Part shown: positions 1 to 64,000 of the stretch, in pieces
Position numbering within the stretch: position 1 is the first letter of the stretch
Layout: the number at the start of each line of letters is the position of its first letter
Origin: Tolypothrix carrinoi HA7290-LM1
GTDB taxonomy: Bacteria; Cyanobacteriota; Cyanobacteriia; Cyanobacteriales; Nostocaceae
DNA: 64,000 nt
Direction: 5' to 3'
NCBI GenBank assembly: GCA_019358935.1
Contig: JAHHIK010000009.1
Coordinates: 44,707-108,706, forward strand
The notes under the pieces: generated by a model
What the model was told of the DNA's origin: nothing
The model's database searches: none
What the model saw: the letters and a program-made list of their open reading frames with translations, nothing else
Translations under genes and position numbers: made by a program

Positions 1-904
1 ACTTGAGTTCACCTTCAAGTTGGATTAGTGCTACGAGTATTTGTTTGAGTTTAACGACGCTTACAGCTTCGACTTCTTTTTTGAGGAAGTACAGCCTTTT
101 GGGGTTGCTGAGTTCGGCGAGTGTTGAGATTTTATTGTCGGGCAGTTTTTCTTCTACCCCAGCTTTCGTAATTAACCAAGTGCGGAAGTAACTTATGAGG
201 GTGGCGACTATTTTAAGAGGGTGTTCATCCTCAACTAGTAGGCGGTGGAGTATTTGTCCTGCTGTATCGGCTCTACTATTTTTAATGGCGTGGGCGAGTT
301 CGGTACAACTGATATTGTTGTTGCTTATAAGTGACTGAACATCTCCTAACTCCAATTTTTGCCCCTGAGCGTAGATAGCAAGTTTGGTTAATTCGCTATC
401 GAGCCGTGCAGTATTGTTTCCAATTGCCTCCACTAGATAGGTAGTGGCGGCGGGGACAAGCTCTAAGGAATGGGTTTTTACTGCTGCTTGAATTAGTTTT
501 TCTATTCCTTGTTTATCCCAACTGGGGATGAGAGGAAATTCTTCAACTTCGGCGTGTTTGAATAGTGCTTTGACGACTTTGCTTCTACCATCAGGTTTCC
601 AAAGTGAGGTAATTAAAAGTAGGTTTGGAGTAGGTACTTTGTCAAGATTTTTTAAGAGTGAGGAAATTATTTCATCCGAACATTTATTGAATATTGTCCC
701 ATCTGTAATGTGGACAATTTTTCCACCTTCCCCCAAGGGAACTGTCATTACCTCTGTTATTGCCTGGGGTATTGCTGCTGCTTTGTTATCAACTCGAATG
801 TAGTTGAAGATTTCCCACTCTTGGGTAGTAAAATCTTTAATTAATTCTTCCACCCTTTTTGATATTGAGTGGATATCTTCCCCATAAATTAATTTTACTG
901 GCAT
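1..904 (-). CDS. holA: DNA polymerase III subunit delta (3' end runs off the window; absent from the ORF track)
   Basis: Manual translation from the ATG at 904 gives MPVKLIYGEDIHSISKRVEELIKDFTTQEWEIFNY...EVMTVPFGEGGKIV, later ...NPKRLYFLKKEV. This matches the cyanobacterial HolA pattern. Confidence 0.88.
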   Translation of the reverse strand, partial: MPVKLIYGEDIHSISKRVEELIKDFTTQEWEIFNYIRVDNKAAAIPQAITEVMTVPLGEGGKIVHITDGTIFNKCSDEIISSLLKNLDKVPTPNLLLITSLWKPDGRSKVVKALFKHAEVEEFPLIPSWDKQGIEKLIQAAVKTHSLELVPAATTYLVEAIGNNTARLDSELTKLAIYAQGQKLELGDVQSLISNNNISCTELAHAIKNSRADTAGQILHRLLVEDEHPLKIVATLISYFRTWLITKAGVEEKLPDNKISTLAELSNPKRLYFLKKEVEAVSVVKLKQILVALIQLEGELK

Positions 905-1125
905 GGGTATCTTGCTAAATGTTTATATATAAGTGCGTTAGCTAGCAAGTGGTGGTAAATAAATTTTCAAGTTATTGATATTTGTAGTTAGTCATTATTT
1001 CTCCTGTAAATTAGATGGTTAAATTTAATTTTTACAAATTTTATCAATTCGATTCTTTATCATTAGAGTTATTTTAATTAACTTATTTATCCCTAAATTC
1101 ATTATTTATAACTTTTGACTGGAGT

Positions 1126-1341
1126 CTATAAAAAATTAACGCTTGATTTTAATTTTGATGCTATTAGATAACATCCTAGGCTGAAGAGAAGACTCGCAAT
1201 TAATGTAAGTACCGCAATTCTAACTAGCGACATTGCGAATAAATCATCTAAATTTTTATAAACTAATCTAGGATTATTATTTCCTATTGGAGTTATTATC
1301 CACATTACTTTTTGTATATTTAGTGTGAAAAATATTACCAC
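1126..1341 (-). CDS. small hypothetical membrane protein
   Basis: 71-aa ORF with a hydrophobic C-terminal helix, co-oriented with its neighbours; very AT-rich and the start is uncertain. Confidence 0.3.
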   Translation of the reverse strand: MVIFFTLNIQKVMWIITPIGNNNPRLVYKNLDDLFAMSLVRIAVLTLIASLLFSLGCYLIASKLKSSVNFL

Positions 1342-1382
1342 AGACTTATTAATTAGGCTGTAGTAATATCATTTTTATCCTT

Positions 1383-2168
1383 TTATAGGATTCCCTTGTT
1401 GCCAACCGATTGTATATCAACTTTACTTTGGTTGACATCTTGAACTGAATTTATAACTTGCTGAGTACCGTGATATTTGCGCCAGCCATCTAAGTCGCTT
1501 AGGTATTGCAACAGCGCAGATGGACCAGCTACCTGATATAGCGAGATGGCTGATTCCCACTCCCGAAAATTTGCTTTTTTATCGTTGAGAATTTTGATAA
1601 TGGCACTGGGAAGTTTGTATCGAGTGCCACTATTTAAATTAATGTGCGGTGTGGTTTCTAGAAGTAGTTCCTGTTCGGATAGGGGTACACCGCCATCTTT
1701 AAGATTTATCTCGTTTAGTTGGGCAGTTATACCTGAGAGAGGTAGGGTTTGTTGGGTTATACTGGCGACTAATATTTTCTGTTTAGTCTTCCTAGATTTG
1801 ACAACTACAGGGTTTTTGGGAATGGGTATTAAGTAGCTTTGTGGAAGTTCAAGTGATAGCTGTTCTTTGAGTCGGTAGGGTAAGGTTTGTTTTTGGGCTG
1901 GGGTAATCTCGTAGGAGAAATTGGCTGTTTGTCTGGGGTCGCCAAACTTTCGGAGTTTGATTCTTACCTTGTAAGATATACTTCCTTGAATGAGTGTATG
2001 ACTGTCAATAACTGTAGGTATACTATGTTCCCACCATACAATTTCAACAACTCGGTCGCCGTCTAATGAGTTATAGACATTGGTTAATCTGGCGTAGGGC
2101 TTTACTTCAAGGAAGTTATTTAACCACTTGCGTTGTTTTTTGTTGAGCAGTGATAATTTTTTAGCCAT
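1383..2168 (-). CDS. hypothetical protein with a possible clamp-binding motif (QLSLEL)
   Basis: 261-aa ORF starting 2 nt after the polB stop; family not recognised. Confidence 0.7.
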   Translation of the reverse strand: MAKKLSLLNKKQRKWLNNFLEVKPYARLTNVYNSLDGDRVVEIVWWEHSIPTVIDSHTLIQGSISYKVRIKLRKFGDPRQTANFSYEITPAQKQTLPYRLKEQLSLELPQSYLIPIPKNPVVVKSRKTKQKILVASITQQTLPLSGITAQLNEINLKDGGVPLSEQELLLETTPHINLNSGTRYKLPSAIIKILNDKKANFREWESAISLYQVAGPSALLQYLSDLDGWRKYHGTQQVINSVQDVNQSKVDIQSVGNKGIL

Positions 2169-2170
2169 TG

Positions 2171-3985
2171 TTAGAAAAGAGTCAGTTGTTTGCCGCTGTT
2201 TAGCATTTTAGGGTTTGCAATTTGCAGGATTTCTACTCGTTTTTGGGCGAGTAATTTGATGTAATACTGTGATGAATACTTTTGTAGGCTGTTGATGTCT
2301 GTTACACCCAGAATGCTGTAATAATAAGTCACGACATCTCCGGGTTTTCCAAGTTTGAGAAGTTCTTTTTCACCCTCTTTAATTCTGCGAGTAATGCACA
2401 AGTTTTCTTTTGGATATTCCCTTGATAAAATATGGGATAAAATGTGGGTGTAATACTCTTCTGCTGCTGATATATCTTGGATTAGGAGAGTTAAATACTG
2501 AATGGAAAACTCTTTCTCTAGTTGCGAGCGATCGCGATTGCGCCAGTTGCCTTTGGTGATGATTTTCCCGTGCGGAAGCCATAGGAGGTAGTTTTTGGTT
2601 CCTCTTTCCGGGATAAACATCGCCGAAGCGATAAACTCTAGTTTGACGGTTATCCCTTCAGGCAGTTGAGATTGAAGTAAACAATGTATCTCTTCTGGAT
2701 TGGGGTGGGTGAAAAACACCCCGTCAGTGTCAACTTCCACGGGAGTACCCCCTTCATAAGTGATAATTTCAATCATGAGTTTGAGTACCTTTCTGCTGTA
2801 GGCTGTCACCAAAGCCGCAGCCTCCATATCGTTGAAGGCGAGTTCAGATGTGCCGAAGAAGCCAAATTCGGAGTTAGCTAGAACTTTGACAGATTCTCTC
2901 TTCTCCTTGGCAGCAATATTTCCACTAGATGCAAGTTGTTCCAGTCTAGATTTTTCATTCACCAGATATTGCAGGATACTTAGCCCAATACGTTTTGTAT
3001 CTTTGATTGAGCAAATACCCTTGTCTAGCATTGCCCAAGGGTGCATTGAGCTAATATCTGCATATCCGACCTTTCTATACAGTCCAGGGATAGAGTAGGC
3101 CATGCCTCCCTGGAATTTGTACTTGCGATCGGGTTTGGGTTTATAGCCTGGATAATGATGCTCAAATATTCGCTCCCACTTGGTACCATTACCAGCAAGT
3201 GCTAGCTGCTGGAGATTCATTTCCGGTACAATTAGTGCTTCGTAATAGTATGACGGTACAAGTCTGTTAGCAATTAACTGCGTGTCTTCGAGGTCGTACA
3301 CAAGATACTCTTTTAGCCGTTTCCATCCCTTACTGTTGGGGCCATCTTTCCAACAAGCGAGGATTTCCTCATAAGGAAGAACCAGTCTGGTGTTTTGGCG
3401 CAGTCCCATGTCCAATACAGCTTTTTTGAGCGACCTTCCGTTGGTTAGCTTTTTGGTGACAAAATCCCACCTGAGAACGCAGATGTAAACGTCTACATGC
3501 TGGCTATTTTGGACAAATACCTCCCGAATTTTTAGCGGTTCGCCTCGTACCTTGGCAGTTCGGATAGTCCGAGATTTGGATGCAATTTTAAATGGGTGTT
3601 TTATACCATGCAGGTTGGATCTAGTGATAATGAATGGAATGTCAAATTCCATCCCGTTGTAGGTGAAAATTACATCTGGATTTTTCTTCTTTAAGTGATT
3701 GAAAAAGTCTGTGATAGTTTGTGCTTCTGAAATATTCATAAAAACAGTAGGATATCCCATTTCATCCATACACCCGATGGCATAAATGCGATTTTCAATT
3801 GGGTCTATACCTGCTGTTTCAATATCGACAAATAACTGTGAAAGTTCCTGGTATGGCTTGAGTTGTACTTGCGGTTGCCAGGGTTGAATTGGAGTGGGGT
3901 CTTTCCAATAAATGTCTAGTTTATCTTCATCGACAATGATTATACCCCTAGATTTTTTGACAAAATCCCTGTGGTTATAACTCAT
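2171..3985 (-). CDS. family B DNA polymerase with 3'-5' exonuclease domain
   Basis: Exo motifs VDIET, YNGMEFDIPF and YDLEDT; polymerase motifs DISSMHP, KVLANSEFG and VDTDG; C-terminal QLTLF. Confidence 0.92.
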   Translation of the reverse strand: MSYNHRDFVKKSRGIIIVDEDKLDIYWKDPTPIQPWQPQVQLKPYQELSQLFVDIETAGIDPIENRIYAIGCMDEMGYPTVFMNISEAQTITDFFNHLKKKNPDVIFTYNGMEFDIPFIITRSNLHGIKHPFKIASKSRTIRTAKVRGEPLKIREVFVQNSQHVDVYICVLRWDFVTKKLTNGRSLKKAVLDMGLRQNTRLVLPYEEILACWKDGPNSKGWKRLKEYLVYDLEDTQLIANRLVPSYYYEALIVPEMNLQQLALAGNGTKWERIFEHHYPGYKPKPDRKYKFQGGMAYSIPGLYRKVGYADISSMHPWAMLDKGICSIKDTKRIGLSILQYLVNEKSRLEQLASSGNIAAKEKRESVKVLANSEFGFFGTSELAFNDMEAAALVTAYSRKVLKLMIEIITYEGGTPVEVDTDGVFFTHPNPEEIHCLLQSQLPEGITVKLEFIASAMFIPERGTKNYLLWLPHGKIITKGNWRNRDRSQLEKEFSIQYLTLLIQDISAAEEYYTHILSHILSREYPKENLCITRRIKEGEKELLKLGKPGDVVTYYYSILGVTDINSLQKYSSQYYIKLLAQKRVEILQIANPKMLNSGKQLTLF

Positions 3986-4098
3986 GAACTAGAGACTTTT
4001 CTAATTGTGAATGAAAGATTTTTCGCGTTCAGGATATATTGCAATACTTGTGGGTACTGACTGAGGAAGTATTCTATATCTTTAATACTGGTAATCAT
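3982..4098 (-). CDS. 38-aa small protein translationally coupled to polB
   Basis: MITSIKDIEYFLSQYPQVLQYILNAKNLSFTIRKVSSS*; its stop overlaps the polB start as ATGA. Confidence 0.4.
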   Translation of the reverse strand: MITSIKDIEYFLSQYPQVLQYILNAKNLSFTIRKVSSS

Positions 4099-4582
4099 TA
4101 ACTCTTTATTTTATTCGCACTAGTTAATAATTGGATACTCTAGATTAGAATACTTCAGATTAAAAATAATTTTAATATCAGAATACACCCCATGATTTTA
4201 AATTTTACTACGTAACAAGAGGAAACTAAACTTATAAACTTATCTAGACTATTTATATTTATAAGATTATGTTTATTCATACTAACTTTAATTAAGATTA
4301 TTACCTTTATGGCGTATGCTTGTGCCGTGGTTAACCTCGGTCGCAAAATATTTATAATATTTTTATTAAAGAAAAACCAATTGCTTATCCAATACATATA
4401 CTGATGCTATTGGTTTAATTTTAATATATTTACTGTTTTGCTATTATTATCGTGAAAAAATACGTACTTGAATGGGAAAAGAGAAAAATTATGTTTAAAT
4501 GTTAAGCCCAAAAATAAAAAAAATTAATTAAAAAGTTGAAACCTCTTTTAATTGCCAAAACTAAAAGAGGTTTTAACTTATG

Positions 4583-4813
4583 CTATGCTTGTTGGCTGTT
4601 GTTCAAGTATGCTTGAAATCGTTGGACTATGGCTTTGATTTCTTGTGCAGCTAGTACAGCAGCGAAAGTATCATTTGCTAGTTCTTGGTTAATAAACATC
4701 CCATGTTCATTTTTAGGACTTTCTTCGATTTGTCCTCCTGCATCATTTTCAATTTGTTCTCCTAATTCTTCTAAAGTTTTTAATTGTTGTTGAAATAATT
4801 TGCGATATTCCAT
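4583..4813 (-). CDS. hypothetical helical protein
   Basis: 76-aa ORF in the run, followed by a hairpin at about 4533-4579. Confidence 0.65.
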   Translation of the reverse strand: MEYRKLFQQQLKTLEELGEQIENDAGGQIEESPKNEHGMFINQELANDTFAAVLAAQEIKAIVQRFQAYLNNSQQA

Positions 4814-4921
4814 GTATTTAACAAAGAAATTGTAAGTTGTATAATATTAAGAGCGTTAGCTATAGCTGCGGTTTTATTTGAACTAATAACTAACTCTCCC
4901 TAATCAGGGAGAGTTGCTATT

Positions 4922-6211
4922 CTAAGCTTGTTGCAGTTGTGTTTGTTGCAACTTTTGAATAACTTCCACCCACACTAAGGCTTTCTTTCCATTAATGGGT
5001 GTAAGCTTTTGCCAGTGTTCCTGTAACTGTGTCTGCGATAAGTGGGGTAACTGTTCTTTTGCCCAGTTAATTGCGTCTTGGGCAGTTTTCCAATCCTTCC
5101 AGGGTTGAGTTTGGGAACTATTCTTTGTGGTTTGAACTATCTCGATAATGGTAGCTTCCATCCACAAGTGCGCGTTTTCATCTCGCATAAGATTTTGACG
5201 TGCCATCAGGAGTGCGATCGCACTGTGGATGTGGTTAACGCTCCACGATTTGGAGATTGTTGTAAGGGAATTCCAGGTTTCCTCTTCGAGTTGGGTAATA
5301 TTTCTGCCATCGGGGTTGGTTTTGCAGACAAGCAGGTCTTTTAGAAAGCTGACAAGGCTTGTGTGGATGGTGATTGGGTGCTTGCCGCATTCAATCCAAT
5401 TTTGGAGAATGCCTAAATTGCCTGTAATTTGTCTAAGAGTGATATTTTCAAAGAAAGTGACTAAATCGTATTCGGGGATAATACCCGATAGTTCCCATAC
5501 CCAATTGGGAGTGATTTCTCCTTCTCCCAGCAAGGTTAGTTGGTCTAAAAGTTTGAGTGAGTCGCGCAAGTGTCCCTTGTTTGTTTTGGCGACGGCTGTT
5601 AATGCTAGCGGATTGATATTTATACCTTCCTGGTGGGCAACTTTTTCTAGGTAATTTACAACTAGTGAGAGGGTAACCCTTCTAAAATCGAACTTTTGGC
5701 AGCGGGAGGTAATAGTTTCTGGGACTTTGTGTACCTCGGTGGTACAGAAGATGAACACAACATGGGCTGGTGGTTGTTCTAATGTTTTGAGTAATGCTTG
5801 CCACGATTGGTGGGAAAGGGCATGACATTCATCTATTATTAGGATTTTGTACCTACCCTCGATTGGTTTAAGTTGAAGGTTGGATACCATCTCGCGGATG
5901 TTATCTACACCAGAGTGGCTGGCGGCATCAAGTTCGGTTACATCGAGAGATGAGGAGTGGGAAATAGTCTGACAAGAATTGCACTCGCCACAGGGTTCGG
6001 TTGTTGGTTCCTCTGTTGATTGACAGTTGAGAGATTTGGCGAGAATGCGCGCTGTAGTCGTTTTACCCGTACCCTTGGGACCGGTAAATAGATAGGCTGG
6101 GGCAGTCTTTTTGAGCAAGATCGCATTATTCAGGGTGCGTACAATATGTTCTTGTCCGACTATTTGTGAAAGTTGCTGGGGGCGATACTTGAGATGCAGT
6201 GGTGTGTACAT
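4922..6211 (-). CDS. dnaX: DNA polymerase III subunit gamma/tau (clamp loader ATPase)
   Basis: LKYRPQ, Walker A GPKGTGKT, zinc module PCGECNSC, ELDAAS, IIDECH and SRC motif; likely start is the ATG at 6211 (MYTPL). Confidence 0.95.
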   Translation of the reverse strand: MYTPLHLKYRPQQLSQIVGQEHIVRTLNNAILLKKTAPAYLFTGPKGTGKTTTARILAKSLNCQSTEEPTTEPCGECNSCQTISHSSSLDVTELDAASHSGVDNIREMVSNLQLKPIEGRYKILIIDECHALSHQSWQALLKTLEQPPAHVVFIFCTTEVHKVPETITSRCQKFDFRRVTLSLVVNYLEKVAHQEGININPLALTAVAKTNKGHLRDSLKLLDQLTLLGEGEITPNWVWELSGIIPEYDLVTFFENITLRQITGNLGILQNWIECGKHPITIHTSLVSFLKDLLVCKTNPDGRNITQLEEETWNSLTTISKSWSVNHIHSAIALLMARQNLMRDENAHLWMEATIIEIVQTTKNSSQTQPWKDWKTAQDAINWAKEQLPHLSQTQLQEHWQKLTPINGKKALVWVEVIQKLQQTQLQQA

Positions 6212-6281
6212 ATTTGAGAAAGTCAAATTTTCTAAATGGATTTGTGTATAGCCAGTAAAAATGCTGGCTATACTTGTTGGT

Positions 6282-7598
6282 CTATAAAGCTGCTGTTTCT
6301 ACTGGTTTTGCTTCCTGCTTGCGCTTGCGGGATTTTGACTTGCTGGTGCTAGCTGTATCAGACGGGGATGTTTCTGTTATGCTGGTTGTTTCATTAGATA
6401 CCTCTTGTTCGGAAATATCTACTGTTTCACTTTCTGGCTTGGAAGTGGTGGCAAGATTTTCTGGTTTATCGAAATCTTGGACGTCTACGGGCATAATTAG
6501 TGTTAATTGGTCGAGCAATCCACCTACAGGAGAAATGATGACTGGTTGGAGGGGTTTGTTAAATCTGAATAGGATTTCATCGGTTGAAATGTGTTTGAGT
6601 GCTTCTTGTAGATAGCTACTGTTTACCCCAATACCGATGTTTTCCCCTATACTGGTTTGGGTTTTCATAAGTAAAGAATCTACCGCATCGCCAATATCAG
6701 TATTACCTGTCATTAATGTTGCTTGTTGATCGTTCACCTCCCACAGGATTTTAACAATCTTGTGTTTTTTCTCTGCGAAATGGCTGATTCTTTTGAGAAT
6801 AATTTCCATACCCTTGCGCTCTACAATTAGCTCGTTGGCAAAGCTTTTAGGTATAAGGTTGTTGATACGGGGAAATTCTCCTTCTAACAACCTGGATGTC
6901 AGTTCGGCATTTGGCAAGATAAACTGGATGGTGTTGTTTGCGACTTTGAGCGTACAACTGTTATTTTCGGCTGTTGTCGCCAAGATTTTTGCCAACTCGG
7001 TGAGGCTTCTTCTAGGGACTGTGAATGATAGTGGTTCGTAGTTTCGCTCCAGCTTGGAAGATACAAACGCAAGGCGGTGTCCGTCGGTGCTGGCGCAACT
7101 CCAATTTTCACCTTGTAACTGAAAATGTACGCCTGTGAGGATGAGTTTGGTTTCGTCTGCGCTGCTGCAATACAGACAAGCTTCCAAGGCAGCTTGTAGC
7201 TTCTTGCTAGGAATGCTGATTTCGGTAGGGTTTTCTGTTTGTGGGATGCTTGGAAAATCTTCTGGATTTCCTCCTATAATACGACATTTTCCCGTGCTGT
7301 GGCTGATAACACAGGCGCGATCGCTTACTTCAATGTCCAGTTCGCCGCTTCCTAGATTGTTAACTGTATCGACTAGTAGTTTGGCGTTTAAAGCGACTAC
7401 ACCTGAGCGTATAATATTAATTATCGCTGTAGTTTTGATACTTACATTCAGGTCAGTACCAATGACGGTAAGTCTGCCCGAATCCGAGGCTTCGATTAAC
7501 AAACTTCCGAGTATAGGGTCTACTGGTTTTGTGGATATGCCGTTTTTGGCTGTTTCTAAGAGTTCCGCCAGTACAGATTGAGTAATTATTAGTTTCAT
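6282..7598 (-). CDS. dnaN: DNA polymerase III beta sliding clamp with an extended low-complexity C-tail
   Basis: PILGSLLIEA, GTDL, ILTGV, ASTDGHRLA, SRLLEGEFP and LIMPV motifs. Confidence 0.95.
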   Translation of the reverse strand: MKLIITQSVLAELLETAKNGISTKPVDPILGSLLIEASDSGRLTVIGTDLNVSIKTTAIINIIRSGVVALNAKLLVDTVNNLGSGELDIEVSDRACVISHSTGKCRIIGGNPEDFPSIPQTENPTEISIPSKKLQAALEACLYCSSADETKLILTGVHFQLQGENWSCASTDGHRLAFVSSKLERNYEPLSFTVPRRSLTELAKILATTAENNSCTLKVANNTIQFILPNAELTSRLLEGEFPRINNLIPKSFANELIVERKGMEIILKRISHFAEKKHKIVKILWEVNDQQATLMTGNTDIGDAVDSLLMKTQTSIGENIGIGVNSSYLQEALKHISTDEILFRFNKPLQPVIISPVGGLLDQLTLIMPVDVQDFDKPENLATTSKPESETVDISEQEVSNETTSITETSPSDTASTSKSKSRKRKQEAKPVETAAL

Positions 7599-7670
7599 GG
7601 TGTATTTTGCCAGGGCATGATTTGTAAAGTGCTAGCGTGTTAACTAGCACCCTTGAAGTTTTACAAATGG

Positions 7671-8582
7671 TTAGTAAGGCAATTTGTCTAATTCGGATGA
7701 ATTAGCTGGTGAGATTCCGACTGTTTCTACTGCACTTGGTAGTAGTAAATTATTATCTAGACCTGGAATTGCCATAGGTTTGTTGGGTTCGAGGGATTCC
7801 CATACGTAATTCTTAACGTCAGCTTTAAACCCTACGAAGTAGTTTTGCCATGTTTCTAGTGTTGGGGTTTCGTGTTCGACTACCTTGCAAGCAAAACTTT
7901 TTTGTTTGGTTCCAGCTTGTTCTCTAGCTGTTTTGAAGCAAAAGATTCCTAGAGAATAAAACAAGGTATTTTTTTGTTTGGCTGGGATACCATTAATAAT
8001 TGAATGGCAAGTATTTAATTCTTTGCAGAATTCTTGCCAATGAGTGGCAAAGGATGCTTGATTTGCGCCCATTGCCTTATAAGTTAGGGGAATTTGATGC
8101 AGGGGTTGATTATTTTTGTCTAGCAGGAAGACTTGAAAATACTGTAGGTTGCCAATATTTTCGTCTTCTTTCATTTCAAGAGTGTACTTTCCTAAAATTA
8201 TTGTTGACGAGTTTGGTTCTTGGGATTGCTTTCTATCAAATCCCAACACTGGCGATTTGGGACACACCAACATTCTGGGATTTTGGATAAGAATACCCTT
8301 TTCTTCACCACCGCTAGACTCAAACGTGTAGGTTATGAGTTGCTTGTCGTCAAAGTCCATCCAACCTGCATTTGCCATTTGGTCTACACTTATGAAATAC
8401 CCGCAGGTTTGTGAGGTAGTACCGCGAAGTGCTTGGATGCGAGGGAGTCGTGCATTTGGGTCTAAAAACTCAGGCGAACAAAATTCATCTTTTTCTGTTA
8501 CTTGAGGAATTGTTGTTGAATGAGTTTCGGCAGTATTACTTTTTGTTTGAGTTTCATTTAAATTGGCTTGAGTTTTAGCCAT
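7671..8582 (-). CDS. conserved cyanobacterial plasmid protein (DUF5895-like)
   Basis: 303 aa, DEFCSPEFLDPNARLPRIQALRG; the family name is from memory of similar proteins. Confidence 0.6.
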   Translation of the reverse strand: MAKTQANLNETQTKSNTAETHSTTIPQVTEKDEFCSPEFLDPNARLPRIQALRGTTSQTCGYFISVDQMANAGWMDFDDKQLITYTFESSGGEEKGILIQNPRMLVCPKSPVLGFDRKQSQEPNSSTIILGKYTLEMKEDENIGNLQYFQVFLLDKNNQPLHQIPLTYKAMGANQASFATHWQEFCKELNTCHSIINGIPAKQKNTLFYSLGIFCFKTAREQAGTKQKSFACKVVEHETPTLETWQNYFVGFKADVKNYVWESLEPNKPMAIPGLDNNLLLPSAVETVGISPANSSELDKLPY

Positions 8583-8696
8583 ATTTATCCTTATTGAACT
8601 AGTTCATATACCCTGTGCATTTGCATATGCCGTGATAAAAAATAAAGTTGCCTGTTATAAACAAGTAACTTAAAAGTTAATCTTGGAAGTAATTAT

Positions 8697-8957
8697 TTAA
8701 GTAATCTCTTCTAAGTCGTATGAATATTCTCCTTCTAAATACTCATTTTTAGTCTTAATAAGTTTGTGATACGTTTTTTCTAAATTGCTGATTAATTCTT
8801 GAAGAACTAGCGTGGTTTCAGTAGTGAAAGTTAGACTCACTGTTGTGCCAATTGAATTATGTATTGCGACTGTTTGTTCATCTGGACTACCGTACACTGT
8901 GACGCTACTTTCTTTTCCAGGAATAAATCTGTAGGATGTGATTGTCTGAATTGTCAT
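8697..8957 (-). CDS. hypothetical protein
   Basis: 86-aa ORF co-oriented in the run. Confidence 0.55.
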   Translation of the reverse strand: MTIQTITSYRFIPGKESSVTVYGSPDEQTVAIHNSIGTTVSLTFTTETTLVLQELISNLEKTYHKLIKTKNEYLEGEYSYDLEEIT

Positions 8958-9185
8958 TTTACTTCTTGGCTATTTTGGTTTTTTTTGCAACATATTGTTG
9001 ACTAAATTAGTGATATTACTTAGCTTTAAACTAGCTAGTTTGCACTTGCTTACAGCATCTTCTAACTTCCAACTCTTGCTATTCAAGTATTTTGTAGCTA
9101 ATGTGCTTCTCTCATATGGGAAATAGGTATGTTATATACCTATTCCTATTTTCGTCAACCTGCCAGTATACAATGCGTTTATAAT

Positions 9186-9324
9186 AGACCTGTCCGCAAA
9201 TAAAGCTCAAAATAGCTGAAACCCTTACATAGCTTACTTTTTAGCTCAGGGAAGAGAGAAAACTCTAAAACCCTCTCCAGAGCTAGGTTTCAGGCAAATA
9301 AAGTTATCATTTCCGGATAAGTCT
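9186..9324. mobile_element. 139-bp MITE-like element
   Basis: Imperfect terminal inverted repeats AGACCTGTCCGCAAAT / ATTTCCGGATAAGTCT, flanked on both sides by AAT (9183-9185 and 9325-9327). Confidence 0.6.
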
Positions 9325-9330
9325 AATACA

Positions 9331-10425
9331 TTAAGGCTTGTATATTTTGATGATGCGGGTGGCTACGCTTGTGGGGTTATTTGATTGCAAAAAGGCATCT
9401 TTGGGTAGAGACTCATCATATAAATTCCAATTTTCTAGCCATTCTTTAAAATCCTTATATTTATTGTTGAAGAATACTGACTCTGGAACTATTGCTATCA
9501 GGATTCCTCCTGAATGAATTAACTTCCACGCATGGTAAATATGTTCAATTAATTGAGAGAAGGGAGGGTTCATAATGATATGAGAGTATAAATTTTCGGC
9601 TGTACAACCTAGAAAATCTCTACCTACTAAGTTGAACCCTTTCAATTCGAGGATTCTACGTAGAGTTGGGTTAATCTCTACTACTTCTAAATTGACTTGA
9701 TGATATTTATTGAGTATGGATTCGGCAATACAGCCAGAGCCAGCGCTGGGTTCAAGTATGCGAGAGCTTTCATTAATTTCTGCTAACTGAATTAGGCGAT
9801 CGCAAACAGGAGGTGGGCTGGGGAAGAAGTCTCCAGACTTCATTCCAATGATTTTTAACTCCAGCCGATTTAGCTCTTGTTGAGTAGTATTAACCTTATC
9901 AGGTTTAACAACTTTCTGAATTTCAGCTATCGCAGACATAATCTCGCCTGCGGTGCAAATACTTGCGCGGTAGAGAGACTTTATCCTATCTTGATAATAC
10001 TCATTGGAGAGAATTTCTTCTACCTCTTCGAGAGTCCTTGCTCTTTGAGAGATTTTGTACAGTGCTTCTGCTTGGGACTTTTGGGAGATGCCCCGCAGCA
10101 CTTCGGGGGTATTTCCCACAAACCACATTTGGGCTATAGCAAGTAACCAAGATTGGATTGTTTGTAGTTCTACTCCTTCGGCGATAATTGATTGAGCGAT
10201 TGTTTTGCGGCGTTTGGTTGCCCGCTGTTTGTTTATGGCAGGATTGAGCTTATTGTCAATTGATTGTTGCATCGAGGTGGCAAGTTCTTGCAGTTTCGCG
10301 GCTTGCTTCGGGTTGGGAGTGTTGAGATTGAAGGTGTAGATTTCGCCGGGGGTTGTATGTTCTGGGATTATTTTAAAGAGCGATAGTTGCATTTTCTTGT
10401 AGATCCTTGAGCGCGCATTTGACAA
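9331..10425 (-). CDS. SAM-dependent amino-DNA methyltransferase (N6-adenine type)
   Basis: ILEPSAGSG (motif I) and IIMNPPF (motif IV); probable start at the ATG at 10392 (MQLSLF). Confidence 0.85.
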   Translation of the reverse strand: MSNARSRIYKKMQLSLFKIIPEHTTPGEIYTFNLNTPNPKQAAKLQELATSMQQSIDNKLNPAINKQRATKRRKTIAQSIIAEGVELQTIQSWLLAIAQMWFVGNTPEVLRGISQKSQAEALYKISQRARTLEEVEEILSNEYYQDRIKSLYRASICTAGEIMSAIAEIQKVVKPDKVNTTQQELNRLELKIIGMKSGDFFPSPPPVCDRLIQLAEINESSRILEPSAGSGCIAESILNKYHQVNLEVVEINPTLRRILELKGFNLVGRDFLGCTAENLYSHIIMNPPFSQLIEHIYHAWKLIHSGGILIAIVPESVFFNNKYKDFKEWLENWNLYDESLPKDAFLQSNNPTSVATRIIKIYKP

Positions 10426-10693
10426 TGAGTGATTCTTCTGTACCCCAGACTTTTATTTCCCAAGGAGTATTTAGGCGTTCGCTTGGGCGAATTACAGCTT
10501 TAGTGCATTTGTCCTTACGGGTTATCCATACAAGGAAGCTTTCGGCTTTTTCCTTAGAGTTAAACCCAAAGTAGGTAGTTTTTCTTACTCCCGTAGGGCT
10601 GGTAATGGTGGCGACTCGCGGAGATAAAATGTTAAATGTCCAACCATCGGGGGTAAGTTCAACTTTTTTGACTTTAATTTCTGGGGAGTTCAT
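10373..10693 (-). CDS. hypothetical protein
   Basis: 106-aa ORF with ATGA overlap with the upstream gene. Confidence 0.7.
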   Translation of the reverse strand: MNSPEIKVKKVELTPDGWTFNILSPRVATITSPTGVRKTTYFGFNSKEKAESFLVWITRKDKCTKAVIRPSERLNTPWEIKVWGTEESLIVKCALKDLQENATIAL

Positions 10694-11364
10694 AATTCAA
10701 CTTCAGGAATGGCATCTAGATATTCTTTAGTTGTAATTTCCCTATTCATCCACTTGTGATGGATGATTTCTAAACTTTCTTGCTCAACTTCTTGTTGAAT
10801 TTCCTCTACCGCAAACTGTGTAATAATAGACAACAGTCTTTCTTTGAAAGCTATGTGTTTTACTTCTGAATAGGTGAATTGGTAAATATCCGCTGTGTTG
10901 ACGAACAAGTAGATTAGATTAATTTTTTCCGCTGGTAATTGGGTTTTCTCATAGAGTAAGAATAATCTTAGTTGAGTATGAAATGAATTCTCTAAAGACT
11001 GAAAATTTGATGGTTTTTGGATAGTCCAGTCCAGTGCAATTACCTGTTGTTCCTGATAAATGATTAAGTCATAATTAGCGTGGACTAACTGTGACTTGTA
11101 GAGATACTGCGCTTCGGCATTCCATTGTTTGTTACCAGGAATTTCTAGAAATGGTAGCAGCACTTTTACCCACTTGCCTAATTGAGGATATGCCTTTAAG
11201 AATGGTTCTACAGGTAGTCCTAGCCCAATCTGCTGCATGATGATGTGAAACTTGCCACCAAGTTTTTCACCTTGGCTAATTGGTGATGTACGTATGGTGT
11301 TTTTACCTGAACTTTTACTTTCACATTCAAGCTTTTCTAACAGACTTGGATTAAATCTGTCCAT
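10690..11364 (-). CDS. PD-(D/E)XK nuclease-like protein, possibly inactive
   Basis: GKFHIIMQQ...YDLII...LDWT...QLRLF resembles the PD-(D/E)XK_1 family, but has DWT in place of DWK. Confidence 0.6.
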   Translation of the reverse strand: MDRFNPSLLEKLECESKSSGKNTIRTSPISQGEKLGGKFHIIMQQIGLGLPVEPFLKAYPQLGKWVKVLLPFLEIPGNKQWNAEAQYLYKSQLVHANYDLIIYQEQQVIALDWTIQKPSNFQSLENSFHTQLRLFLLYEKTQLPAEKINLIYLFVNTADIYQFTYSEVKHIAFKERLLSIITQFAVEEIQQEVEQESLEIIHHKWMNREITTKEYLDAIPEVEL

Positions 11365-11428
11365 AATAAAAATCTGTCCTAAAAAATACTCAGGACAGAT
11401 ATGTGTTAACTGTTGTGGTTGTTTTTAT

Positions 11429-12262
11429 TTAGACAGTGTGATATTTATCTAAGTTTTTAACTGTGGTTTGGATACTGCGACAAGACATAGAAATTAGGTT
11501 GAAGTAGCTAACAAACTTGCTTATTTTTCCTATTAGGGTTAACTCTAATAGGTATTGGGATGCAATGGCTGATGTCATGCGGTTTATGAATAGAGTTTGG
11601 TGATTAAGTATTTGAATTTCCGCACACGAGAGGTTGTTGCTGCTAAGTTCTTCAGGCTTTGGGATTAGTAATTCGGGATGTACCAGCGCTGGGGATGGTA
11701 GGTGTTTCCAGAATGCGGGTTTATCTGGGTTATTGGAGGCGGTTACAATATTGAAATCAGCGTGGGTTCCTAATATAACTTGTCCTGATAGTGAACTGTT
11801 ACCGCAGTCTAGCCAGAAGAAGTCAGCTTGTTCGCGCGGGCTGTTATATTTTAAACACGAGTGAATTTGTGCCCTGGCGGCAGCATTGTCCACGCAGCCG
11901 ATGATAATTGTGAGGGTATTCCACTTGTAATTTTCTACATGGTTAGGGGAAAACCAATCTGAAATTGCTGTTACTACTACCCCATATTTGGCACTGCACC
12001 TGGTGGCTAGACATTGTGCTTTGGGAAAACTTATCTCAGATGGTTGGTAATTTTGGCGTGCGATATTTTTAGGTTCGACGCTATCTCCATCGATGATGGT
12101 GAGGTTAGCCTTTTTCTCGTTTTGCTGTAGCTGTACTATGAGGCGGCAAACATCTTCGGCAAGATACCCCCCTGTGCCACCAGCCCCTACTAAAATAAAA
12201 TTTACTTTGCGGTGGGGACGGGGGAGAACGGGTAAGAAAAATTCTGTGTCGATTTGTATCAT
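11429..12262 (-). CDS. ThiF/E1-like adenylyltransferase (PRTRC type)
   Basis: VGAGGTGG, DGDSVEPKNIARQ, GCVDN, LDCGN and LSCAE motifs. Confidence 0.92.
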   Translation of the reverse strand: MIQIDTEFFLPVLPRPHRKVNFILVGAGGTGGYLAEDVCRLIVQLQQNEKKANLTIIDGDSVEPKNIARQNYQPSEISFPKAQCLATRCSAKYGVVVTAISDWFSPNHVENYKWNTLTIIIGCVDNAAARAQIHSCLKYNSPREQADFFWLDCGNSSLSGQVILGTHADFNIVTASNNPDKPAFWKHLPSPALVHPELLIPKPEELSSNNLSCAEIQILNHQTLFINRMTSAIASQYLLELTLIGKISKFVSYFNLISMSCRSIQTTVKNLDKYHTV

Positions 12263-12831
12263 AACTCAAATATCAAATTAGGGTCAATTTCAATGAAGTG
12301 GTTGTATGCCCCTACGCGGGTGTAGATGGTAGGCTTTTTGTCAACTGTGCCGATAATTCCAAATATGCGGAACTTTCCTGACTCCTCTTGGTTGTCTTGG
12401 TTGCTGGGGATTGCTCTCATACAGCCGTGTGAGTGGATTTCAACCAATGTTTGGCTGTATCTGAGGTTTGTATTTTCCAGCGAGCGCACATGAGTTGAGG
12501 ATGCTTCTTGTGCTGGTGTGTGACACCACCATTGGCTATTTGCAACCCCCAAATAAAAAAGGATTTCTTGATGGGGATTAATCCGCGCAGCATTGATGAT
12601 GTCTGCAATTATGCTTGCTGGCACTTTTGGTACATTTAACTTGAAATAGGGTTGTATTTGTGCCAATCCTATTATGTGGGTATGGGCGATTTGCAAGCAG
12701 ATTTCTAATTCTGGGCGGTGCGATCGCGCATATACTCCATCAGATGCAAGCCAGTATTCCTGAAGTTTTTGGCTCTTTGGGGGAAGGTTGTGACTGACAG
12801 CGTAGTTATAGCTGATGAAGAGGTTATTCAT
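12259..12831 (-). CDS. JAB/Mov34 metallopeptidase (PRTRC protein A-like)
   Basis: Intact JAMM motif E...HSH-x7-S-x2-D (HSHGCMRAIPSNQD). Confidence 0.9.
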   Translation of the reverse strand: MNNLFISYNYAVSHNLPPKSQKLQEYWLASDGVYARSHRPELEICLQIAHTHIIGLAQIQPYFKLNVPKVPASIIADIINAARINPHQEILFYLGVANSQWWCHTPAQEASSTHVRSLENTNLRYSQTLVEIHSHGCMRAIPSNQDNQEESGKFRIFGIIGTVDKKPTIYTRVGAYNHFIEIDPNLIFEL

Positions 12832-13540
12832 GTTGGAATAGATACTTGGGTATATCGTTTGGCGTTTTGATTGTTTGATACTCTCTAGCGACTAATTCCT
12901 TTGCTGGGAAGGATTTTGTGGTTCGTAGGCTGATCAACAAGTCGCAGACATTGTGGGGGTGTGATTTTGATTTGTTTTGGCTGAAGTCTTGGTTGAAAGG
13001 GCTGTTCCAGAACAATTTCCAGGTTTTATTGATTGAGTCGGGATTACAAGCAGGTGGGATGTTCCTACCGAAGCAAATTTTATTTGAGTCGTCCCAAATA
13101 TTTGGTAACGGCGCTTTGTATAATTGACAATCCTGCTTGAAGGTTCTTCCTTTAACTGCCCATAAGTAGTAGCTGCTGTTGCATCCAGCGAATATAAATG
13201 CTGGCATGGGAATAGTTATTGTATTGTTTCCTTCTGGAGTTTGTATTGAGACTGAATATTTTTGGGGCGGGTAAAATTGAATAATACCTTCTCCATTTGG
13301 TGTTATTTCCCACCACAGCGTATTGGGAGATAACCATCCTGAATTTACAGTTTTGGCTGTAAACGCTTTTTCCACAGCTTCAGGCGATAGAAATTTATGC
13401 TGTGTTTTATTACCTTCTTTTTCTATCAGTACAAACTGTCCTTTGAGAATGATTAGATGCCCTAAAATTTCCTGCTGTGGAATGTTATTCAGTATGACTT
13501 GAGTGTTTAATCCTGTATTTATATGGCAGCTTGATTCCAT
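12824..13540 (-). CDS. prokaryotic E2 family D protein (PRTRC protein B-like)
   Basis: LYKAPLPNIW...KICFG with the conserved Cys, and FWNSPF; lies directly upstream of the JAB gene in the module. Confidence 0.85.
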   Translation of the reverse strand: MESSCHINTGLNTQVILNNIPQQEILGHLIILKGQFVLIEKEGNKTQHKFLSPEAVEKAFTAKTVNSGWLSPNTLWWEITPNGEGIIQFYPPQKYSVSIQTPEGNNTITIPMPAFIFAGCNSSYYLWAVKGRTFKQDCQLYKAPLPNIWDDSNKICFGRNIPPACNPDSINKTWKLFWNSPFNQDFSQNKSKSHPHNVCDLLISLRTTKSFPAKELVAREYQTIKTPNDIPKYLFQHE

Positions 13541-14241
13541 ATTTTGACTACCTTCTTTCGATTGGCTATTGATACTTCTATCCAGTCTGATAACTCTTCA
13601 AATTGGTTTAATATGATGCTGGCTTCTTGCCATTTATCGGCGATCAGTAATACATTTTCTTCACTCCACTCCCACCAATATCCAGTTTCATAGGTTGTGT
13701 CTAACCAAATATTGCCTGTTGAATAGTCGAGAACACTCAGGCTAGTTACTAAATATTTGATTGGTGATTTTAACTTGTTACAGATTTTTACAAGTTTTTG
13801 AAAGTCTATATTTTCCACATCTGCTATATAATCAGGTTTAAACCCAAATTCTTCTTCCCAATATTCAAGGCTATACCCACTACCCATAACCGAGAGTAAG
13901 AATTTTTCGCTTGCCTCTAAATCTTCAAGGTTTTCATTCCACCATTCAAGTCTTTGTGGTAATATAGCTATACTTTCATACTCTCCGTATGTTTCTATTT
14001 CATCAATAAATTCAACTGGAAACAAGTTTGAATTTACTAGGTGAATAAATTCAATTTCTCTATCTGAATATATGCAATCAGGATGTGTTTTTCTGTTTAT
14101 AGGTGTTTTTGACTCATACCATTCTTCTGCAAATAGTTTTTGATATAAACTGAGTAAACTTGCTTTTTGAGAGAAGTTTTCCAGATAGGTGATTGCTTCT
14201 GTACAGGTGATGGGTATTTTAAATAGTTCTAGTGATATCAT
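13519..14241 (-). CDS. acidic hypothetical protein in the PRTRC module (protein F position)
   Basis: 240 aa, Trp/Glu-rich, overlaps the E2 gene; the assignment is by synteny only. Confidence 0.6.
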   Translation of the reverse strand: MISLELFKIPITCTEAITYLENFSQKASLLSLYQKLFAEEWYESKTPINRKTHPDCIYSDREIEFIHLVNSNLFPVEFIDEIETYGEYESIAILPQRLEWWNENLEDLEASEKFLLSVMGSGYSLEYWEEEFGFKPDYIADVENIDFQKLVKICNKLKSPIKYLVTSLSVLDYSTGNIWLDTTYETGYWWEWSEENVLLIADKWQEASIILNQFEELSDWIEVSIANRKKVVKIWNQAAI

Positions 14242-14285
14242 GATGAACGATAACTGCCGCTAGTGTGGATAGCGGCGTTGCTTAA

Positions 14286-14708
14286 CTACAATACGGGATA
14301 ATTGCTGGATGCAGGGGGTTGTTGTCCGAGGGACTTAAAAACCTTATCTGTATATGTTTCCCAGTTTTCCCCCATTTTGATTGTCTGATTTATTTGTGAG
14401 CGCATACTAATTAAAACTTCTAAAGTTAGTTGATTTTTTATTTCTAGAAGCTTCAATTCCCAAGCTAATACAAACGCTGGGTTAATTTGTTCAGATGCTA
14501 ATTTGAGTTCTGTGATGCAATTACCCTTGGTTCCAGCGCGTTTAACAAGTCTTATTTCGGTTGTTTCTCCTGTAGTTGTACGAGTAATTTCGGCATTGGC
14601 ATATTCTGGAAAATAAGTGCTGATTGCCAGTCTTAGCTTGTTGTCATCTATTGCTGTATTTGGTGGGATAGGAACTTGCTGCCCTTCGATAATAGCGATA
14701 TAATTCAT
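14286..14708 (-). CDS. ubiquitin-like protein (PRTRC protein C-like) with a C-terminal extension
   Basis: TYFPEYANAEI...LVKRAGTKG at residues 31-62 is the protein C signature; 78 further residues follow. Confidence 0.75.
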   Translation of the reverse strand: MNYIAIIEGQQVPIPPNTAIDDNKLRLAISTYFPEYANAEITRTTTGETTEIRLVKRAGTKGNCITELKLASEQINPAFVLAWELKLLEIKNQLTLEVLISMRSQINQTIKMGENWETYTDKVFKSLGQQPPASSNYPVL

Positions 14709-14713
14709 GGCGA

Positions 14714-15163
14714 TTAGAATAGTGAAAGTTGTTGTTTATCCGACTCGTTTGGATGGAAGTTATTAGATAAATCTCGTTTTTGTACTTGTTTACGCTCCTG
14801 AGATTGATTAATATGATTAAGAGCAATCTTTCTTTTTTCGGCGGCTTCAATAATTTTAGGTAAGGCTACCTCTAATTCTTGAATACTTTCTTGAATGATG
14901 GTTTGTTGGGTTATTTCCTGATAGCTAGCATTTTTGATAATGGGAGGTGCATTTTTAATACCAATGGAGAAAATAGCCTGTTGCTCGTCTGGATAAATTT
15001 GGATGGTTATTAGATAGACTTTAGGGTTTGATATGCTGTTGCTGTTATCTTCATAATCATCTGTTTCATCACTATCTTCTAAGCTATTGTTGTTACTAGA
15101 ATTCAAATCACTACTGTAACTAGCTTTGGAGTTAGTTACACTTTCTTGCTCTTGATTGTTCAT
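14714..15163 (-). CDS. hypothetical protein (PRTRC protein E position) ending in QLSLF
   Basis: Likely start is the ATG at 15163, overlapping the prim-pol stop as ATGA; acidic N-terminus and C-terminal QQLSLF. Confidence 0.7.
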   Translation of the reverse strand: MNNQEQESVTNSKASYSSDLNSSNNNSLEDSDETDDYEDNSNSISNPKVYLITIQIYPDEQQAIFSIGIKNAPPIIKNASYQEITQQTIIQESIQELEVALPKIIEAAEKRKIALNHINQSQERKQVQKRDLSNNFHPNESDKQQLSLF

Positions 15164-16128
15164 GAGAGGTTGGCAAATTTTGCAAGGGTACGAATGGTAA
15201 TGCCTGTTCTGCGGAAAGACTGCCATTTGTAGGCACATTCTCCTGGTTTGTATTTGGGTGATAGTTGACTCCATATGTCCCAGGCTTTGAGTAAGGTAGG
15301 GCTGACTGATTTAAGTGCCATTCCAACTTGAATCCAAGTTGTATAGTCAGAAGCGAACCTGGGGTGTATGACTTCTAAGAATGTAAGTGCAGCTTGAATA
15401 TTGGTTTCAATATCGGGGTATAAGTTTACGCATCTGTTTGCCTGATGTGTGCGGTTAGATTTTTCTTGGAGAGAACTCGATGGAGAGTGAATTACCCTTT
15501 CCTTCTCCTGCTTTAATAGCATTTGGGCTACTACCCAATCTGGTGCGTAAGCAACTTGTTTTTCTTGCGGACTGCAACCGGGAACCCACCGATAGTATCT
15601 TCCTTCTGGGTGGTAGGAAGGAGGTAAAACTGACGCATGATTTTTACCTCTAAACTCCAGATTTGAGATTTTGCTGGACTTGATTGATGATTTTTCAGTG
15701 ATTAAGTATAGAAGTTGGCGCTTGTATTCACCTCCAGAGGTGAAGGCGACAGTCGCCGGGAGGTATGCAAGTGCGCTTTCGTATAACTTTTGGGGAGAAA
15801 TTTTGTCTATTTCACCCTCTTCTAGTTTTTTGTTGAGGATTAGAATTTGACCCCAGGCGCGGAATCCGTCGCAGTCGATAGCGACGATGTGTCCTTCGGG
15901 TTGGTTATCGCCGCAGACAATAGCAACCCCAGTGGCAGGTGTATACCTCTTCCCCGACCAAATTTTGCATCTAGTACGAATGAGTTCGGCTTGTAGCTGT
16001 TTGGGTGAGTAAGTTTTATACTGCCATTCTTTTCCCCCCAGAGGTCGCTTGCCAAATGTGGGTATAACCCTCCATCTGTCGGGTAGTGTTTCCAGGGACG
16101 AGATAATTTTACCTGCCTGGGCGTGCAT
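15160..16128 (-). CDS. bifunctional primase-polymerase with a PriCT-2 domain
   Basis: GKRP, GVAIVCG, VAIDCD, SVLPPSYHP; PriCT-2 YTTWIQVGMALK...WDIWSQLSPKY...CAYKWQSF. Confidence 0.88.
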   Translation of the reverse strand: MHAQAGKIISSLETLPDRWRVIPTFGKRPLGGKEWQYKTYSPKQLQAELIRTRCKIWSGKRYTPATGVAIVCGDNQPEGHIVAIDCDGFRAWGQILILNKKLEEGEIDKISPQKLYESALAYLPATVAFTSGGEYKRQLLYLITEKSSIKSSKISNLEFRGKNHASVLPPSYHPEGRYYRWVPGCSPQEKQVAYAPDWVVAQMLLKQEKERVIHSPSSSLQEKSNRTHQANRCVNLYPDIETNIQAALTFLEVIHPRFASDYTTWIQVGMALKSVSPTLLKAWDIWSQLSPKYKPGECAYKWQSFRRTGITIRTLAKFANLS

Positions 16129-16234
16129 GATTTCATTTGATTCCTACTAGTTAACTTTAGTAACTAGATGCATGAGCTTTTGGTGGTGGTTAGCTGTATT
16201 TTGGGCAAGCAGTTATTACTACTTGCCCTATGTT

Positions 16235-16978
16235 TTAGGCTAATCGTTGACTAAGAGCATTTTCCACTTGATAAGTTCCAAGAGTGCAGTTTGCATCATA
16301 GGGGAAAGTGGGAAATTCCGGGAATTTATTTATAGCTTTTGTTACCCTACACATCACCATTGCTCCCTCCCTTCCCTTTTTGTTTAGTAAGTGATGATAG
16401 CTGATGACTTCAAATTCATTGTTACCTGCTTCAAATTTGCTTTTTGCGTGTAGGGAAATAGCCTTTTCCCAATTGGGTTGCCATGACATAAGGGTATTGA
16501 TTGCTTTTTCTCTAAATGTCGTGTTATCCATGTAATTAAGAATATCTGATACACAACTCTCCCTTTTAGCTATAACTTCGCGAGCGTAATTAATTAACCA
16601 GTATTCTGCTTCTTGAAGTAGGGTGCGTGATTTTCTATCCAGGCATATTTCGTCATGGCTTTTTGCCATTACATATGCCCGTTGCTCAAAAACCATACCG
16701 TTAAGGCGCATTTTTAAATCAGATGGATAAAAGGTCATCAAATCAGCTAATTCATCACTAATTGCAGGTAAGGGATATTTGATCGGGGGATAGATTTTGA
16801 CTTGATATCCTAAATTTACTGCATGTTCAACTATTAGGTGAATATCGGATGCAGGGATACAATCACCTATTTGGTAATTTTTATCCAGAAGTAAATATGT
16901 TGGCGCATGAACAATTTGGAATTTTTGAGGTGATTGTTCGCAGTCAGGAACTAGCTCTACGTACATAATACTAACCAA
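16235..16978 (-). CDS. hypothetical protein
   Basis: 247-aa ORF in the run. Confidence 0.7.
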   Translation of the reverse strand: MVSIMYVELVPDCEQSPQKFQIVHAPTYLLLDKNYQIGDCIPASDIHLIVEHAVNLGYQVKIYPPIKYPLPAISDELADLMTFYPSDLKMRLNGMVFEQRAYVMAKSHDEICLDRKSRTLLQEAEYWLINYAREVIAKRESCVSDILNYMDNTTFREKAINTLMSWQPNWEKAISLHAKSKFEAGNNEFEVISYHHLLNKKGREGAMVMCRVTKAINKFPEFPTFPYDANCTLGTYQVENALSQRLA

Positions 16979-17109
16979 ATTATTTTTTATTTGGTTAGGC
17001 GTTAGTTAGTGTCGTGATTTTGCTGTTGCAGTGTTGTGTAAAATTTCTTATAAAGCTAATAGACTTCATATAAAAAGTTCTGCTCTTAATGTATAGAGCA
17101 GAACTTGTT

Positions 17110-19812
17110 TTAGACTATTTGTACTTCTTGTTGGATTAAATTTTGAAGTATAAGTAATCCAACTTGTTTGGAGATTGCTGTATTGTCATCGGGGCATCTG
17201 TAAATAACAGTACAGTTTGAACACCCGTGCTTGCATGGACAATTTTCCACTAAGAATCTTGCCCTCGATACGGCTTTTTCCAGATATTGAAATAGTGTAT
17301 TGCACATTCCGGTTCCTCCCTCAACTGTATCGAAGAAGTAGCCGACTAAGTTAGGCTGAGTTGGTTCTTCATAAAGCATAAAGTCAATATCTTTACTACT
17401 AGCACCATGTTCAACTAGTGGTAATGCTAGCATCAGTTGATGTGCTAGACTGTGGATACAAATGTCGGTTTCTTTATATTCAAATAACTCCCTCTCCTCT
17501 TTTGGAATGTACTTCTGATTCTTTATTGGTAACCTAATTTGCTCTACTTTTGACTTGAAGAAATTTCTCGCTTGTCGGTCTATCTCAATTTGCAAACAAC
17601 TGGTAGAACAGCTAATAGTCAAAGCTTCCTTATATAATACTTCTTCTACTAGTTGGATTATGTCTTTATCTGTGAGTTCGCTGTTGCATATGGAACAGTT
17701 TTGTAGTTTACTTGCTAGAGATTGATTGTGGTTTCTGCAATCTTGGTTTGGACAAGTCCATTTTGACTCTCGATTGTATAACCTGTATCCGGACACTGAC
17801 TCAGAGATGTTACATATTTTAGGAGTAAGTTTTATTACTCCCATTGGCAGTTTGATTGACTTTGCTTCCCCAGTAGTTTTAACTTCCTCAAATTTAATTA
17901 GTCCTTGAGGGCGGGTAAATAAATTTGTTTGTCCAATAGGCTTGAGGAAAGCTTGCCCTTCTTGGATTTTTAACTCTGATGATTTATACCAAACTGGATT
18001 ACCATCAAAATCCTGGGCTGTATAAATTGCATTAGGGTATACTTCTCTTAAAGCAGTGTTGACCGCACTTTGTTCAAACTCCTCCCCAGTTGAGGTGTTG
18101 ATATAGTTGATATTGTTGCTTCTGCTCCCCCTAATCTTGATATCGCCGTGTACGTAACCTAAATTGCGGGCGCACGCTAGCTTGCTGTTGAAGCTGTACA
18201 CGAGCTTGTTTTCTTGAAGAAGTTGGTTTGCGATCGCAAGTCCAGTTTGTCCGAAATGCTTGCTGATTTGGTTGATTGTCGGGCGTGACTCTTTGCAGCA
18301 GGCTAGAATATGGCACGCGAGTAGATTTTCAAAATTGGGGTTGAAGTTGATGATCTCCGGTGGGTCGGTTAACAACCGTTCGGGATTTTTCGAGTAGTAA
18401 GAGTCTAAAATAGACTGTTTGGAAGGTATGAAGACAACTAGCCCTTCTTGTTTTCTGCCGGCACGACCTGCCCTTTGCCGGAAGGATAGGATGCTTCCAG
18501 GATACTTGCAAATCAGGACGGCATCAATACAGCCGAGGTCTAACCCCGCTTCGAGAGCTGACGTTGACACGATAAACTTGATTTCCCCAGATTTGATATC
18601 TGCAATGATTTTCCTCCTTTGGTTGTTTTTCAAATTGGCGTAAAATGCAGAAATACTATTTTGGAGGTGAAATAACCCATTTTCAGTTAATATTTTGCGG
18701 ATTGTTTGGGTTAGGGTTTTGACCATTTCTCTGCTGTCGCAAAAGCATATTCCCACCACATCTTTACTGACAAGTGAAGCTGCTATTTCGGCGGTTGCGT
18801 ACAAAGTACTATTCTGGGGTTTGAGACTGATAAATGTGGTTTCAGCTTTTCTTGCACCGCTTTGGCTAATTACTGTAAAATTGCTTTTACGGTTGGAAAT
18901 CTTTTGGGCTATCTCTTGGCTATTGCTGATAGTAGCTGAGGCAAAGATATATTGTAATTTGGATATATCACTTCCAGCTAGTTTTATCAGTAGTTGAGTG
19001 CGACGGTTTAGCAAAGCGAAATTGCTACCAAAAATACCACTATAGTAATGAGCCTCATCAACCGTGATTATGGAAATTTTGCGTAGTGTTTCAATGAAGT
19101 TATAGTTATCAAATTGGTAGTTGGTAAGCTCGTGATTCCAAACATCGGGCGTGACGCAAATAATCGAGGGTTTATGTGTATAAAGCTTTTTGCGCTCTTG
19201 GGATGGAGTATCGCCATTAATATTTAGAATTGCGGGGCGGATAGGCTCTGGTAGGAGATTGATAAACTCCTTTATTTTCTCCTCTTGGTCAAATGCAAGG
19301 GCTTTGAGGTTGAAGAAGATGATACATGAATTGCCTTTGAGACATTCGTGAATAACTGGAAGTAGGAATGAAATCGATTTTCCACTACTTGTTGGAGTTT
19401 CGAGAATGATATCTGATGATTGGTTGTATGCTGACCATGCTTGAATCTGGTGGGAGTATAATTGATTAATTCCTAATTGAGCGAGAGCCATACTTACTGC
19501 TGGATGGACATTTTCTGGTATTGGTTGATAGTTTGCCGCTTGTTCGGGAATTATATCGCAGTGGGCAAGTTTATTTCTACCTTCTAGCTCAGATGCTATT
19601 TGTTGATAAATTAAACTTCTTGGAGATAGAGCATTTTGAACAGGGCTAAGATTTCCTTGTTCTATTTCCTCCCTCCAATTGAAGATAACTTGGCTAATAT
19701 TCCCTTTTATGAAATGGAGATTTTCGCCAATAATTGTGCTAATTTGAATTGTTCCGTACTGTTTGGAGTAAATGCTGCGACTTGGTTGTAACCACTCTGG
19801 TCGGTTGTTCAT
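17110..19812 (-). CDS. SF2 DEAH helicase with DUF1998 zinc domain (MrfA/Hrq1-like)
   Basis: LYSHQ, PTSSGKS, DEAH, SAT, TSALEAGLD, QRAGRAGR; C-terminal DTVEGGTG...CPCKHGCSNC. Confidence 0.93.
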   Translation of the reverse strand: MNNRPEWLQPSRSIYSKQYGTIQISTIIGENLHFIKGNISQVIFNWREEIEQGNLSPVQNALSPRSLIYQQIASELEGRNKLAHCDIIPEQAANYQPIPENVHPAVSMALAQLGINQLYSHQIQAWSAYNQSSDIILETPTSSGKSISFLLPVIHECLKGNSCIIFFNLKALAFDQEEKIKEFINLLPEPIRPAILNINGDTPSQERKKLYTHKPSIICVTPDVWNHELTNYQFDNYNFIETLRKISIITVDEAHYYSGIFGSNFALLNRRTQLLIKLAGSDISKLQYIFASATISNSQEIAQKISNRKSNFTVISQSGARKAETTFISLKPQNSTLYATAEIAASLVSKDVVGICFCDSREMVKTLTQTIRKILTENGLFHLQNSISAFYANLKNNQRRKIIADIKSGEIKFIVSTSALEAGLDLGCIDAVLICKYPGSILSFRQRAGRAGRKQEGLVVFIPSKQSILDSYYSKNPERLLTDPPEIINFNPNFENLLACHILACCKESRPTINQISKHFGQTGLAIANQLLQENKLVYSFNSKLACARNLGYVHGDIKIRGSRSNNINYINTSTGEEFEQSAVNTALREVYPNAIYTAQDFDGNPVWYKSSELKIQEGQAFLKPIGQTNLFTRPQGLIKFEEVKTTGEAKSIKLPMGVIKLTPKICNISESVSGYRLYNRESKWTCPNQDCRNHNQSLASKLQNCSICNSELTDKDIIQLVEEVLYKEALTISCSTSCLQIEIDRQARNFFKSKVEQIRLPIKNQKYIPKEERELFEYKETDICIHSLAHQLMLALPLVEHGASSKDIDFMLYEEPTQPNLVGYFFDTVEGGTGMCNTLFQYLEKAVSRARFLVENCPCKHGCSNCTVIYRCPDDNTAISKQVGLLILQNLIQQEVQIV

Positions 19813-19919
19813 AAAAAACTACCTACTTGTTGTTTGTAACAAGTAGGCGTTAGCGATGGCGGTGGTTTTTATGCAAGCAAATTATAGTCATTAATTTGTG
19901 GCTTTCAAATTTAGATAAA

Positions 19920-19949
19920 ATTTACCGGAGAATAACCTTTCCGGTAAAT
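19920..19949. promoter_or_regulatory. inverted repeat in the divergent promoter region
   Basis: ATTTACCGGA-N10-TCCGGTAAAT upstream of the first gene of the 20-kb run. Confidence 0.35.
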
Positions 19950-20257
19950 CTTTATTGTAATGGGATTGTCTACGCCGCAGTAAACAACGTAATTAATTAT
20001 ACAATATTTCTCAATTGCCAAAAAAATAATCAAAATAATACTAGGAATTACGGTTTGTTAGATGTTTGAGGGTAATAAAACTTCTGATATAGTTACTGAT
20101 GTAGATATTGTTATTTGAAATTTTTGTATTTCAAATACGAATATGATTTAGCTTCATGATGTTTTTATATAAGTAAGTGAATTTTTATTAAAGGTAATAT
20201 CAACTTGACGATTTAAATATATGGGTTAATTTGGATTATGTATGCGGGTGTTTATTT

Positions 20258-20671
20258 ATGAATTTTGAACAGACATCTCAAGTTAATTTGATAATTGAGC
20301 GGGCGAAACAAGAGAAATTTAATGATAACGAAATTGCCCTGTACGACGATTTTTTGATTGAAGGGGGAATAAAAAATCCTGCCAAGATGACGGAGCAAGA
20401 TGCCACTAATTTTGTGAATTTTCTAGACAGTTGTGATGCTTCTAACGAATTTGTGGCGATGGCTTTAACTAGATTGGCGCAGATTGCCCCTCAGGGTGCG
20501 ATGGCAAGAATACTGGAAAGTGATTCTGACGGTGATGGTCTAACCCTTGCTGAGGAGCTAAAACTTGGAACCAAAGCTACTGAATTTGATACACCTGCCG
20601 AGATAGCTGCCTCGCAACAACGGCAATTTCAGGCTTTCTCATCCAAAGATTCTGCGGCATTTGAACTTTAA
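20258..20671 (+). CDS. hypothetical protein with a DxDxDG Ca-binding-like motif
   Basis: DSDGDGLTLAEELKLGT; likely start is the ATG at 20258. Confidence 0.7.
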   Translation: MNFEQTSQVNLIIERAKQEKFNDNEIALYDDFLIEGGIKNPAKMTEQDATNFVNFLDSCDASNEFVAMALTRLAQIAPQGAMARILESDSDGDGLTLAEELKLGTKATEFDTPAEIAASQQRQFQAFSSKDSAAFEL

Positions 20672-21170
20672 ATAGACCTAAGAAGCATTCTGATGAACGT
20701 TGTCAGCATCTCGCTCAAAAATACTAACAACGCATTTTGAGAATTAATTGCAAAATATATGCAAGGAGTTTTGGGCAGCTGGATGCGATTTTCCAACATG
20801 ACCCAAGGAAGGTCTAGGGGATTTATAGTTTTTATCTTCAATCATCCTCAAAAATTTCTTCTAGTGTTAGCGGTTTACCCGCTAATTCAGAAGCCAAATC
20901 TCTAAGCTTAAACAAAGTTTCAAACTGCCCCCGTTCCAGTTGTCCTTTTTTGGCAGCTGACAGGGTTCTCTTATCAATACGTCAACGTAGGTATGCTAAA
21001 GGATATAACAAAGGGCGATCGCTCTTCCCTATAAGCAAAGCAATAAGTGCGATCTTCCCCCCATCACTATTGCTTAACTTCAGTTTTGACAGATGGAAGG
21101 AGAATTACGAGAAGAGAGAAAATAACTCGACACAAACAGGGCGCTGTTTGTTGCATTTTGAAGTGCGGCT

Positions 21171-21226
21171 GCGATCGCACAAGTGAAATCGCGGGTACGC
21201 CATCGCACAAGTGAAATCGCGGGTAC
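21171..21226. repeat. 28-bp tandem direct repeat, two copies
   Basis: GCGATCGCACAAGTGAAATCGCGGGTAC then GCCATCGCACAAGTGAAATCGCGGGTAC (one mismatch). Confidence 0.9.
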
Positions 21227-21566
21227 TTCAAAAGCACCTTTCCCTTAACTCCCTTTCTCAATCCACTCCCGTCCCGCTTTTTCCGCCGCTTCCGCTGTGT
21301 AATAAATTTTGCGTTCCCCGAACACTGCACCGCCCGGACTAACCACCCGAAACTGCCTTTACTTGAGCTTCAGTATAAAATACTACGCTTAGTAACATTC
21401 TGGATGCTAGTGCTAGGTGAACTGTGGTTTTAGTCATAGTGCGAGTGTTACAACAGTAGCGTTCTAACTATGGGATTATATTGCGTGAGCGATGGCGCTC
21501 CGCGCCCGTCGTAGACGATCGCATAAAAATCTGGGAGATAAGCGGAGTGCGTAAACGCTTTCATAC

Positions 21567-21824
21567 CTATTTCTGGTCATCGTTTCCTTTTTCTGGTATG
21601 TAAGTTAGTAATTCCCCAGGTTGACAGTTGAGAGCTTTGCAGTATTTTTCCAATGTCTCTCGCTCCAGTCTTTCTGGCATAACTCTCATATTTTTGTGTT
21701 TGCTAACAGTGACGTGGTGCAATCCCGCCATGTCAGCCAATTGCTTGTAATCAACTTCTCTATCAGCCATCAATACTGCTAAACGCCACTTTATTGGCAT
21801 GGATTCTTCTATAACTCTCAGCAT
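21567..21824 (-). CDS. XRE/Cro-family HTH transcriptional regulator
   Basis: LAVLMADRE...QLADMAGLHHVTVSK...LEKYCKALNCQPGELL. Confidence 0.88.
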   Translation of the reverse strand: MLRVIEESMPIKWRLAVLMADREVDYKQLADMAGLHHVTVSKHKNMRVMPERLERETLEKYCKALNCQPGELLTYIPEKGNDDQK

Positions 21825-21961
21825 ATCTAACTTACACCGCCTTTAAAATGGCGCATTAACGGCTGCGACTATGGTATAAAGCTCTGCGAAGAACCAGTTA
21901 GTTGATAATTTGATTTTTTTAATCGTTGCGACTAATATGATAACTACAGCCACTAATTAAA

Positions 21962-22022
21962 AAGGCGATCGCGAAGCGCGCCAAGAAGCTGCGATACCAA
22001 AGGCGCGCTTCGCGATCGCCTT
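21962..22022. repeat. perfect 21-bp inverted repeat with HIP1 in each arm
   Basis: AAGGCGATCGCGAAGCGCGCC-N19-GGCGCGCTTCGCGATCGCCTT. Confidence 0.9.
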
Positions 22023-22059
22023 CAACGTAGTAAACCCCCACTAACGGGAGACAAACACA

Positions 22060-22440
22060 ATGATGACACAATCACAAACGCTCGTTATTGACTCTCAAGC
22101 GATCGCCCAATTGGAACTTGAGTTGTACATAGCTCAACAAGCAGGGGCGACAGCACTCGAAGAGGGCGGAAATTATGCCGTGCAGCCCACAAAGAAAGGC
22201 TTTTTACCTGACGCTGATGCTCAAAACGTACCTATCCTCAGCCAGGGAAGTTCCCAAACAGAGCCAAACCGGGAACCACTTAAACATCTATTAATTGGTA
22301 CGGCGAGAACTGTAACCAGCACAATTCACTACTTACAAGTAATTGGTTATGCGGATGTTGGCGATTGGAGTCCACTACTGCCAAGTCCTAATCCAGGCGA
22401 GGTAATGAGTATTTTGGTGCGCTCAATCTTGGTGCAGTAG
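22060..22440 (+). CDS. conserved cyanobacterial hypothetical protein
   Basis: REPLKHLLIG...TIHYLQVIGYADVGDWSPL is a recurrent Nostocales-type sequence; divergent from the XRE gene. Confidence 0.75.
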   Translation: MMTQSQTLVIDSQAIAQLELELYIAQQAGATALEEGGNYAVQPTKKGFLPDADAQNVPILSQGSSQTEPNREPLKHLLIGTARTVTSTIHYLQVIGYADVGDWSPLLPSPNPGEVMSILVRSILVQ

Positions 22441-22442
22441 TT

Positions 22443-23420
22443 ATGACAGATAATTCACAAACTCAACTTGATTCGTTAAATCCTCAAACCGAGTATGATT
22501 CGCCCTGGAAAGATGTCTTAGAAAGATATTTTGAAGATTTCATGCTATTTTTCTTCCCCCAAGCACATCGAAGGATTGATTGGACTAGGAAGCATGAATT
22601 CCTCGATAAAGAACTGCTTTCTGTGGTTGGCGATGCAGAAATTGGTACACGATTTGCCGATAAATTAGTCAAGATTTATCGTATTTCTGGAGAAGAAAAT
22701 TGGATACTTATTCATGTCGAAATTCAAAGTCAAGAAGAATCTAATTTTGCTTTACGGATGTACACCTACAATTATCGTATTTACGACAAATATCAAAAGT
22801 TTGTAGTATCTCTGGCTATTCTCGGTGATGAAAACCCAAATTGGCGACCATCGCAATTTAATTCTCAACTATTTGGTTGTGGGATAAGTTTTCGATTTCC
22901 AGTAATAAAACTGCTAGACTACGAACAAAGGTTGTCGGAGCTTGAAGCTAGTCGCAATCCCTTTACTATTGTGGTTATGGCGCATCTACAAGCTAAGGCA
23001 ACAACCAGCAATCGCACCGAGCGCAAGCAGCAAAAATTAACTTTGGTAAAAAGGTTGTATGACTTAGGATTTGAGCGGGATTCGATAATTATCTTATTCA
23101 AGTTCATCGATTGGATGATGACTTTACCCGCTAATTTAGCACGGGAGTTTTGGCAAGAATATAGTAGTTTTGAGGAATCTAGACGTATGCAGTATGTAAC
23201 GAGCGTTGAGCGCATTGGCATTGAGAAAGGTACTCGCAAAGGTTTATTACAAGGAATTGACACCTGTTTGCAATTGAAATTTGGTGCAATGCAGTCAGAA
23301 CTATTTGAGGAAATTTCCCAAATTCAAGATGTCGAGCAATTGGAAGCAATTTTAACTGCATTAAAAACAGTTAACACGGTGGAGGAATTAAGAGAAATTT
23401 ACCAACCGATAACTGAGTAA
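22443..23420 (+). CDS. Rpn/YhgA-like PD-(D/E)XK protein (putative transposase)
   Basis: YDSPWK, FLDKEL, ADKLVK, IHVEIQ, RMYTYNYRI, MQYVTSVERIG. Confidence 0.85.
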   Translation: MTDNSQTQLDSLNPQTEYDSPWKDVLERYFEDFMLFFFPQAHRRIDWTRKHEFLDKELLSVVGDAEIGTRFADKLVKIYRISGEENWILIHVEIQSQEESNFALRMYTYNYRIYDKYQKFVVSLAILGDENPNWRPSQFNSQLFGCGISFRFPVIKLLDYEQRLSELEASRNPFTIVVMAHLQAKATTSNRTERKQQKLTLVKRLYDLGFERDSIIILFKFIDWMMTLPANLAREFWQEYSSFEESRRMQYVTSVERIGIEKGTRKGLLQGIDTCLQLKFGAMQSELFEEISQIQDVEQLEAILTALKTVNTVEELREIYQPITE

Positions 23421-23939
23421 GCCATGAATAGAGAGCAAGCACGCTTGCGATCGCTAACGATGCTAATAACTTGAGTAATCAAGGCTTACAGCGTTCTTCG
23501 GCAAGGAAGATATCGTGAAGGGCATAGCTTAATCCGTGGCTACTGTTGAAGCTGGCAGACAGTGCCGACAGTTTTTAAAACAGCCAAAAATAGAACGAGG
23601 TTTAGCAATACTCGAACAAATGCACAAGCAGTAATTGCTGTATTGCTGCAATCGCCGAACACCCCCAACCTGATTGGGGGTTATTTTGTGCCATCCAACA
23701 TAAGCAACCATAAAGTACATGCATCCACTATTATTTGTCAAGCTGTCTTGACTATTTGTAATAATATTGTGAAATTTATTACCTGCCCTTGGTACTTATT
23801 GAGGGATTTTCTTTGAAGGGCAATGAAATTACGGATAGAAGCCCAGATAACTTTAGTTTTTTGCTCATCCAAGCAACTCTATATTTCATAGTTATTCTAT
23901 TATAACTTCATCCATTTATATGTAAATAGAAAGTGGTGA

Positions 23940-24764
23940 TTATATGCCGAAGCCGAAAATGATATTTATTACATCATCTAGACTAAGTTTGAATTTGCGC
24001 GCAATGTTATTTATATTTGCCTCTCCATTCATGTGTTCTTCTAATATTAGGCGAATAGTTGATTCAGATATTTTAACTTTTTTATCTTGACCGATACTGA
24101 TATAAAAGTTTTTGATAAACTTGTTTATTTCTGCTCGTTCGAGTTCTTGCCAATATTTTTTACGATTGCTCCAAAAGCAATTGCCGGGTGCGTAATTTAC
24201 TGTGGTATCAATACGAGCAATTATTGTATTATTTGGGGCTTTTCCCATATCTAGAAGAAACTGGTTAAAGTTATCTCTCCAAGATGGATGTACTTCAATT
24301 CCACATCCCCCATGTTTTTTGTAAAAAGGGTGATTTTTATTATAGCAAGCTTGTTTTATATAGTTCCAAGAATGGTATTCTCTCAAGTTTTCTGGATTAA
24401 TTTTGAGCGATAATTCTCTTCTCAGACAACCGCAGCTATTAGTGCTGTTGCTGATTAAACTATGCTTGTACACATATTTTTCAGTCCCGCAGCTACATCT
24501 CACCAAGACTTTTGCTAACCTACCTAGTTGTTTTATCTCTTGGTTATCAATTACTGTTAGTCTACCGAAAATTGTACCTATTTCTAGAAGGCTTCCTTTT
24601 TTGACGCAACCACAACTTTTTGTCTTGCCGTTTAAAAGATTAAACTTAAATACTTTTCTTTGGATTTCGCAGGCTGTACACTGGCATAGTATTTCCGTCC
24701 CTTGGTTTTCAAGTACCTGCCAGTAACCAAACTTTTCTCCAATGTCAATAGTTCGACTACGCAT
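23940..24764 (-). CDS. phage-type HNH endonuclease-like protein, degenerate
   Basis: Two FGxxxV...CxC...SCGC repeats, GGCGIEVHPSW...FLLDMG, IARIDTTVNYAPGNCFW. Confidence 0.7.
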   Translation of the reverse strand: MRSRTIDIGEKFGYWQVLENQGTEILCQCTACEIQRKVFKFNLLNGKTKSCGCVKKGSLLEIGTIFGRLTVIDNQEIKQLGRLAKVLVRCSCGTEKYVYKHSLISNSTNSCGCLRRELSLKINPENLREYHSWNYIKQACYNKNHPFYKKHGGCGIEVHPSWRDNFNQFLLDMGKAPNNTIIARIDTTVNYAPGNCFWSNRKKYWQELERAEINKFIKNFYISIGQDKKVKISESTIRLILEEHMNGEANINNIARKFKLSLDDVINIIFGFGI

Positions 24765-24906
24765 ATATAGTAATATTAGGTGATTTTTAATTTTTAGTAT
24801 TTCTTTTTTAATGATAAAGTAAGTAATGAAAATTCCTCAAGTTTAAATGCTAAACTTGAGGATTCAGGGAACTGCAAAGAGCATTGGATAGGCAATAGGC
24901 TTTCTT

Positions 24907-25284
24907 TTAAGCAGCGAGTCCCATCAAAGCGTATACCTGATCCAAACGGGGTTGATGTTTTTCCTCTGTACTCGACACTAGATTTAACCATTCGCATTTG
25001 GTAAGAGTGTAGAGATTGTATGTCTCGTTTGGCTCAACGATAAATTTATCGCCAAAAGCGGCGATGAACGAGTATGACTTTTTGGTGAGGGTATTTTTGA
25101 CAGATACCTGTACCCTGCCGGAGATAATTATAAACAGTTCGCTTTCATCTTTTTGAGAGTAGCTACCGTGAGTTTTGCGTTCTTGGAGGCATTGATAATT
25201 TACTTTTACCCAGGAGCCTTTTGTATGGCTGAAAGAGAAATTATTTTCCTCGGTAATTGAAACTGAGGATGTTAGTATTTGCAT
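24907..25284 (-). CDS. cupin-like protein
   Basis: ELFIIISGRVQV...GDKFIVEPNE cupin motifs. Confidence 0.6.
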   Translation of the reverse strand: MQILTSSVSITEENNFSFSHTKGSWVKVNYQCLQERKTHGSYSQKDESELFIIISGRVQVSVKNTLTKKSYSFIAAFGDKFIVEPNETYNLYTLTKCEWLNLVSSTEEKHQPRLDQVYALMGLAA

Positions 25285-25652
25285 GATTGTTTACCTGTTT
25301 TCAATTGAATGAGATGGATTTCTACAGCAAAGAGAATTTCGTCGCAAGTTTCAGCTTCGTTCAAGTCCTTATTTTTATTTATGGCATCTATAAGGTTATT
25401 TATTTCTATTAAATTCATTCCTTCTACAAGAGCTAATGCTTCATTTAGGTTATCGCTATATTCCCCTGTTCGATGATTTAAATTTTTGAAGATAGCGTTA
25501 TAGTTACCTGCCATTTCTACTGCTATTGCCCAAACGCATAATTTTGCTTGAAATTCTACTTTCTCATGTGACTCTAGCTTTTCTAAGTGATTGCCGAATC
25601 TTGTAAACAAATTATTTGGTTTGGTGGTAAATGCTCTTACTTTTGAAAACAT
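25272..25652 (-). CDS. hypothetical protein
   Basis: 126-aa ORF overlapping the cupin gene start. Confidence 0.6.
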   Translation of the reverse strand: MFSKVRAFTTKPNNLFTRFGNHLEKLESHEKVEFQAKLCVWAIAVEMAGNYNAIFKNLNHRTGEYSDNLNEALALVEGMNLIEINNLIDAINKNKDLNEAETCDEILFAVEIHLIQLKTGKQSCKY

Positions 25653-25927
25653 CTTTCAATCTGACCTTGATTTATTCATAATCTATCAGTATTTTTACTA
25701 TTATTGATGTCTTATATTTAAGCTTTTGATGAAGATTTTTAAGTTTGAATTACCTCATCTTTTTAAAGATATTATTTATAGATGAGAAATAATCTTCAAA
25801 ATCTTTATATTTTTATAAAGCAGAATACTAAGTATTCTTACTGTTGTAATTTTTCGTAATTAACAATATTTTCAAAGCCGTATTTACATATTTCCGGGGC
25901 TTTCAAGCGGTTTTTTTGTAAATAATC

Positions 25928-28465
25928 TCAAAGTTCTACCCCTCCTCCCACTTTTTTGCGTGGGGGTGCAGGGGCGGCGACTTTTTGTTTTTTGTATTCC
26001 CTAACAACTTGGGTGGGAGTAAACTGCTGTTTGATTTCTTCAGCCCGCCACTGTTGTAAATCCTGCATGATGTCTTTTAGTGGGGTAAATTCTATGGTGC
26101 TTTCCCCTTGTTTTTGCGCCTCGTTTGTTTTGTGAGTCATAATTTTGAGGTACATTTCTCGTTGATCGGCGATAGGGAGCTTGCCATTGTTATCTTTAAG
26201 CTTTTGCAGGATTTCTTCATTGCCTTGATTCATTGCCCCTCCCCAAGCCGGACCGCCTTTTTTCGTCATCTCTGCCCACTCTTGGGCGATGTAGGGGTGA
26301 ACCTGGACAGGGATATCACCTGCACTTTGGATTTGTTGAGGTTGAGGAACCTGCTGGGTGCTCCCTTCTCCTTGGTTAGGTGGTTGTTGCGTCTGTGCTG
26401 TTTGCCCCCCTTCAAATACCTGTTCAAGATTAAGCTTGTTGGCGTTTTGGGCAATAAACTTCACTTGGTTGATGTCATAGTCGCTGATATTCATCTTGGC
26501 GACCTCTTTTTTTATGCCCTCCTCAGTTTTGGTTAAATCAAATTTGACTAATTCCTGAGTACCCCTTTCCTCGGTCGTTTTAAACAGTTGCAGGCTGGCT
26601 TTTTTCCCTTCAGGGTCGCGGGTGCGTTTAATCGTAAATTCTCCTACGGCAAGTTCATCTTTAAGTGCTACCAAAAGTGTGTTGTTGAGAGTGTCCAACA
26701 TTTCGTTTTGTTTGAATACCTCCAAGGTTTTAATAGTACCAGCAGGAGCGAGACTGCCGAGGCTATTTGCCACATCCCGGATGTCTGAAGAACTTAGATC
26801 GGGTAGTTTGCCTTTATCCTGAAGGTGTTCGCCTATTATCAGGAATTCCTGACGTTCGACCCCTAACATTTTAGTAGGCTGTTTGGTGATTTTGGGTTCT
26901 TTATCTCCTTTACCGGGTTTGAACTTCATCAGCGAATTACTCCACCCCTGGAGTTCATCACTGCGGCGATGGATGCTGACGGTATCCCCTTCTTGCCGAA
27001 TTATAAAGGCATCACTTCTGTAAATACGAGAACCATCTTGCTCAATGATGCCGTATTTTTTCAACATTTCGGTTGCAGCTTGGGCAATATCTTTGTTCTC
27101 GCCGTTGTAGCGTTCCTTTTCTGTTTGTTTGTTTTTTATCTCGTATACTGGTACTTCTACTTGACGCGCCCATTGTTGCGCTTGTGGTTCTACCCCCTCG
27201 GAGTTGGCTGCTTGTTGGTAAGTGTATTGAGCGGCGTATTGTTCCTCTTCTTCTAAATTTTCTTTTTTGGGAGTTACGCTTGGATTTTCTGAATCAACAA
27301 ATTTCTTTTTATTGGTAACTGTTATTTCATTTGAGGTATAATTTTCCTGATTTTCTACCTCTTCCTGAAGATTATTGATGATAACTTCTTCAAAGTTATG
27401 TTCGGCTGACTCTGCTACAGTTGATAGTGTGGACTCAGAATTTTCAACATTTAAAGGTTGGTTATCTATCTGATTGTTGGGTTCTAGTATAGTGTTGTCT
27501 ATTAATTCAACTTCGTAATGATTTTGAGCGATCGCAGTAATTTGCTCATCTTCATCTGGTGGATCATCAAAATCTGGAGGATTGCTAATATCTATATTTT
27601 CTACAAAGTCAATTGTCTCTTCATCTGGGGGTATATCTTCTACTGTAATAAATTCTACTGACTGAATTTTCTCTGTACTAGCAATTAGCTCTGTTACATT
27701 TTCTTCCAAATAAGTATTATTTAATACTTTTGAAAGCATATCATTTGCTGCTGTCGATATATTGTCAAATTGGCTGCTTTCAATATCAGATGGTTGGCTG
27801 TTCACGTTAGTTTCAGGTTGAAAATTCTCACTCTTTTCTAGAAAATTTTTAGTATCTTGGTAATTTTTAACGATATCAGATGAAGGAGGTAGTAGCTTTA
27901 TGAGTGGCTCGTAAGCCACATCCATAATTTCATCTTGGGAGAGATTTTCTGTAATTAAATTTGTTCGACATTTGCCTGATGAATCTTGCTCGTAAATGAC
28001 AGTTTTATTGCCTAATTCAGTGTAGGCAGTTATCCTGATAGCTGGTTCATAATCGCTGCTTGAATTTTCACCTAAATCGGGTACATCTTGTACAATTCGG
28101 GCGGCGAGAGTTTGTGCTTGATAATCGCTAGGTTCGTTGTGTGTCTCAAACTCTATGCTGTACCGTACATTATCCATGTACATATCTGGCATGAGGATTA
28201 CTGTGTCTCTACCATCTATCCCCTGGTTTAAATCTACTTTTTCCCATTTGTAAGCCCCAGGGGTAGATTTATCGGGTACGAGGTTGTAGGTATCTTTGCC
28301 AACTTCAATTGCTATTTTATCTGTTTCTTCCCCCTCTTTAAATATTTCTCGAATTTTATTAAAAGTGTCAATCAGGATTTTGGCTAATTCTAAGGCTGCT
28401 TTACCAGTAGTATCAGCCAGTTGAAGATAGTTATCTGCTATTCGTTGTTGCTGAGGGTCAAACAT
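25928..28465 (-). CDS. large hypothetical protein downstream of the coupling protein
   Basis: 845 aa with an acidic low-complexity centre and a basic C-terminus ending RKKVGGGVEL. Confidence 0.8.
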   Translation of the reverse strand: MFDPQQQRIADNYLQLADTTGKAALELAKILIDTFNKIREIFKEGEETDKIAIEVGKDTYNLVPDKSTPGAYKWEKVDLNQGIDGRDTVILMPDMYMDNVRYSIEFETHNEPSDYQAQTLAARIVQDVPDLGENSSSDYEPAIRITAYTELGNKTVIYEQDSSGKCRTNLITENLSQDEIMDVAYEPLIKLLPPSSDIVKNYQDTKNFLEKSENFQPETNVNSQPSDIESSQFDNISTAANDMLSKVLNNTYLEENVTELIASTEKIQSVEFITVEDIPPDEETIDFVENIDISNPPDFDDPPDEDEQITAIAQNHYEVELIDNTILEPNNQIDNQPLNVENSESTLSTVAESAEHNFEEVIINNLQEEVENQENYTSNEITVTNKKKFVDSENPSVTPKKENLEEEEQYAAQYTYQQAANSEGVEPQAQQWARQVEVPVYEIKNKQTEKERYNGENKDIAQAATEMLKKYGIIEQDGSRIYRSDAFIIRQEGDTVSIHRRSDELQGWSNSLMKFKPGKGDKEPKITKQPTKMLGVERQEFLIIGEHLQDKGKLPDLSSSDIRDVANSLGSLAPAGTIKTLEVFKQNEMLDTLNNTLLVALKDELAVGEFTIKRTRDPEGKKASLQLFKTTEERGTQELVKFDLTKTEEGIKKEVAKMNISDYDINQVKFIAQNANKLNLEQVFEGGQTAQTQQPPNQGEGSTQQVPQPQQIQSAGDIPVQVHPYIAQEWAEMTKKGGPAWGGAMNQGNEEILQKLKDNNGKLPIADQREMYLKIMTHKTNEAQKQGESTIEFTPLKDIMQDLQQWRAEEIKQQFTPTQVVREYKKQKVAAPAPPRKKVGGGVEL

Positions 28466-28728
28466 GGTGGTGTTGGAAACCTATCGATAAGTATTGAATT
28501 TTGATATTTAACGAACACTAATTGATTATCAAATCTGATGATTAGTAATGATGGTTTAGCACCAGTTTGGTAAAAAATATCGCAATAAATATTATTTTGG
28601 CTATTGCGGTTGTAATGGTAAACTAGGATATTGTCGAAATAATGTTCTTCCACATCAGGTGGAAATTGATAATTCCATTTCGGGAAAATTTGATATTTAT
28701 TAATTTCTTTTATTATCTCTTTATTCAT
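28438..28728 (-). CDS. hypothetical protein
   Basis: 96-aa ORF filling the gap between flanking genes. Confidence 0.5.
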   Translation of the reverse strand: MNKEIIKEINKYQIFPKWNYQFPPDVEEHYFDNILVYHYNRNSQNNIYCDIFYQTGAKPSLLIIRFDNQLVFVKYQNSILIDRFPTPPCLTLSNNE

Positions 28729-28736
28729 TATGTTTA

Positions 28737-30506
28737 TTATTTAAAAAAATCGGCATAACTGTCTACAGGTAATGGTGAATTCCCAGCCTGTACGGGCGCT
28801 TGGGGAATGGGGAAACGCTTATCTACTTCTTTTACTCTGAGATCTAAATCTTCTTGAGTAGGTCGTTTTTGGGTGCTTTTCCGTGCTAACTGCTTGATAA
28901 GCTTGTCCCAATTGTTTCCGTTTTCTTCCTCCAAGCCAATCAAATATTTTGATACTTTAATAGTCTTTAATAGGGGTACAGAACCTTCCTTTTTATTATC
29001 ATAACCAGGGTTAATAAATACACATTTACCAGGTGGCAATTTGAGGAATTGGGCAGGTTCAAAAAGCTTGCGAGTTTTTTCCTGGTCGGAGATAGATGTT
29101 GAAGCTTTGCCCCCTCCAGTTGACCGGGATTTTTGTTTGTAGCTGATTTCCTCTTCACCTAAATAAGCACTAAAAAGCCTTGCAGATTCCTCTTCCCCAG
29201 GATTAAATACAAACTTGGTACCGCACGCACCAAGGATTGCTTTTGAGATTTCCTTGCCGTAAATTTTTTCCAACTGACCCATGTTTTGCCATCCGAGGAT
29301 TCCACAGAATCCTTCAGAACGCGACTCGTTAAGCCATTTAAACAAGTCTGGTAAAAAAATTGACGGTAGTTCGTCAACGCTAACCACAAGTGGACCAGAA
29401 TATTTCCTCTTTTTGGCAATACTGCGAGCGACGGTCATGTGTAAAATAGAAGTCATGAGTGGACCTACTGCGTCGCGGCGTTCGCGGTCGAGTCCAAAGA
29501 TAATCATCTGTTTTTTACCTACCTCTAGTGGTAAGGTGGTCTCACCGATAAAACAGCCCAAAGTGTTCTTAGCCATGAATCTCGTAAACATGAGCGATGC
29601 GGTACCGGCGATACCTGCGATGGTTTTCTCCGATCCGCTAGAGCTAAATAACTGACCAAAAGCTATTCTTATCCAAGGGTTGAGGCTCGCAGCCATCAAA
29701 CGTTCGACCATCTTTTCACTCGATAGAACTGCTGCTGCGGTCATGATATCGGCGAACTCGCCAAACTCCTTGGTGAGCATGAGGATTGCCTGGGTGAGTT
29801 GATCCCCCGCAGGTCCAAAAAATGCGTCCTCATTGGCGCCTCCCAACATCCGGAAGTTTTTATTTATCACAGTTGCAAGCTGACGTGCGGTTTCAGCATC
29901 GCTACTGTCGCGCAAGAAATCAATGGGGTTGCATACCTCCGATTCGGGGAATCCTGGCGCAAAGACGTGTACTTCATACCCCTTTGATTTAGCATAAGAA
30001 GCGATTTTGGCTTGTGAGGGGTATTTAAAATCGTATAGTACAATACCAAATCCTTGGTCAATTGCTGAATATAGCATGGGGTTGATTGCCGAAAAAGATT
30101 TACCGCTACCGGGTGCCCCAATGACGGCTGTACCTCTTTGAACATCAGGCACGTACATGGGTGTTCCCCCACTCCCCTTTGGTAGTTTTTGACCTTTATA
30201 TTTATGTACTCCAATATACAAACTAGCCGAATCGCATTTGGGGGAAGTGACTTGCTTGATAGCCTTTTTCTTGGCGCGGTTTGTTTCTTGACCCCCACCC
30301 CAATAGCTAGTGGCAAGTTTGCCTTTTTTGCCTCCAGAAAACATCTGTAAGAGAAATAGTCCTAATATCCCCCCGGCGAGTGCTAGTCCTTGGGGAGACA
30401 TCAGTTGGTTGGTATATTTGCTGAAGTCATAGCCAGACGAAGGTAAGGATTCTGTAGCAGTTTGAACTTTAGTGCTTGGGGTTTGAGCTAGGTATAAATT
30501 ATTCAT
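28737..30506 (-). CDS. type IV coupling protein (VirD4/TraD-like)
   Basis: N-terminal TM helix, GAPGSGKS, YDFK, VDELPS, QNMGQLEKIYG. Confidence 0.9.
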   Translation of the reverse strand: MNNLYLAQTPSTKVQTATESLPSSGYDFSKYTNQLMSPQGLALAGGILGLFLLQMFSGGKKGKLATSYWGGGQETNRAKKKAIKQVTSPKCDSASLYIGVHKYKGQKLPKGSGGTPMYVPDVQRGTAVIGAPGSGKSFSAINPMLYSAIDQGFGIVLYDFKYPSQAKIASYAKSKGYEVHVFAPGFPESEVCNPIDFLRDSSDAETARQLATVINKNFRMLGGANEDAFFGPAGDQLTQAILMLTKEFGEFADIMTAAAVLSSEKMVERLMAASLNPWIRIAFGQLFSSSGSEKTIAGIAGTASLMFTRFMAKNTLGCFIGETTLPLEVGKKQMIIFGLDRERRDAVGPLMTSILHMTVARSIAKKRKYSGPLVVSVDELPSIFLPDLFKWLNESRSEGFCGILGWQNMGQLEKIYGKEISKAILGACGTKFVFNPGEEESARLFSAYLGEEEISYKQKSRSTGGGKASTSISDQEKTRKLFEPAQFLKLPPGKCVFINPGYDNKKEGSVPLLKTIKVSKYLIGLEEENGNNWDKLIKQLARKSTQKRPTQEDLDLRVKEVDKRFPIPQAPVQAGNSPLPVDSYADFFK

Positions 30507-30583
30507 ATTTACTAAAAATTGGTATGAAGAAATATACTTTTGGATTGCATATTTCTCCTTGTGGTGTTAAAGGTCGGTGAGTG

Positions 30584-32164
30584 TCAAAGAGTTGGTTTTT
30601 TAGGCACTGTGAGGGGTGTGCCTAAAATAATTGAGTCCATCTCGCTATAGTTTAAGAATGGAACAGGACCGATAAAGTAGGGCGTGCAGGTGCGACCAAC
30701 GAAGGGGATCGTTTTGCAGAAACGGAAGAACATCGCAGTAGTTATACTTCCGTCAGCTTCGTTGACATCCCAGATAACTTGTTTGAATGATTTACCGAAG
30801 GGATGTCTTCCGGTTGGTTCTTTCCCGCCGTTAACACCACCGAGAATACCGAATCCACCCTTGACTTTTTGGAACTTGCCTGACATCCATGCCGCACCAG
30901 TTAGGTTATCGTTTCCAGCTACTTCGATGTGGGCGCATTTTTTGTTGTAGCAGGGGACGTTAAATCCTTCTTGCTCGCTACCCGATATTGATTTCCACCT
31001 GCCGTTTTCTACCTCTTTAAGTACCACATCCACCTTACCGATAAAGCTGGTATCGGGTACGGGTACTCCAGGTAACTGGTCAAATGGTACTTTTCCCAAT
31101 CCCGGAACCTTGCCGATAATAGTATTTTCCCAGTTGTTAAACTTTTTGAGGGCGGCTTTATCGATACCGGGAATGCTGGTGAGTTTGTATTTATCAAGTT
31201 TGAGGTATTTGCCAAGTTCGGCGGTTTCAAGTTTGGGGTAACTTTCGAGTGCTTCTCCTACAGTCAAGCTGCTTGTTGCATCCCCTGTCACTTTACTAAC
31301 TAAATCATCAATTGCTGGAATATCGGCAACTTCTAATTTGGATAATCCTGGGATAGCTGAAGCTAAATCGCCGAGTGACTGCCACTTAAGTGTCTCAAAG
31401 TCTGATAGTTTGAGATTTTTGAGGCTGGTATCCGTTATTTTTGAGATTTGACTGAGGTTAAGATTTTCGATTTTGAATTCTGTTGCCTCAAAATCTCCCA
31501 ACTGCATTACCTCAGCAAGTGACTGTCCCGCGTTCCAAACACGCTTTCCTTTGAGTTTTAAGTCTTTAATGTTAGGAAATTCGACTTCCCCTGCACTTGA
31601 AAACTTCATGCTATCAAAGTTAATCTTGCTCCAGTCAGGGACAGGCATCCCATTGATATACTTGACCGCAAGGAGTTGTTTTTTCGGTGTTTTAGCTTGT
31701 TTGCTCGAATGATTCAAATTTGAATCATTCGGGGAGAGGTTTACCGAAGTGTTCCCGAAGTACCCTGCTCTAAGCCGCTTTGCCTCTAGTGCTGGAGGGA
31801 GTATAGAACCAGCAACTTCTCTCAAATTTGAAACATTTGTTGGTGTAGCTGCGACAGCTTTATTCTCAAATACGAGACTGCCGATATTGTAGCTACCCCC
31901 GAATCTAATTAACCCGTGGAGGGCGAGTCCTGCCACCATACCAGCAGCCATGAGGTAGCGCCATACATTCATCTTTGTAGTGCGCCATTGATACCCCTTA
32001 CTTGGTTCATTTTTAGGAGGGTTGTAATTCGTGGTTGTAACTGGAACAATGGCGACTATCTCCGAGTTAACTTGGATGGCGCTAGTCTGCGGGTGGATTG
32101 CTTCTGTTGTAATATTTATTACTTTAAATGTTGGATTATCTGTTAAAAAATCTTTGGTTTCCAT
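30584..32164 (-). CDS. conserved T4SS-associated exported protein
   Basis: TM segment, repeated (S/D/K)(I/V)PGL units and a Cys-containing C-domain (GKEPTGRHPFG, CTPYFIGPVP). Confidence 0.7.
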   Translation of the reverse strand: METKDFLTDNPTFKVINITTEAIHPQTSAIQVNSEIVAIVPVTTTNYNPPKNEPSKGYQWRTTKMNVWRYLMAAGMVAGLALHGLIRFGGSYNIGSLVFENKAVAATPTNVSNLREVAGSILPPALEAKRLRAGYFGNTSVNLSPNDSNLNHSSKQAKTPKKQLLAVKYINGMPVPDWSKINFDSMKFSSAGEVEFPNIKDLKLKGKRVWNAGQSLAEVMQLGDFEATEFKIENLNLSQISKITDTSLKNLKLSDFETLKWQSLGDLASAIPGLSKLEVADIPAIDDLVSKVTGDATSSLTVGEALESYPKLETAELGKYLKLDKYKLTSIPGIDKAALKKFNNWENTIIGKVPGLGKVPFDQLPGVPVPDTSFIGKVDVVLKEVENGRWKSISGSEQEGFNVPCYNKKCAHIEVAGNDNLTGAAWMSGKFQKVKGGFGILGGVNGGKEPTGRHPFGKSFKQVIWDVNEADGSITTAMFFRFCKTIPFVGRTCTPYFIGPVPFLNYSEMDSIILGTPLTVPKKPTL

Positions 32165-32244
32165 AATCTTTACTACTTTTCAACAACTAGGTTTTCTGGT
32201 GTAGGTTGAGTATTATTTGTTTCTACTGGTTTGGGAGGGGCATC

Positions 32245-32982
32245 TCAAAATAAGCGTTTTCCACCCATAAGCATGAGCTTTTCAACTAATTTCATCGATA
32301 CCCCGGTGTTGGTTGCAGCGATGGTGAGTTCTTCACCAGTGCGTCGCAACTCGACTAGTTTGGTTAATCTTTCCCACAGTGGGGTATTGCTGTTTATCCA
32401 CTGTTTGTCAAGTGCAACCTGCATTCCTTTGGCGATATATTTGCTATCAGATACGGCAGTGTAATCAGATGAAGGTTTTTCTGGTTCCCGGTTATTGCTT
32501 GAGTCACCTATAATTTCTAGTTGGCTGTATTCGGGTTTTCCACTGCCTGGTATGATTTGGAAATGATAAGATTTTTTATTACCTCCAGATTCAGTAATTA
32601 CTGTCAGGTGCGAACCATAATTAGCTTGTGGCAATCCAGGTATTTTGACTGTTTCGATACGGCGGAGATGAATAAGTCCTGCTCCAGTTCCTTCGGACGA
32701 ACATTTTCCCAATCCTTCCAAACAGCCATCTACGTCAATTACAAATTTGGAGGGGTCATCCAACCAGATTTTTTTAATAACTTCCCCGGTGCGGTAAAAC
32801 GAAATTGATACTCCATGTCCGTTCCAAACCTTGACGGTTTGTAGTTGGGCGGTTTCTCCCGATACCATGTATGCTTCTATTTGACGGACAATACCTGCTG
32901 TCGCACTTTGTATAGGTAGTACAGGCAGCGCGATCGCCCAAGATAAAAGTAAGCTGAAACTGAATAAATATTTAGCTACCAT
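32245..32982 (-). CDS. T4SS outer-membrane core protein (VirB9-like)
   Basis: Signal peptide, IKKIWLDDPS; adjacent to the VirB10-like gene. Confidence 0.6.
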   Translation of the reverse strand: MVAKYLFSFSLLLSWAIALPVLPIQSATAGIVRQIEAYMVSGETAQLQTVKVWNGHGVSISFYRTGEVIKKIWLDDPSKFVIDVDGCLEGLGKCSSEGTGAGLIHLRRIETVKIPGLPQANYGSHLTVITESGGNKKSYHFQIIPGSGKPEYSQLEIIGDSSNNREPEKPSSDYTAVSDSKYIAKGMQVALDKQWINSNTPLWERLTKLVELRRTGEELTIAATNTGVSMKLVEKLMLMGGKRLF

Positions 32983-32991
32983 GACGGTTTG

Positions 32992-34731
32992 TTACAGTTT
33001 GATGGAGCGATTGACGAGAATAGAGATTTTGGTGTAAGCAGGTATATACCAGATGTTTGGACGGCTGGTAATTTCACTAGTAGCTTGTTGGGTGCGGCTT
33101 GTAATGGTTTCCGATAGCTTGCCAAAAGCGCCTTCTAAAAATGCACCTGTGATATTGCGATTATTTCCTGTGGTGCGCGTGCGGCTGCCACCGAAGGGGA
33201 GGTCTTCTGTGGTTTGGTCTTGTCTGTTGATTATTTCTCCTACTTTTGCAAGTCCCGCGATAGTGCCAAGAGTGGTATCAAAAAGAGCGATTTCTCCTCC
33301 CTTATCTTTGTAGGGACGGGCGATGAGGGGGTTATTACCTTTACCTAGAATTGAGATTGCGCCGGGGGAGATGGGATATTCAGTACCATCTTTAAGTATT
33401 GCAATTACTTCAGCGGTGATATTAAATCCACTATCAACAGAGACAAGTGCGATCGCAACTTGCGTACCAGCACTTAGGGCTATTCCACCTGTGTTGCTTT
33501 TGATTGGTTCATCCAAACGGGCTACAAATCTGAGGTTGCTGTTTGTGCTGCCTTGAGTAAGTATTAAAGGAGTAACTAAGGTAGCGCTTGTGGAAGAACC
33601 TACTACTAAATATTGGGTTTGTCTTTCCTCTAAAATTTGGGCTTCTTCAGTTAGGTAATTAATAGAACTAAGTTGGGCTTGCTTGCTTTTAGAAGTAGTA
33701 AACTCGACAGCATTAGTTGGTTCCCATCGGGGGCGCAGTTCTTCAACTTCCCCTGTGTTGTTGGGTGTACTGTTAGGTGTAATATCGACTGTATTTTCAC
33801 CGCGACGGTTGCGGCGGCGGGGTGTTTCATCTTTATAAACTTCCTCTTCTGTTCTACTGCTAGCAATAGTAGTGCTGTCAGTATTGTTACCATATTCAAC
33901 TCGACCGACATTACCCAGACTGCGGAGGCGTTCGAGTTCGGCTAGGGGGTCTTTCTGTGTTTCTGTACGACTCTCGCTGGATGATGGTACTGCTTTTGTG
34001 GTTTTGCTACTTACCGGAAGAGTTATTTTTGGTAAAGTTGTAGTGGGGCGTAAGGGTTCGACGGGACGGGACGCAAGGACTGCACTGCGTGTTGGTCTGT
34101 TGTATTCAGTTTCAGGATTTGGTTCCCGGTATACACGGTAGCTGCGCGGAGGGGGAGGTGTTTCTTGAGATGTGACCCTAGCTTGAGTTGTCGTAGACAA
34201 AGCGGGAGTGCTGGCGTTAGGAATTTGTTTTTTACTGTTTTTACCGTCTGGAGTTTCTTCCCTTTCAGTATTATTTCCTTTGGTTTCTTTCTCTTTACCG
34301 TTGAGTGTTTCAAGTTCTTGCTGTTGCTTTTGGAGAGCTAGTTTTGCATAAGCATCCCCGTCCTTTTCTTCAAATGGTGCGGATGTAGGAGTATTACTGG
34401 GAGTAGCAATTGGAGTTTGAGCAGTGTTGCTGCCACCGTTGATCATGCTGTTGAGGACGACAAACATAAGTACAAAACCTACTCCAAATGCACCCCCAAT
34501 AATGCCGAGTCTCGACCAGGGAGAGGTTACAAAATCGTGTTTGGTTTGAACGGCTGCGGGATTTTCCTCATCATCTTCTGTTGATTCTTTTTCTAATTCA
34601 TTTTCACATTCAGTTGGTTTAACTCTATCTTCATCGAGTGGTAAAAGTGCATCAACAGAGTTATCTTGATTTAAATTATCGTTATTACTAATAATCGTTT
34701 CTTGATTTTCGTCGGGAAAATTTAGTGCCAT
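32992..34731 (-). CDS. TrbI/VirB10-like protein
   Basis: TM helix, Pro/Thr-rich linker, C-terminal beta domain ending WYIPAYTKISILVN. Confidence 0.8.
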   Translation of the reverse strand: MALNFPDENQETIISNNDNLNQDNSVDALLPLDEDRVKPTECENELEKESTEDDEENPAAVQTKHDFVTSPWSRLGIIGGAFGVGFVLMFVVLNSMINGGSNTAQTPIATPSNTPTSAPFEEKDGDAYAKLALQKQQQELETLNGKEKETKGNNTEREETPDGKNSKKQIPNASTPALSTTTQARVTSQETPPPPRSYRVYREPNPETEYNRPTRSAVLASRPVEPLRPTTTLPKITLPVSSKTTKAVPSSSESRTETQKDPLAELERLRSLGNVGRVEYGNNTDSTTIASSRTEEEVYKDETPRRRNRRGENTVDITPNSTPNNTGEVEELRPRWEPTNAVEFTTSKSKQAQLSSINYLTEEAQILEERQTQYLVVGSSTSATLVTPLILTQGSTNSNLRFVARLDEPIKSNTGGIALSAGTQVAIALVSVDSGFNITAEVIAILKDGTEYPISPGAISILGKGNNPLIARPYKDKGGEIALFDTTLGTIAGLAKVGEIINRQDQTTEDLPFGGSRTRTTGNNRNITGAFLEGAFGKLSETITSRTQQATSEITSRPNIWYIPAYTKISILVNRSIKL

Positions 34732-34769
34732 ATATTACAACTTAATTGCTACAAGCTTTAATGAAATTA

Positions 34770-35552
34770 TTATTTTCTCTTTTTCCCAAGTTCGTAATCT
34801 ACGATTTGGGTTATTTCTAAACCAGACATTTTAGCTTGATAAATTTTTTTGGCTATTTCACTAGTTTCGGGTGGGTTTTGGGGGCTATCTATTGCTGCTA
34901 CGGTAATTGTTTTGTTGAAGGTAATGCCTTTACTTAGATTTCTTTCACCGTTGAATGTGACTAAATTACCGATAACATCAACTTCCCATTTCCCATGTTC
35001 GATTTTACGTGGTTTGGAGACAAAGTTGGTTACAAGAGTGACTGTACCTTTTCCGGAAAGTATACCTTCAGGGATTGTTTCTGCTAGTTTTTTGAGGAAG
35101 CTGGCGCGGAAATCTTGATTTTCAGATAGTGTGAAAGCCCCTGACCAAACATCAGTGGGGATTTTTCTTCTAGCCCCATTTACCATTTCAATTTCTATTC
35201 CTTTATCTACTTTTTGAACGAGATTTCCATTATCGTCTTCATTGATAACTCCATCCCAGTTGAATAATTTAATTAAGCTATTAGTAACAAAATCATTGAT
35301 AACTTTGTCAGTTCTTTCTCCAGGAGCAACACTTTTGATAGTTTTGGTACTTCCATTTTCTAACTGGACAAATGTCATAGCTTTCATATATCTGTTATTA
35401 GCAGAAGTTGCCCCAAAATTGATAAATTGTAATAGAAGAGAGAGGATGCCAGAGAAGGCGCCTAATGTAGTTGCGATTGCGACTGGTGCTGATGTAGATT
35501 GTCCGTAACTGAGTAGGCGAAGCGGTTGTGATTTTGGTTTAAATTTGAGCAT
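34770..35552 (-). CDS. T4SS inner-membrane protein (VirB8-like)
   Basis: Single N-terminal TM, FVQLENG; assigned by position. Confidence 0.55.
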   Translation of the reverse strand: MLKFKPKSQPLRLLSYGQSTSAPVAIATTLGAFSGILSLLLQFINFGATSANNRYMKAMTFVQLENGSTKTIKSVAPGERTDKVINDFVTNSLIKLFNWDGVINEDDNGNLVQKVDKGIEIEMVNGARRKIPTDVWSGAFTLSENQDFRASFLKKLAETIPEGILSGKGTVTLVTNFVSKPRKIEHGKWEVDVIGNLVTFNGERNLSKGITFNKTITVAAIDSPQNPPETSEIAKKIYQAKMSGLEITQIVDYELGKKRK

Positions 35553-35558
35553 TGTTGA

Positions 35559-36749
35559 TTATTTTTTTCTTACTTTTGCAGCGACAAATTTTGTGGCATT
35601 TACGCCTACTGTTGCTGCTGTGCTTGCTCCGGCTGTAGCGATTGGAGCTGCAACTTGAGATCCAAACGATGCGGCTTTACCCAATCCTGACCAAACAGCA
35701 AGTCCGCCGCCAGCCGCCAGAGATGATGCCAGGATAGGAGAAACCAACCCAACGAAAAGAAGAAATATCATTGGCTGGTTTTGCTCGGAATTTGCAATCA
35801 GTTGTCCGCACAAACCAATAATGATGTTGAAGCAAAGTTTTGCGATGCCGACTGAAAAATAGCCAGTCAACCAGGCAAAAATTGGTTTAGCGCCAAACGG
35901 GAGTAATGAACCACCCACTGCAAGCGGACCGAGAAGGGCAGTTAACAGCATCGTAAATTCAATGCCCCACTGGTAGGCATTATTTAGGGCAAGTAATATG
36001 ACGGCGACAAAACCAGTTATCATTGAGCCGATGGTACTGGTGATTGTGTTACCGACTTTTTCTATCACTTGACCGGGAGAAAGATTTGAGAGTGCGTCTT
36101 TAGCGTCGGATAGGGACTTAAGGGGGTTAAATTCCCAACTTCCTTCGCTAGGTGCTTCTCCCTTAAATAAGCCTGGTGCAGACTTTTTGATTTCAAGTTC
36201 GGCTTGTTGGAGACAAGCGATCGCATCACCAGTACCACCCGGAATCGACCGACATCTTTCCATCGCGCCTCCGACTTGCTGTTGAAGGGCGATATTTCCA
36301 ACTGCGCGGTTGAATGCTACCTCAAGGTTTGCTCCTGCGGCTGTAAAATTGAGTACATCGTTGTTGACGTTATTGATATACCCTCTGATTGTAAGGGTTC
36401 CGCTTCTAAGTAGGGTGCCGTTGTTTGCCAACAATCCAATGACTATGATGGGCCATATCCAACTTGATAACGCCTTCATGTCTTCTTGGTTGATGAAGTT
36501 TTTACCAAGTTCCACCATATATAGAGTGAGGGTGGCGAGGGCGAAAAACTGACCGACCTTACACATTGCACCATATAAATTTCCGTTGAGGGTTTCTTGC
36601 CAGAGTTCGTTAAACCCCTCAGCTACTAGTTGCGCTCCCCCGGCGGCGTTTTCGAGGATATCTTGTCCAAAATATGGGTCAGTGGCAATTATCAGATGGT
36701 CTAACATGGGCACTTGTGTTATACCGTTTGTAGGGAGCCATCTCTGCAA
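35559..36749 (-). CDS. polytopic T4SS membrane protein (VirB6-like)
   Basis: Multiple TM helices, LLGPLAVGGSLLP. Confidence 0.7.
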   Translation of the reverse strand: MQRWLPTNGITQVPMLDHLIIATDPYFGQDILENAAGGAQLVAEGFNELWQETLNGNLYGAMCKVGQFFALATLTLYMVELGKNFINQEDMKALSSWIWPIIVIGLLANNGTLLRSGTLTIRGYINNVNNDVLNFTAAGANLEVAFNRAVGNIALQQQVGGAMERCRSIPGGTGDAIACLQQAELEIKKSAPGLFKGEAPSEGSWEFNPLKSLSDAKDALSNLSPGQVIEKVGNTITSTIGSMITGFVAVILLALNNAYQWGIEFTMLLTALLGPLAVGGSLLPFGAKPIFAWLTGYFSVGIAKLCFNIIIGLCGQLIANSEQNQPMIFLLFVGLVSPILASSLAAGGGLAVWSGLGKAASFGSQVAAPIATAGASTAATVGVNATKFVAAKVRKK

Positions 36750-36777
36750 TCAGAGATGACTAATTGATTAAAGAAAA

Positions 36778-37524
36778 TTACTTACCAGCAGTAGTTTTGA
36801 GAGAGCTAAACCCGCTAATTTCTATGTATTGGGAGGTAATACCGTCCATCATCAGGTTTTGACGGCGGCGATCGCTTGCACCAAGTTCTGCAATTTGAGA
36901 TAGCATCAAGTTAGTTTGTTGTGAGTCGTGTCGCTGTTGCAGTCCGTCAGTGCGCGATTGTCCCAACATTGAGACAACCTGGGCGTTTTGGGCAGCAATC
37001 ACCTTGAGGATATTTTGTGAAGCATCCATTTCTTGCGCTTCGTTAGCCAAATCTTGCGCCGAGGCTACTGTTTGTTGGGTTGCTTCAATTTCCTTTTTGG
37101 TACGTTCTTGCCCTTTTTCGCCCAGGACACTTTCAACTGTGGCGCGGGTGGTTTCCCGTTCCAATTCGTTGGCTGCACCTACAGCACCTTCAACTGTGTT
37201 ACTTTCGTTCCAGTTACCCTTGCCCAAAAGTTGCTCTTTTAACTTATCGGCTGAGTTTACTGGGTCTGGCATATCCATACTGCCAGTCTTAATAGCAGTT
37301 TTGGCTTCGCCTTTCATCCCACCCCAACTTTGATTAATGGCAGCGGTGAGTTCGCCCTTAGTTTCTTCAAAATAGCTATTGAGTTCGCCCAATAATTCAT
37401 TAAAGAAACTATTAACATCTAGTGAGAGGGCTAGTACAGGTTCTGTTCCAAGAAAAATACATACCCCAATTACCGAGCCGATTATTAGTCGTTTTTTGGG
37501 TTGAAACTTGAATGGTCGTTTCAT
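36778..37524 (-). CDS. exported helical T4SS protein (VirB5-like)
   Basis: Signal peptide (VLA) and coiled-coil content; assigned by position. Confidence 0.5.
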   Translation of the reverse strand: MKRPFKFQPKKRLIIGSVIGVCIFLGTEPVLALSLDVNSFFNELLGELNSYFEETKGELTAAINQSWGGMKGEAKTAIKTGSMDMPDPVNSADKLKEQLLGKGNWNESNTVEGAVGAANELERETTRATVESVLGEKGQERTKKEIEATQQTVASAQDLANEAQEMDASQNILKVIAAQNAQVVSMLGQSRTDGLQQRHDSQQTNLMLSQIAELGASDRRRQNLMMDGITSQYIEISGFSSLKTTAGK

Positions 37525-37672
37525 AATTTACTCGTGTATTTGTCCATGTGGCAGTGGTAACTTAGTCTTAAATTTGGTTACTTTTAGCCACTTTTTTAGG
37601 TATTTATTCTATTAGTTTTTCTTCTATCGCTTGTACATTTAGTACGGGATTTTTACCAACTAAATTTAATGC

Positions 37673-40534
37673 TTATTGGTTGTTTTCTGTTGGTTGTTCT
37701 ATAGGTTGTACGTTGATTACGAATTTTTTATTAGTTGAATTTAATAGCTCTTTGGTTTCTTCTGTTGGTTCTTCTTGGCGAATCATTCCCACATATGCTT
37801 CAGAGAATTTAACCATTCCCAACATGGGATTTTGTTTATATTTGGTGAGATATAGGGTACGTAATTCTTGTTCGTTGGGGTTATTAGCAACGGCAGCGAG
37901 CAGGCAATAAGCTGGATAATATCTACAAAAAGTTAGTTTGCCATTATCGTCAAGTAACCACTGCGAGTAAATACTTTCGCGTTTGGGGAAGAAAGCTTCT
38001 GTGCTGTTACGAGAAATAATTTCTGATGGATATTTAAATCTGGCGATAAATGGGTCTACTGCTGATGTTTGAATCCGTCCTATAAGACGGGTTGTGAGGT
38101 TAGCGAATATCTTAGGAGCAGATTTACTTTGGAAGATACTTTCCGGTTCTTGGGCTGATAGAATAACTCTGATACCAGCTTTTGCACCGTTAGCGCAGAG
38201 TCTGCCGATTAGTTCGGCTATACTTTCAAAGTTGAAGAGAATCGGCGCTTCATCTAGGAAAAAAATCGATGCTTTACTCGACAATGCTCGACGTAGGGCG
38301 GCTGCATATGCTGAGAGTGCAAGTATTGCTGCGTCTGTTTCGCTCCCTAGCGATCGCAAGGCAAATACTAATAGCCGAGCATCTGTTCTAAAACTAGATG
38401 GTTTAGCAACTGACTGACCTACTCTTGAATTTAGCCAGAATTTTATCCGCAGTCTAATTTGGTCAAGTGCATCTAAAATATCCTTACTGTTATTGGCAAT
38501 TAAATCTAATTTGATATACCCAGGCGAACAGAAATTATAGAAATCTTGGAGAGTTGGAATATCATTCCACTCAGGTGTTCCTACACCTGATTCAAAAGCA
38601 AGTTTATATCGTAATTTGATATCATCGTCGTTAAAGAAAGTTTCAATCCCAAGGGTCAGAATACTTTCAATATTTGATATCATCGTGGGACTAACGTTAG
38701 CTCGGTTAGTACCAAGTACCATTGTCATAAGTGTTGATTTCAAGAACTCCTTGAAATCAGTCATTCGCTCTTTGATAAGCTCAGGTTCGTATCCCCTTAA
38801 GTCGGGAAGTTCAAATAAGTTATTTGCCTCCTTAGTGATGTCAAAGTAAGCACCTTCTTCACCCATCAACTGCGTATAATCTGTGAAAGTAGAACTACCG
38901 TCTGGTTTGGGATAGTCCAGGGCGATGACGGGGATACCTTGAGCTAAAGCTGGTGTTAATAACCCGGCTACTAGTACAGATTTACCAGCCCTAGTTGTAC
39001 CGAAGACTGCAAGATTTTTGTGCTGGGTGTACAAGTCGAGATGTACGGGGGTTCCTCCTTCTTCGGCTATAAGCTCAAACCCAGATTTATCGCCTGTGGA
39101 GGTACGTACTAGGGGCATAATTCCCGGTACCTCAGAAGAGAAATAGGGGAGACGGCGATTAAACGGTTTTGTTAGTAAATTTTCCCAAATAATAGGTACT
39201 GTTTGCGACCAGGTTTTCCATGCGTATTCTATTTCTCTATCAACTACTGTCGGTCGTAGGAAACAACTGGAGATATATCTGCAAGCTTCATCAAGTTTTT
39301 GACGGCTGCTACGGTAAATACAGAAGACAACCGCCGTGTGGATAGGGATAGAACCATTAAGGATAGTTTCTTGTGCCCGCACAGCCTCCTCGATGTTCAT
39401 GTTTGCCTTGACATCAATAGAGCCTTTATCGGCAGACATGGCGCTGGAAGTTATTGACTGTTTGGTTATGCGCTGAAGGGCAGTTTTAGCTAGTCCTTGG
39501 TTAGCCTTGGATAACTGGCAGATAATTTCGGTATCAGAGATTTTCTCTTTAGAAATTACCTCCCAGAGGTATCGTAGTTGGTCGTACTCATCAACCCAGC
39601 CTTGAGGTTTTTCGCTAAATTGTAGGACACCGATATACTTGTTTTGGAGTTTGACCCAGCTGCGGTCGAGGAAGGGAACCGATTGTTCGTTTTCCAGGAC
39701 TAAGTGTTTGATATGGAAATCGCTTGTTTGTTCTTCTTTGAGTCCTGTTTCATCAAGGATAAGGCGATTGGGGATGGGGGGTACTTCACTACGGTTAAAT
39801 TGATTCCAGATAACTTCCCAGATATCGCTTGCTGTAAGTACTTTGGCGCTTAACCCCATTGTGTTGGAGATAATTTGCTCCCACATTTGAAATCCAGATG
39901 TGAAGCTATCTTTTAAAATAGTTTCAATGCGCTGGTGCCTGACAGCATGAATTTCTCCAGTAAATCCTTGCCAGTATGTTTGCAGTTGCTTGATAGTTTT
40001 TTCAATGGGGTCGTTGCTTTTGCTGCTTTCAGCTGCAAGTACGGTATAAGTACACCAGAAGCGGAGGAATTTATTTTTACGTACCCCTGCGAGTGTGAGT
40101 TCGCGCGCTCGCAGGCGTTCTGACCTTATTAGTAGAGTTAGCTGTTCGAGATCGCACTGTTTTTCGACTTTCTTCAGCTCTTGTTGCCGAAAGGTATCAT
40201 CGGTAAACGAACCAATGTGGATTGTTAGGGTTTCGCGTTCGGGTAGTTCCTTGAGTCCACCCTCGATATTTTCAAATATAGGTAGGATTTGTTCTTCAAG
40301 AAGGGATGGGTGAATCCCTTGGATATCAAAGCAAAACCTAATTTGAATATCTTCCTTTTTCTTGAGAATGACTGCGCCAACATTCTTACGACCGCCAAGT
40401 GAGATACTTGCAATTCCTGCTAAGTGGGTAATATCCTCAAATGGCGTGAGACCTTTTACTACCCCAAGTTGTTCGGTTTCGAGGGATTGTCTGCCAAGTT
40501 TATCTTTTGGCTTCTTGGGTTTGGTCGAAGTCAT
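37673..40534 (-). CDS. VirB4-like T4SS ATPase
   Basis: 953 aa, Walker A GTTRAGKS, Walker B FFLDEAP. Confidence 0.85.
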   Translation of the reverse strand: MTSTKPKKPKDKLGRQSLETEQLGVVKGLTPFEDITHLAGIASISLGGRKNVGAVILKKKEDIQIRFCFDIQGIHPSLLEEQILPIFENIEGGLKELPERETLTIHIGSFTDDTFRQQELKKVEKQCDLEQLTLLIRSERLRARELTLAGVRKNKFLRFWCTYTVLAAESSKSNDPIEKTIKQLQTYWQGFTGEIHAVRHQRIETILKDSFTSGFQMWEQIISNTMGLSAKVLTASDIWEVIWNQFNRSEVPPIPNRLILDETGLKEEQTSDFHIKHLVLENEQSVPFLDRSWVKLQNKYIGVLQFSEKPQGWVDEYDQLRYLWEVISKEKISDTEIICQLSKANQGLAKTALQRITKQSITSSAMSADKGSIDVKANMNIEEAVRAQETILNGSIPIHTAVVFCIYRSSRQKLDEACRYISSCFLRPTVVDREIEYAWKTWSQTVPIIWENLLTKPFNRRLPYFSSEVPGIMPLVRTSTGDKSGFELIAEEGGTPVHLDLYTQHKNLAVFGTTRAGKSVLVAGLLTPALAQGIPVIALDYPKPDGSSTFTDYTQLMGEEGAYFDITKEANNLFELPDLRGYEPELIKERMTDFKEFLKSTLMTMVLGTNRANVSPTMISNIESILTLGIETFFNDDDIKLRYKLAFESGVGTPEWNDIPTLQDFYNFCSPGYIKLDLIANNSKDILDALDQIRLRIKFWLNSRVGQSVAKPSSFRTDARLLVFALRSLGSETDAAILALSAYAAALRRALSSKASIFFLDEAPILFNFESIAELIGRLCANGAKAGIRVILSAQEPESIFQSKSAPKIFANLTTRLIGRIQTSAVDPFIARFKYPSEIISRNSTEAFFPKRESIYSQWLLDDNGKLTFCRYYPAYCLLAAVANNPNEQELRTLYLTKYKQNPMLGMVKFSEAYVGMIRQEEPTEETKELLNSTNKKFVINVQPIEQPTENNQ

Positions 40535-40575
40535 GACGATAACTCTCTGCGTTAATATTTCTTGACAATTGAAGA

Positions 40576-40908
40576 TTATTTGCGCTTTTTGCGTTTGGGT
40601 TTTCTTGTTGGTGAGGATGGTGGATTCACCAGTGACACGAAGGGTTTATATCCGCGAGTGATGCGGGGAGTACCGACAAACTTACCTAAGAAGGCTTTAT
40701 TTGATGTGACCGTCCACCAAGTTGCCCATCCCCAGGTGATTGATATTCCCGTTGCCAGCCATCCTGCTTGAAGAAATCCCTGAACTACGAAATACATAAT
40801 GAGTGCGATCGCACTCCAAGGAACAATTTGGTCGGCAGGAAATGGACCGAGCCGAGGTTGGTCGCCTAAGACTTGGTTGACGGTACGGAATTCTCTGTCT
40901 CTAGGCAT
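40576..40908 (-). CDS. VirB3-like membrane protein
   Basis: Small two-TM protein directly upstream of VirB4. Confidence 0.6.
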   Translation of the reverse strand: MPRDREFRTVNQVLGDQPRLGPFPADQIVPWSAIALIMYFVVQGFLQAGWLATGISITWGWATWWTVTSNKAFLGKFVGTPRITRGYKPFVSLVNPPSSPTRKPKRKKRK

Positions 40909-40956
40909 TGCTTTTTGGGTTGGGAGTGGTAAAAAACCACTCCTTTCATGATTTGA

Positions 40957-41577
40957 TTAGCCGACTGCGCCACCGCCACCAACGACGAGTCCTGAAAGAA
41001 TGTCACCAACAACTACGGTGATGGCGATAATAATTGGGGTACGGGCAATGGTCTGCCAATCTTCGTCATTTCTTGCTGCTTGCACCACCCGAATAAGACC
41101 TATAGCAAGATAGATAAGGAACAGACCGCGCAGTACTGCGAAGATGAATCCAGTTACTTTTTGATCTATACCGGGGAAGTAATTGGCATCTTTGAAGAAT
41201 TTTTCAGCGTTGTTCATGAATTGGGCGCTGGCGGGTGCAACTGACATATCCAGTAGAAATACCGCACCCACTAAGCAAAACATGATTGTGTAAATGTTTA
41301 CGCCGTACTTGCGCTGCCATTTTTCAAAGTTGGAAAGCAGGCTGTTTGCTTCTTTGGGCATTAATGCGACACCGGCAGTAGCGAACGCTAATGATGCCAT
41401 GAGCATATTGTGGATTGAAATATCTACAAGCATCAATCCGGTACCAACAACCATCAAACCGGCGATTGTGCCATTTTCTTTTGAATTGCGGCGGCGACGT
41501 ACTGGTGCGGGATATCCGTATTCTTGTTCGTATGATGTGTAGTCGTTATTGTAATCGGGGTCGTAGTTTGTTCTCAT
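40957..41577 (-). CDS. VirB2/pilin-like membrane protein
   Basis: APASAQF processing-like site followed by two hydrophobic helices; first gene of the T4SS run. Confidence 0.55.
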   Translation of the reverse strand: MRTNYDPDYNNDYTSYEQEYGYPAPVRRRRNSKENGTIAGLMVVGTGLMLVDISIHNMLMASLAFATAGVALMPKEANSLLSNFEKWQRKYGVNIYTIMFCLVGAVFLLDMSVAPASAQFMNNAEKFFKDANYFPGIDQKVTGFIFAVLRGLFLIYLAIGLIRVVQAARNDEDWQTIARTPIIIAITVVVGDILSGLVVGGGGAVG

Positions 41578-41880
41578 GTGCGCGTAATTATGAATTTATG
41601 AGAGCTAATTTCAACAAAAAGAACGGCGTTGGGTATTTTAGTCCCGGCAAAGTACCCTACGAGAAGAGCAAAGCCTAATGGAGAATTGGTATTTTTTTAA
41701 ACTCTTAAAAGCTTTGCGGCTTATGTGTTTATTCTATGGGTGGTAGTAATTCGGATACATCCGATTAATTGTTTAAGTTTTGACGTTATCTTTGCCTATG
41801 AAGTGTTGAAGTAAATTTTAAATATAGTTGGATTGACAAAGTTAATAATGTATCTCAACCTTATTTTGAAGCAAAGTAAA

Positions 41881-41910
41881 ATCCCTAAAAGCAACTTTGC
41901 TTTTAGGGAT
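41881..41910. terminator. perfect hairpin, possible terminator
   Basis: ATCCCTAAAAGCAA-CT-TTGCTTTTAGGGAT. Confidence 0.5.
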
Positions 41911-41943
41911 TGAATACCTGATTATTGCTAATACATTAAGGCA

Positions 41944-42155
41944 AAAAAAGTGACTAGCCTTGTTTTCTATATCCTCTCCCAAAGGGAGACGCTCTTGCGC
42001 GAACGATACAAGAGCGACTTTTTACTTTAGAAGGCGTGGGAGCCAAAACCTTAGAAATAGGGCAGGCTTTATTAACTAGTCGTAGGGTGTTGGATACTGA
42101 TGTTCGGATGAGAAGCCTGCCCTATTTCTTACGGCAACTTCCAGGTCACTTTTTT
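41944..42155. repeat. nested inverted-repeat element
   Basis: Outer AAAAAAGTGAC/GTCACTTTTTT; inner 17-bp AGAAATAGGGCAGGCTT/AAGCCTGCCCTATTTCT; two small hairpins. Confidence 0.7.
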
Positions 42156-42197
42156 CCGACTTCCTCCACTAATATGTTATTTGATGATGAATTGAGA

Positions 42198-42725
42198 CTA
42201 TTTAATATTTAGTTTTATAAATTTACCATTATTTAACCCTAGAGAATCTACGCTATTTGCGGGCAATTCTATTACTTGATTTACAGGATGAACTGAATTG
42301 TATTTAGGACATTCCCTCGTTGTACAGGGTGGTGCATTCCTGACGATATGTTTAATTTCTCCATCTTTGAGAAATATCATATCTAGGGGGATGTGAGTAT
42401 CCTTCATCCACAGGCTAATTGGTTCGGGTTTGTTGATAACAAATAGCATTCCGTGGTTGTTCGGTAAGTATGAGCGGAATTTGAGTCCTTTAGATAGTTC
42501 CTTATTTTCTCTTGCTACCTCTAGTTGGAAGGTTTGATTGTTGGTAGTAAAGCTTGCACTAATCGGTAGGTACTGGGGCTGACAAGTCCAAAAGTAGAGT
42601 GCTAGGGGTGAGAGAGCAGCAGTAAAGCCAGCAATTGGTCCAGCGAAATTCAGAATTTTGAAGAATAGGCTTTTTTCTGGAGTTTGCGATCGCTTAGTTT
42701 GATTGGTTTGTTTTGTGAATTCCAT
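42198..42725 (-). CDS. DUF192 family protein
   Basis: LEVA...GLKFR...GMLF...WMKDTHIPLDMIF...VIELPA; likely start is the ATG at 42725. Confidence 0.88.
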   Translation of the reverse strand: MEFTKQTNQTKRSQTPEKSLFFKILNFAGPIAGFTAALSPLALYFWTCQPQYLPISASFTTNNQTFQLEVARENKELSKGLKFRSYLPNNHGMLFVINKPEPISLWMKDTHIPLDMIFLKDGEIKHIVRNAPPCTTRECPKYNSVHPVNQVIELPANSVDSLGLNNGKFIKLNIK

Positions 42726-42930
42726 AATTTTAGATAAATCAAGTAGCAAAGTGGTTAGATTTCTATCGTTTAATTGGAGATTTAATGCAGTTAAAACTGC
42801 ATGAGTTGCTTTCCTTCGAGGTCGTGCTAACACGCTCGTTTACCGCATACCAAGAGGTTTATTATGAACTGGTATGCTTGCATTGATTCCCAAACATTTC
42901 TGGAAACTTTGAACTGATTTATGATGTTTG

Positions 42931-44589
42931 CTAGCTGAAAATATCAATGTTACCAACAGCAAATTTAGACTCATCGAGGGGGCTAGATGGTAAAGCTTGT
43001 TGGTCTGCCTTATTCCGCATCGACTCAACTTTATCAGCTTCTCGAATGGCAAGGGGGTTCATCTGGCGGCGTTCTTCTAACAGTGCTTCGATGGTTAGTT
43101 CGAGTGGAGGAAGTTCGCTTGGATTATGCGTATTTTCTGCTACTGTCTCATAGAATATTGTACTGGCGGCGCGTTCGACAATTGTCTGGATTTCAGCACC
43201 TACACACCTATTGGTAGCTTTAAGTATTCTGCGCCACTGTTCTGAGTCCCAAGGGTCGCCGCCATTACGGAATCGCTTGTCAAATCGAGCGGCGTGCAGT
43301 TTGAAGATAGTATACCTTTCCCCATTGTTGGGCAGGTCTATCTTGAATAGGTAGTCAAACCGTCCGGCGCGGGTTAACTCTGGCGGCAACCACTCCATAC
43401 GGTTGACAGAGGCGATAATTAATACATCTGACTGTCTTTCTTGCATCCATGTCAATAGCTTACCCGCTAATCGTTTAGCTAGGTCATCATCACCGGCAAA
43501 ACCTTTATCAAAATCGTCAAAATAAAGTATTATTTGTGACAATTTATCGGCTAATTTGAGCAATCGTTCGAGTTTGATTTCAGCGAGAGAGCCGAAACTG
43601 CGGAAGTTGCCCCAATCGACCATTATTAAGGGTATGCCCATATTCTGGGAGCAGGTTTTTGCCGAATGGGATTTACCCGTCCCTGGTGGTCCTACTAGCA
43701 TAATACCTTTGGGTACTTTGAGGTTATATTGCTTGGCGCGGGGGGTAAGCAGCCTTTTGAATTTTTTGAATGACTCTTGCATAAGTTCTAACCCACCGAG
43801 TTGGACTTTGGGTGGGGGTAAAAACTCAATATCATAGAGGCGGTTGAGGAGTTGAATTTTATGTTTGAGGAGGGATTGCGCTACAGATCCTGAATTACTG
43901 AAATCTGTGGTTTTTCTAATACATGCGAGCAGGTTAAGTATATCTGATATATACAACCCCATTCCGGCGTTCGCTACTGTGAGGTAGTCTGTATCTGCAT
44001 ATTCTGGGGGTAGTACACAGCCTTGAGTGAGTGATTTGATAATTTCTCCTACATCAGGTAAATCTTGTTTCCAGATAGGAATTTCGGCGGCGATATCGCT
44101 ACTAATATCAGCAGTTGCTCCGAGAAGTAGGGCAACTTTACCAGTATTCTGGTTATAAAGTTTAATATTAATCAGTGAAGATTTAATCCACTCTGATATT
44201 AATAAAAATTCAGCTTCTGGTAAACTATTTTCTTGAATCCAAGGGTATATATTCTCGACGATTAATACCCCATTTTCCTGATATTCTTTCCAAAAATTGA
44301 GTATCTGAAAATAATCTTCTTTATTATGTTTTGGTTTGGGAATGTAGCCTTTAAATTCTCCAATCGCTAATTTTAAATTTTCTACTGTCAATTCTTTGAT
44401 ACTCTCTTCTCCCAGGTTCCAAAGGTAGCATTTATTTCCAGTGGTTTGGCAGAACTGGCTGATATGGGTGAGCAGGCGCAGTCTTTCCTGGAGGGGAGAT
44501 TCGCAGGCGATGAGGGGATATTGTTCTTGAATCAGTCCTTCGAGTATCTGGAAGCTGTACATACCTTGTCCGGAGTGTTTTTGGTACAT
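42931..44589 (-). CDS. Ycf46-like AAA+ ATPase
   Basis: LGGLELM, GPPGTGKS, LLTWMQE, LPPELTRAGRFD. Confidence 0.85.
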   Translation of the reverse strand: MYQKHSGQGMYSFQILEGLIQEQYPLIACESPLQERLRLLTHISQFCQTTGNKCYLWNLGEESIKELTVENLKLAIGEFKGYIPKPKHNKEDYFQILNFWKEYQENGVLIVENIYPWIQENSLPEAEFLLISEWIKSSLINIKLYNQNTGKVALLLGATADISSDIAAEIPIWKQDLPDVGEIIKSLTQGCVLPPEYADTDYLTVANAGMGLYISDILNLLACIRKTTDFSNSGSVAQSLLKHKIQLLNRLYDIEFLPPPKVQLGGLELMQESFKKFKRLLTPRAKQYNLKVPKGIMLVGPPGTGKSHSAKTCSQNMGIPLIMVDWGNFRSFGSLAEIKLERLLKLADKLSQIILYFDDFDKGFAGDDDLAKRLAGKLLTWMQERQSDVLIIASVNRMEWLPPELTRAGRFDYLFKIDLPNNGERYTIFKLHAARFDKRFRNGGDPWDSEQWRRILKATNRCVGAEIQTIVERAASTIFYETVAENTHNPSELPPLELTIEALLEERRQMNPLAIREADKVESMRNKADQQALPSSPLDESKFAVGNIDIFS

Positions 44590-44757
44590 TGTCTTCCATC
44601 TGACTCTTAATCTGCATCCAATTTTAGTTGTAAAAAATATGCAACATTTATTGGTTTAAATTACTTCTGCATAGCTGTAAAACTGAGTGTAACACTATTT
44701 TTTATTTGAAGAATATGTGAAGTTGCAGCCTATTATTTAAAGTTTTGATTAATAAGC

Positions 44758-45345
44758 ATGACTAAATCGTCATTACCAGTTCCGTCTTTTCCCCAAATAT
44801 TTGTCCCCCAATTGGTTAAAGATAATAAATTTGCTCCCGTGACTGCACCTTCGGGTACGGGTGATGCTCCTGTAGGTGCAAGTGAGAAATTATTTGAGAA
44901 TGTCTTGAAGCATTACTTTGGTGAGGGACTTGTTTTACCCCAACAGAAGATGTTACCGACGGGGCACGATTTACATTACACGGCTGACTTTTTGATTGTG
45001 GAACCCACTACTGGGCTACACCTAGATGTTGAAGTTGATGAGCCGATATCGTTTGCGACTCTTAAACCTACCCACTGTGTTGGGGAGGATGATTATCGCA
45101 ACAAGTGCTTTGTCGAAGCTAACTGGGTGGTGGTGCGGTTTGCAGAAGAACAGGTTTCCAGCCAGCCGGAGCGTTGCGCGCTTGTTATAGCTACTGCGAT
45201 CGCAAAACTGACGGGCAATACTACATATGAAGAGAAGTTGCGCCATGCGGGTAGGGTAGATGCTATCAAGCAATGGACACCTCGTCAGGCTACGAAGTTG
45301 AAGAAAGGTAATTACCGTCAGGGTTATTTGGCAAGGAGGAACTAG
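44758..45345 (+). CDS. DUF559/Vsr-like endonuclease domain protein
   Basis: YTADF...DVEVDEP...H...DDYRNKCF...WVVVRFAEEQV. Confidence 0.75.
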   Translation: MTKSSLPVPSFPQIFVPQLVKDNKFAPVTAPSGTGDAPVGASEKLFENVLKHYFGEGLVLPQQKMLPTGHDLHYTADFLIVEPTTGLHLDVEVDEPISFATLKPTHCVGEDDYRNKCFVEANWVVVRFAEEQVSSQPERCALVIATAIAKLTGNTTYEEKLRHAGRVDAIKQWTPRQATKLKKGNYRQGYLARRN

Positions 45346-45428
45346 TACAGTTTTTCAGGTATTTAGCCGAGAGCGCTGGGCTACTAAGTAGGTGGTATTT
45401 TCGAGAAAAAATTAGGGAGTTTATCAAG

Positions 45429-45746
45429 ATGAGCAAGTGCGTTACATATTATATCCAGACGAATCCAATTGACCAACTTGTCGAGTATTTCGGCACAACG
45501 CTAGAGAAACTTACCCTAGCTGATAAGCTGGCATTGCGGGTAACATTAACATATTGGTTATTCCACCGCGAAGTCGCTGATTTAGGTGAGTATACTTTAA
45601 ATCATGCTATGGAAGATACGATGCAAGGATATTCAGGAGACTGTCAAATTAACCTGAAAGAAGCGATTGCCATTTTAGAAGGTATTGGCAAGGATGAAGC
45701 AGAAGGGTTAATTGAATCACTTACGGCTCAACTGCGCTGTTTGTAA
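45429..45746 (+). CDS. hypothetical protein
   Basis: 105-aa ORF with a GGGAG ribosome-binding site. Confidence 0.7.
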   Translation: MSKCVTYYIQTNPIDQLVEYFGTTLEKLTLADKLALRVTLTYWLFHREVADLGEYTLNHAMEDTMQGYSGDCQINLKEAIAILEGIGKDEAEGLIESLTAQLRCL

Positions 45747-45897
45747 AAAATATTGAACTAACGGCTTTGGGCTTTGGCGCTAAGTAGGAAAGCACAAATA
45801 AACACAACTATGTGAATAAAGATTAAGGTATTAAAATCTTCTTCCCTTTAGCATAACTGCCTTGTCTCAACGACAAATATTTATGCTGACCTACTTA

Positions 45898-46281
45898 TCA
45901 TACGGGAATTAGTTTAAGTTCTTTTAATCGTTCCTGAATACCTACTACCTCAACTTTCCAGAATTTTTCAATTGCCAGGTAGAGTTTTTCAAACTCTTCT
46001 GGCTGTTTTTCTAAGAAATTATTTAATTTCAGAGCTAAAGTATCTTCATCTATTGAATGATTGCTGTAAAAAGCTACTATTGTCTCGTCTTTTGAACCTT
46101 CACGGTCAAATGTAATGCCACACTTAATCTCTTGAATAAATATTTTGGGCGTGGGAAATTTGTTTTCTCTATCTTTGAAACTGAGGGCTATACTTTTGAG
46201 TTCTTCTATTGAAAAATTTTCCATGTTTCTCATACCTACATACTCTTTTATATTTGTATCTTCATTAAATAAAGTTGTCAA
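45898..46281 (-). CDS. hypothetical protein
   Basis: 127-aa ORF; start uncertain. Confidence 0.55.
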   Translation of the reverse strand: MTTLFNEDTNIKEYVGMRNMENFSIEELKSIALSFKDRENKFPTPKIFIQEIKCGITFDREGSKDETIVAFYSNHSIDEDTLALKLNNFLEKQPEEFEKLYLAIEKFWKVEVVGIQERLKELKLIPV

Positions 46282-46488
46282 ATATAAAAAAAATAGAGGC
46301 AGTATTTAAATACTACCTCTATAAAGGAGTAGTTTCACTCCTTGCACCACTTAATTTAAGCACTAGCTTATGCCGTAGTATTACTACAGTTCACATTTAA
46401 TTTGTGTTAGTTTAATTGTTCACGACTCCACTACTTATCCAAAGGGCTTATATGTGCTAGTTGTTCAACTTCCTGTTTGGCTTAAGGT

Positions 46489-47193
46489 TTAGGTCTCGCT
46501 TTTCCCGCATTGTTTGGTGCAGGGTACGGCAGCAGTTAGGTTTATTTCAATGGGGTATTTGCCCTTTAGCCCCAAGACTATTTCTGTGGCAGCGGTATCG
46601 ACTCCTAGTGCCATGCCAGAATAAAACTGAATGCGTTTGTATCCCCATTCAAGTGCGCGATTGCAAGCACGAACAATCATGCCTTCAAGTCGGCTATGTA
46701 CCTGCTTCCATCCCGACTCATCAAATTTTTTATGCCTGTTTCCTGTGAATGCCACTTTTAGGGTTGGTTTATCTTCTATGAGGCAATCAACAAACTCTTG
46801 GGGGAGCCAGATATTGGGAGGAAGATTGAAATTGCCAATCAGGGAAGCTATCTCTAAATCGGTGTATCCAGCAAGGTTGCATCCAATCCTGGTTGTTAGG
46901 AATTCTAGTTCAGGATGAGTATTTGCATATTCGACTAGTTTCTCAATTTGAGATTTGATTTGGGGAAGGGGGATTGACCGGATACCCTTATTTAAGTCTT
47001 TGGTTGCGATCGCCCAGGATTGTCCTTGTCGTCCTTGGGGATTGCCGTATTCTGCATTGCAGTACTGTCGCGCAAATAAAGCACTTCCAGCGCCATGTCT
47101 TCCTTCTGTGTTGCTGCCAAAGACAAAAATCTGGTCTTTTAGTAGTTTGGTAATTCTGTCAGGAATAATTTTGTAGGGATGATTATTTGACAT
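46489..47193 (-). CDS. A1S_2505-like phage protein fused to a truncated YspA/SLOG domain
   Basis: IFVFGSNTEGRHGAGSA...GQSWAIATK...TRIGCNLAG, then VAFTGNR...SGMALGVD...AAVPC followed by an early stop. Confidence 0.75.
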   Translation of the reverse strand: MSNNHPYKIIPDRITKLLKDQIFVFGSNTEGRHGAGSALFARQYCNAEYGNPQGRQGQSWAIATKDLNKGIRSIPLPQIKSQIEKLVEYANTHPELEFLTTRIGCNLAGYTDLEIASLIGNFNLPPNIWLPQEFVDCLIEDKPTLKVAFTGNRHKKFDESGWKQVHSRLEGMIVRACNRALEWGYKRIQFYSGMALGVDTAATEIVLGLKGKYPIEINLTAAVPCTKQCGKSET

Positions 47194-47297
47194 TTGGTTA
47201 TTTTATCCAAAAGATGCATATTGGGCTATTTTTAGTTAAATTTTTCTACTTTATATAAACTGATAGTAGAATGAATTCCTATCAGTTTATATTTTTA

Positions 47298-47672
47298 TTA
47301 TGCTGACTGTTTAATTTGGGTTAAGGCTATTAACATTTCTTCTCGGTTGAGATGTCTTTTCTTACGTGATTGGGGCTTTTGTATGGCATAACTCCATTTT
47401 ATTCCTGCCTGCGAACATTTTATTCTTAATTGTTGAACAGTTGGTTGTTTGCTTGTATATGGTTGATTTACGTTGGATTTCGATATTTGGGGATTAAATT
47501 TTTTAGCTACTGTTTTGGTTGTAGCTACTGTGCGTGATGTAGGTGTACTACAATTACAGTGTTTCTCAAAAGCGACAGATATTTCTAGTATGAATTGGAA
47601 AATAAAGAGAGTAGAAAATCCGTAGATGAGGATGTAGAGAATTGCTGTTAGGATAAACTGTGCTAATTCCAT
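47298..47672 (-). CDS. hypothetical membrane-anchored protein
   Basis: N-terminal TM helix and a basic C-terminal domain. Confidence 0.65.
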   Translation of the reverse strand: MELAQFILTAILYILIYGFSTLFIFQFILEISVAFEKHCNCSTPTSRTVATTKTVAKKFNPQISKSNVNQPYTSKQPTVQQLRIKCSQAGIKWSYAIQKPQSRKKRHLNREEMLIALTQIKQSA

Positions 47673-47902
47673 TGTTTTAACTTTTGTTGATATAACTTTA
47701 ACTGGTTGTTTATGAAGCGATATACCAGTTGTTGCTTATATCAAGCGTCAGCTTTTGTGGTGTTTTCAAAAAAAAGAGGACAATATTGCTCTATTGGATT
47801 TGATATTACATCAAAACCAAAAACTTTTATATTACAAGATGTAGTTCTAGGGGTTTGTGCTGATCGCATGGGTAGTACCTCTGGTTTGACTAAACTTTTG
47901 GT

Positions 47903-48103
47903 TCAAGCAGTCGAAGACAATTTGCTGGTTGCGTCCTTTTTTGGGGACGAGTCCTTAGCTTTAGCGCGGTAGAAAGATATCAAAACATTCATGACACTGT
48001 TGCAAAATAATATAGCTAATAGACCGACTAATAAATGGGAAAACGAGCTTGAGTTATAGCCTTTAAAAAAAATAAAAATGGTTAAGACTTTACTCTTAAC
48101 CAT
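47903..48103 (-). CDS. small membrane protein
   Basis: 66 aa with a hydrophobic segment. Confidence 0.35.
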   Translation of the reverse strand: MVKSKVLTIFIFFKGYNSSSFSHLLVGLLAILFCNSVMNVLISFYRAKAKDSSPKKDATSKLSSTA

Positions 48104-48175
48104 CTTTTGAAAAATCTTATAAGTGAAAATGAAAGTCTAATCTGTTTATTTTTGATGCATTATTGTGGGTAGCCA

Positions 48176-48778
48176 CTAGTTGTGGTTTTTCTTACTGCGG
48201 GCTTTTCCACCTGATTGCATTTTAAATCGTACCTGTTTCCCGATAGTTATCTCAGCAATATTGCTGACATCTCTACCAAATTTGTGTGCCTCTAGAATTG
48301 CCTTGTTATTAGCTTGGTACTTGATAATTCTAAACTCCGAAGGGAAATCTTCATCGTCTACCTCTACTAGCAAGTTAGCTACTTTGGTTGGGTTGTCCCT
48401 AATTTCAATTTCCCTTTCCTTGCCGAGGTTTCTGTCGTTGATTAGCCCAACTTTGTGGAGGTGGATGAGAGTGCGTTTGATTTGTTCAAGTTGGGTCTTC
48501 CGGCGTAAAATCACCTTATCGTGGAGTTCGATTGCCCGTGCTTTTCTTTCCTCCCATACTTCCAGATCAAGATTTAGCTGATCGACAACCCAGGCTAGAG
48601 CATCAATTTTGGTTTCCATGCCATCCTGGATTGCTATGAGGTTCTGGAGAAGTTCCTCAACTTTGCCCTCTTCCTTTAACTCGCTTGCTTCTTCTATCTG
48701 TGACCAAAGTTTAGCAGCATCTAAACTTAACTCTTTGAGCGTGAGTTGATTGATTTCGCGTTCAATTGCTTGAGACAT
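48176..48778 (-). CDS. Siphovirus Gp157-like protein
   Basis: ETKIDALAW, coiled coil, IRDNP, NKAILEAHKFG. Confidence 0.75.
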   Translation of the reverse strand: MSQAIEREINQLTLKELSLDAAKLWSQIEEASELKEEGKVEELLQNLIAIQDGMETKIDALAWVVDQLNLDLEVWEERKARAIELHDKVILRRKTQLEQIKRTLIHLHKVGLINDRNLGKEREIEIRDNPTKVANLLVEVDDEDFPSEFRIIKYQANNKAILEAHKFGRDVSNIAEITIGKQVRFKMQSGGKARSKKNHN

Positions 48779-48867
48779 AATTTACTTTTCCTCTCTGAAA
48801 AACTAGTAGCAAGTAACTGCTACTAGTTGTTGACTAAAGTGAATTGATGCTTGAAGGGAGATTGAAT

Positions 48868-49035
48868 TTAGTACCCGTACCGCAAGTGATAGTAGTCTGA
48901 CTTTATGAGTGCTAATTCTGCTTCGTAGTTGTAGTAATCTGCCTCATCTAGGAAGGTACTGACTTGCTGCGCTTGTAATGTGGGCTTTGGTGATTTTTGG
49001 TCGGTTTTCGGGTTATAATTATTAACAGTTTTCAT
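48868..49035 (-). CDS. 55-aa small protein (below the ORF-track cut-off)
   Basis: MKTVNNYNPKTDQKSPKPTLQAQQVSTFLDEADYYNYEAELALIKSDYYHLRYGY*, co-oriented upstream of the Gp157-like gene. Confidence 0.5.
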   Translation of the reverse strand: MKTVNNYNPKTDQKSPKPTLQAQQVSTFLDEADYYNYEAELALIKSDYYHLRYGY

Positions 49036-49430
49036 GTCTATACAACTTCAATTCATGCACTGAAGTTGCACGTTAGTGCTTGTTATAGTTCTGACAATTA
49101 AGGGGAAAAATTATGATTTCAACTTTGAGTTTGCCGCAACGACAAGGTTATGGTTGAAAAAGTCGAGGCAATTAAAGTTTAAACCGTCAAAATTTCTGTC
49201 CTGTCCTATTTTTGTAATTATCAGTTGCCGGATTTGTGGATTCTCAAAGTAAATCGCTCCTCTAATACGTATTAAAAGAGGGCGATCACCTGTGCCGTCC
49301 AATACAAGAAAAAAAGTACTGAGACATACACCCCCAACACTTTTAATATCTCCCTTACTGGCTCTAACGAGTGCTCTAACCGCTGCACTTGGGCTAACAG
49401 CCGTTTGGGAATGTACAGGCGTGGATTTGA

Positions 49431-49700
49431 TCAGGCGATCGCACACCCATGTGGAAAATTCTCCCAAGGTGGAAGTTGCAATTGTTCACAAATCTTTAAG
49501 TATTCCTTGTGTTGCTTGGATTCGATAATGACCCATCGGGGTCTACATCCAACGACGACTCGCAATAAATCGGGGAAGCGATCGCGCTCCGCCTGTTCAG
49601 CTTTCCGCCGTCCTTGTCGAGAGAAGGGTGGGCATGGCACTCCCGCCGAAACGATATCGAAGGCTCCGTCATAAGCGTGGGGGTTGAAGTTGGCGATAAT
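49431..49700 (-). pseudogene. fragment of a C5-cytosine DNA methyltransferase
   Basis: FDIVSAGVPCPPFSRQG...RPRWVIIE (motifs IV-VI); a stop lies immediately upstream and similarity is lost after motif VI. Confidence 0.8.
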
Positions 49701-49843
49701 TCAGTTGAGAAGGCTGAAACAGTTGGCAGGTGAGAATGACGAAAAAAGTATGTTCGCGTAGCGTCTTTGATGAACAATTAACCCCTGCTTTTATAATTAG
49801 TTAATCTTTATTTATCTCAATACTATTAACTTTTCTTCTAATC

Positions 49844-50230
49844 ATGGGTAAATCTAAAAAATCTAATCATTTCGACTCAAGGATAGCTAAACAGCAATCT
49901 CGTCGCATACCTACTGTTCAACAGATAGAAAAATGGATAATAGAAGATAAGCGTTTGTCGGCTTGGTTGTTAAAAAAGACTGGCAGAAATTGTGACGAAA
50001 TTCTTCGGGTTTTATATATAAATGTCATTCAAGATATTAACCACGACCCTCGTGCAATAGACTTATATGACCCAAGAAAACTTGTTGTTGGCATGAATGT
50101 CTTAAATTGGACTTTATGGTATGCCCAAAATAAAGTTATTCTTGGCTCTGAAGTTAAGGTTATAGAAGACTGGCAATACGATGCTTGGGGTCAAGAGATA
50201 AATACTGAAACGCAGTATATACCACAGTAA
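49844..50230 (+). CDS. hypothetical protein
   Basis: 128-aa ORF with an ATG start. Confidence 0.6.
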   Translation: MGKSKKSNHFDSRIAKQQSRRIPTVQQIEKWIIEDKRLSAWLLKKTGRNCDEILRVLYINVIQDINHDPRAIDLYDPRKLVVGMNVLNWTLWYAQNKVILGSEVKVIEDWQYDAWGQEINTETQYIPQ

Positions 50231-50560
50231 CTAATGTTACTAACAATGGGTGTTACAAAGAACGTGCTTCGCAATTTTGTTTTAAAAATCATAGAAACAT
50301 CCCACCTACCTCGCTTTCACTCTGATTTTCTCGCTCACGAGTTAGGGTTGCGATATCAACTCCCAGCCTTTTCGCACTTATTTTCCCCCGTGTAGGGCTG
50401 AAGTTCTAATTGTGGAGGATGATAGTTAAAAGCTTGCCTTTTGTATCCTCCAAAGTTATGCGAACGCTGCTGACTAAGGGTTGCGATGGGCGTACAGCGC
50501 TCCGCGCATGAAAACCGCGTAGCGTCTCGGAGAGAAGCCCCGCCGGAGGCGATCGCCCCC

Positions 50561-51196
50561 TCAATTTTTGCTAAGGAGTGTTGTAACTGCCTCTAGCTTT
50601 TGTTCCACATTGCCAAGGCGTGTTTCTGTACTATTGTCTGCACACACTTCTATACTGCCTGTCAGATACTTCAATTGTTCTTCGAGCTGGGCAAGACGAT
50701 TTTCTACACTGTCTTCCATACCTGGAACTGAACCCAGGACGTGGTGCAGCCCTTGAATTACTGTCGGTTCGCGGACGGGCGTGAAAATTGTCGCAGACGG
50801 GCGTGAAAATATTCGCGGACAAGCTTGAAAATTATGTTTGTGAAACCCTAATTTTTTCGTGGTAAGCAGCGATCGCTGCTTACAGAATTATTACTCCAAA
50901 GCCTTGTACTGTAATAAGTTGCACTTTTTTATCCTCCGAAGGCGGAAAATTTCAAGCTTGTCCGCAAATAAGGTCGGGAATTTTTCATCTACTCCACGAC
51001 AAATTTTCACGCCCGTCTGCGACAAGGTACGCTAAAACCCTGATTATTCGGTTGAGATTTTTTCAAGCTTGTCTGCGAACCGACAATTACTAAATCTGTA
51101 GCGGTGGTGTCTAGCTCAACTGCTTTGGCTCGAAGTGCGTCAGAATACGGTTTGGTCCGTTTTGAAATTGATTGATTCCCGTTCCATTTTTGCCAT
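50561..51196 (-). pseudogene. ribbon-helix-helix-like plasmid gene interrupted by a mini-transposon
   Basis: Removing 50762-51085 plus one ATTAC restores ...DALRAKAVELDTTATDLV/IQGLHHVLG...; there is also a frameshift after MAKMERESINFK. Confidence 0.75.
50762..51085. mobile_element. 324-bp non-autonomous Tn7-like element
   Basis: TGTCGGTTCGC...GCGAACCGACA termini, 5-bp target duplication ATTAC (50757-50761 and 51086-51090), and three repeated sites at each end. Confidence 0.88.
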
Positions 51197-51329
51197 GTCT
51201 ACACCCACGCATATACGGTCGTGTAGATAGTTTACAACTAGCATAAGATTCAGTTTGAGGAATAATTTTTTGTCAGTTCGCGGACAAAAAGTGCTTACCA
51301 GTAAACTAAATTGTTCTCACCAATCATGG

Positions 51330-51620
51330 TTAGCGGCAAACGCACTCTTTGCGATCGCTCACCTCCTCTTCTTGCCCTACCCGCCAAACCAAACCGATCA
51401 CCCGATGCAGCGGCAAATCAGCAATGGGAATGTACACAACACCGGGAATGTCCTGCCACTCTGGCATGATGGCAATCCCTAAAGAGAGCAGCAATCAAAG
51501 CAATCACCCACTCTTCGTGGTTAGCACTCTGACACGACACGAGGCTGAAGCATTTTCGACTCAAATAACTGTCGTGTTTCCCCCCAGAGTTCGCAATGCA
51601 TCCGATCAATGTAGGGCTGT
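51330..51620 (-). pseudogene. C-terminal fragment of a LysR-type regulator
   Basis: Frameshifted IDRMHCEL...EEWVIALIAA/LGIAIMPEWQDIPGVVYIPIADLPLHRVIGLVWR; boundaries approximate. Confidence 0.65.
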
Positions 51621-51724
51621 TCGAGGAAGAGGCGATCGCTGCTCACATCCGCCGCTTTATTCCTGCTGCTGTTGATTTTGTAGTATTTTTGTAATAAAAT
51701 AGTGTTAATCTTCAGGCGATTTGT

Positions 51725-52033
51725 TTATTCATCTTCTAAAGAATCTTCAAAAATACTTGGGATATCTCTTGCTCCATGCAGAACGCGAAGAACTTCAATT
51801 CCTTGGTTGACGGGGCGGTAAAAAATCAGATAATTCCCTACTGGAAAACTTCGTAGATTCGGCACTAATTCGTCACGTTTTCTTCCCATACCTGGGGTTG
51901 AAGCCAGCATTTTGAGTTTGCTTTCTATCTTTTGTAGAAACCAATCTGCTCTTTCAAAACTTTTATTAGCAATGAAATCCCAAATATCTAATAAATCAGC
52001 TTCAGCAAGTGGTTTCTTAAGAATAATCGGCAT
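51725..52033 (-). CDS. parE: ParE/RelE family toxin
   Basis: AEADLLDIWDFIA...PGMGRKRDEL...YLIFYR...VLRVLHGARD. Confidence 0.92.
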   Translation of the reverse strand: MPIILKKPLAEADLLDIWDFIANKSFERADWFLQKIESKLKMLASTPGMGRKRDELVPNLRSFPVGNYLIFYRPVNQGIEVLRVLHGARDIPSIFEDSLEDE

Positions 52034-52290
52034 TACGCAGACTGTTTCTCCTGCCGTTGTTGTTTTGCTTTGGCGATGATTTCATTCATGTTTAAGGGTG
52101 TAGATTCTCCACTATCAATCCCTTGTTGAATCTCTCGTCGCAGCTCTGCAAGGCGTATTTCTTTGAGGGCATCCTGTTCTTTGAGCAGCCGCAGTCCTTC
52201 CCGGATGACTTCACTCGCGGAAGTGTACAGACCACTTTCAACTTTAGACTGCACCCACTTTTCCAGTTCGGTGGTTAGTGAAATGTTCAT
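52033..52290 (-). CDS. parD: ParD family antitoxin
   Basis: MNISLT...VESGLYTSASEVIREGLRLL; overlaps the toxin start. Confidence 0.92.
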   Translation of the reverse strand: MNISLTTELEKWVQSKVESGLYTSASEVIREGLRLLKEQDALKEIRLAELRREIQQGIDSGESTPLNMNEIIAKAKQQRQEKQSA

Positions 52291-52762
52291 TTGCGACCTC
52301 TTGAACAGCTGATATTAATAATTTTACTGGTAATAACAGAAAATAACAAACTTTGTTATTTTTTTCTCCTAAGGGAGATCCAAAGTGCGATTCGTTGATG
52401 ACTGAACGCCATATAAATAATAAGTCATCCAGGGAATATCTCCCCTGAACTCTCCCTTGATGGAGGTGCAGTTGCCATCCTACTAAGTATGGGGAGTACC
52501 GATATCTTGCTTCCATATTCGGAGCGCAAAAGGTTGGCTTATGCTTGCCTTCTTTGGGGAAGGACATGCGTGATATCCGTATTGATATCAATAATTTTCG
52601 GACGATCAAAAGCGATCTTTCGTGCGGCAGCAGCGATCGCTGCACTTTGCAGACGCTACGAGTGAGTGCGGAGCATCCTGTAGGGAACGCTATCGCTCTG
52701 TTTAGATGTTTTTGCCCTTCGTCTGAAAAATATTGTTAATTTTAGTTACTTTTAAGAGCCAT

Positions 52763-52843
52763 ATTGTGAGAAATGCGGGTTAATGCGAGGGAAGATGATT
52801 ACTTATGAGAATCTAGATTGTGAGAATTACATTTCTCATAAGT
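52763..52843. promoter_or_regulatory. candidate recombinase binding or resolution site
   Basis: ACTTATGAGAA-N21-TTCTCATAAGT inverted repeat plus two ATTGTGAGAA copies, just upstream of the recombinase. Confidence 0.5.
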
Positions 52844-52945
52844 GACAGCCATTTTGAGGAAGAGTACTTTTTTTGAGGGTGATTTTGCACGAAAACAGCG
52901 AGTGTATTATTTAAAGGTGCTGATAATTCTTCCTAGGTTGTTTTT

Positions 52946-53914
52946 ATGGATGTTCGGGAGAAGCAGGAGCAACTACTTGAATCTTCTTTATTGTTGGCGG
53001 CGCCTGTTCCGTTAACCGAACATCCAGCGAACGTTTATCTCAATTCAAGGTTAAGTCCTGGTTCCCGTCGGGCGATGCGGGGGGCATTGAATACAATAGC
53101 CCAAATTTTAACTCTTGGTGTTGGCTCGGAGATGACTTTGGATTGGTCGAAATTGAGGTACAAACATACTGCGGCGTTGCGTACTGTGTTGGAAGATAAA
53201 TATGCGCCAGCTACCACCAATAAGTTTTTGAGTGCGCTGCGATGCGTGCTGCGAGAGGCGCTACGGTTGGAATTAATGGATGGTGCTGATTACGCGCGGG
53301 CAGTTGATGTGATTAACGTTAAAGTTTCTACCAAGTTGCGGGGACGGGCTTTGACTCTTGAGGAGATATCTGCTTTATTTAAAGTTTGTGAGGAAGATTT
53401 TACGACCGCTGGTTTTAGGGATGCAGCACTTTTAGCGATACTCCGCAGCGGGGGATTGCGACGGGCAGAGGTGGTAAATTTAAATTTGAAGGATTTTAAT
53501 CCCAAAACTGGAGCACTGGAAGTTATTGGGGGGAAAGGGGGTAAGGACGGTACTGTTTATTTAAACGATGACGCGATTGTTAAAGTTCAGGCTTGGTTAA
53601 ATATACGTGGGTCAGTTGGTCAACCTTTACTATGTCATGTTACTAAGTCAGGTCGTGTAGAAGTGCGGCGCCTAACTCCCCAGGCTATTTTATACATCCT
53701 CCAGCGTCGGGGACAACAAGCCGGAGTGACTAATTTTTCTTCGCACGACTTTCGTAGAACTTTTATATCAGAACTTTTCGATGCTGGAGTTGATATATCT
53801 ACAATTCAGCAGCTAGCTCGCCACAGTAATGCTAACCAAACCACTCGCTACGATAGGCGGGGCTCGGAAACCAAGCGGCGCGCTGTACAGAAATTGAGTA
53901 TTCCTAAAAAATAG
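52946..53914 (+). CDS. tyrosine recombinase (integrase/resolvase)
   Basis: GLRRAE, GKGGK, HDFRRT, LARH and TRYDRR catalytic set. Confidence 0.93.
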   Translation: MDVREKQEQLLESSLLLAAPVPLTEHPANVYLNSRLSPGSRRAMRGALNTIAQILTLGVGSEMTLDWSKLRYKHTAALRTVLEDKYAPATTNKFLSALRCVLREALRLELMDGADYARAVDVINVKVSTKLRGRALTLEEISALFKVCEEDFTTAGFRDAALLAILRSGGLRRAEVVNLNLKDFNPKTGALEVIGGKGGKDGTVYLNDDAIVKVQAWLNIRGSVGQPLLCHVTKSGRVEVRRLTPQAILYILQRRGQQAGVTNFSSHDFRRTFISELFDAGVDISTIQQLARHSNANQTTRYDRRGSETKRRAVQKLSIPKK

Positions 53915-54529
53915 TCATTTATTAGAGATTGGCCCAAACGTCATGGGTTTTTAAAAGGGAAGAGGGAACTGCGAGCAAGCACGTAGGAAAGCATATGAGC
54001 GAATGATACAACATACAACAAGCACAAAGTTTAGATGCCGATGCTGTAAATAGAAAGTATTTGTACCAGTTCATAGATTAGCTCTCTTTCTTCGCACCCA
54101 TTGAAAACCAAAACCCTTTGTTTACCGTAATTCCAGTAATATGAGCAAGCAAAAATCCTTGCGGGAGGTGCTGCACTCAGTTTAACACTTTATTTAGATA
54201 AAATTTGAACTACGGAGTAGAGAGTTGATAATTGTAATTAATGAGTATTGTTTTAGCTAATGTGGGAAATGGCACGCACTCCTTACAGCGATCGCCAACC
54301 CTAAACCAGAACCGCCGGCGCTGCGAGAGCGATCGCCTTGCGGGGTATTGTTGGAGCTATGAGCTTCAAAGGTGGGAATGATAGAAACGCATTTGAAACT
54401 TATATAAATACGGTTTTAGCCCACGTAGGTGGGTTTTGTTGATCTAGCCTCAGGCTTTAGCCTGTTCGCGTAGCGTGCGCTCGGCGCAAGGCTTTTAGGG
54501 TTTGAAATCGCGGGACTAGGTAATCTCTA

Positions 54530-54820
54530 CTGGAATGACCAAACTTGCAGGTTGTTTCCAGATTTGTTTGTTCACTTTGATCGACGTTTTTTGTCAGATT
54601 GCCAACAGAGAACTGGTACACAGGATTATAAATATTAAAACACCCTGCATTAGCATTAAAAGTTTTCACCTGTCTTGATTCTTTACCAAATTCAAAACCA
54701 ATTAAAGTTGTGTGTTTAATTGTCCCTGTCGTAAATTTACTGATTAAATTAGTTTGAAAAGTATCTGTACTAGAGGATTGATCACTATTTTGAGCAGTTA
54801 GAGGTACTAAGTTATTTACA
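54530..54820 (-). pseudogene. internal fragment of a TonB-dependent siderophore receptor
   Basis: DTFQTNLISKFTTGTIKHTTLIGFEFGKE...FNIYNPVY parallels YSLQTEVIGKFTTGSIIHQPLLGIEL...IDIFSPV in the receptor at 60880; boundaries approximate. Confidence 0.7.
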
Positions 54821-55217
54821 GGCGATCAACACTGCGATACACCCGTACCCGTGCCTGTGCCTTGTCCTGTGCCTTGTCCGGAACCTGTACCTGATCAAGT
54901 GGAAAGTGGTACAGTCTGCCAGGAAAAGCAATTAATTCTTCAAGCTAGTGGCACTGCGATCGCTTTGCACAGTGGCTGGAGAGTTGCTTTAAATTTGACT
55001 GGTGGGAGAAAAATTTTGCAACCGTTGAACTAGGCGATCGCCCTATCATCTGTTGAACATCCGTCTTCACAACAGAAGCCTGGATTGATGATTGTGCAAT
55101 CGCAGCAAGAGCGATGTATTTGCGACAAACACTTGTTTTTCAAGCTTGAAAAATTGAACGCAGATTATAAATTTAAAATGCCTTACTAGCAGTAATATTC
55201 TGCTCCAAATTCTGCAA

Positions 55218-55487
55218 TTATGCTCGAATTCTGGCAATTTCTTGATCCAGAAACTTAATATGTTTACCACGCCAAATTGCATCTTTTACAGAAAGGACTT
55301 CATCTGGCTTTAATACCCGGATACATAAAGACTTACTATTCTTTAATTCCCACAGTCGGTAATACTCTTTTCCTCTGACAACTGTTGAGTCTAAAGAGCA
55401 GTTCAGTAGATAATCACCTTGGGCTTTAAACAAAGCGTATCGATTCTCAAATACTTTTAGTTCAACAACCAGTTCGTTGTAGTTCAT
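55218..55487 (-). CDS. hypothetical protein
   Basis: 89-aa ORF with an AGGAG ribosome-binding site. Confidence 0.6.
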   Translation of the reverse strand: MNYNELVVELKVFENRYALFKAQGDYLLNCSLDSTVVRGKEYYRLWELKNSKSLCIRVLKPDEVLSVKDAIWRGKHIKFLDQEIARIRA

Positions 55488-55503
55488 AAAATCTCCTATG
55501 AGT

Positions 55504-56496
55504 CTAGCTTTGATGAACAGATACTTTGAGTTGTTGCTTTTTCCCAGATGTTGATTTTTTCTTTAGAAATATACCTATACCAGCAGTCAGGAAAATTCCA
55601 CTCATACTTGAAGGTTCGGGAATGGGAGTTGAGGGTTTACTAAAACCATACTTTGCAAGAATTTGTTGTCCAGTTGGTGAAAGGATGTATTGTGCGAGTT
55701 TTTCGCCGTAAGGATTAGCGTCTTTCAGTACTGTCAGCCCATAATTAGCTTTGACTGCAAGGTTATCAGGTAACGGTACTATTTGCAGATTGGGCGAGAT
55801 TTCGACAGCTGACAGCGCACTGGTGTAATAAACCGGATATATATCTGCTTGGTTGGTATCTTCAAGATAATAGACTATACTACCGCCAGGGCTATTTCTA
55901 TCAGGTGGAAGTGTTCCTGTTAAGCGTACTGCTTTCGTATCTAGGATTTGAAAACTACCAGGTTTGATTTGGTCGGCTTTGCGAAATATCTCTTGGGTAT
56001 AGTCTCCTAAGGGGTCTCCTACAGGTACTGCCGTACCCAACTTAATTTGTGGATTGAGTAATTGATCTAAAAGGTTATCTGAGGTAAGGGACAAACTTGA
56101 AGGAGCGATCGCATACAGAGGATTACTCGCAAATGTTTTTACAGTTCCACTCAATTTTTTTTGATTTAAAGTGGTTGGATTTCCTGTATCTGCACTGGCA
56201 AAAACATCAGCATTTTCCCCTTTTTCCAATCGTTCTCGTAAGGAACCAGAGGAAGCAAATTCACGCTTGACAATAATCCCATATTTCTGAGTAAAGCTGT
56301 CAGCAACTTCTGATAGCGCTCCTCTTAAACTTCCAGCTGCGTACAATGTCACTACGTCCGGTTCTTGAGTCTGATTTGTCAGCGTGGCACTAAAAGCTTG
56401 AGAAGCTAGTGTAACATTGAAGGTGCAGGCAATCAGGGAAATAGTAAGTAAATTTTTTCTCATTTTTTTTGATATATGTATGTTTGTTTGTATCAA
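55504..56496 (-). CDS. modA: molybdate-binding protein (ModA-like) with a PEP-CTERM tail
   Basis: LYAAGSL, FASSGSL, ADVFASA, DPLGDY, GQQILAKYGF; C-terminal IPEPSS-TM-KKK; likely start is the ATG at 56463. Confidence 0.85.
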   Translation of the reverse strand: MIQTNIHISKKMRKNLLTISLIACTFNVTLASQAFSATLTNQTQEPDVVTLYAAGSLRGALSEVADSFTQKYGIIVKREFASSGSLRERLEKGENADVFASADTGNPTTLNQKKLSGTVKTFASNPLYAIAPSSLSLTSDNLLDQLLNPQIKLGTAVPVGDPLGDYTQEIFRKADQIKPGSFQILDTKAVRLTGTLPPDRNSPGGSIVYYLEDTNQADIYPVYYTSALSAVEISPNLQIVPLPDNLAVKANYGLTVLKDANPYGEKLAQYILSPTGQQILAKYGFSKPSTPIPEPSSMSGIFLTAGIGIFLKKKSTSGKKQQLKVSVHQS

Positions 56497-56721
56497 TCAA
56501 GCAACAAAAATAATTTGTTTTGTGATTAATAGATTTCTGACACTTTCCGTTTGAGTTCGTAATAAAATATTAGTTACGCTAGTAAAACTTCCATAACTCA
56601 AAAAGAAACTATGTGTTGACTAATAATTTTTGAATCGATGCAATTTCGTGAATTGCTAAAATTTCACTTCAGGTATATGAGATGTTTTGTTATTTGGTTT
56701 TTACCAATTTTACTGGTAAAT

Positions 56722-56763
56722 AGTCTATATTAACAATCTCAGAGAAAACGTAACTTCTGTTAC
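56722..56763 (-). promoter_or_regulatory. candidate NtcA-activated promoter facing modA
   Basis: Minus strand reads GTA-ACAGAAGT-TAC, then 22 nt, then TAGACT, matching GTA-N8-TAC-N22-TAN3T. Confidence 0.55.
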
Positions 56764-56890
56764 AGATTTAGCCTTGTTATCATTCCGGCACAGATGGTCA
56801 TGGTACACCGCTTAAGTAAATATTACCAGATTGATGAGTTTTTACCTATTTTATTGGTAAAATTAATCGTAAGTGCGAGGTTTAAAAGTT

Positions 56891-57298
56891 ATGGCAACTT
56901 CAAATAGCGATCAAATCAACAAAACTGAGGATGAGTGGCGCGAAAGCTTGACAGACGAACAGTTTTGTGTATTGCGTAAACATGGGACTGAACGCCCTGG
57001 TAGCAGCCCACTTGATAAGCAATATGACGAAGGGACTTATGTCTGTGCTGCGTGCGGACAGGCATTGTTTACATCTGGAACCAAGTTTAACAGTGGTTCA
57101 GGCTGGCCCAGTTTTTTCAATCCAATTGAAGGGGCGATCGCTACATCAGTTGACAAGTCTTTATCGATGACCAGAGTTGAAGTACATTGTAGTCGTTGCA
57201 ATGGGCATTTGGGTCATTTATTTGACGACGGTCCGGCGCCGACTGGCAAACGCTACTGTATGAATGGTGTTGCTCTAAAGTTTATCCCATCAAATTGA
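56891..57298 (+). CDS. msrB: peptide-methionine (R)-S-oxide reductase
   Basis: GTERP, CAAC, KFNSGSGWPSF, HLGHLFDDGP, RYCMN. Confidence 0.96.
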   Translation: MATSNSDQINKTEDEWRESLTDEQFCVLRKHGTERPGSSPLDKQYDEGTYVCAACGQALFTSGTKFNSGSGWPSFFNPIEGAIATSVDKSLSMTRVEVHCSRCNGHLGHLFDDGPAPTGKRYCMNGVALKFIPSN

Positions 57299-57664
57299 TT
57301 TGTTGACCGAACTGAGTTTTCAGGGCGATGTAGCGATCGACAAGTCGTAACGCATCTACGCTCTTTTTTCAATGTGGTCTATTCGTTTTTAGGCGCTGCT
57401 GAACCAAAATATGCTCCCGCGCGATCGCTCAAATTCATATTTATATTCTGCAACGCCGCAGTATCAGACGGTTTAATAAAATTTCTCACACACTCAAAAT
57501 AAAACACCACAGTAGGCATAAGTAATATTGGTAACAAAATATATTTAGAGAAACTCTGATTATTTCAGGAAGTATAGAATTATAAAAGCGATGCCTGCGG
57601 TTTTTGCTAGCCAACGCGTCTTATTCGATCCGGACTTTTTTATCTGTGACAGGAGCTAACCACA

Positions 57665-58285
57665 ATGGTGAAATCAGCCCCAAAACTTTTAACTGTTGAT
57701 GAGTTTATTACCCACTATGGTGATAGCGATCGCCATGAACTAATTGATGGTGAATTAATCGAGATGGAACCAACCGGACCGCACGAGCAAGTATCCGCTT
57801 TAATTGGGCGAAAACTGAATGTAGAAATTGACCGTCAGGACCTACACTACTTTATCCCCCATCGATGCCTAATCAAACTGTTAGGAACAGAAACAGCATT
57901 TCGTCCCGATGTAATTGTGTTAGACCAAACTCGACTGATAAATGAGCCATTGTGGCAGCTTGAACCAGTAATTACATCAGGAAACTCAATTAAACTAATT
58001 GCTGAAGTCGTCAGTACAAACTGGCAGAACGACTATGCCCGTAAGGTTGAAGATTACGCTTTGCTAAAAGTGCCTGAGTATTGGATTGTTGATTATTTGG
58101 GCATTGGCGGCAGAGAATATATTGGCAAACCAAAGCAGCCAACAGTTACAATTTGTACACTAGTAGAGGATGAGTATCAAAAACAGTTGTTTCAAAATAA
58201 CGACCAACTTGTTTCCTCAATCTTTCCCAACTTGCAACTTACCGCAAGACAAATATTTGTCGCAGGTCAATCTGTTGCAACGTAG
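57665..58285 (+). CDS. Uma2 family endonuclease
   Basis: ELIDG, RPDV, EVVS, VPEYWIVD. Confidence 0.92.
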   Translation: MVKSAPKLLTVDEFITHYGDSDRHELIDGELIEMEPTGPHEQVSALIGRKLNVEIDRQDLHYFIPHRCLIKLLGTETAFRPDVIVLDQTRLINEPLWQLEPVITSGNSIKLIAEVVSTNWQNDYARKVEDYALLKVPEYWIVDYLGIGGREYIGKPKQPTVTICTLVEDEYQKQLFQNNDQLVSSIFPNLQLTARQIFVAGQSVAT

Positions 58286-58762
58286 TTTATCTTTGAAGAC
58301 GATAAGGCTAATAGTCACATTTTTGTCAAAAGTTTTATCCAAAATAGAATTAAATATATTTAATTGGTAAAACAATAAATTGATTTTTCAGAGTATGCAT
58401 CTTTTTCTTACCTGAGTAGTATTTTTTCTGCTCTTGATCGTCCACAGGTCTTTCTATAGAAAATATCTGTTACCAGCAATATTTACAGAGATAACAGGTA
58501 GTAAATAGTACTTATATGTAAAATAAAAATCAAATTTACTTTATCTACAACAATAGATAAAGCAGCCACAAGTCCGATTATATAAGCTTTATGACTTATT
58601 GATACTCATTGGTTGTAGAAGGTTTCAGGAAATGTTATATAGCTAAAATTATCACGTAGTCAAAACCAGTAATTGTAATTTGTTGTACAATTACGTCAAC
58701 TTTTTACCAATTTATTTGGTCAAAATCTCGTATTAACTTCTTTCCTTCAACATAGCTGCCTT

Positions 58763-59569
58763 CTATAAATCAGACTGCTCTAACCGAGAATGACGACCCA
58801 CAGGTATACACAAAGGTGTCCCGACCACTGGATCTGGGACAATGCGACACTCTAGCCCAAATACCTCATGCACCATTTCCTCCGTCATCACATCAATCGG
58901 GGAACCAGATGTCAAAACTTCTCCGTTACGCATAGCTACTAAGTGGTGAGCATAACGACACGCTTGGTTTAAGTCATGCAACACCATAATAATTGTGCGT
59001 CCCTCGGTGTGATTTAATTCCCAAAGCAAATCCAACACCTCCACCTGATGGGCTAAATCTAAAAAGGTCGTCGGCTCATCCAACAATAGAATCTGCGTGT
59101 CCTGTGCTAAGGTCATAGCAATCCAGGCACGTTGGCGCTGTCCACCTGATAGAGTATCTACAGGTCGTTCTGCTAACTCCAAAAGGTCGGTGATTGATAG
59201 CGCCTTACGGATTTGCCGCTCATCTGATGCAGACATCTCCTGCCACCAGCTATGATAAGGATAACGTCCTTGAGCAACTAAATCTCGCACCGTCAGTCCT
59301 TCTGGAGCAACCGGACCTTGAGGCAAAATTCCCAATTGTTGTGCCACCGCTTTTGTCGGCAGTCGGAAAATATCTGTGCTATTGAGGTAAACTGTGCCAG
59401 ATTCGGGTTTTAGTAACCGCGCCAAACCGCGCAGTAACGTAGATTTACCACAGCCATTAGCACCAACCAAGGCGGTAATTTTGCCAGTGGGAATTACTAA
59501 ATTGAGATGGGCAAGGACGGGTAAGCCGTCGTATGCGAGGCTCAGTCTTTGGGTTTCTAGGCAATTCAT
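58763..59569 (-). CDS. iron-siderophore ABC transporter ATP-binding protein (FhuC/FecE-like)
   Basis: [37 protein letters not shown]. Confidence 0.93.
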
Positions 59570-59584
59570 TTTTTATACTTTACT

Positions 59585-60274
59585 TTATTTGCGAGTAAAT
59601 GCAATGCCCTTTTTCTTAGTCAGCAAGCCTGCTAAACTAAAAGCGGCGAGTCCCAAAATAGCACTTGGCTCTGGAACCTTAGAGGCTACTAAACGCTGTC
59701 CGAATGCACTTCCAGCTTGAGGATCTTTGAGTAGTTCTGTTGTGGTGCGAGTGAAAAACGCCACATCTAGATGTTCACGAAACCCGATAGGTAATGCAAA
59801 CTGCTTCCCCCAATCAGTTAGGTGGACGTGAGGAGAAGGTTGGTTGTCTGGAAATGAGACATTGGGAGCGAAAGGGATTGACCAGAAATTGAGTCCCTGA
59901 TTTCTTGCTCCTCCTACGCTAATACCATCAGGAGCATTCCAAAATCCGTTTTGTAATATTTGACGAGTTTTCGTGTCAAAGTTGAAGTTAAAATCTGGCG
60001 TAGTTCGTTGATTATCAATAAATTCTTGAATTAAATTACCTTTTGGATCAAAAAACCCAATATTAAATGACTGGAGATCATCTTTGCGAACTATTCCATC
60101 AAGGTAACTTTTCGTTTCATCGTAGCTAAACAAGCCTTTGGCTTTGTAGCCAAGAGTTTGTCCAGTCCAGTCTAGACGGTATGTCACAGCCTCTGCCGGA
60201 TTTGCTGCGAGAAATCCATAGTTTAAGGAAGCACTAAAAACAGCAATTACAAGTTTTTGATATATATTTGTCAT
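59585..60274 (-). CDS. PEP-CTERM exported protein
   Basis: Signal peptide ending AEA; C-terminal VPEPSAILGL-TM-KKK. Confidence 0.88.
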   Translation of the reverse strand: MTNIYQKLVIAVFSASLNYGFLAANPAEAVTYRLDWTGQTLGYKAKGLFSYDETKSYLDGIVRKDDLQSFNIGFFDPKGNLIQEFIDNQRTTPDFNFNFDTKTRQILQNGFWNAPDGISVGGARNQGLNFWSIPFAPNVSFPDNQPSPHVHLTDWGKQFALPIGFREHLDVAFFTRTTTELLKDPQAGSAFGQRLVASKVPEPSAILGLAAFSLAGLLTKKKGIAFTRK

Positions 60275-60879
60275 ATAAATAAATTGTGAATATTGCCTTG
60301 CTCAATGAACCATCAAGATAGGCAAGAAAGAGGGAATTTTTGAGAAATGCATATTTCATTAGTGTTGATAATACCATAAAATTTGGTATATCAACTCAGA
60401 TGTATGAGAATTCGTGCCTAAATATTTTTTTGCCTCACGCTCAGAAAAGTTTCAGCCGCAGCTAGTGGTAATCAAAAATTCTCAAGCTGGAGAGGCTGCG
60501 CGATCGCTGATCGCATTGCAGAAAAACAATTCTTACCGTTTATTTGAGGTGGGAACATGCGTACATACATATTAATGCAGTATTTAGGCTCTCCTCCTCT
60601 AAGTAGCACCAAGAAAGCAAAAAGAAAGTCCAAAACCTTTTTAGGGTATGAATTTGTGGGATTTGCGGCAGCGATCGCTCTTGTGTTACCGCCTACAGCA
60701 GTAATCAGTAAGTTTAGTTAATATTTTAATACCTACTTTGTCGGAGAAAGTATTAGCCAATACTTTTCATCGAAATTCAAACATTTAATCAGCTGCAGCT
60801 TCCTAAAACTGATGCTTCATATTTATGGAGAGTACCCAGACAGAATAAATTTCCCGAACTTAGTCAAGCAACTACAGAT

Positions 60880-63270
60880 GTGGTATTAGTTACGGATGTT
60901 CAGCTTAACTCTACTGATAAAGGGATAGAGTTAATTTTAGTCACAGCTAATTCTCTAAAGCTACAAGTTTTACCGAAAACTGAGGGTAATTCCTACATTG
61001 CAGATATCCCTAATGCCAAGTTGCAACTAAGAAGTGGGGATTTTAGACAATCAAAGCCAGTAGCCGGAATTGCATCAATTACAGTTGCAAATTTAGATGC
61101 GAACACATTGCGAATAACGGTGACTGGGGAAATGAGTGCGCCTGCGGTGGAGTTGTTTGATAGTACAAAAGAAGGTTTAGTTTTTGGAGTGACCCCTAGT
61201 ACTTCTACTACTCAACAGCCAACAACAACGCCAGAACAGCAGCCAGGGTTGCAGACACAACCAACTCAACCATCAGCTAGTCGTAATGAACCGATTGAGT
61301 TAGTGGTGACGGGCGAGCAGGATGGATACCGTGTACCAAATGCCTCTACTGCCACCAAAACCGATACACCCCTGCGTGACATTCCTGCCTCAATTCAAAT
61401 AGTGCCCCGACAGGTGTTACAAGACCAAAAAGCAGTGCGGCTACAGGATGCAGTGCAAAACGTCAGCGGCGTGACACAAGCAGGCAACTACGGGGGTACA
61501 GGAGCTGCTCGCTATATCATTCGTGGTTTTGAGCAGGATGGAAATTTTAGAAATGGATTCCGCGATGCCAATTTCTTCACATTATCAGAAATAGCAAACT
61601 TGGAACGGGTTGAGATACTCAAGGGACCTGCCTCAGTCCTTTTCGGTGAAGCTGAACCGGGTGGGATTATCAACCTTGTCACAAAGCAACCGCTAAGTGA
61701 ACCTTATTACGCTGCTGACTTCACCGCAGGAAGCTACAGTTTTTATCGACCAACTTTAGATATCTCTAGTCCACTGAATGCGGACAAAACTCTGTTATAT
61801 CGCTTGAATGTTGCTTACCAAAACTCCGGGAGTTTTCGTGACTTTGTTGACACCGAACGTATTTTCATCGCACCATCTCTAACCTGGAAAATCGGCATCA
61901 ACACAACATTAAACGTTGATTTTGAGTATTTAAACAATAATACCCAATTTGATCGAGGCATCGTCGCTATTGGTAACAGACCTGCCCCAATTCCGATTAG
62001 TCGCTTCTTAGGGGTTCCAGGAGAAAATGATTCTAAAACCACAGCTTACAGAGCTGGCTATAGATTAGAACATCAGTTTAGTGAAAATTGGCAGCTTCGC
62101 AATGCCCTTTCCATTACCATAAACAAGGTAAATGATAACCGCGCAGAGCCAGGGGACTTGATCGATGATCGGTTTTTGGATAGGAATTTTACAAATGCTA
62201 AATTTGAAACTGACACCTACAGCCTCCAAACTGAGGTTATAGGAAAGTTTACAACCGGGTCAATTATTCACCAACCGCTTTTGGGAATAGAGCTAAACCG
62301 AAGCGAAGGTCCGCTGATTTTTAGCAGAGGTATTTTGTCACCTATCGATATTTTTAGTCCGGTGAATAACAGCGTTATCCCTACCAATCCTTTAACAACT
62401 TTTGTTAATAGACAAATTCGCACTGATAGATTAGGAATTTACCTGCAAGATCAGATTACCCTACTGGATAATTTGAAGCTGCTAGTCGGAGGGCGTTTCG
62501 ATTTTACTGAGGAGAAAAATGACAATTTACTTGCCTCAACTAGCACTAGTCAATCTGACCAAGCCTTCAGCCCTCGGGTTGGTCTTGTCTACCAGCCGAT
62601 ACCAGCAATTTCTCTCTACGCTAGCTACAGCAGTTCTTTTGTTCCTAACATTGGTACTTCAGTCAATGGTTCTACATTTGATCCTGCCCAAGGTACACAA
62701 TACGAGGTGGGTGTTAAAGCCGATTTGAGTAACCGACTGTCTGCAACCCTGGCTGCTTACCAGATTACAAAAACTAACGTCTTGACCACCGATCCCAACA
62801 ATCCTGATTTTTCCATTCTGACCGGGGAGCAACGTAGTCGGGGCGTTGAGCTAGATATCGCTGGCGAAATCCTGACCGGTTGGAAAATTATTGCCTCTTA
62901 CGCTTATACCGATGCCCAAATCACCAAAGACAATGAATATCCAGTTGGGAATTTGTTGGGCAGCGTTGCTAAGAATACTGTTAGTCTGTGGACAACCTAT
63001 GAAATCCAACGTGGGAGTTTACAAGGTTTGGGATTTGGATTGGGACTGTATTATATGGGCGATAGACAGGGCGATTTAGATAACAGTTTTGTGTTGCCCA
63101 GCTATTTCCGCACGGATGCAGCACTTTATTACAAACGCAATAACTGGAGGGCTGCAATCAATATCAAGAATCTCTTTGATGAAAAATATTACGAAAGTAG
63201 CCAGGGAAGAGATACTATCTATCCCGGTGCGCCGTTAACGGTCTTGGGCACAATTTCGTGGGAGTTTTAG
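60880..63270 (+). CDS. TonB-dependent siderophore receptor with AMIN domain; signal-peptide region apparently frameshifted
   Basis: IELVVTGEQ, ATKTDTPLRDIP, ERVEILKGPASVLFG, C-terminal ISWEF. Confidence 0.92.
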   Translation: MVLVTDVQLNSTDKGIELILVTANSLKLQVLPKTEGNSYIADIPNAKLQLRSGDFRQSKPVAGIASITVANLDANTLRITVTGEMSAPAVELFDSTKEGLVFGVTPSTSTTQQPTTTPEQQPGLQTQPTQPSASRNEPIELVVTGEQDGYRVPNASTATKTDTPLRDIPASIQIVPRQVLQDQKAVRLQDAVQNVSGVTQAGNYGGTGAARYIIRGFEQDGNFRNGFRDANFFTLSEIANLERVEILKGPASVLFGEAEPGGIINLVTKQPLSEPYYAADFTAGSYSFYRPTLDISSPLNADKTLLYRLNVAYQNSGSFRDFVDTERIFIAPSLTWKIGINTTLNVDFEYLNNNTQFDRGIVAIGNRPAPIPISRFLGVPGENDSKTTAYRAGYRLEHQFSENWQLRNALSITINKVNDNRAEPGDLIDDRFLDRNFTNAKFETDTYSLQTEVIGKFTTGSIIHQPLLGIELNRSEGPLIFSRGILSPIDIFSPVNNSVIPTNPLTTFVNRQIRTDRLGIYLQDQITLLDNLKLLVGGRFDFTEEKNDNLLASTSTSQSDQAFSPRVGLVYQPIPAISLYASYSSSFVPNIGTSVNGSTFDPAQGTQYEVGVKADLSNRLSATLAAYQITKTNVLTTDPNNPDFSILTGEQRSRGVELDIAGEILTGWKIIASYAYTDAQITKDNEYPVGNLLGSVAKNTVSLWTTYEIQRGSLQGLGFGLGLYYMGDRQGDLDNSFVLPSYFRTDAALYYKRNNWRAAINIKNLFDEKYYESSQGRDTIYPGAPLTVLGTISWEF

Positions 63271-63878
63271 TGCCTGCGGTAGGCAGGTTAACCAAGTGTT
63301 TTGTCCTATCCCTGCCCCTTTTAGGATTGCTTGCTGTGGTAGTGTGGCTAAACGGTTGTTTCTTTTTTAATTACCCAAAAGTTAGCCATGACAAGAGTGT
63401 TTCTTCTTTAAGTGAGGTTCGAGTAGTTCAGCACTTTATGGGTAAGACAATAGTTCCTGCTCATCCTCAACGAGTTGTTGTGCTTAGTGGTCGTTGTTTA
63501 GAAAATGCTTTGGCGTTGGGGATCAAACCTATAGCTGCCTCAAAGTCATTTGTCTCACAATTGCAACGGTTAGTAGGCCCGCTATCAGGTATTGAAGATG
63601 TAGATTGGCTATCTCCTAGTATAGAAAAGATATTGGCTCTCAAGCCAGACCTAATTCTTGGTATGCATTTTCATCAAGATATTTATCCACTGTTATCACA
63701 CATTGCACCCACTGTTTTGGCTCCTCCTGGAACCACTGGAGCTTGGAAAGAATCTTTTGCTTTCACAGCCAGTGTTCTGGGTAAAACTAAAACAGCCCAG
63801 CAGGTAATGGATAATTATTATGCACGTTTGACACAGTTTAAAGCAAAAATGGGCGATCGCCTGAATACAACTTTATAG
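63258..63878 (+). pseudogene. iron-siderophore substrate-binding protein truncated by an IS
   Basis: VPAHPQRVVVL, EKILALKPDLI, LSHIAPTV; the stop codon is supplied by the IS end. Confidence 0.85.
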
Positions 63879-64000
63879 CGGTTCTCACTTGAATGAAATA
63901 CAGTATGGGAGGATGATGGATATTATCTTTTGGTGCATATGGCATGAAAGCTTACTCGACTGACCTTCGACAAAAAGTGATTGATGCGTACAAAAATCAA
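63876..64000 (+). mobile_element. IS630-family element, left end and start of transposase
   Basis: After TA at 63874-63875 the sequence reads TAGCGGTTCTCACTTGAATGAAATACA; the ORF from 63944 reads MKAYSTDLRQKVIDAYKNQ. Confidence 0.85.

Follow-up and report, generated by a model that had tools for sequence, protein, structure and literature searches.

A ubiquitin-like (Ubl) conjugation cassette on a cyanobacterial plasmid encodes, as its first gene, a small protein (E) that ends in a conserved, predicted beta-clamp-binding motif, and this motif, judged from its sequence, points to the sliding clamp as the site of action of the tagging system. The window, that is, the whole 64,000-nucleotide stretch of DNA analysed, lies on a contig that is a Nostocales-type conjugative plasmid in synteny with pCC7120beta. 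The cassette is of operon type 6d (Iyer 2006) and is PRTRC-like without a PRTRC ParB; such 6d/PRTRC cassettes were already described in 2006 and occur on plasmids of many phyla. Our literature search found no paper that gives this cassette a target and none on a clamp link of a Ubl cassette, and the predicted docking peptide offers a specific and cheap test of that target. The cassette comprises the following features:

11429–12262, minus strand: ThiF-family E1 with Cys213 (TIGR03736, 135.5 bits, cut-off 144.75)
12259–12831, minus strand: JAB metallopeptidase, PRTRC A-like (PF14464; TIGR03735, 53.4 bits, cut-off 101.8)
12824–13540, minus strand: Prok-E2_D conjugating enzyme with Cys156 (PF14460, 137 bits)
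13519–14241, minus strand: conserved protein at the place of PRTRC F (alignment)
14286–14708, minus strand: pre-Ubl, beta-grasp-like domain 1–62 plus a 78-residue helical extension (hhalign, model)
14714–15163, minus strand: protein E of 149 aa, at the place of PRTRC E
14717–14731, minus strand: QLSLF, putative clamp-binding motif of E, residues 145–149

The Predicted Clamp-Binding Motif of Protein E

Protein E consists of a small conserved core, a variable linker and the predicted C-terminal motif, which agrees with the beta-clamp-binding consensus QL[S/D]LF (PMC12309361); at the level of sequence, it is a conserved and terminal clamp motif of the QL[S/D]LF or QxxLF kind. The gene preceding Ubl ends in QxxLF at 47 of 57 loci and in a relaxed form of the pattern at 56 of 57, counts that are not independent, as 38 of the 80 loci (L028–L065) are close kin of one Nostoc-type plasmid. 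These loci span Cyanobacteriota, Chloroflexota and a Nitrospira MAG, and the motif is kept while the identity of E drops to 17–30%. Of the 150 best family representatives, 98 carry it, compared with a mean of 0.2 and a maximum of 3 in shuffled tails, and the background is 10 in 5707 ORFs. The E protein of Pseudanabaena shows just QMxLL, and that of Chondrocystis lacks the motif.

Among the well-sampled backbone families, only PolB shares the motif (23 of 24 ORFs from related loci), and the holB and dnaX ORFs of those loci gave 0 matches. Further afield, PRTRC ParB shows QxxLF in five of seven cases, the Gln being invariant, while 93 Cupriavidus-type E proteins, which show no detectable relationship to the window E, mostly end in TDLASLL and not in QxxLF. 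ESM Atlas yielded no family for E. Complex prediction of E (residues 40–149) with pre-Ubl, F and E2 gave 0.06 and 0.11 against a mark of 0.32 and is used neither for nor against the proposal.

Composition and Classification of the Cassette

The available passages of Iyer 2006 (PMC1779556) define type 6d as a single neighborhood of genes for a Ub-like protein, a JAB, an E1-like protein, an E2-like protein and an alpha-helical protein, and all five kinds are present in the window cassette. They also list the syntenic orthologues of the cassette in PCC 7120; E, a clamp motif and a replication link do not appear in them. The E2 of type 6d is described there as having a catalytic Cys and a conserved His C-terminal to it, and the JAB-N domain as having conserved Arg and Trp. 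The Cys is also found in the window (Cys156, invariant in 23 of 23 sequences), whereas the column that presumably corresponds to the His, going by the alignment, holds Asp185, as it does in the PCC 7120-type clade listed in those passages; over the 23 rows this column is D in 8, H in 14 and E in 1.

The small Ubl of type 6d has a C-terminal Gly, and the window Ubl differs by its C-terminal extension: the Ubl domain ends in AGTKG62, followed by 78 more residues. Gly62 is invariant in 25 of 25 sequences and is terminal only in a Thermoflexales MAG. In that MAG and in Pseudanabaena the extension is a separate gene, which fits cleavage of the pre-Ubl. The pre-Ubl matches PRTRC C with an hhalign probability of 90.6% (E 1.3e-6), and its alignment-based model has a pLDDT of 81 (the single-sequence fold is poor, pLDDT 49). 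Fold searches with the Ubl model gave no match with E <= 0.001 or Z >= 8; ubiquitin-like chains match residues 1–60 weakly (Z 5.2–5.5), and matches to the extension are limited to generic helical hairpins.

As in PRTRC systems (TIGR03734–03742; for example, pMOL28), the genes run in the order E-C-F-B-A-ThiF and lie on a mobile element. Window ThiF, A and B match the PRTRC models, all under the cut-off (63.5 bits against 131.45 for B). E and F hold the same positions as PRTRC E and F, with an hhalign probability of 0.2% each; F shows no similarity to pMOL28 F, and its best ESM Atlas score was 0.87, with no family. The head of the PRTRC cassette is a ParB, and in the window a prim-pol stands there.

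CBASS and Bil are characterized bacterial Ubl systems with anti-phage roles; Bil tags phage proteins, whereas Bub uses oxyesters, and the Bub JAB cleaves the BubAB pre-protein (PMC11601596). Bil and Bub comprise E1, E2, JAB and a JAB-processed pre-Ubl (PMC11601596), and the window cassette has the same gene kinds, with processing of its pre-Ubl predicted by analogy. Unlike Bub (6E, with E1 and E2 lacking the catalytic Cys), it keeps both cysteines, and no match to the DUF6527 protease, a Bub trait, was found in 26 ORFs. Unlike Bil and Bub, it sits in a plasmid backbone together with a clamp-motif protein.

The first-pass annotation had described the catalytic motifs of the ThiF E1, JAB, E2 and Ubl genes as intact, and this holds for most of them. 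Among the replication proteins, PolB has the exonuclease motifs DIET, NGMEFD and YDLED and the polymerase motifs DISSMHP, KVLANSEFG and DTDG; DnaX has a Walker A motif, DEC and SRC; E1 has GAGGTG and Cys213, the latter invariant in six of six sequences; and JAB has E-x-HSH...S-x2-D, all of which we take to be the catalytic motifs of these enzymes. The E2 Cys is likewise present, but its His is replaced by Asp185 and the Ubl lacks a terminal Gly. The ThiF family of the E1, together with PAPS-reductase-family genes near the cassette on four non-cyanobacterial plasmids, would suit a Ubl that carries sulfur or a small molecule for modification of DNA or metabolites at forks and is not a protein tag. 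We regard this as very improbable, given that the E2 with its invariant Cys and the JAB are both retained and that no sulfur-transfer gene is annotated in 1–19812.

Replication Genes and the Plasmid Backbone

All of the replication and Ubl genes named in the first-pass annotation are present on the minus strand and mostly intact. The replication genes and their backbone neighbors are as follows:

2–904, minus strand: holA, clamp-loader delta, 317 aa, the last 16 aa past the window edge (TIGR01128, 172 bits)
1383–2168, minus strand: conserved backbone ORF, 261 aa, also in the Calothrix plasmid (no Pfam/NCBIfam match)
2171–3985, minus strand: family B DNA polymerase (PolB) with 3'-5' exonuclease (PF03104, PF00136)
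2174–2188, minus strand: predicted C-terminal clamp-binding motif of PolB, QLTLF (motif search)
4922–6226, minus strand: dnaX, clamp-loader gamma/tau-type ATPase (TIGR02397, 423 bits)
6282–7598, minus strand: dnaN, beta sliding clamp (TIGR00663, 256 bits)
7671–8582, minus strand: DUF5895 protein, directly before dnaN in the backbone (PF19247)
9331–10425, minus strand: methyltransferase-like protein (PF05175, weak)
10373–11364, minus strand: conserved backbone ORFs of 224 and 106 aa, both retained where the Ubl cassette is absent
15160–16128, minus strand: prim-pol with PriCT-2 domain; its stop overlaps the E start (ATGA) (PF09250, PF08707)
16235–16978, minus strand: conserved backbone ORF, 247 aa; 36 ORFs in 80 loci (no Pfam match)
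17110–19812, minus strand: SF2 DEAH helicase with MZB (DUF1998) zinc domain (PF00270, PF00271, PF09369)
28737–40534, minus strand: conjugative type IV secretion region of the same plasmid (VirD4, VirB10, VirB4)

The description of this set as a self-contained replisome was overstated: in five complete related plasmids, DnaE was found in none and DnaB over the cut-off in none (controls 10 of 14 for each search), the window's own plasmid being incomplete. The plasmid probably still borrows replication enzymes from its host. PolB is present on only 19 cyanobacterial plasmids, compared with about 42 that carry a clamp loader.

The shared strand is likewise no special feature, as VirB4, VirB10 and VirD4 (28.7–40.5 kb) are also on the minus strand and the whole backbone is one-stranded. 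Several ATGA overlaps do exist, namely JAB to ThiF, orf224 to orf106 and prim-pol to E (at the second ATG of E), with holA to holB outside the window, but the replication genes are not chained by them and are separated by gaps of 55, 936, 478 and 748 nt. Past the window edge, holB, ssb, parA and parB all lie within 6 kb. The reported lack of ParB therefore applies to the PRTRC type, which is truly absent, and not to a generic parB: the nearest ParB, of 326 aa and about 20 kb from E, scores 80 bits with TIGR03734 against a cut-off of 279. From VirD4 to parB, the gene order is that of the pCC7120beta-type backbone (NC_003240), of which the plasmid is an ordinary member. Promoter-like sites are at chance level (47 versus 52), hairpins occur between many genes and leave operon limits unsettled, no iteron-like array was found in 1–24000, and an Rfam search gave 0 matches. 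The methyltransferase-like protein has QLSLF at residues 13–17, where it is not conserved (QL[SDT]L[FW] in 3 of 42).

The plasmid DnaN has the pocket motifs DGHRL, EFP and MPV and a Lys-rich low-complexity tail that is retained in plasmids without the cassette. Across 16 plasmid clamps there is no invariant lysine. This fits an arrangement in which the clamp is the destination and not the substrate, with conjugated Ubl allowing its targets to dock on the clamp, either through a motif of its own or, where it has none, via E; the Ubl of a Bacillus halotolerans plasmid does have QLALF in its own N-terminal tail. Such a tether is improbable in our estimation, as a single fusion of this kind was seen and nothing indicates that E reads or carries Ubl.

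The plasmid DnaN is 33% identical to the presumed chromosomal DnaN. The frequent company of the cassette with a divergent private clamp and loader might also mean that it attacks or commandeers the clamp of the host, or of a rival plasmid, the private copies serving as a bypass. Loader-only plasmids exist, however, and neither in Pseudanabaena nor on most canonical PRTRC plasmids was a clamp found with the cassette, which leaves this account more doubtful still than the tether.

Co-Occurrence of the Cassette With Clamp-Loader Genes

The first-pass annotation had based its clamp link on co-location, and its test by assortment gives a mixed result. Among 116 VirB4 plasmids, 32 have both gene sets against about 15 expected, but 10 have the cassette only and 10 the loader only; a clamp loader is thus found on 32 of 42 cyanobacterial cassette plasmids. 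The associated Fisher p of 3e-11 counts kin and assumes a denominator, and is not used as evidence; a phylum sample of 9 in 301 genomes is too sparse for co-occurrence. Co-location is weak evidence for the link because each gene set also occurs alone. The link itself is now supported by the conserved C-terminal motif of E.

The two sets follow a shared backbone, usually 12–63 kb apart. On a Calothrix plasmid, helicase, prim-pol, dnaN, dnaX, polB and holA are retained, whereas the six cassette genes gave no match. That clamp, loader and PolB persist without the cassette makes the latter an accessory. Of the 46 loci with full flanks, 31 have dnaN at most 10 kb from ThiF. A ThiF tree built from 46 of 76 rows, after removal of 30 nearly identical rows of the Nostoc type, needs eight changes of this state, some of them false owing to short contigs. 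In layouts unrelated to that of the window, ThiF adjoins holA in Leptolyngbya and overlaps dnaX in Lysinibacillus, and dnaN lies 4 kb from the cassette in Shewanella; dnaN is found in only one of 10 canonical PRTRC plasmids.

This pattern would also be expected if cassette and replication genes were backbone neighbors only, with the cassette serving in defense, counter-defense or addiction against targets outside replication and E binding the clamp independently or sensing replication. The modules are separable, the identity of cassette, clamp-loader genes and VirB4 to the window declines together across plasmid groups, an addiction or defense role was proposed in Iyer 2006 (PMC1779556), and CBASS and Bil act against phages. 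However, E with a strict or relaxed motif stands directly before Ubl at all but one of the 57 loci, E was looked for and not found on five of five cassette-free plasmids, and the Bacillus plasmid Ubl carries the motif itself. On balance, this explanation appears rather unlikely.

Proposed Mechanism

In the reading that we prefer, JAB matures the pre-Ubl, which is then charged by E1 and E2, and E brings conjugation to DNA-loaded clamps; our confidence in it is evenly balanced. JAB would cut after Gly62 and release the helical extension, and Ubl would then be adenylated by E1 and passed from Cys213 to E2 Cys156, as the motifs and related systems suggest. QLSLF, observed in E and of the same kind as in PolB, would dock E in the clamp pocket. 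In the weakest step, E may be either an adaptor or the first substrate, with the clamp itself or proteins bound to it receiving Ubl, which JAB could take off again. Access to clamps would thereby be tuned while the plasmid is replicated or repaired, and the clamp could be plasmid-encoded, as here, or that of the host where the plasmid has none. A place of the cassette in the leading region is not supported by the position of the relaxase, which in pCC7120beta lies at a distance of about 90 kb from it, with oriT unmapped.

Ubiquitylation of eukaryotic PCNA at K164 likewise directs Ubl machinery to a sliding clamp, as may occur here; no RING E3 and no invariant clamp lysine were found in the present system, and the parallel is at most a functional analogy. 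A full bacterial counterpart is unlikely. In it, E would be an E3-like adaptor, and Ubl placed reversibly on the beta clamp would switch between the PolB of the plasmid, Pol III of the host and repair factors; clamp targeting would be common to all PRTRC/6d systems, the motif having changed place among E, the Ubl tail and ParB. If the preferred mechanism is correct, bacterial Ubl conjugation would extend past anti-phage defense to replication control, paralleling PCNA modification, and would bear on the question why many cyanobacterial megaplasmids retain their own clamp and loader while lacking DnaE. Anabaena PCC 7120, a model strain, has a plasmid with a close copy of the cassette, in which IS elements come after a ThiF gene with a shortened end.

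Cassette Composition and Relation to Known Systems

The ubiquitin-like (Ubl) conjugation cassette, with the gene order E, Ubl, F, E2, JAB, E1, is a variant of a system already described, and its sequence points strongly to the sliding clamp as the putative site of action. Iyer 2006 classes this operon as type 6d and names Anabaena PCC 7120 as one of the carriers; the E2 described there has a conserved His that is Asp in the window's clade, assuming that the aligned column is the paper's His (PMC1779556). The PRTRC locus of pMOL28 has the same gene order but includes a ParB, which the window cassette has not. The window ThiF, JAB, and E2 match PRTRC models, all under cut-off, the Ubl matches PRTRC C with an hhalign probability of 90.6%, and E and F are like PRTRC E and F in position only. 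In the passages covered, PMC3318190 names PRTRC without a function and PMC7283527 does not treat plasmid clamp genes; neither a link of 6d/PRTRC to the clamp nor an account of these plasmid clamp-loader sets was found in the literature searched.

The structure model of the Ubl predicts a small beta-grasp-like domain, then a flexible AGTKG linker, and then a helical extension. In Pseudanabaena and in a Thermoflexales MAG, a gene of its own encodes this extension, from which we infer that JAB would cleave the pre-Ubl, as reported for BubAB, whose pre-protein is cut by JAB (PMC11601596). In one rival reading, the Ubl would be a sulfur carrier.

Several arrangements vary on the cassette. A second one in the same genome (contig 24, G000:C24:47307-51477) has an E ending QLTLFGV. 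Chroococcidiopsis plasmids (locus L066, NC_019699/NZ_CP097481) have JAB and ThiF beside a dnaN block and E2 about 35 kb off, and Tolypothrix PCC 7601 plasmid 3 (L110:9390-9596) has an E1 shortened to 68 residues, with no dnaN found on the plasmid. pCC7120beta has two Ubl systems, since it also holds a Bub (6E) operon and, after it, a nucleotidyltransferase-SAVED cluster (L104:216-6382).

Plasmid Setting and Replication Genes

The window is part of a conjugative plasmid backbone: it holds minus-strand transfer genes, the plasmids that match it best are megaplasmids of Nostocales, and pCC7120beta has the same gene order from VirD4 through parB.

Features of the window
G000:C9:44707-108706 (contig 9 of the source genome): the window
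28.7-40.5 kb of the window, minus strand: VirB4, VirB10, VirD4

The replication and cassette genes named in the first-pass annotation are present with the expected motifs, and the ATGA overlaps noted there occur within and beside the cassette, with none between replication genes. The clamp loader is complete, since holB lies, with ssb, parA, and parB, on the contig beyond the window start. The description "self-contained replisome" is an overstatement: in five complete related plasmids, DnaE was found in 0/5 and DnaB over the cut-off in 0/5. PolB is on 19 cyanobacterial plasmids versus about 42 for the loader (counted from 60 of the 91 dnaX matches). From gene content, the set is a kit of clamp, loader, PolB, prim-pol, helicase, and SSB, short of a full replisome.

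Distant relatives of the window PolB occur on ten Deinococcus plasmids, at least two of these with a PRTRC ThiF. In addition to parAB, the contig carries an actin-like ParM/StbA-type gene (L001:9068-10324). Near an HTH gene in the window lie a 28-nt tandem pair (21171-21226) and a perfect 21-nt inverted repeat (21962-22022), both containing GCGATCGC-like words, which we take to be HIP1. A second dnaN-dnaX-holA set occupies a separate contig of this genome (C173:2952-6923).

A Clamp-Binding Motif on Protein E and PolB

Protein E (14714-15163) ends in QLSLF and PolB in QLTLF; the clamp-binding consensus given in PMC12309361 is QL[S/D]LF, more generally QxxLF. Among the best 80 of 107 GTDB loci, QxxLF within the last 12 residues was found in 43/47 E and 23/24 PolB ORFs, in none of the F, E2, JAB, Ubl, DnaN, loader, DUF5895, prim-pol, or helicase ORFs, in 1/80 ThiF ORFs, that ThiF being truncated, and in the one orf220 present. 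The background near the C-terminus is 10/5707 genome ORFs. By position, the gene before Ubl has the strict motif at 47/57 loci and the relaxed one at 56/57 (two further loci have no upstream ORF), reaching Chloroflexota and a Nitrospira MAG. A search with the E profile gave 482 clusters at 50% identity; of the 150 top-scoring ones, 98 carry the motif in its strict form and 116 in its relaxed form, where shuffling gives a mean of 0.2, and all 150 representatives still score with a core-only profile, although their selection with a motif-containing profile leaves some bias in this count. The plasmid clamp retains its pocket motifs. A 220-aa backbone ORF after holB, just outside the window (L001:17125-17787; G000:C9:43124-43786), also ends QLSLF and is likely a third clamp partner.

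The sequence itself establishes which genes are present, their catalytic residues, how the pre-Ubl is laid out, and that E and PolB share a conserved clamp motif. The mechanism proposed is as follows: JAB would mature the pre-Ubl, the Ubl would pass through an E1-E2 relay, E would dock on the clamp, and conjugation would take place there. Docking of E is very probable, whereas the overall model of conjugation at the clamp has about an even chance. That the clamp itself is the substrate seems doubtful; a clamp partner, or E itself, could be modified instead. None of the lysines is invariant among 16 clamp sequences and the Lys-rich clamp tail is also found where the cassette is absent, so that no K164-like site is marked. 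Presumed chromosomal dnaN, dnaX, and holA are present in the same genome. In a rival explanation, the cassette would attack the host clamp.

Association with Clamp-Loader Genes

The proposed co-occurrence of cassette and clamp or loader genes holds as an association; the two sets are separable, each also occurring alone. Among cyanobacterial PLSDB plasmids, E2 is on 42, holA or dnaX on 42 (counted from 60 of the 91 dnaX matches), and both on 32, versus about 15 expected given 116 records with window-type VirB4 (an assumed denominator; 60 of these records among the matches listed); these counts include close kin. E2-holA spacing is 12-63 kb in 21/22 plasmids measured, and sequence identities of all backbone genes drop together across plasmids.

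In a Calothrix PCC 7716 plasmid, the backbone is kept around a gap at the expected site of the six cassette genes. Whole-plasmid search of five of the 10 loader-only plasmids found E2 or E in 0/5, with an E2 profile that recovered 5/5 positives and an E profile without a positive control. Among three of the 10 cassette-only plasmids searched, dnaN was not found in those of Pseudanabaena and Tolypothrix, and the Chondrocystis plasmid has a weak match. In a rival explanation, the cassette would serve defence or addiction with unrelated targets.

The Clamp Genes and Motif Outside Cyanobacteria

Two Bacillota cassette plasmids have dnaN, as does 1/10 canonical PRTRC plasmids, from Shewanella only. 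Clamp or loader genes adjoin the cassette in Leptolyngbya, Lysinibacillus, and Shewanella, in differing layouts, and do not in the viewed regions of pMOL28, Bacillus halotolerans, and Clostridioides. In Lysinibacillus pBsph (L018:16081-20793), Ubl and JAB are fused and ThiF overlaps dnaX, which is followed by holB and a divergent dnaN-like gene.

The Ubl of the B. halotolerans plasmid (L004:22221-22607) ends GAKKG and has QLALF in its N-terminal tail, which would fit the rival reading that the Ubl tethers proteins to the clamp. Cupriavidus-type E has the C-terminus TDLASLL in 62/93, unlike the clamp motif. Seven PRTRC ParB proteins (L003:14880-16565 and six others) have an invariant Gln inside a four-cysteine loop; this site reads QxxLF in 5/7, and QTEMF and QMGLL in the remaining two. 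As a lead only, it may be a clamp motif, or it may be structural instead.

Follow-up and report, generated by a model that had tools for sequence, protein, structure and literature searches.

E. coli DNA polymerase II is a family-B enzyme that carries a C-terminal clamp motif and works with the beta clamp and the gamma complex. The eukaryotic sliding clamp, PCNA, undergoes directed ubiquitination and SUMOylation (Rad6-Rad18). In bacteria, a ubiquitin-like (Ubl) cassette called type 6d was predicted in 2006 by Iyer, Burroughs and Aravind, whose type 6d row includes both Anabaena PCC 7120 and A. variabilis; passages from section 14 and Table 1 of that paper name neither an E-position gene nor a clamp link (PMC1779556). 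For the peptides that bind the beta clamp, the canonical pentamer is QL[S/D]LF. The revised consensus, as quoted in PMC13254535, is Q-aliphatic-x-[L/M]-[F/L] or Q-aliphatic-x-[L/M]-x-[F/L]. A literature search, largely of titles and open-access main texts, returned no paper naming the proteins described below as clamp partners and none linking PRTRC/6d cassettes or the plasmid module to clamp-binding motifs. Among largely open-access papers, none assigned the type-6d/PRTRC cassette a target.

The window analysed here, a stretch of 64,000 nucleotides from Tolypothrix carrinoi HA7290-LM1, is a cyanobacterial conjugative plasmid of the pCC7120beta type, and all features given coordinates below lie on its minus strand. 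The plasmid encodes its own clamp, clamp loader and intact family-B polymerase together with a PRTRC-like Ubl cassette (Iyer 2006 type 6d). It likely encodes a small clamp-centred DNA-synthesis module in which terminal peptides are working beta-clamp-binding motifs. What the sequence itself shows is the set of genes, catalytic motifs that are intact, a retained clamp pocket and peptides strongly conserved where the protein ends are disordered. The polymerase, PolB (2171..3985), matches PF03104 and PF13482 above cut-off, has 3'-5' exonuclease motifs, and contains the catalytic motifs DIET, YNGxEFD, DxSSxHP, KxLANSxFG and DTDG. The clamp gene, dnaN (6282..7598), scores 256 bits with TIGR00663, above cut-off, and shows all three clamp domains (PF00712, PF02767, and PF02768) followed by a 70-residue tail beyond the conserved MP. 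The loader is represented by dnaX (4922..6226; 434 aa, a gamma-length ATPase; TIGR02397, 423 bits, above cut-off) and by holA, the delta subunit (2..904; TIGR01128, 172 bits, above cut-off), which extends past the window edge. Beyond holA on the same contig (C9), open reading frames and synteny with pCC7120beta place holB, a 220-aa protein with two motifs, ssb, parA and parB. Other genes encode a DUF5895 protein (7671..8582; PF19247), a Prim-Pol/PriCT-2 primase-polymerase (15160..16128; PF09250, PF08707), and a DEAD/DEAH helicase with an MrfA-type Zn-binding domain (17110..19812; PF00270, PF00271, PF09369). Conjugation genes occupy 28737..34731 (PF10412, PF12696, and PF03743, above cut-off) and include a type IV coupling protein (28737-30506) and a TrbI-like protein (32992-34731). 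PolB resembles E. coli Pol II in belonging to family B, in having a clamp motif at its C-terminus and in occurring alongside a bacterial clamp and loader; here, however, the plasmid itself carries the polymerase, clamp, loader, primase and SSB, and the PolB score of 37 bits falls a long way short of the 570 bits required for the Pol II equivalog.

The first-pass annotation had assigned clamp-binding motifs to four proteins, and minus-strand translation confirmed each: QLTLF followed by the stop codon in PolB (2174-2188), QLSLF followed by the stop codon in the protein flanking the Ubl gene, hereafter E (14717-14731), MQLSLF at the N-terminus of a methyltransferase (10375-10392), and the hexamer-like QLSLEL within a linker of a 261-aa protein (residues 103-108; 1845-1862). 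All four satisfy the revised consensus. As in canonical clamp-binding proteins, the PolB and methyltransferase motifs are terminal, and that of E is both terminal and modelled as disordered. The set departs from the canonical pattern in that it clusters beside a plasmid clamp and loader and includes a methyltransferase and a Ubl-cassette protein. QL[SDT]LF occurs in 4 of the 22 cluster ORFs, one of them the 220-aa ORF just beyond the window, versus 8 of the remaining 6955 in the genome (Fisher p 4e-8), and in terminal position in 4/22 versus 3/6955 (p 3e-9), with pattern and cluster boundaries picked post hoc in both cases. Chance matching might be argued from QLxLF alone, which appears in 50/6977 genome ORFs, some plainly inside folded domains, but the terminal position, the enrichment and the conservation at 15-40% overall identity make it extremely improbable. 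All three terminal pentamers are retained as the rest of the protein diverges; the loss in homologues that would count against them was looked for and not seen, and for PolB, the methyltransferase and E conservation refutes a chance origin, as it does not fully for the 261-aa protein. Many of the loci behind these homologue counts are close kin, and the counts are thus not independent. A match inside a protein can have a structural role: another DnaN in the same genome has a strict QLSLF within its clamp domain. Two internal cluster matches, QLRLF in a 224-aa ORF and QLTLL in DnaX, are probably structural and were set aside.

The PolB motif is kept, as QL[ST]LF at the end or no more than 2 residues from it, in 8/8 full-length cyanobacterial plasmid homologues, down to 39% identity, and PolB very probably binds a clamp. 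The orphan amino-methyltransferase (9331..10392; LEPSAGxG, NPPF) is probably a DNA methyltransferase, judging from its motifs and from homologues whose source annotation reads SAM-dependent DNA methyltransferase. Its proposed start at MQLSLF, ATG 10392, is upheld because the closest homologues are 353 aa long counted from MQLSLF and locus L003 has no earlier in-frame start. The N-terminal motif is found in 23/28 homologues, including 21/21 of those of at least 340 aa, which makes clamp binding through MQLSLF quite likely. A single database protein (P0169) fuses the same type of methyltransferase to an E core with a QLFLF tail.

In the mechanism that we propose, Prim-Pol would prime the DNA, the plasmid loader would place the plasmid's clamp on it, and PolB would dock through QLTLF for processive synthesis. 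The methyltransferase would dock through MQLSLF and methylate new plasmid DNA behind the polymerase, which would be most useful when transferred single-stranded DNA becomes double-stranded in a new host. That its docking serves methylation of newly made plasmid DNA is an evenly balanced proposition. A clamp-tethered plasmid methyltransferase, if true, would give new plasmid DNA direct protection from restriction, and would also be relevant to delivering DNA into cyanobacteria. A PF03432 search found no relaxase match on the window's contig, so leading-region geometry was judged in relatives. In five plasmids, for which oriT was not located, the relaxase gene has the same orientation as the cluster in 5/5 and lies 6-24 kb downstream of it in 3/5; in the other 2/5 it lies at least 69 kb downstream, which counts against the proposed mechanism. 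Both polB and thiF look dispensable for plasmid maintenance because an IS5 element disrupts polB in two Trichormus plasmids, and the pCC7120beta thiF, matched over residues 10-252 only, is followed by IS elements.

[quoted passage not shown] Its gene order, E-C-F-B-A-ThiF, is identical to that of annotated PRTRC cassettes. The E1-like ThiF protein (11429..12262; GAGGTG, LSCA) is followed, in order of coordinates, by a JAB-domain peptidase in the PRTRC A position (12259..12831; PF14464 above cut-off; HSH...SxxD), an E2-like Prok-E2_D protein in the B position (12824..13540; PF14460, 137 bits) and a conserved 240-aa protein assigned to the F position from gene order and alignment (13519..14241; no PRTRC_F profile match). 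Type 6d E2 proteins are marked by a conserved Cys and a conserved His downstream of it; in the E2-like protein here Cys156 is invariant in 13/13 sequences, and no His is found among the invariant or near-invariant columns. The Ubl precursor (14286..14708) comprises residues 1-62 ending in AGTKG (14523-14708) and a 78-residue C-terminal extension that sets it apart from PRTRC and type 6d Ubls and is presumably removed by the JAB peptidase. Its K61 and G62 are invariant (12/12), and canonical PRTRC C proteins terminate in, or contain, a similar KG. The predicted Ubl-conjugation enzymes, which would transfer Ubl covalently to a target, have their catalytic residues. Compared with PRTRC proper (TIGR03734-03742), scores stay under the cut-offs (ThiF 135.5/144.75 with TIGR03736, A 53/102, B 63.5/131), and the C, E and F profiles match no window protein. 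There is also no adjoining ParB gene; Prim-Pol precedes E, and a parB-like gene lies about 19 kb from the cassette, past the replisome genes.

E (14714..15163) most likely starts at ATG 15163, which gives 149 aa and overlaps the primase stop codon by 4 bp, an arrangement also seen at loci L004 and L006; the first-pass annotation had its QLSLF end right, and its start is corrected here. Its model (pLDDT 77.8) has a disordered acidic N-terminus, a core of three strands and a long helix (residues 51-130; pLDDT above 90) and a disordered tail. Across E proteins at 15-63% identity Q145, L148 and F149 are invariant, and the tail motif is found at 21/21 genome and plasmid loci. As the E alignment has no usable conserved stretch, metagenome contigs were scanned with the E2 alignment; in the loci so selected 24/30 distinct E tails match versus 0/148 adjacent C-termini (Ubl 0/38, F 0/55, and E2 0/55). 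From the E profile family (468 representatives), 150 matches carry the revised consensus near the end in 88 cases and the looser Qxx[LMIF][FLW] in 123, versus genome backgrounds of 21/6977 and 103/6977 ORFs. Of 84 profile matches excluding the tail, 28 still end in the pentamer and 26 more in [LMIF][FW]. These data make it very likely that E docks on a clamp via QLSLF.

PRTRC protein E (TIGR03741/PF19556) resembles window E in position, in size and in having a small folded core with a low-complexity tail. An [SDNA]L[FLW] ending marks the canonical PRTRC E tails in 26/28 homologues, versus 128/6977 genome ORFs, although unlike window E they mostly lack the Q. Homology between the two was considered and is not established: hhalign gave a probability of 1.6-5%, with a shared P-x8-EL stretch, window E has no Pfam PRTRC_E match, and canonical E proteins reach at most 12.5 bits on the window-E family profile. 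Fold searches turned up nothing that clearly resembles E (best Z 4.7; lowest Foldseek E-value 0.27), and the ESM Atlas returned only unnamed clusters (< 0.9; Cyanobacteriota, Chloroflexota).

Docked through QLSLF, E would use its small folded core to tie the co-encoded E1-E2-Ubl-JAB cycle to the clamp. A connection of this kind, with E as recruiter or as tagged substrate, is slightly favoured when both roles are taken together; recruitment of the Ubl cycle to the clamp by E is possible but not our preferred expectation. The candidate adaptor role suggested by the first-pass annotation draws on gene linkage: each of the 37 E-core matches in the E2-selected loci is directly upstream of Ubl, in most cases overlapping it or no more than 40 bp away, and an E-position gene is retained before Ubl in cassettes of Proteobacteria, Bacteroidota, Deinococcus and Nitrospirota. 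Both observations argue against an alternative in which E binds the clamp for work unrelated to Ubl and is merely co-transcribed with it in one plasmid-establishment operon, the Ubl system tagging something else, for example proteins of phages or of host defence. Some other bacterial Ubl systems do function in phage defence, and cassettes without E occur, which tells against the adaptor role as well. Plasmid leading regions are also described as accumulating unrelated establishment genes (PMC11541004). We regard this alternative as unlikely. In six related cassettes that were examined closely, the gene before Ubl is not E, and none of the listed cassette ORFs has a terminal motif. E can also be disrupted by a transposase gene, and, whether it is disrupted or absent, the remaining cassette can be retained. 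A predicted complex of the E core (45-135) with E2, F and Ubl scored 0.09 (mark 0.32), in a job unlike the calibration, and counts as evidence for neither view.

Which clamp is bound is a separate matter. The plasmid DnaN is 35% identical to the host clamp and retains the peptide-pocket motifs TDGHRL, P243 and IMPV, which we take to be equivalent to the E. coli positions and which align with the same motifs in the host clamp. The peptides probably fit both clamps, and the idea that the element encodes its own clamp interactome is plausible but inseparable from host-clamp binding because the pocket motifs are shared. SocB toxin and phage clamp inhibitors are comparators for a competitor of the clamp pocket. 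By analogy, the motifs could be aimed mainly at the host clamp, with E as a small competitor that fills the host pocket and displaces host polymerases, the Ubl cycle controlling E by tagging and the plasmid's own clamp serving PolB. Such a role would suit the makeup of E, which is largely disordered, lacks a catalytic fold and ends in a perfect motif, and it would suit the similarity of the two pockets. Also in its favour, no dnaN was found on one cassette plasmid, whose E tail is QMALL, or on 4/4 non-cyanobacterial PRTRC plasmids. Against this, a plasmid dnaN generally accompanies the cassette in cyanobacteria: a ThiF gene is listed for 23/28 of the cyanobacterial plasmids that have a listed dnaN, and dnaN was found on 5/6 further distant cyanobacterial cassette plasmids. 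The loci with E split or absent mark it as a dispensable part, which does not separate toxin from adaptor. Overall, host-clamp competition appears quite unlikely. The polymerase-clamp and Ubl modules are separable, since plasmids of Calothrix PCC 7716 and Gloeothece PCC 7424 carry PolB, clamp and loader without a listed ThiF match. The tail of the plasmid clamp contains lysine and was considered as a mark of a Ubl acceptor; it is not supported as a correlate because such a tail is also present on a clamp whose plasmid has no listed ThiF match.

Returning to E as a link between clamp and Ubl cycle, its conserved, putatively clamp-docking tail suggests a first testable site of action for the Ubl cassette and an inexpensive test of it. 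The same type-6d/PRTRC cassette is present on a plasmid of the laboratory strain Nostoc PCC 7120. A bolder proposal, which we hold to be a doubtful one, sees in these cassettes a bacterial equivalent of PCNA-directed ubiquitination. E on the DNA-loaded beta clamp would deliver charged E2, Ubl would be joined to the clamp or a clamp partner, and the clamp would be switched from the host polymerase to plasmid PolB and methyltransferase while the incoming plasmid is made double-stranded and protected. The likeness, a Ubl cascade at a sliding clamp, is by hypothesis only; the window has no RING or HECT E3, and the Ubl and clamp families are unrelated, making this analogy rather than homology.

The fourth protein (1383..2168; 261 aa), whose gene begins 2 bp after polB, has no Pfam or NCBIfam match and is unassigned to a family. 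Its model (pLDDT 71.5) shows a beta-sheet domain (1-95), a basic linker and a helical domain (147-233); the best fold match, with BLIP-like periplasmic proteins (Z 6.7), does not rise above the usual background, and the ESM Atlas returned nothing usable. QLSLEL is correctly placed and conserved, but as a hexamer-like site in a predicted linker it is less certain than any of the other three: the pattern QLxLx[LF] is far less specific, with 138/6955 matches among other ORFs (P = 0.017 for this protein). A second hexamer overlooked earlier, QQTLPL (residues 139-144; 1737..1754), lies partly in a stretch with pLDDT below 50 (residues 129-143). Among 25 homologues, Qxx[LI]x[LI] is kept at the first site in 24/24 covering rows, the window's included, with the revised consensus in 12/24. 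At the second site Q, L and P are invariant in 25/25 rows, the consensus is satisfied in 7/25, and the window copy, among the 18 that fail, does so at position 2. The protein may employ one or both hexamers for clamp docking, a reading to which we lean marginally. Structural strands, or ligands for a non-clamp partner, are a real if less favoured possibility; it would suit the internal position of both sites, the frequency of hexamer matches, the departures from consensus at the second site and the conservation of the entire protein (mean column identity 58%). The location of both sites in the inter-domain linker, the constancy of Q and two hydrophobic positions in every row with variable flanking columns, and the proximity to polB argue the other way. 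Separately, the 220-aa protein beyond holA, also overlooked in the first pass, bears motifs at both of its ends.

Four proteins of the window were proposed in the first-pass annotation to carry beta-clamp-binding motifs, and translation finds all four at the stated positions, within a single co-directional series of minus-strand genes. The motifs are QLTLF at the end of PolB (2174-2188), QLSLF at the end of the gene before that of the ubiquitin-like protein Ubl (14717-14731), MQLSLF at the N-terminus of an orphan amino-methyltransferase (MTase, probably a DNA methyltransferase; 10375-10392), and QLSLEL at residues 103 to 108 of a 261-aa ORF (1845-1862). Two observations support the MTase start at MQLSLF: database homologues are called at 353 aa, and a relative lacks an earlier start. 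The product of the gene before Ubl, protein E, most likely begins at the ATG at 15163 and is 149 aa long. The pentamer QL[SDT]LF is found in 4 of the 22 cluster ORFs, one of which, 220 aa long, lies shortly beyond the window edge, versus 8 of the remaining 6955 genome ORFs; this comparison was framed post hoc. The hexamer is matched often (in 138 of 6955 other genome ORFs), and internal matches can be structural, an example being a strict QLSLF within another DnaN (beta clamp) of the same genome. The further interpretation, that the element encodes its own clamp interactome with protein E as a candidate adaptor bringing the Ubl machinery to the clamp, is supported only in part. Both the clamp-binding motif class and the type 6d/PRTRC operon are already known, and a literature search at the level of listings found no link between the two.

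The gene run of the window is made up of a helicase, a 247-aa ORF, Prim-Pol, E, Ubl, F, E2, JAB, E1 (ThiF), two ORFs, the MTase, a further ORF, DUF5895, dnaN, dnaX, polB, the 261-aa ORF and holA, followed past the window edge by holB, the 220-aa ORF, ssb, parA and parB. Conjugation genes lie upstream of this replication and cassette run, and the same order is present in pCC7120beta, a plasmid of Nostoc PCC 7120, and in its relatives. By sequence, PolB, E1, JAB, E2 and the MTase have their catalytic motifs. In several related plasmids, too, the DUF5895 gene (7671-8582) lies ahead of dnaN; its product contains no clamp motif. The 224-aa ORF at 10690-11364 gives a weak PD-(D/E)XK match (E 0.014), has a homologue annotated as PD-(D/E)XK, and displays a conserved C-terminal end, PEV[EQ][LI].

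The ORF upstream of Ubl ends in Q[LI][STP]LF in 21 of the 21 genome and plasmid loci where Ubl was found; some tails carry two extra residues, and one E gene is split by a transposase gene. Q145, L148 and F149 are three of the six invariant columns among 13 aligned E sequences of 15-63% identity, and the tails from five plasmids of more distant cyanobacteria read QRSLFDLPS, QMALL, QLNLF, QISLF and QITLF. The genome has a second, distant cassette of this type (G000:C24:47325-51477), whose gene in the E position ends in QLTLFGV; its contig also has a relaxase match. The least biased test uses 83 viral and metagenome loci selected by E2 alone, of which 46 have Ubl, 45 an ORF upstream of it, and 37 of these the E core; all 37 core matches are directly upstream of Ubl. 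With M permitted at position 2, the revised clamp-binding consensus (pentamer or hexamer) fits 24 of 30 distinct E tails in this set, versus none of the C-termini of 38 Ubl, 55 F and 55 E2 proteins. Two of the eight upstream calls that were not E are short ORFs with a terminal motif. A profile search with E returned 468 representatives, and 88 of the best 150, at least one of which (P0105) is false, match the consensus near their end, versus 21 of 6977 genome ORFs. Where the alignment stops short of the tail (84 matches), 28 have the pentamer, 1 the hexamer, 26 a terminal [LMIF][FW] and 29 none of these. Canonical PRTRC E proteins, to which this E may be homologous, have a Q-less [SDNA]L[FLW] ending in 26 of 28 homologues; the Q of the motif is described as helpful and not absolutely required in an excerpt of PMC13254535. 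Protein E very probably binds a clamp.

The cassette belongs to operon type 6d of Iyer et al. 2006 (PMC1779556), a type for which that paper tabulates Anabaena PCC 7120 and A. variabilis. Its gene order is shared with PRTRC cassettes, but its proteins score too low to pass the PRTRC cut-offs, and there is no ParB gene next to it. The window Ubl contains an invariant KG at residues 61-62 followed by a C-terminal extension. On a Pseudanabaena plasmid (L056:2350-2810) Ubl and the extension are two separate ORFs, and short Ubls are present in loci L027, L028 and L034-L036; these split and short forms are consistent with cleavage after KG. Protein E is modelled with a disordered acidic head, a confident core of three strands and a long helix, and a disordered tail bearing the terminal motif, an anatomy that, in the model, is that of a tether. 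Its fixed position directly before Ubl points to a function in common. Against a required role for E, six cassettes examined in detail have another gene in the E position, several of them ParB-like by appearance, and their listed cassette ORFs contain no terminal motif. Plasmids with the PolB-clamp module and no ThiF among the matches listed count in the same direction. A functional link between E and Ubl conjugation is slightly favoured, and a role for E as recruiter is judged somewhat less likely than not.

The other motifs differ in how well they are kept. QL[ST]LF is the C-terminal end of all eight full-length cyanobacterial plasmid PolBs compared, down to 39% identity, a count that omits two copies truncated at the locus boundary and a third ORF with an early stop; a Deinococcus homologue (24% identity) is without this tail. 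The MTase motif is present within the first 15 residues of 23 of 28 homologues and in all 21 of at least 340 aa, the five without it being shorter forms; it is absent from the N-termini of the short MTases on two related plasmids, pCHRO.01 and L051. A single 524-aa sequence, P0169, combines an MTase of this type with an E core and has the tail QLFLFG, a fusion that fits E as a clamp-tethering module. In the 261-aa protein, over rows that include the window copy and exclude one near-identical match, QLSLEL conforms to Qxx[LI]x[LI] in all 24 rows that count and to the revised hexamer in 12 of them. At another site, QQTLPL (1737-1754, minus strand), Q, L and P are invariant across all 25 rows, 7 of which match the consensus. 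Both sites are located in a linker between two modelled domains, with a basic stretch of about 30 residues between them. The 220-aa ORF (G000:C9:43124-43786, some 900-1600 bp ahead of the first window position) has no known family, starts MQQQSLF, thereby placing QQSLF near its N-terminus, and ends QLSLF, with similar ends in pCC7120beta, L052 and pC052_E. It is possible that this protein forms a two-pocket or two-clamp bridge. On a Calothrix PCC 7716 plasmid, a 1731-aa protein adjoining clamp-loader genes (L050:17474-22669) ends in QLSLFEL.

The partner could be either the plasmid or the host clamp. The plasmid copy scores above the cut-off of the DnaN equivalog, is 35% identical to the host clamp and, like it, has DETK..LTGVH, TDGHRL, LEG.[FY]P and MPV; since these pocket motifs are host-like, sequence does not tell which of the two the peptides would bind. 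The pattern of co-occurrence speaks for the plasmid clamp: of the 28 cyanobacterial plasmids in the 60 dnaN matches listed, 23 are also in the 60 ThiF matches listed, and 5 of 6 further cassette plasmids have dnaN, these plasmids being kin rather than independent. A search for dnaN found none on the Pseudanabaena cassette plasmid or on four of four non-cyanobacterial PRTRC plasmids. The plasmid clamp has a 70-residue tail (6282-6490, minus strand), acidic and then ending in KSKSRKRK, which is similar in relatives and missing from the host clamp. The pocket motif TDGHR is changed to TNGHK or TNSHK in the dnaN genes of pCC7120beta and pC052_E and to TDSHR in that of pCHRO.01, so peptide specificity of plasmid clamps may be drifting. 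A second dnaN-dnaX-holA set of the genome (G000:C173:2952-6923) encodes a clamp with an N-terminal extension that is 52% identical to the host clamp.

The relaxase gene is co-oriented with the cluster in five of five complete plasmids, at a downstream distance of about 6, 10 and 24 kb in three of them and 69 kb in a fourth, and far away in the fifth. As stated in an excerpt of PMC11541004, relaxases usually lie in the lagging region beside oriT, whereas genes of the leading region are active early after entry into the recipient. Under the usual orientation rule, the relaxase geometry would tentatively place the cluster on the leading side. Insertion sequences interrupt polB in two Trichormus plasmids and lie at thiF in pCC7120beta, which suggests that vegetative maintenance does not depend on these genes. 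The reading we prefer, at roughly even odds, is that the module acts in establishment, where it would combine second-strand synthesis, methylation against restriction and tagging at the clamp. On the contig of the window, the ORFs at G000:C9:5206-5571 and 35067-36323 resemble, by appearance, MobC and a ParM-type actin. Past the conjugation region, translations of 50200-64000 read as cargo or island genes, including a ParE-like toxin-antitoxin gene, a tyrosine recombinase, MsrB, a Uma2 nuclease and iron-siderophore uptake genes.

Follow-up and report, generated by a model that had tools for sequence, protein, structure and literature searches.

The window analysed here, a 64,000-nucleotide stretch of a 108-kb contig from the cyanobacterium Tolypothrix carrinoi HA7290-LM1 (genome G000), contains a minus-strand pseudogene (50307..51196, ATG at 51196) for a plasmid protein of ~190 residues with an Arc/RHH-like N-terminus. 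The gene is interrupted near codon 37-39 by a 324-bp element of the Tn7 family that carries no genes; its frame is also shifted by +1 near codon 12 and broken at more points downstream. Members of the ~190-aa protein family are present in 133 of 200 other genomes of the bacterial family. The protein matches no Pfam family, and in the Atlas it scores 0.98 to a 'putative Arc-like' cluster that is possibly its own. A structure model (pLDDT 77.6) returned nothing in Foldseek at E ≤ 0.001, and the best rows of the fold search, PutA52 and Arc, had probabilities of 0.85-0.96 but E values of about 1-2. Together these results weakly suggest that the N-terminus may be Arc-like (RHH).

Several short repeats accompany the gene. 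Inverted heptads (TCTACAC...GTGTAGA, 51198..51227) lie right before the ATG and form a putative operator. Two further sets lie on the minus strand within the gene: the pair GTATGGA-N5-GTGTAGA (50703..50721), which is conserved at +145 in intact alleles and located 40 bp outside the right end of the element, and an array of three heptads with a 12-bp period (50625..50655), which corresponds to +211/+223 in intact alleles. Upstream of the gene, a solo 16-bp terminal motif, TGTCAGTTCGCGGACA (51271..51286), bounded by TGTC/GACA, is positioned 74 bp from the ATG and 43 bp from the operator, and is probably the collapsed remnant of an older insertion. A short GC-rich insert in the pseudogene (about 50490-50560), perhaps a dispersed repeat, ends at a HIP1 octamer.

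At higher coordinates on the window lie a ParE-ParD toxin-antitoxin pair (51725..52290, minus strand; PF05016, PF03693) and a tyrosine recombinase gene (52946..53914, plus strand; PF00589). On reading of its open reading frames, the contig looks like a conjugative plasmid. A PLSDB search gave 13 matching plasmids, all cyanobacterial and 8 of them typed conjugative. Genes resembling a cyanobacterial conjugation system, including a coupling protein and a VirB4-like ATPase, were recognized by eye at 28737-41577. A run of ThiF-like, JAB-like, E2-like and ubiquitin-like genes, named by eye from their translations, is found at 11429-14708 and again at L024 2308-5772, both on plasmid-like contigs.

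Anatomy of the 324-bp element

The element (50762..51085, plus strand) begins with TGT and ends with ACA (TGTCGGTTCG...CGAACCGACA), with 14 of the 16 terminal bases identical in inverted orientation, and is flanked by an exact duplication of ATTAC (50757..50761 and 51086..51090). Its right end (50762..50833, plus strand) consists of TGT followed by three contiguous TnsB-type sites, presumably bound by TnsB, whose TCGC cores at 50769, 50791 and 50813 give a period of 22 bp. The termini, the duplication and this periodic array had all been described in a first-pass annotation of the window and were found again here. That annotation also described three spaced inverted sites at the left end, which are present at about 50949-50968, 51003-51022 and 51060-51079, and overlooked a fourth, degenerate site at 50981-51002 that also occurs in relatives of the element. 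The left end (50945..51085, minus strand) is therefore composed of a terminal site, a spacer, two adjacent sites of which one is degenerate, and a fourth site. Six mutually similar 18-mers are found in the element, versus at most four in 269 dinucleotide shuffles. When the 7.96-Mb genome was scanned with a position-weight matrix built from these same six sites, they ranked at the top with 26.7-33.1 bits, and the next match reached 22.7 bits.

Between the ends lies a 22-bp palindrome (50862..50883) around the HIP1 octamer GCGATCGC (50869-50876), and comparison with relatives reveals that GCGA-TCGC or a near variant is kept in most of them, with inserts at this position in two. A direct repeat, AAACCCT-ATT-TTC-GT, occurs within both ends (50843-50860 and 51035-51052), is kept in relatives and represents a possible candidate site for a host factor.

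Comparison with intact alleles (L179, L180, L181) shows that the target 5-mer is present only once when the element is missing, so the earlier proposal that the reading frame rejoins on excision holds locally; no whole frame is regained because of the +1 frameshift near codon 12 and the later breaks. The first-pass annotation had tied its reading to the existence of an empty site in homologous genes. Such sites exist in these intact alleles and, in more distant alleles, in public contigs of other studies that join the flanks without the element.

Related mini-elements, full-length parents and the source of transposase

Searches of the source genome with the element, its ends and the site matrix gave a single copy, and neither a second copy nor a parental tnsB locus was recovered by the search for ends that the first-pass annotation had advised. 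Viral contigs contained no match to the element. Among 300 other genomes of the family, by comparison, 50 match the mini-element, 18 of them over at least 80% of its length at 68-85% identity. These minis align from end to end, and the ~320-bp layout with its inner segment is common to many genera. The element is short and non-coding, and has terminal repeats and a target duplication in common with an autonomous element, as a MITE does; across genomes it also behaves as one unit found at many independent sites. It is not a high-copy MITE, since the source genome has only one copy.

A set of 27 distinct minis of 240-400 bp sit in different flanks, although L007 and L214 share their right junction. 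Nine of them are bounded by 5-bp duplications, eight by 4-bp duplications, two by 3-bp duplications and eight by 0-1 bp. Since near-full-length relatives have duplications of their own, the mini would appear to move as a unit in trans. A clade with support of 99/98 holds nine minis, six with a 5-bp and none with a 4-bp duplication, and outside it are six 4-bp minis together with the 5-bp copy of the window. Exact 4-bp duplications are seen at L004, L008, L055, L061, L082, L091, L096, L160, L206 and L214. Where a duplication is missing, insertions lying close together at a hot spot may have recombined. At L057 (4979-6670), a mini whose right end is identical to that of the window at 131 of 142 positions contains ~1.4 kb of inserted DNA without similarity to tns genes.

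Scanning GTDB genomes for the end pattern gave 82 stretches, 15 of which, single matches in non-cyanobacterial records, were set aside as chance before any counting. In other cyanobacteria the same ends are found 5-6.4 kb apart around four genes, a TnsA-TnsB-TnsC-TniQ operon (L067, 5980 bp; L080, L055, L140, L141, L139). The parent proteins are a 226-aa TnsA (PF08722), a 748-aa TnsB (PF00665/PF09299), a 361-aa TnsC (PF05621) and a 264-aa TniQ (PF06527), such that TnsA and TnsB are encoded by separate reading frames and not as a fused TnsAB. The residues D269, D354 and E390 of TnsB are invariant in seven aligned transposases, and we take them to be the catalytic triad, as in Tn7 TnsB. The contiguous-site end adjoins tnsA in the parents and is thus the right end by the convention used in the portion of PMC11406308 that covers Tn7 ends. 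These parents bear out the first-pass annotation in its view of the element as a non-autonomous member of the Tn7 family, and the ends do not belong to a non-Tn7 transposase, which it had given as grounds for rejection.

The single TniQ of the parents is 264 or about 410 aa long, and the shorter form has little besides the TniQ domain (residues 9-145). Between the ends are only tnsA, tnsB, tnsC, tniQ and one or two small reading frames (L067, L080, NZ_CP026684.1); a 147-aa frame among the parents has no Pfam match, no NCBIfam match at cut-off and no Atlas match of at least 0.9. No recombinase or resolvase gene lies between the parent ends, and neither cas genes nor an array are present in the reading-frame lists of L067 and L080 or in annotated NZ_CP026684.1. 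Of the tniQ and cas genes that the first-pass annotation advised noting at the parental locus, tniQ is present and cas is not, and its link to CRISPR-associated transposons finds no counterpart in these 6-kb parents. The plasmid targeting of the TnsE type that it implied is likewise not matched, as no TnsE-like or large TnsD gene accompanies the single TniQ.

Among eight paired full-length parents, L055 has a 4-bp duplication and the others have none or, once, 15 bp; the latter flanks the parent at L040 (4145-9578). The best match between mini and parent is that of the window's left end to L138 (122 of 142 positions), a parent that has lost its right end and carries a stop in tniQ. At its right end the element resembles the parents over ~71-84 bp, and at its left end over 141-147 bp. 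The inner ~110 bp of the mini, centred on the HIP1 octamer, are matched in no parent; because parent likeness covers the ends only, this DNA is extra, and the 324 bp do not define natural minimal ends as had been supposed. The central octamer hints that the mini may have arisen by deletion between HIP1 sites.

TnsB relatives at E ≤ 1e-100 occur in 32 of 389 genomes of the family, G000 not among them, and in only 2 of the 18 genomes with near-full-length minis. Searches of G000 with PF09299, PF06527 and the parental TnsB, TniQ and TnsA gave only the TnsAB of another element on contig C24, and no cognate transposase. With an assembly that is 99.65% complete in 184 contigs, the helper is described as not found rather than absent; its being missing from the assembly points to mobilisation of the mini in trans.

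The C24 element (C24:34960-41007, equal to L023 9961-16008) is an intact 6.0-kb TnsAB-TnsC-TniQ transposon with the duplication ACATA. It carries its own copy of the RHH-like gene as cargo, and its insertion point precedes another copy by 76 bp and is 45 bp away from the operator; a counterpart of the solo motif lies at the same place on C24, with the element inserted 2 bp away. The RHH gene is stable cargo of elements of this type, with four copies in genome G012 and one in G144, and may be a captured target selector; none of the four visible ends of the G012 TnsAB copies lies at a class motif as defined below.

The least probable explanation is that a full transposon was reduced to the mini by a single deletion in place, or that this resident C24 element moved the mini. 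It would fit the single copy in the genome and the finding that the only Tn7-family transposase there is located at the same kind of site. However, the C24 ends (TGTCACTG...GCATAAGTTGAGCAA) and sites are unlike those of the mini, its transposase is only ~25% identical to the parents' TnsB, and a one-off event does not give the same ~320-bp layout and inner segment, with separate duplications, in many genera.

Placement of ends relative to target motifs

Many mini copies are located at the RHH gene family that is interrupted in the window, with right ends typically 63-76 bp upstream of the ATG and facing away from the gene (outliers at 97 and 466 bp). The RHH genes form two clades with different upstream repeats, and flanks of at least 100 bp were scored for four classes of motif, each with a set distance. 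Class A comprises heptads (GTRYRGA) with a 12-bp period upstream of the RHH gene. Class B comprises GATATC pairs, which also precede uninterrupted clade-2 RHH genes in G000. Class C, ATAAGGGT-n-TTAT with a palindrome in front, lies 860-1640 bp upstream of one recombinase type at five distinct loci. Class D, TTATCGAAAA-n-TTTTCGATAA, abuts the start of a recombinase gene in L147. The palindromes of classes C and D may be recombination sites. A TATC/GATA core is common to classes B, C and D, and repeats of the A and B type that precede a tyrosine recombinase gene with no adjoining RHH gene are also targeted (L021, L065, L095, L006).

The resulting placement is strongly one-sided: with classes and distance windows defined post hoc on the flanks that were scored, 31 of 48 right ends lie at the set distance from a motif, and none of 60 left ends does (1 of 61 before L048 was reclassed from left to right, after scoring, on the basis of an inner sequence block). 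Solo ends match in 7 of 16 cases, a count that excludes L093, which was reclassed as a right end, and includes the solo motif of the window at 51271-51286, even though that motif is found inverted in runs X3 and X5 and is for this reason uninformative on orientation. For random positions the rate is 0.01% genome-wide and 0.10-0.11% when they are drawn from plasmid-like contigs or from the loci. Ten class A right ends lie at 40-44 bp, nine of class B at 41-48 bp and two of class D at 36 and 47 bp; the ten of class C are 64-70 bp from the core, and about 42-46 bp by eye from the palindrome in front. Of the 17 right ends in no class, seven abut another Tn7-family end, two are inside one (by eye) and two are at class C motifs at 50-52 bp. 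The first-pass annotation, while correct in calling the element Tn7-like, had missed that it belongs to a family widespread on cyanobacterial plasmids, with targets at fixed distance and in fixed orientation.

When the frozen patterns were applied to a hold-out of 30 metagenome loci, the set distance was seen for 2 of 8 new right ends, for none of 12 left ends and for none of 3 solo ends; L201 and L195 come close by eye and were not counted. When 29 RHH loci were selected by protein, the 110 bp upstream were free of ends at 25 of them and contained a Tn7-family terminus at four: L171 at 44 bp (a junction already counted), L189 at 46 bp, L175 at 15 bp and L179 with a left-end remnant. Only one of these termini, that of another family at L189, is both new and within 40-48 bp. 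No P value is claimed, as the genomes are kin and the events are not fully independent; such independence as they have rests on differences in duplication and offset, as at L206 and L159, two insertions into one allele with 6 bp between them. None of the RHH sites proved to contain an intact parent.

For the window copy, the proposed determinant is the heptad pair at 50703-50721, which is the nearest to its right end and would be bound by protein. Strict heptad pairs number 22 in the 7.96-Mb genome, and all three on the 108-kb contig fall within the RHH gene that the element interrupts. Of 30 RHH loci, 23 have intragenic pairs, usually at +145 or +211/223, which could reflect a 4-residue repeat of the protein. 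Other intragenic insertions lie near +161 to +170 (L012, L064, L042), ~40-50 bp before the second array by eye.

The same spots are used by other elements. At L040 a single palindrome has a parent on one side and a mini on the other, both facing it, at 36 and 47 bp. Unrelated Tn7 lineages insert at comparable distances (the C24 TnsAB element at 45 bp, L189 at 46 bp), and at L235 two other Tn7 lineages flank one operator on both sides. Three transposase lineages that are 24-67% alike, with TniQs of 191-301 aa, converge on these shared sites. With the tree placements of L206 and L214 left aside, minis of the 5-bp clade are found at classes A, B and D, and 4-bp minis at classes B and C. Stacked Tn7-family elements, two or three kinds per spot and some just inside the end of another, were also seen (L140, L142, L147, L152, L157, L039). 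At L059 and L092, left-type ends lie 78 bp upstream of an 88-aa gene, which in L092 precedes a ParE-type toxin gene.

Target choice and its meaning

How would such an element find its target? The mini is probably a non-autonomous derivative of a Tn7-family transposon that depends on TnsABC-TniQ in trans and inserts beside DNA held by a plasmid protein. What can be read directly from the DNA comprises the ends with their duplication, the existence of parents and of a wider family, and the bias of placement in distance and orientation. A helper element in the same cell would have supplied TnsABC-TniQ, and the mini would have moved by cut-and-paste through TnsA. TniQ-TnsC would then assemble beside a site held by a plasmid-encoded protein, whether heptad or GATATC repeats bound by an Arc-like RHH protein or a palindrome bound by a tyrosine recombinase, and the right end would be joined about 40-48 bp from the occupied site; offsets on this scale are usual for TniQ-TnsC. 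The target in the window would be the heptad pair at 50703-50721, and the window copy would at present be stranded, its helper since lost or unassembled. More tentatively, we hypothesize that a Cas-free, TnsA-containing lineage with one small TniQ and TnsC integrates right end first at ~40-48 bp from wherever one of several unrelated plasmid proteins is bound (an RHH protein of either specificity, a tyrosine recombinase or perhaps TnsB on the array of another transposon), and that one sub-lineage does so with a 4-bp stagger.

An alternative hypothesis is that TniQ variants each read their own DNA motif directly, as TnsD does, so that several helpers would give rise to several classes and host proteins would play no part. 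We regard this as unlikely, although it keeps some probability, since among the parents classes C and D go with different TniQ lengths: those with 264-270-aa TniQs are at class C (L108, L111, L113, L110, L141, L121, L122) and those with 405-414-aa TniQs at class D (L139, L147). The TATC/GATA core common to classes B, C and D also speaks for it. Four observations favour occupancy instead: the motifs bear no relation to one another, the TniQs are small (the 264-aa form has little besides the TniQ domain), the diverged transposases described above share their target sites, and several classes are used within each duplication group. A complex predicted for the 264-aa TniQ and the class C recombinase scored 0.00, which counts neither for nor against.

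Untargeted insertion, followed by survival in tolerant plasmid regions and inheritance of a few ancestral insertions, is considerably less probable again. The relatedness of the genomes, the post hoc motifs, the weak hold-out and the G012 copies would all be compatible with it. However, survival gives neither the contrast between right and left ends nor a fixed spacing, several insertions break the gene, and junctions, duplications and offsets differ between copies (class C, 64-70 bp).

Placement beside DNA occupied by plasmid proteins can be compared with known systems, within the passages of the cited sources that describe them. As in prototype Tn7 (PMC11406308), the mini has contiguous 22-bp sites on the right, spaced sites on the left, a 5-bp duplication and, as proposed here, a target determinant outside the right end. 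Unlike prototype Tn7, which uses TnsD for glmS and TnsE for conjugating plasmids, the parents are without TnsD and TnsE and their targets are plasmid motifs. The same review states that Tn7 and all its relatives make 5-bp duplications, a rule from which the 4-bp duplications in a sister lineage depart. The closest functional likeness is to the 'res site hunters' Tn5053/Tn402 (PMC11406308), which have one TniQ, no second pathway and TGT/ACA ends, and which target plasmids beside protein-occupied recombination sites, as proposed for the parents. They differ in having no TnsA and in having their own resolvase and res site, whereas the parents have TnsA and no resolvase; moreover, their targets are the res sites of serine resolvases, whereas those of the parents are linked to tyrosine recombinases or RHH proteins and only presumed to be occupied. 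The mini family works like Tn5053 but is not a member.

In the architecture of TnsA, TnsB, TnsC and TniQ the parents resemble the type I-B1 CAST clade of cyanobacterial separate-TnsA elements (PMC9881144; Hsieh and Peters), but cas genes, an array and a TnsD of the glmS type are all missing from them. In its sections on these elements, PMC9881144 describes neither mini-elements nor RHH or recombinase sites. The TnsAB-fusion elements Tn5469 and Tn5541 (PMC9881144, PMC11406308) are, like the parents, poor in cargo and have a single small TniQ, but their TnsA and TnsB are fused and their ends are different. In the TnsAB table of PMC9881144, which lists TnsAB elements, the end sequence of the C24 element has three matches and the mini end TGTCGGTTCGC has none. 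Tn5469 is called untargeted in the 2024 review PMC11406308, which expects more lifestyles to be found, whereas the TnsAB elements seen here recur at the sites of the minis. Elements of the IS1202 family (PMC10132070) similarly insert in fixed orientation and at fixed distance by plasmid tyrosine-recombinase sites (Xer/pdif), but are single-gene insertion sequences placed 5 bp from the XerC site, without TnsC or TniQ. The CRISPR-array-targeting minimal Tn7-like elements of cyanobacteria (PMC11837452) share a fixed insertion position and access to plasmids; they target CRISPR repeats and are kin to tRNA-targeting elements, and no such target was seen for the minis. In the literature searched, which covered few subscription papers and included portions of PMC9881144, PMC11406308, PMC10293859, PMC11014353, PMC11300857, 10.1101/2025.07.27.667033 and 10.1101/2024.11.13.623437, no account was found of these minis as a family, of targeting to RHH operators or of duplications of 4 bp.

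The interest of these elements rests on the target rule and on the 4-bp lineage, and a mini without genes would by itself be of modest interest. As a test system the family is compact: the donor is a natural element of 324 bp, the helpers have four genes, a 190-aa protein in two specificity classes is the candidate selector, and the target motifs come with a predicted offset. Should targeting depend on occupancy, a DNA-binding protein could steer integration without RNA. Faure et al. (PMC10293859) proposed, in the part that concerns ancestral stages, one in which a DNA-bending protein acts in trans as target selector, and the family would, if the occupancy reading is true, be a living example of that stage. 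It would also account for how 'untargeted' elements with a single TniQ reach plasmids. The placement of its copies points to target choice without CRISPR and without an attachment gene on the chromosome.
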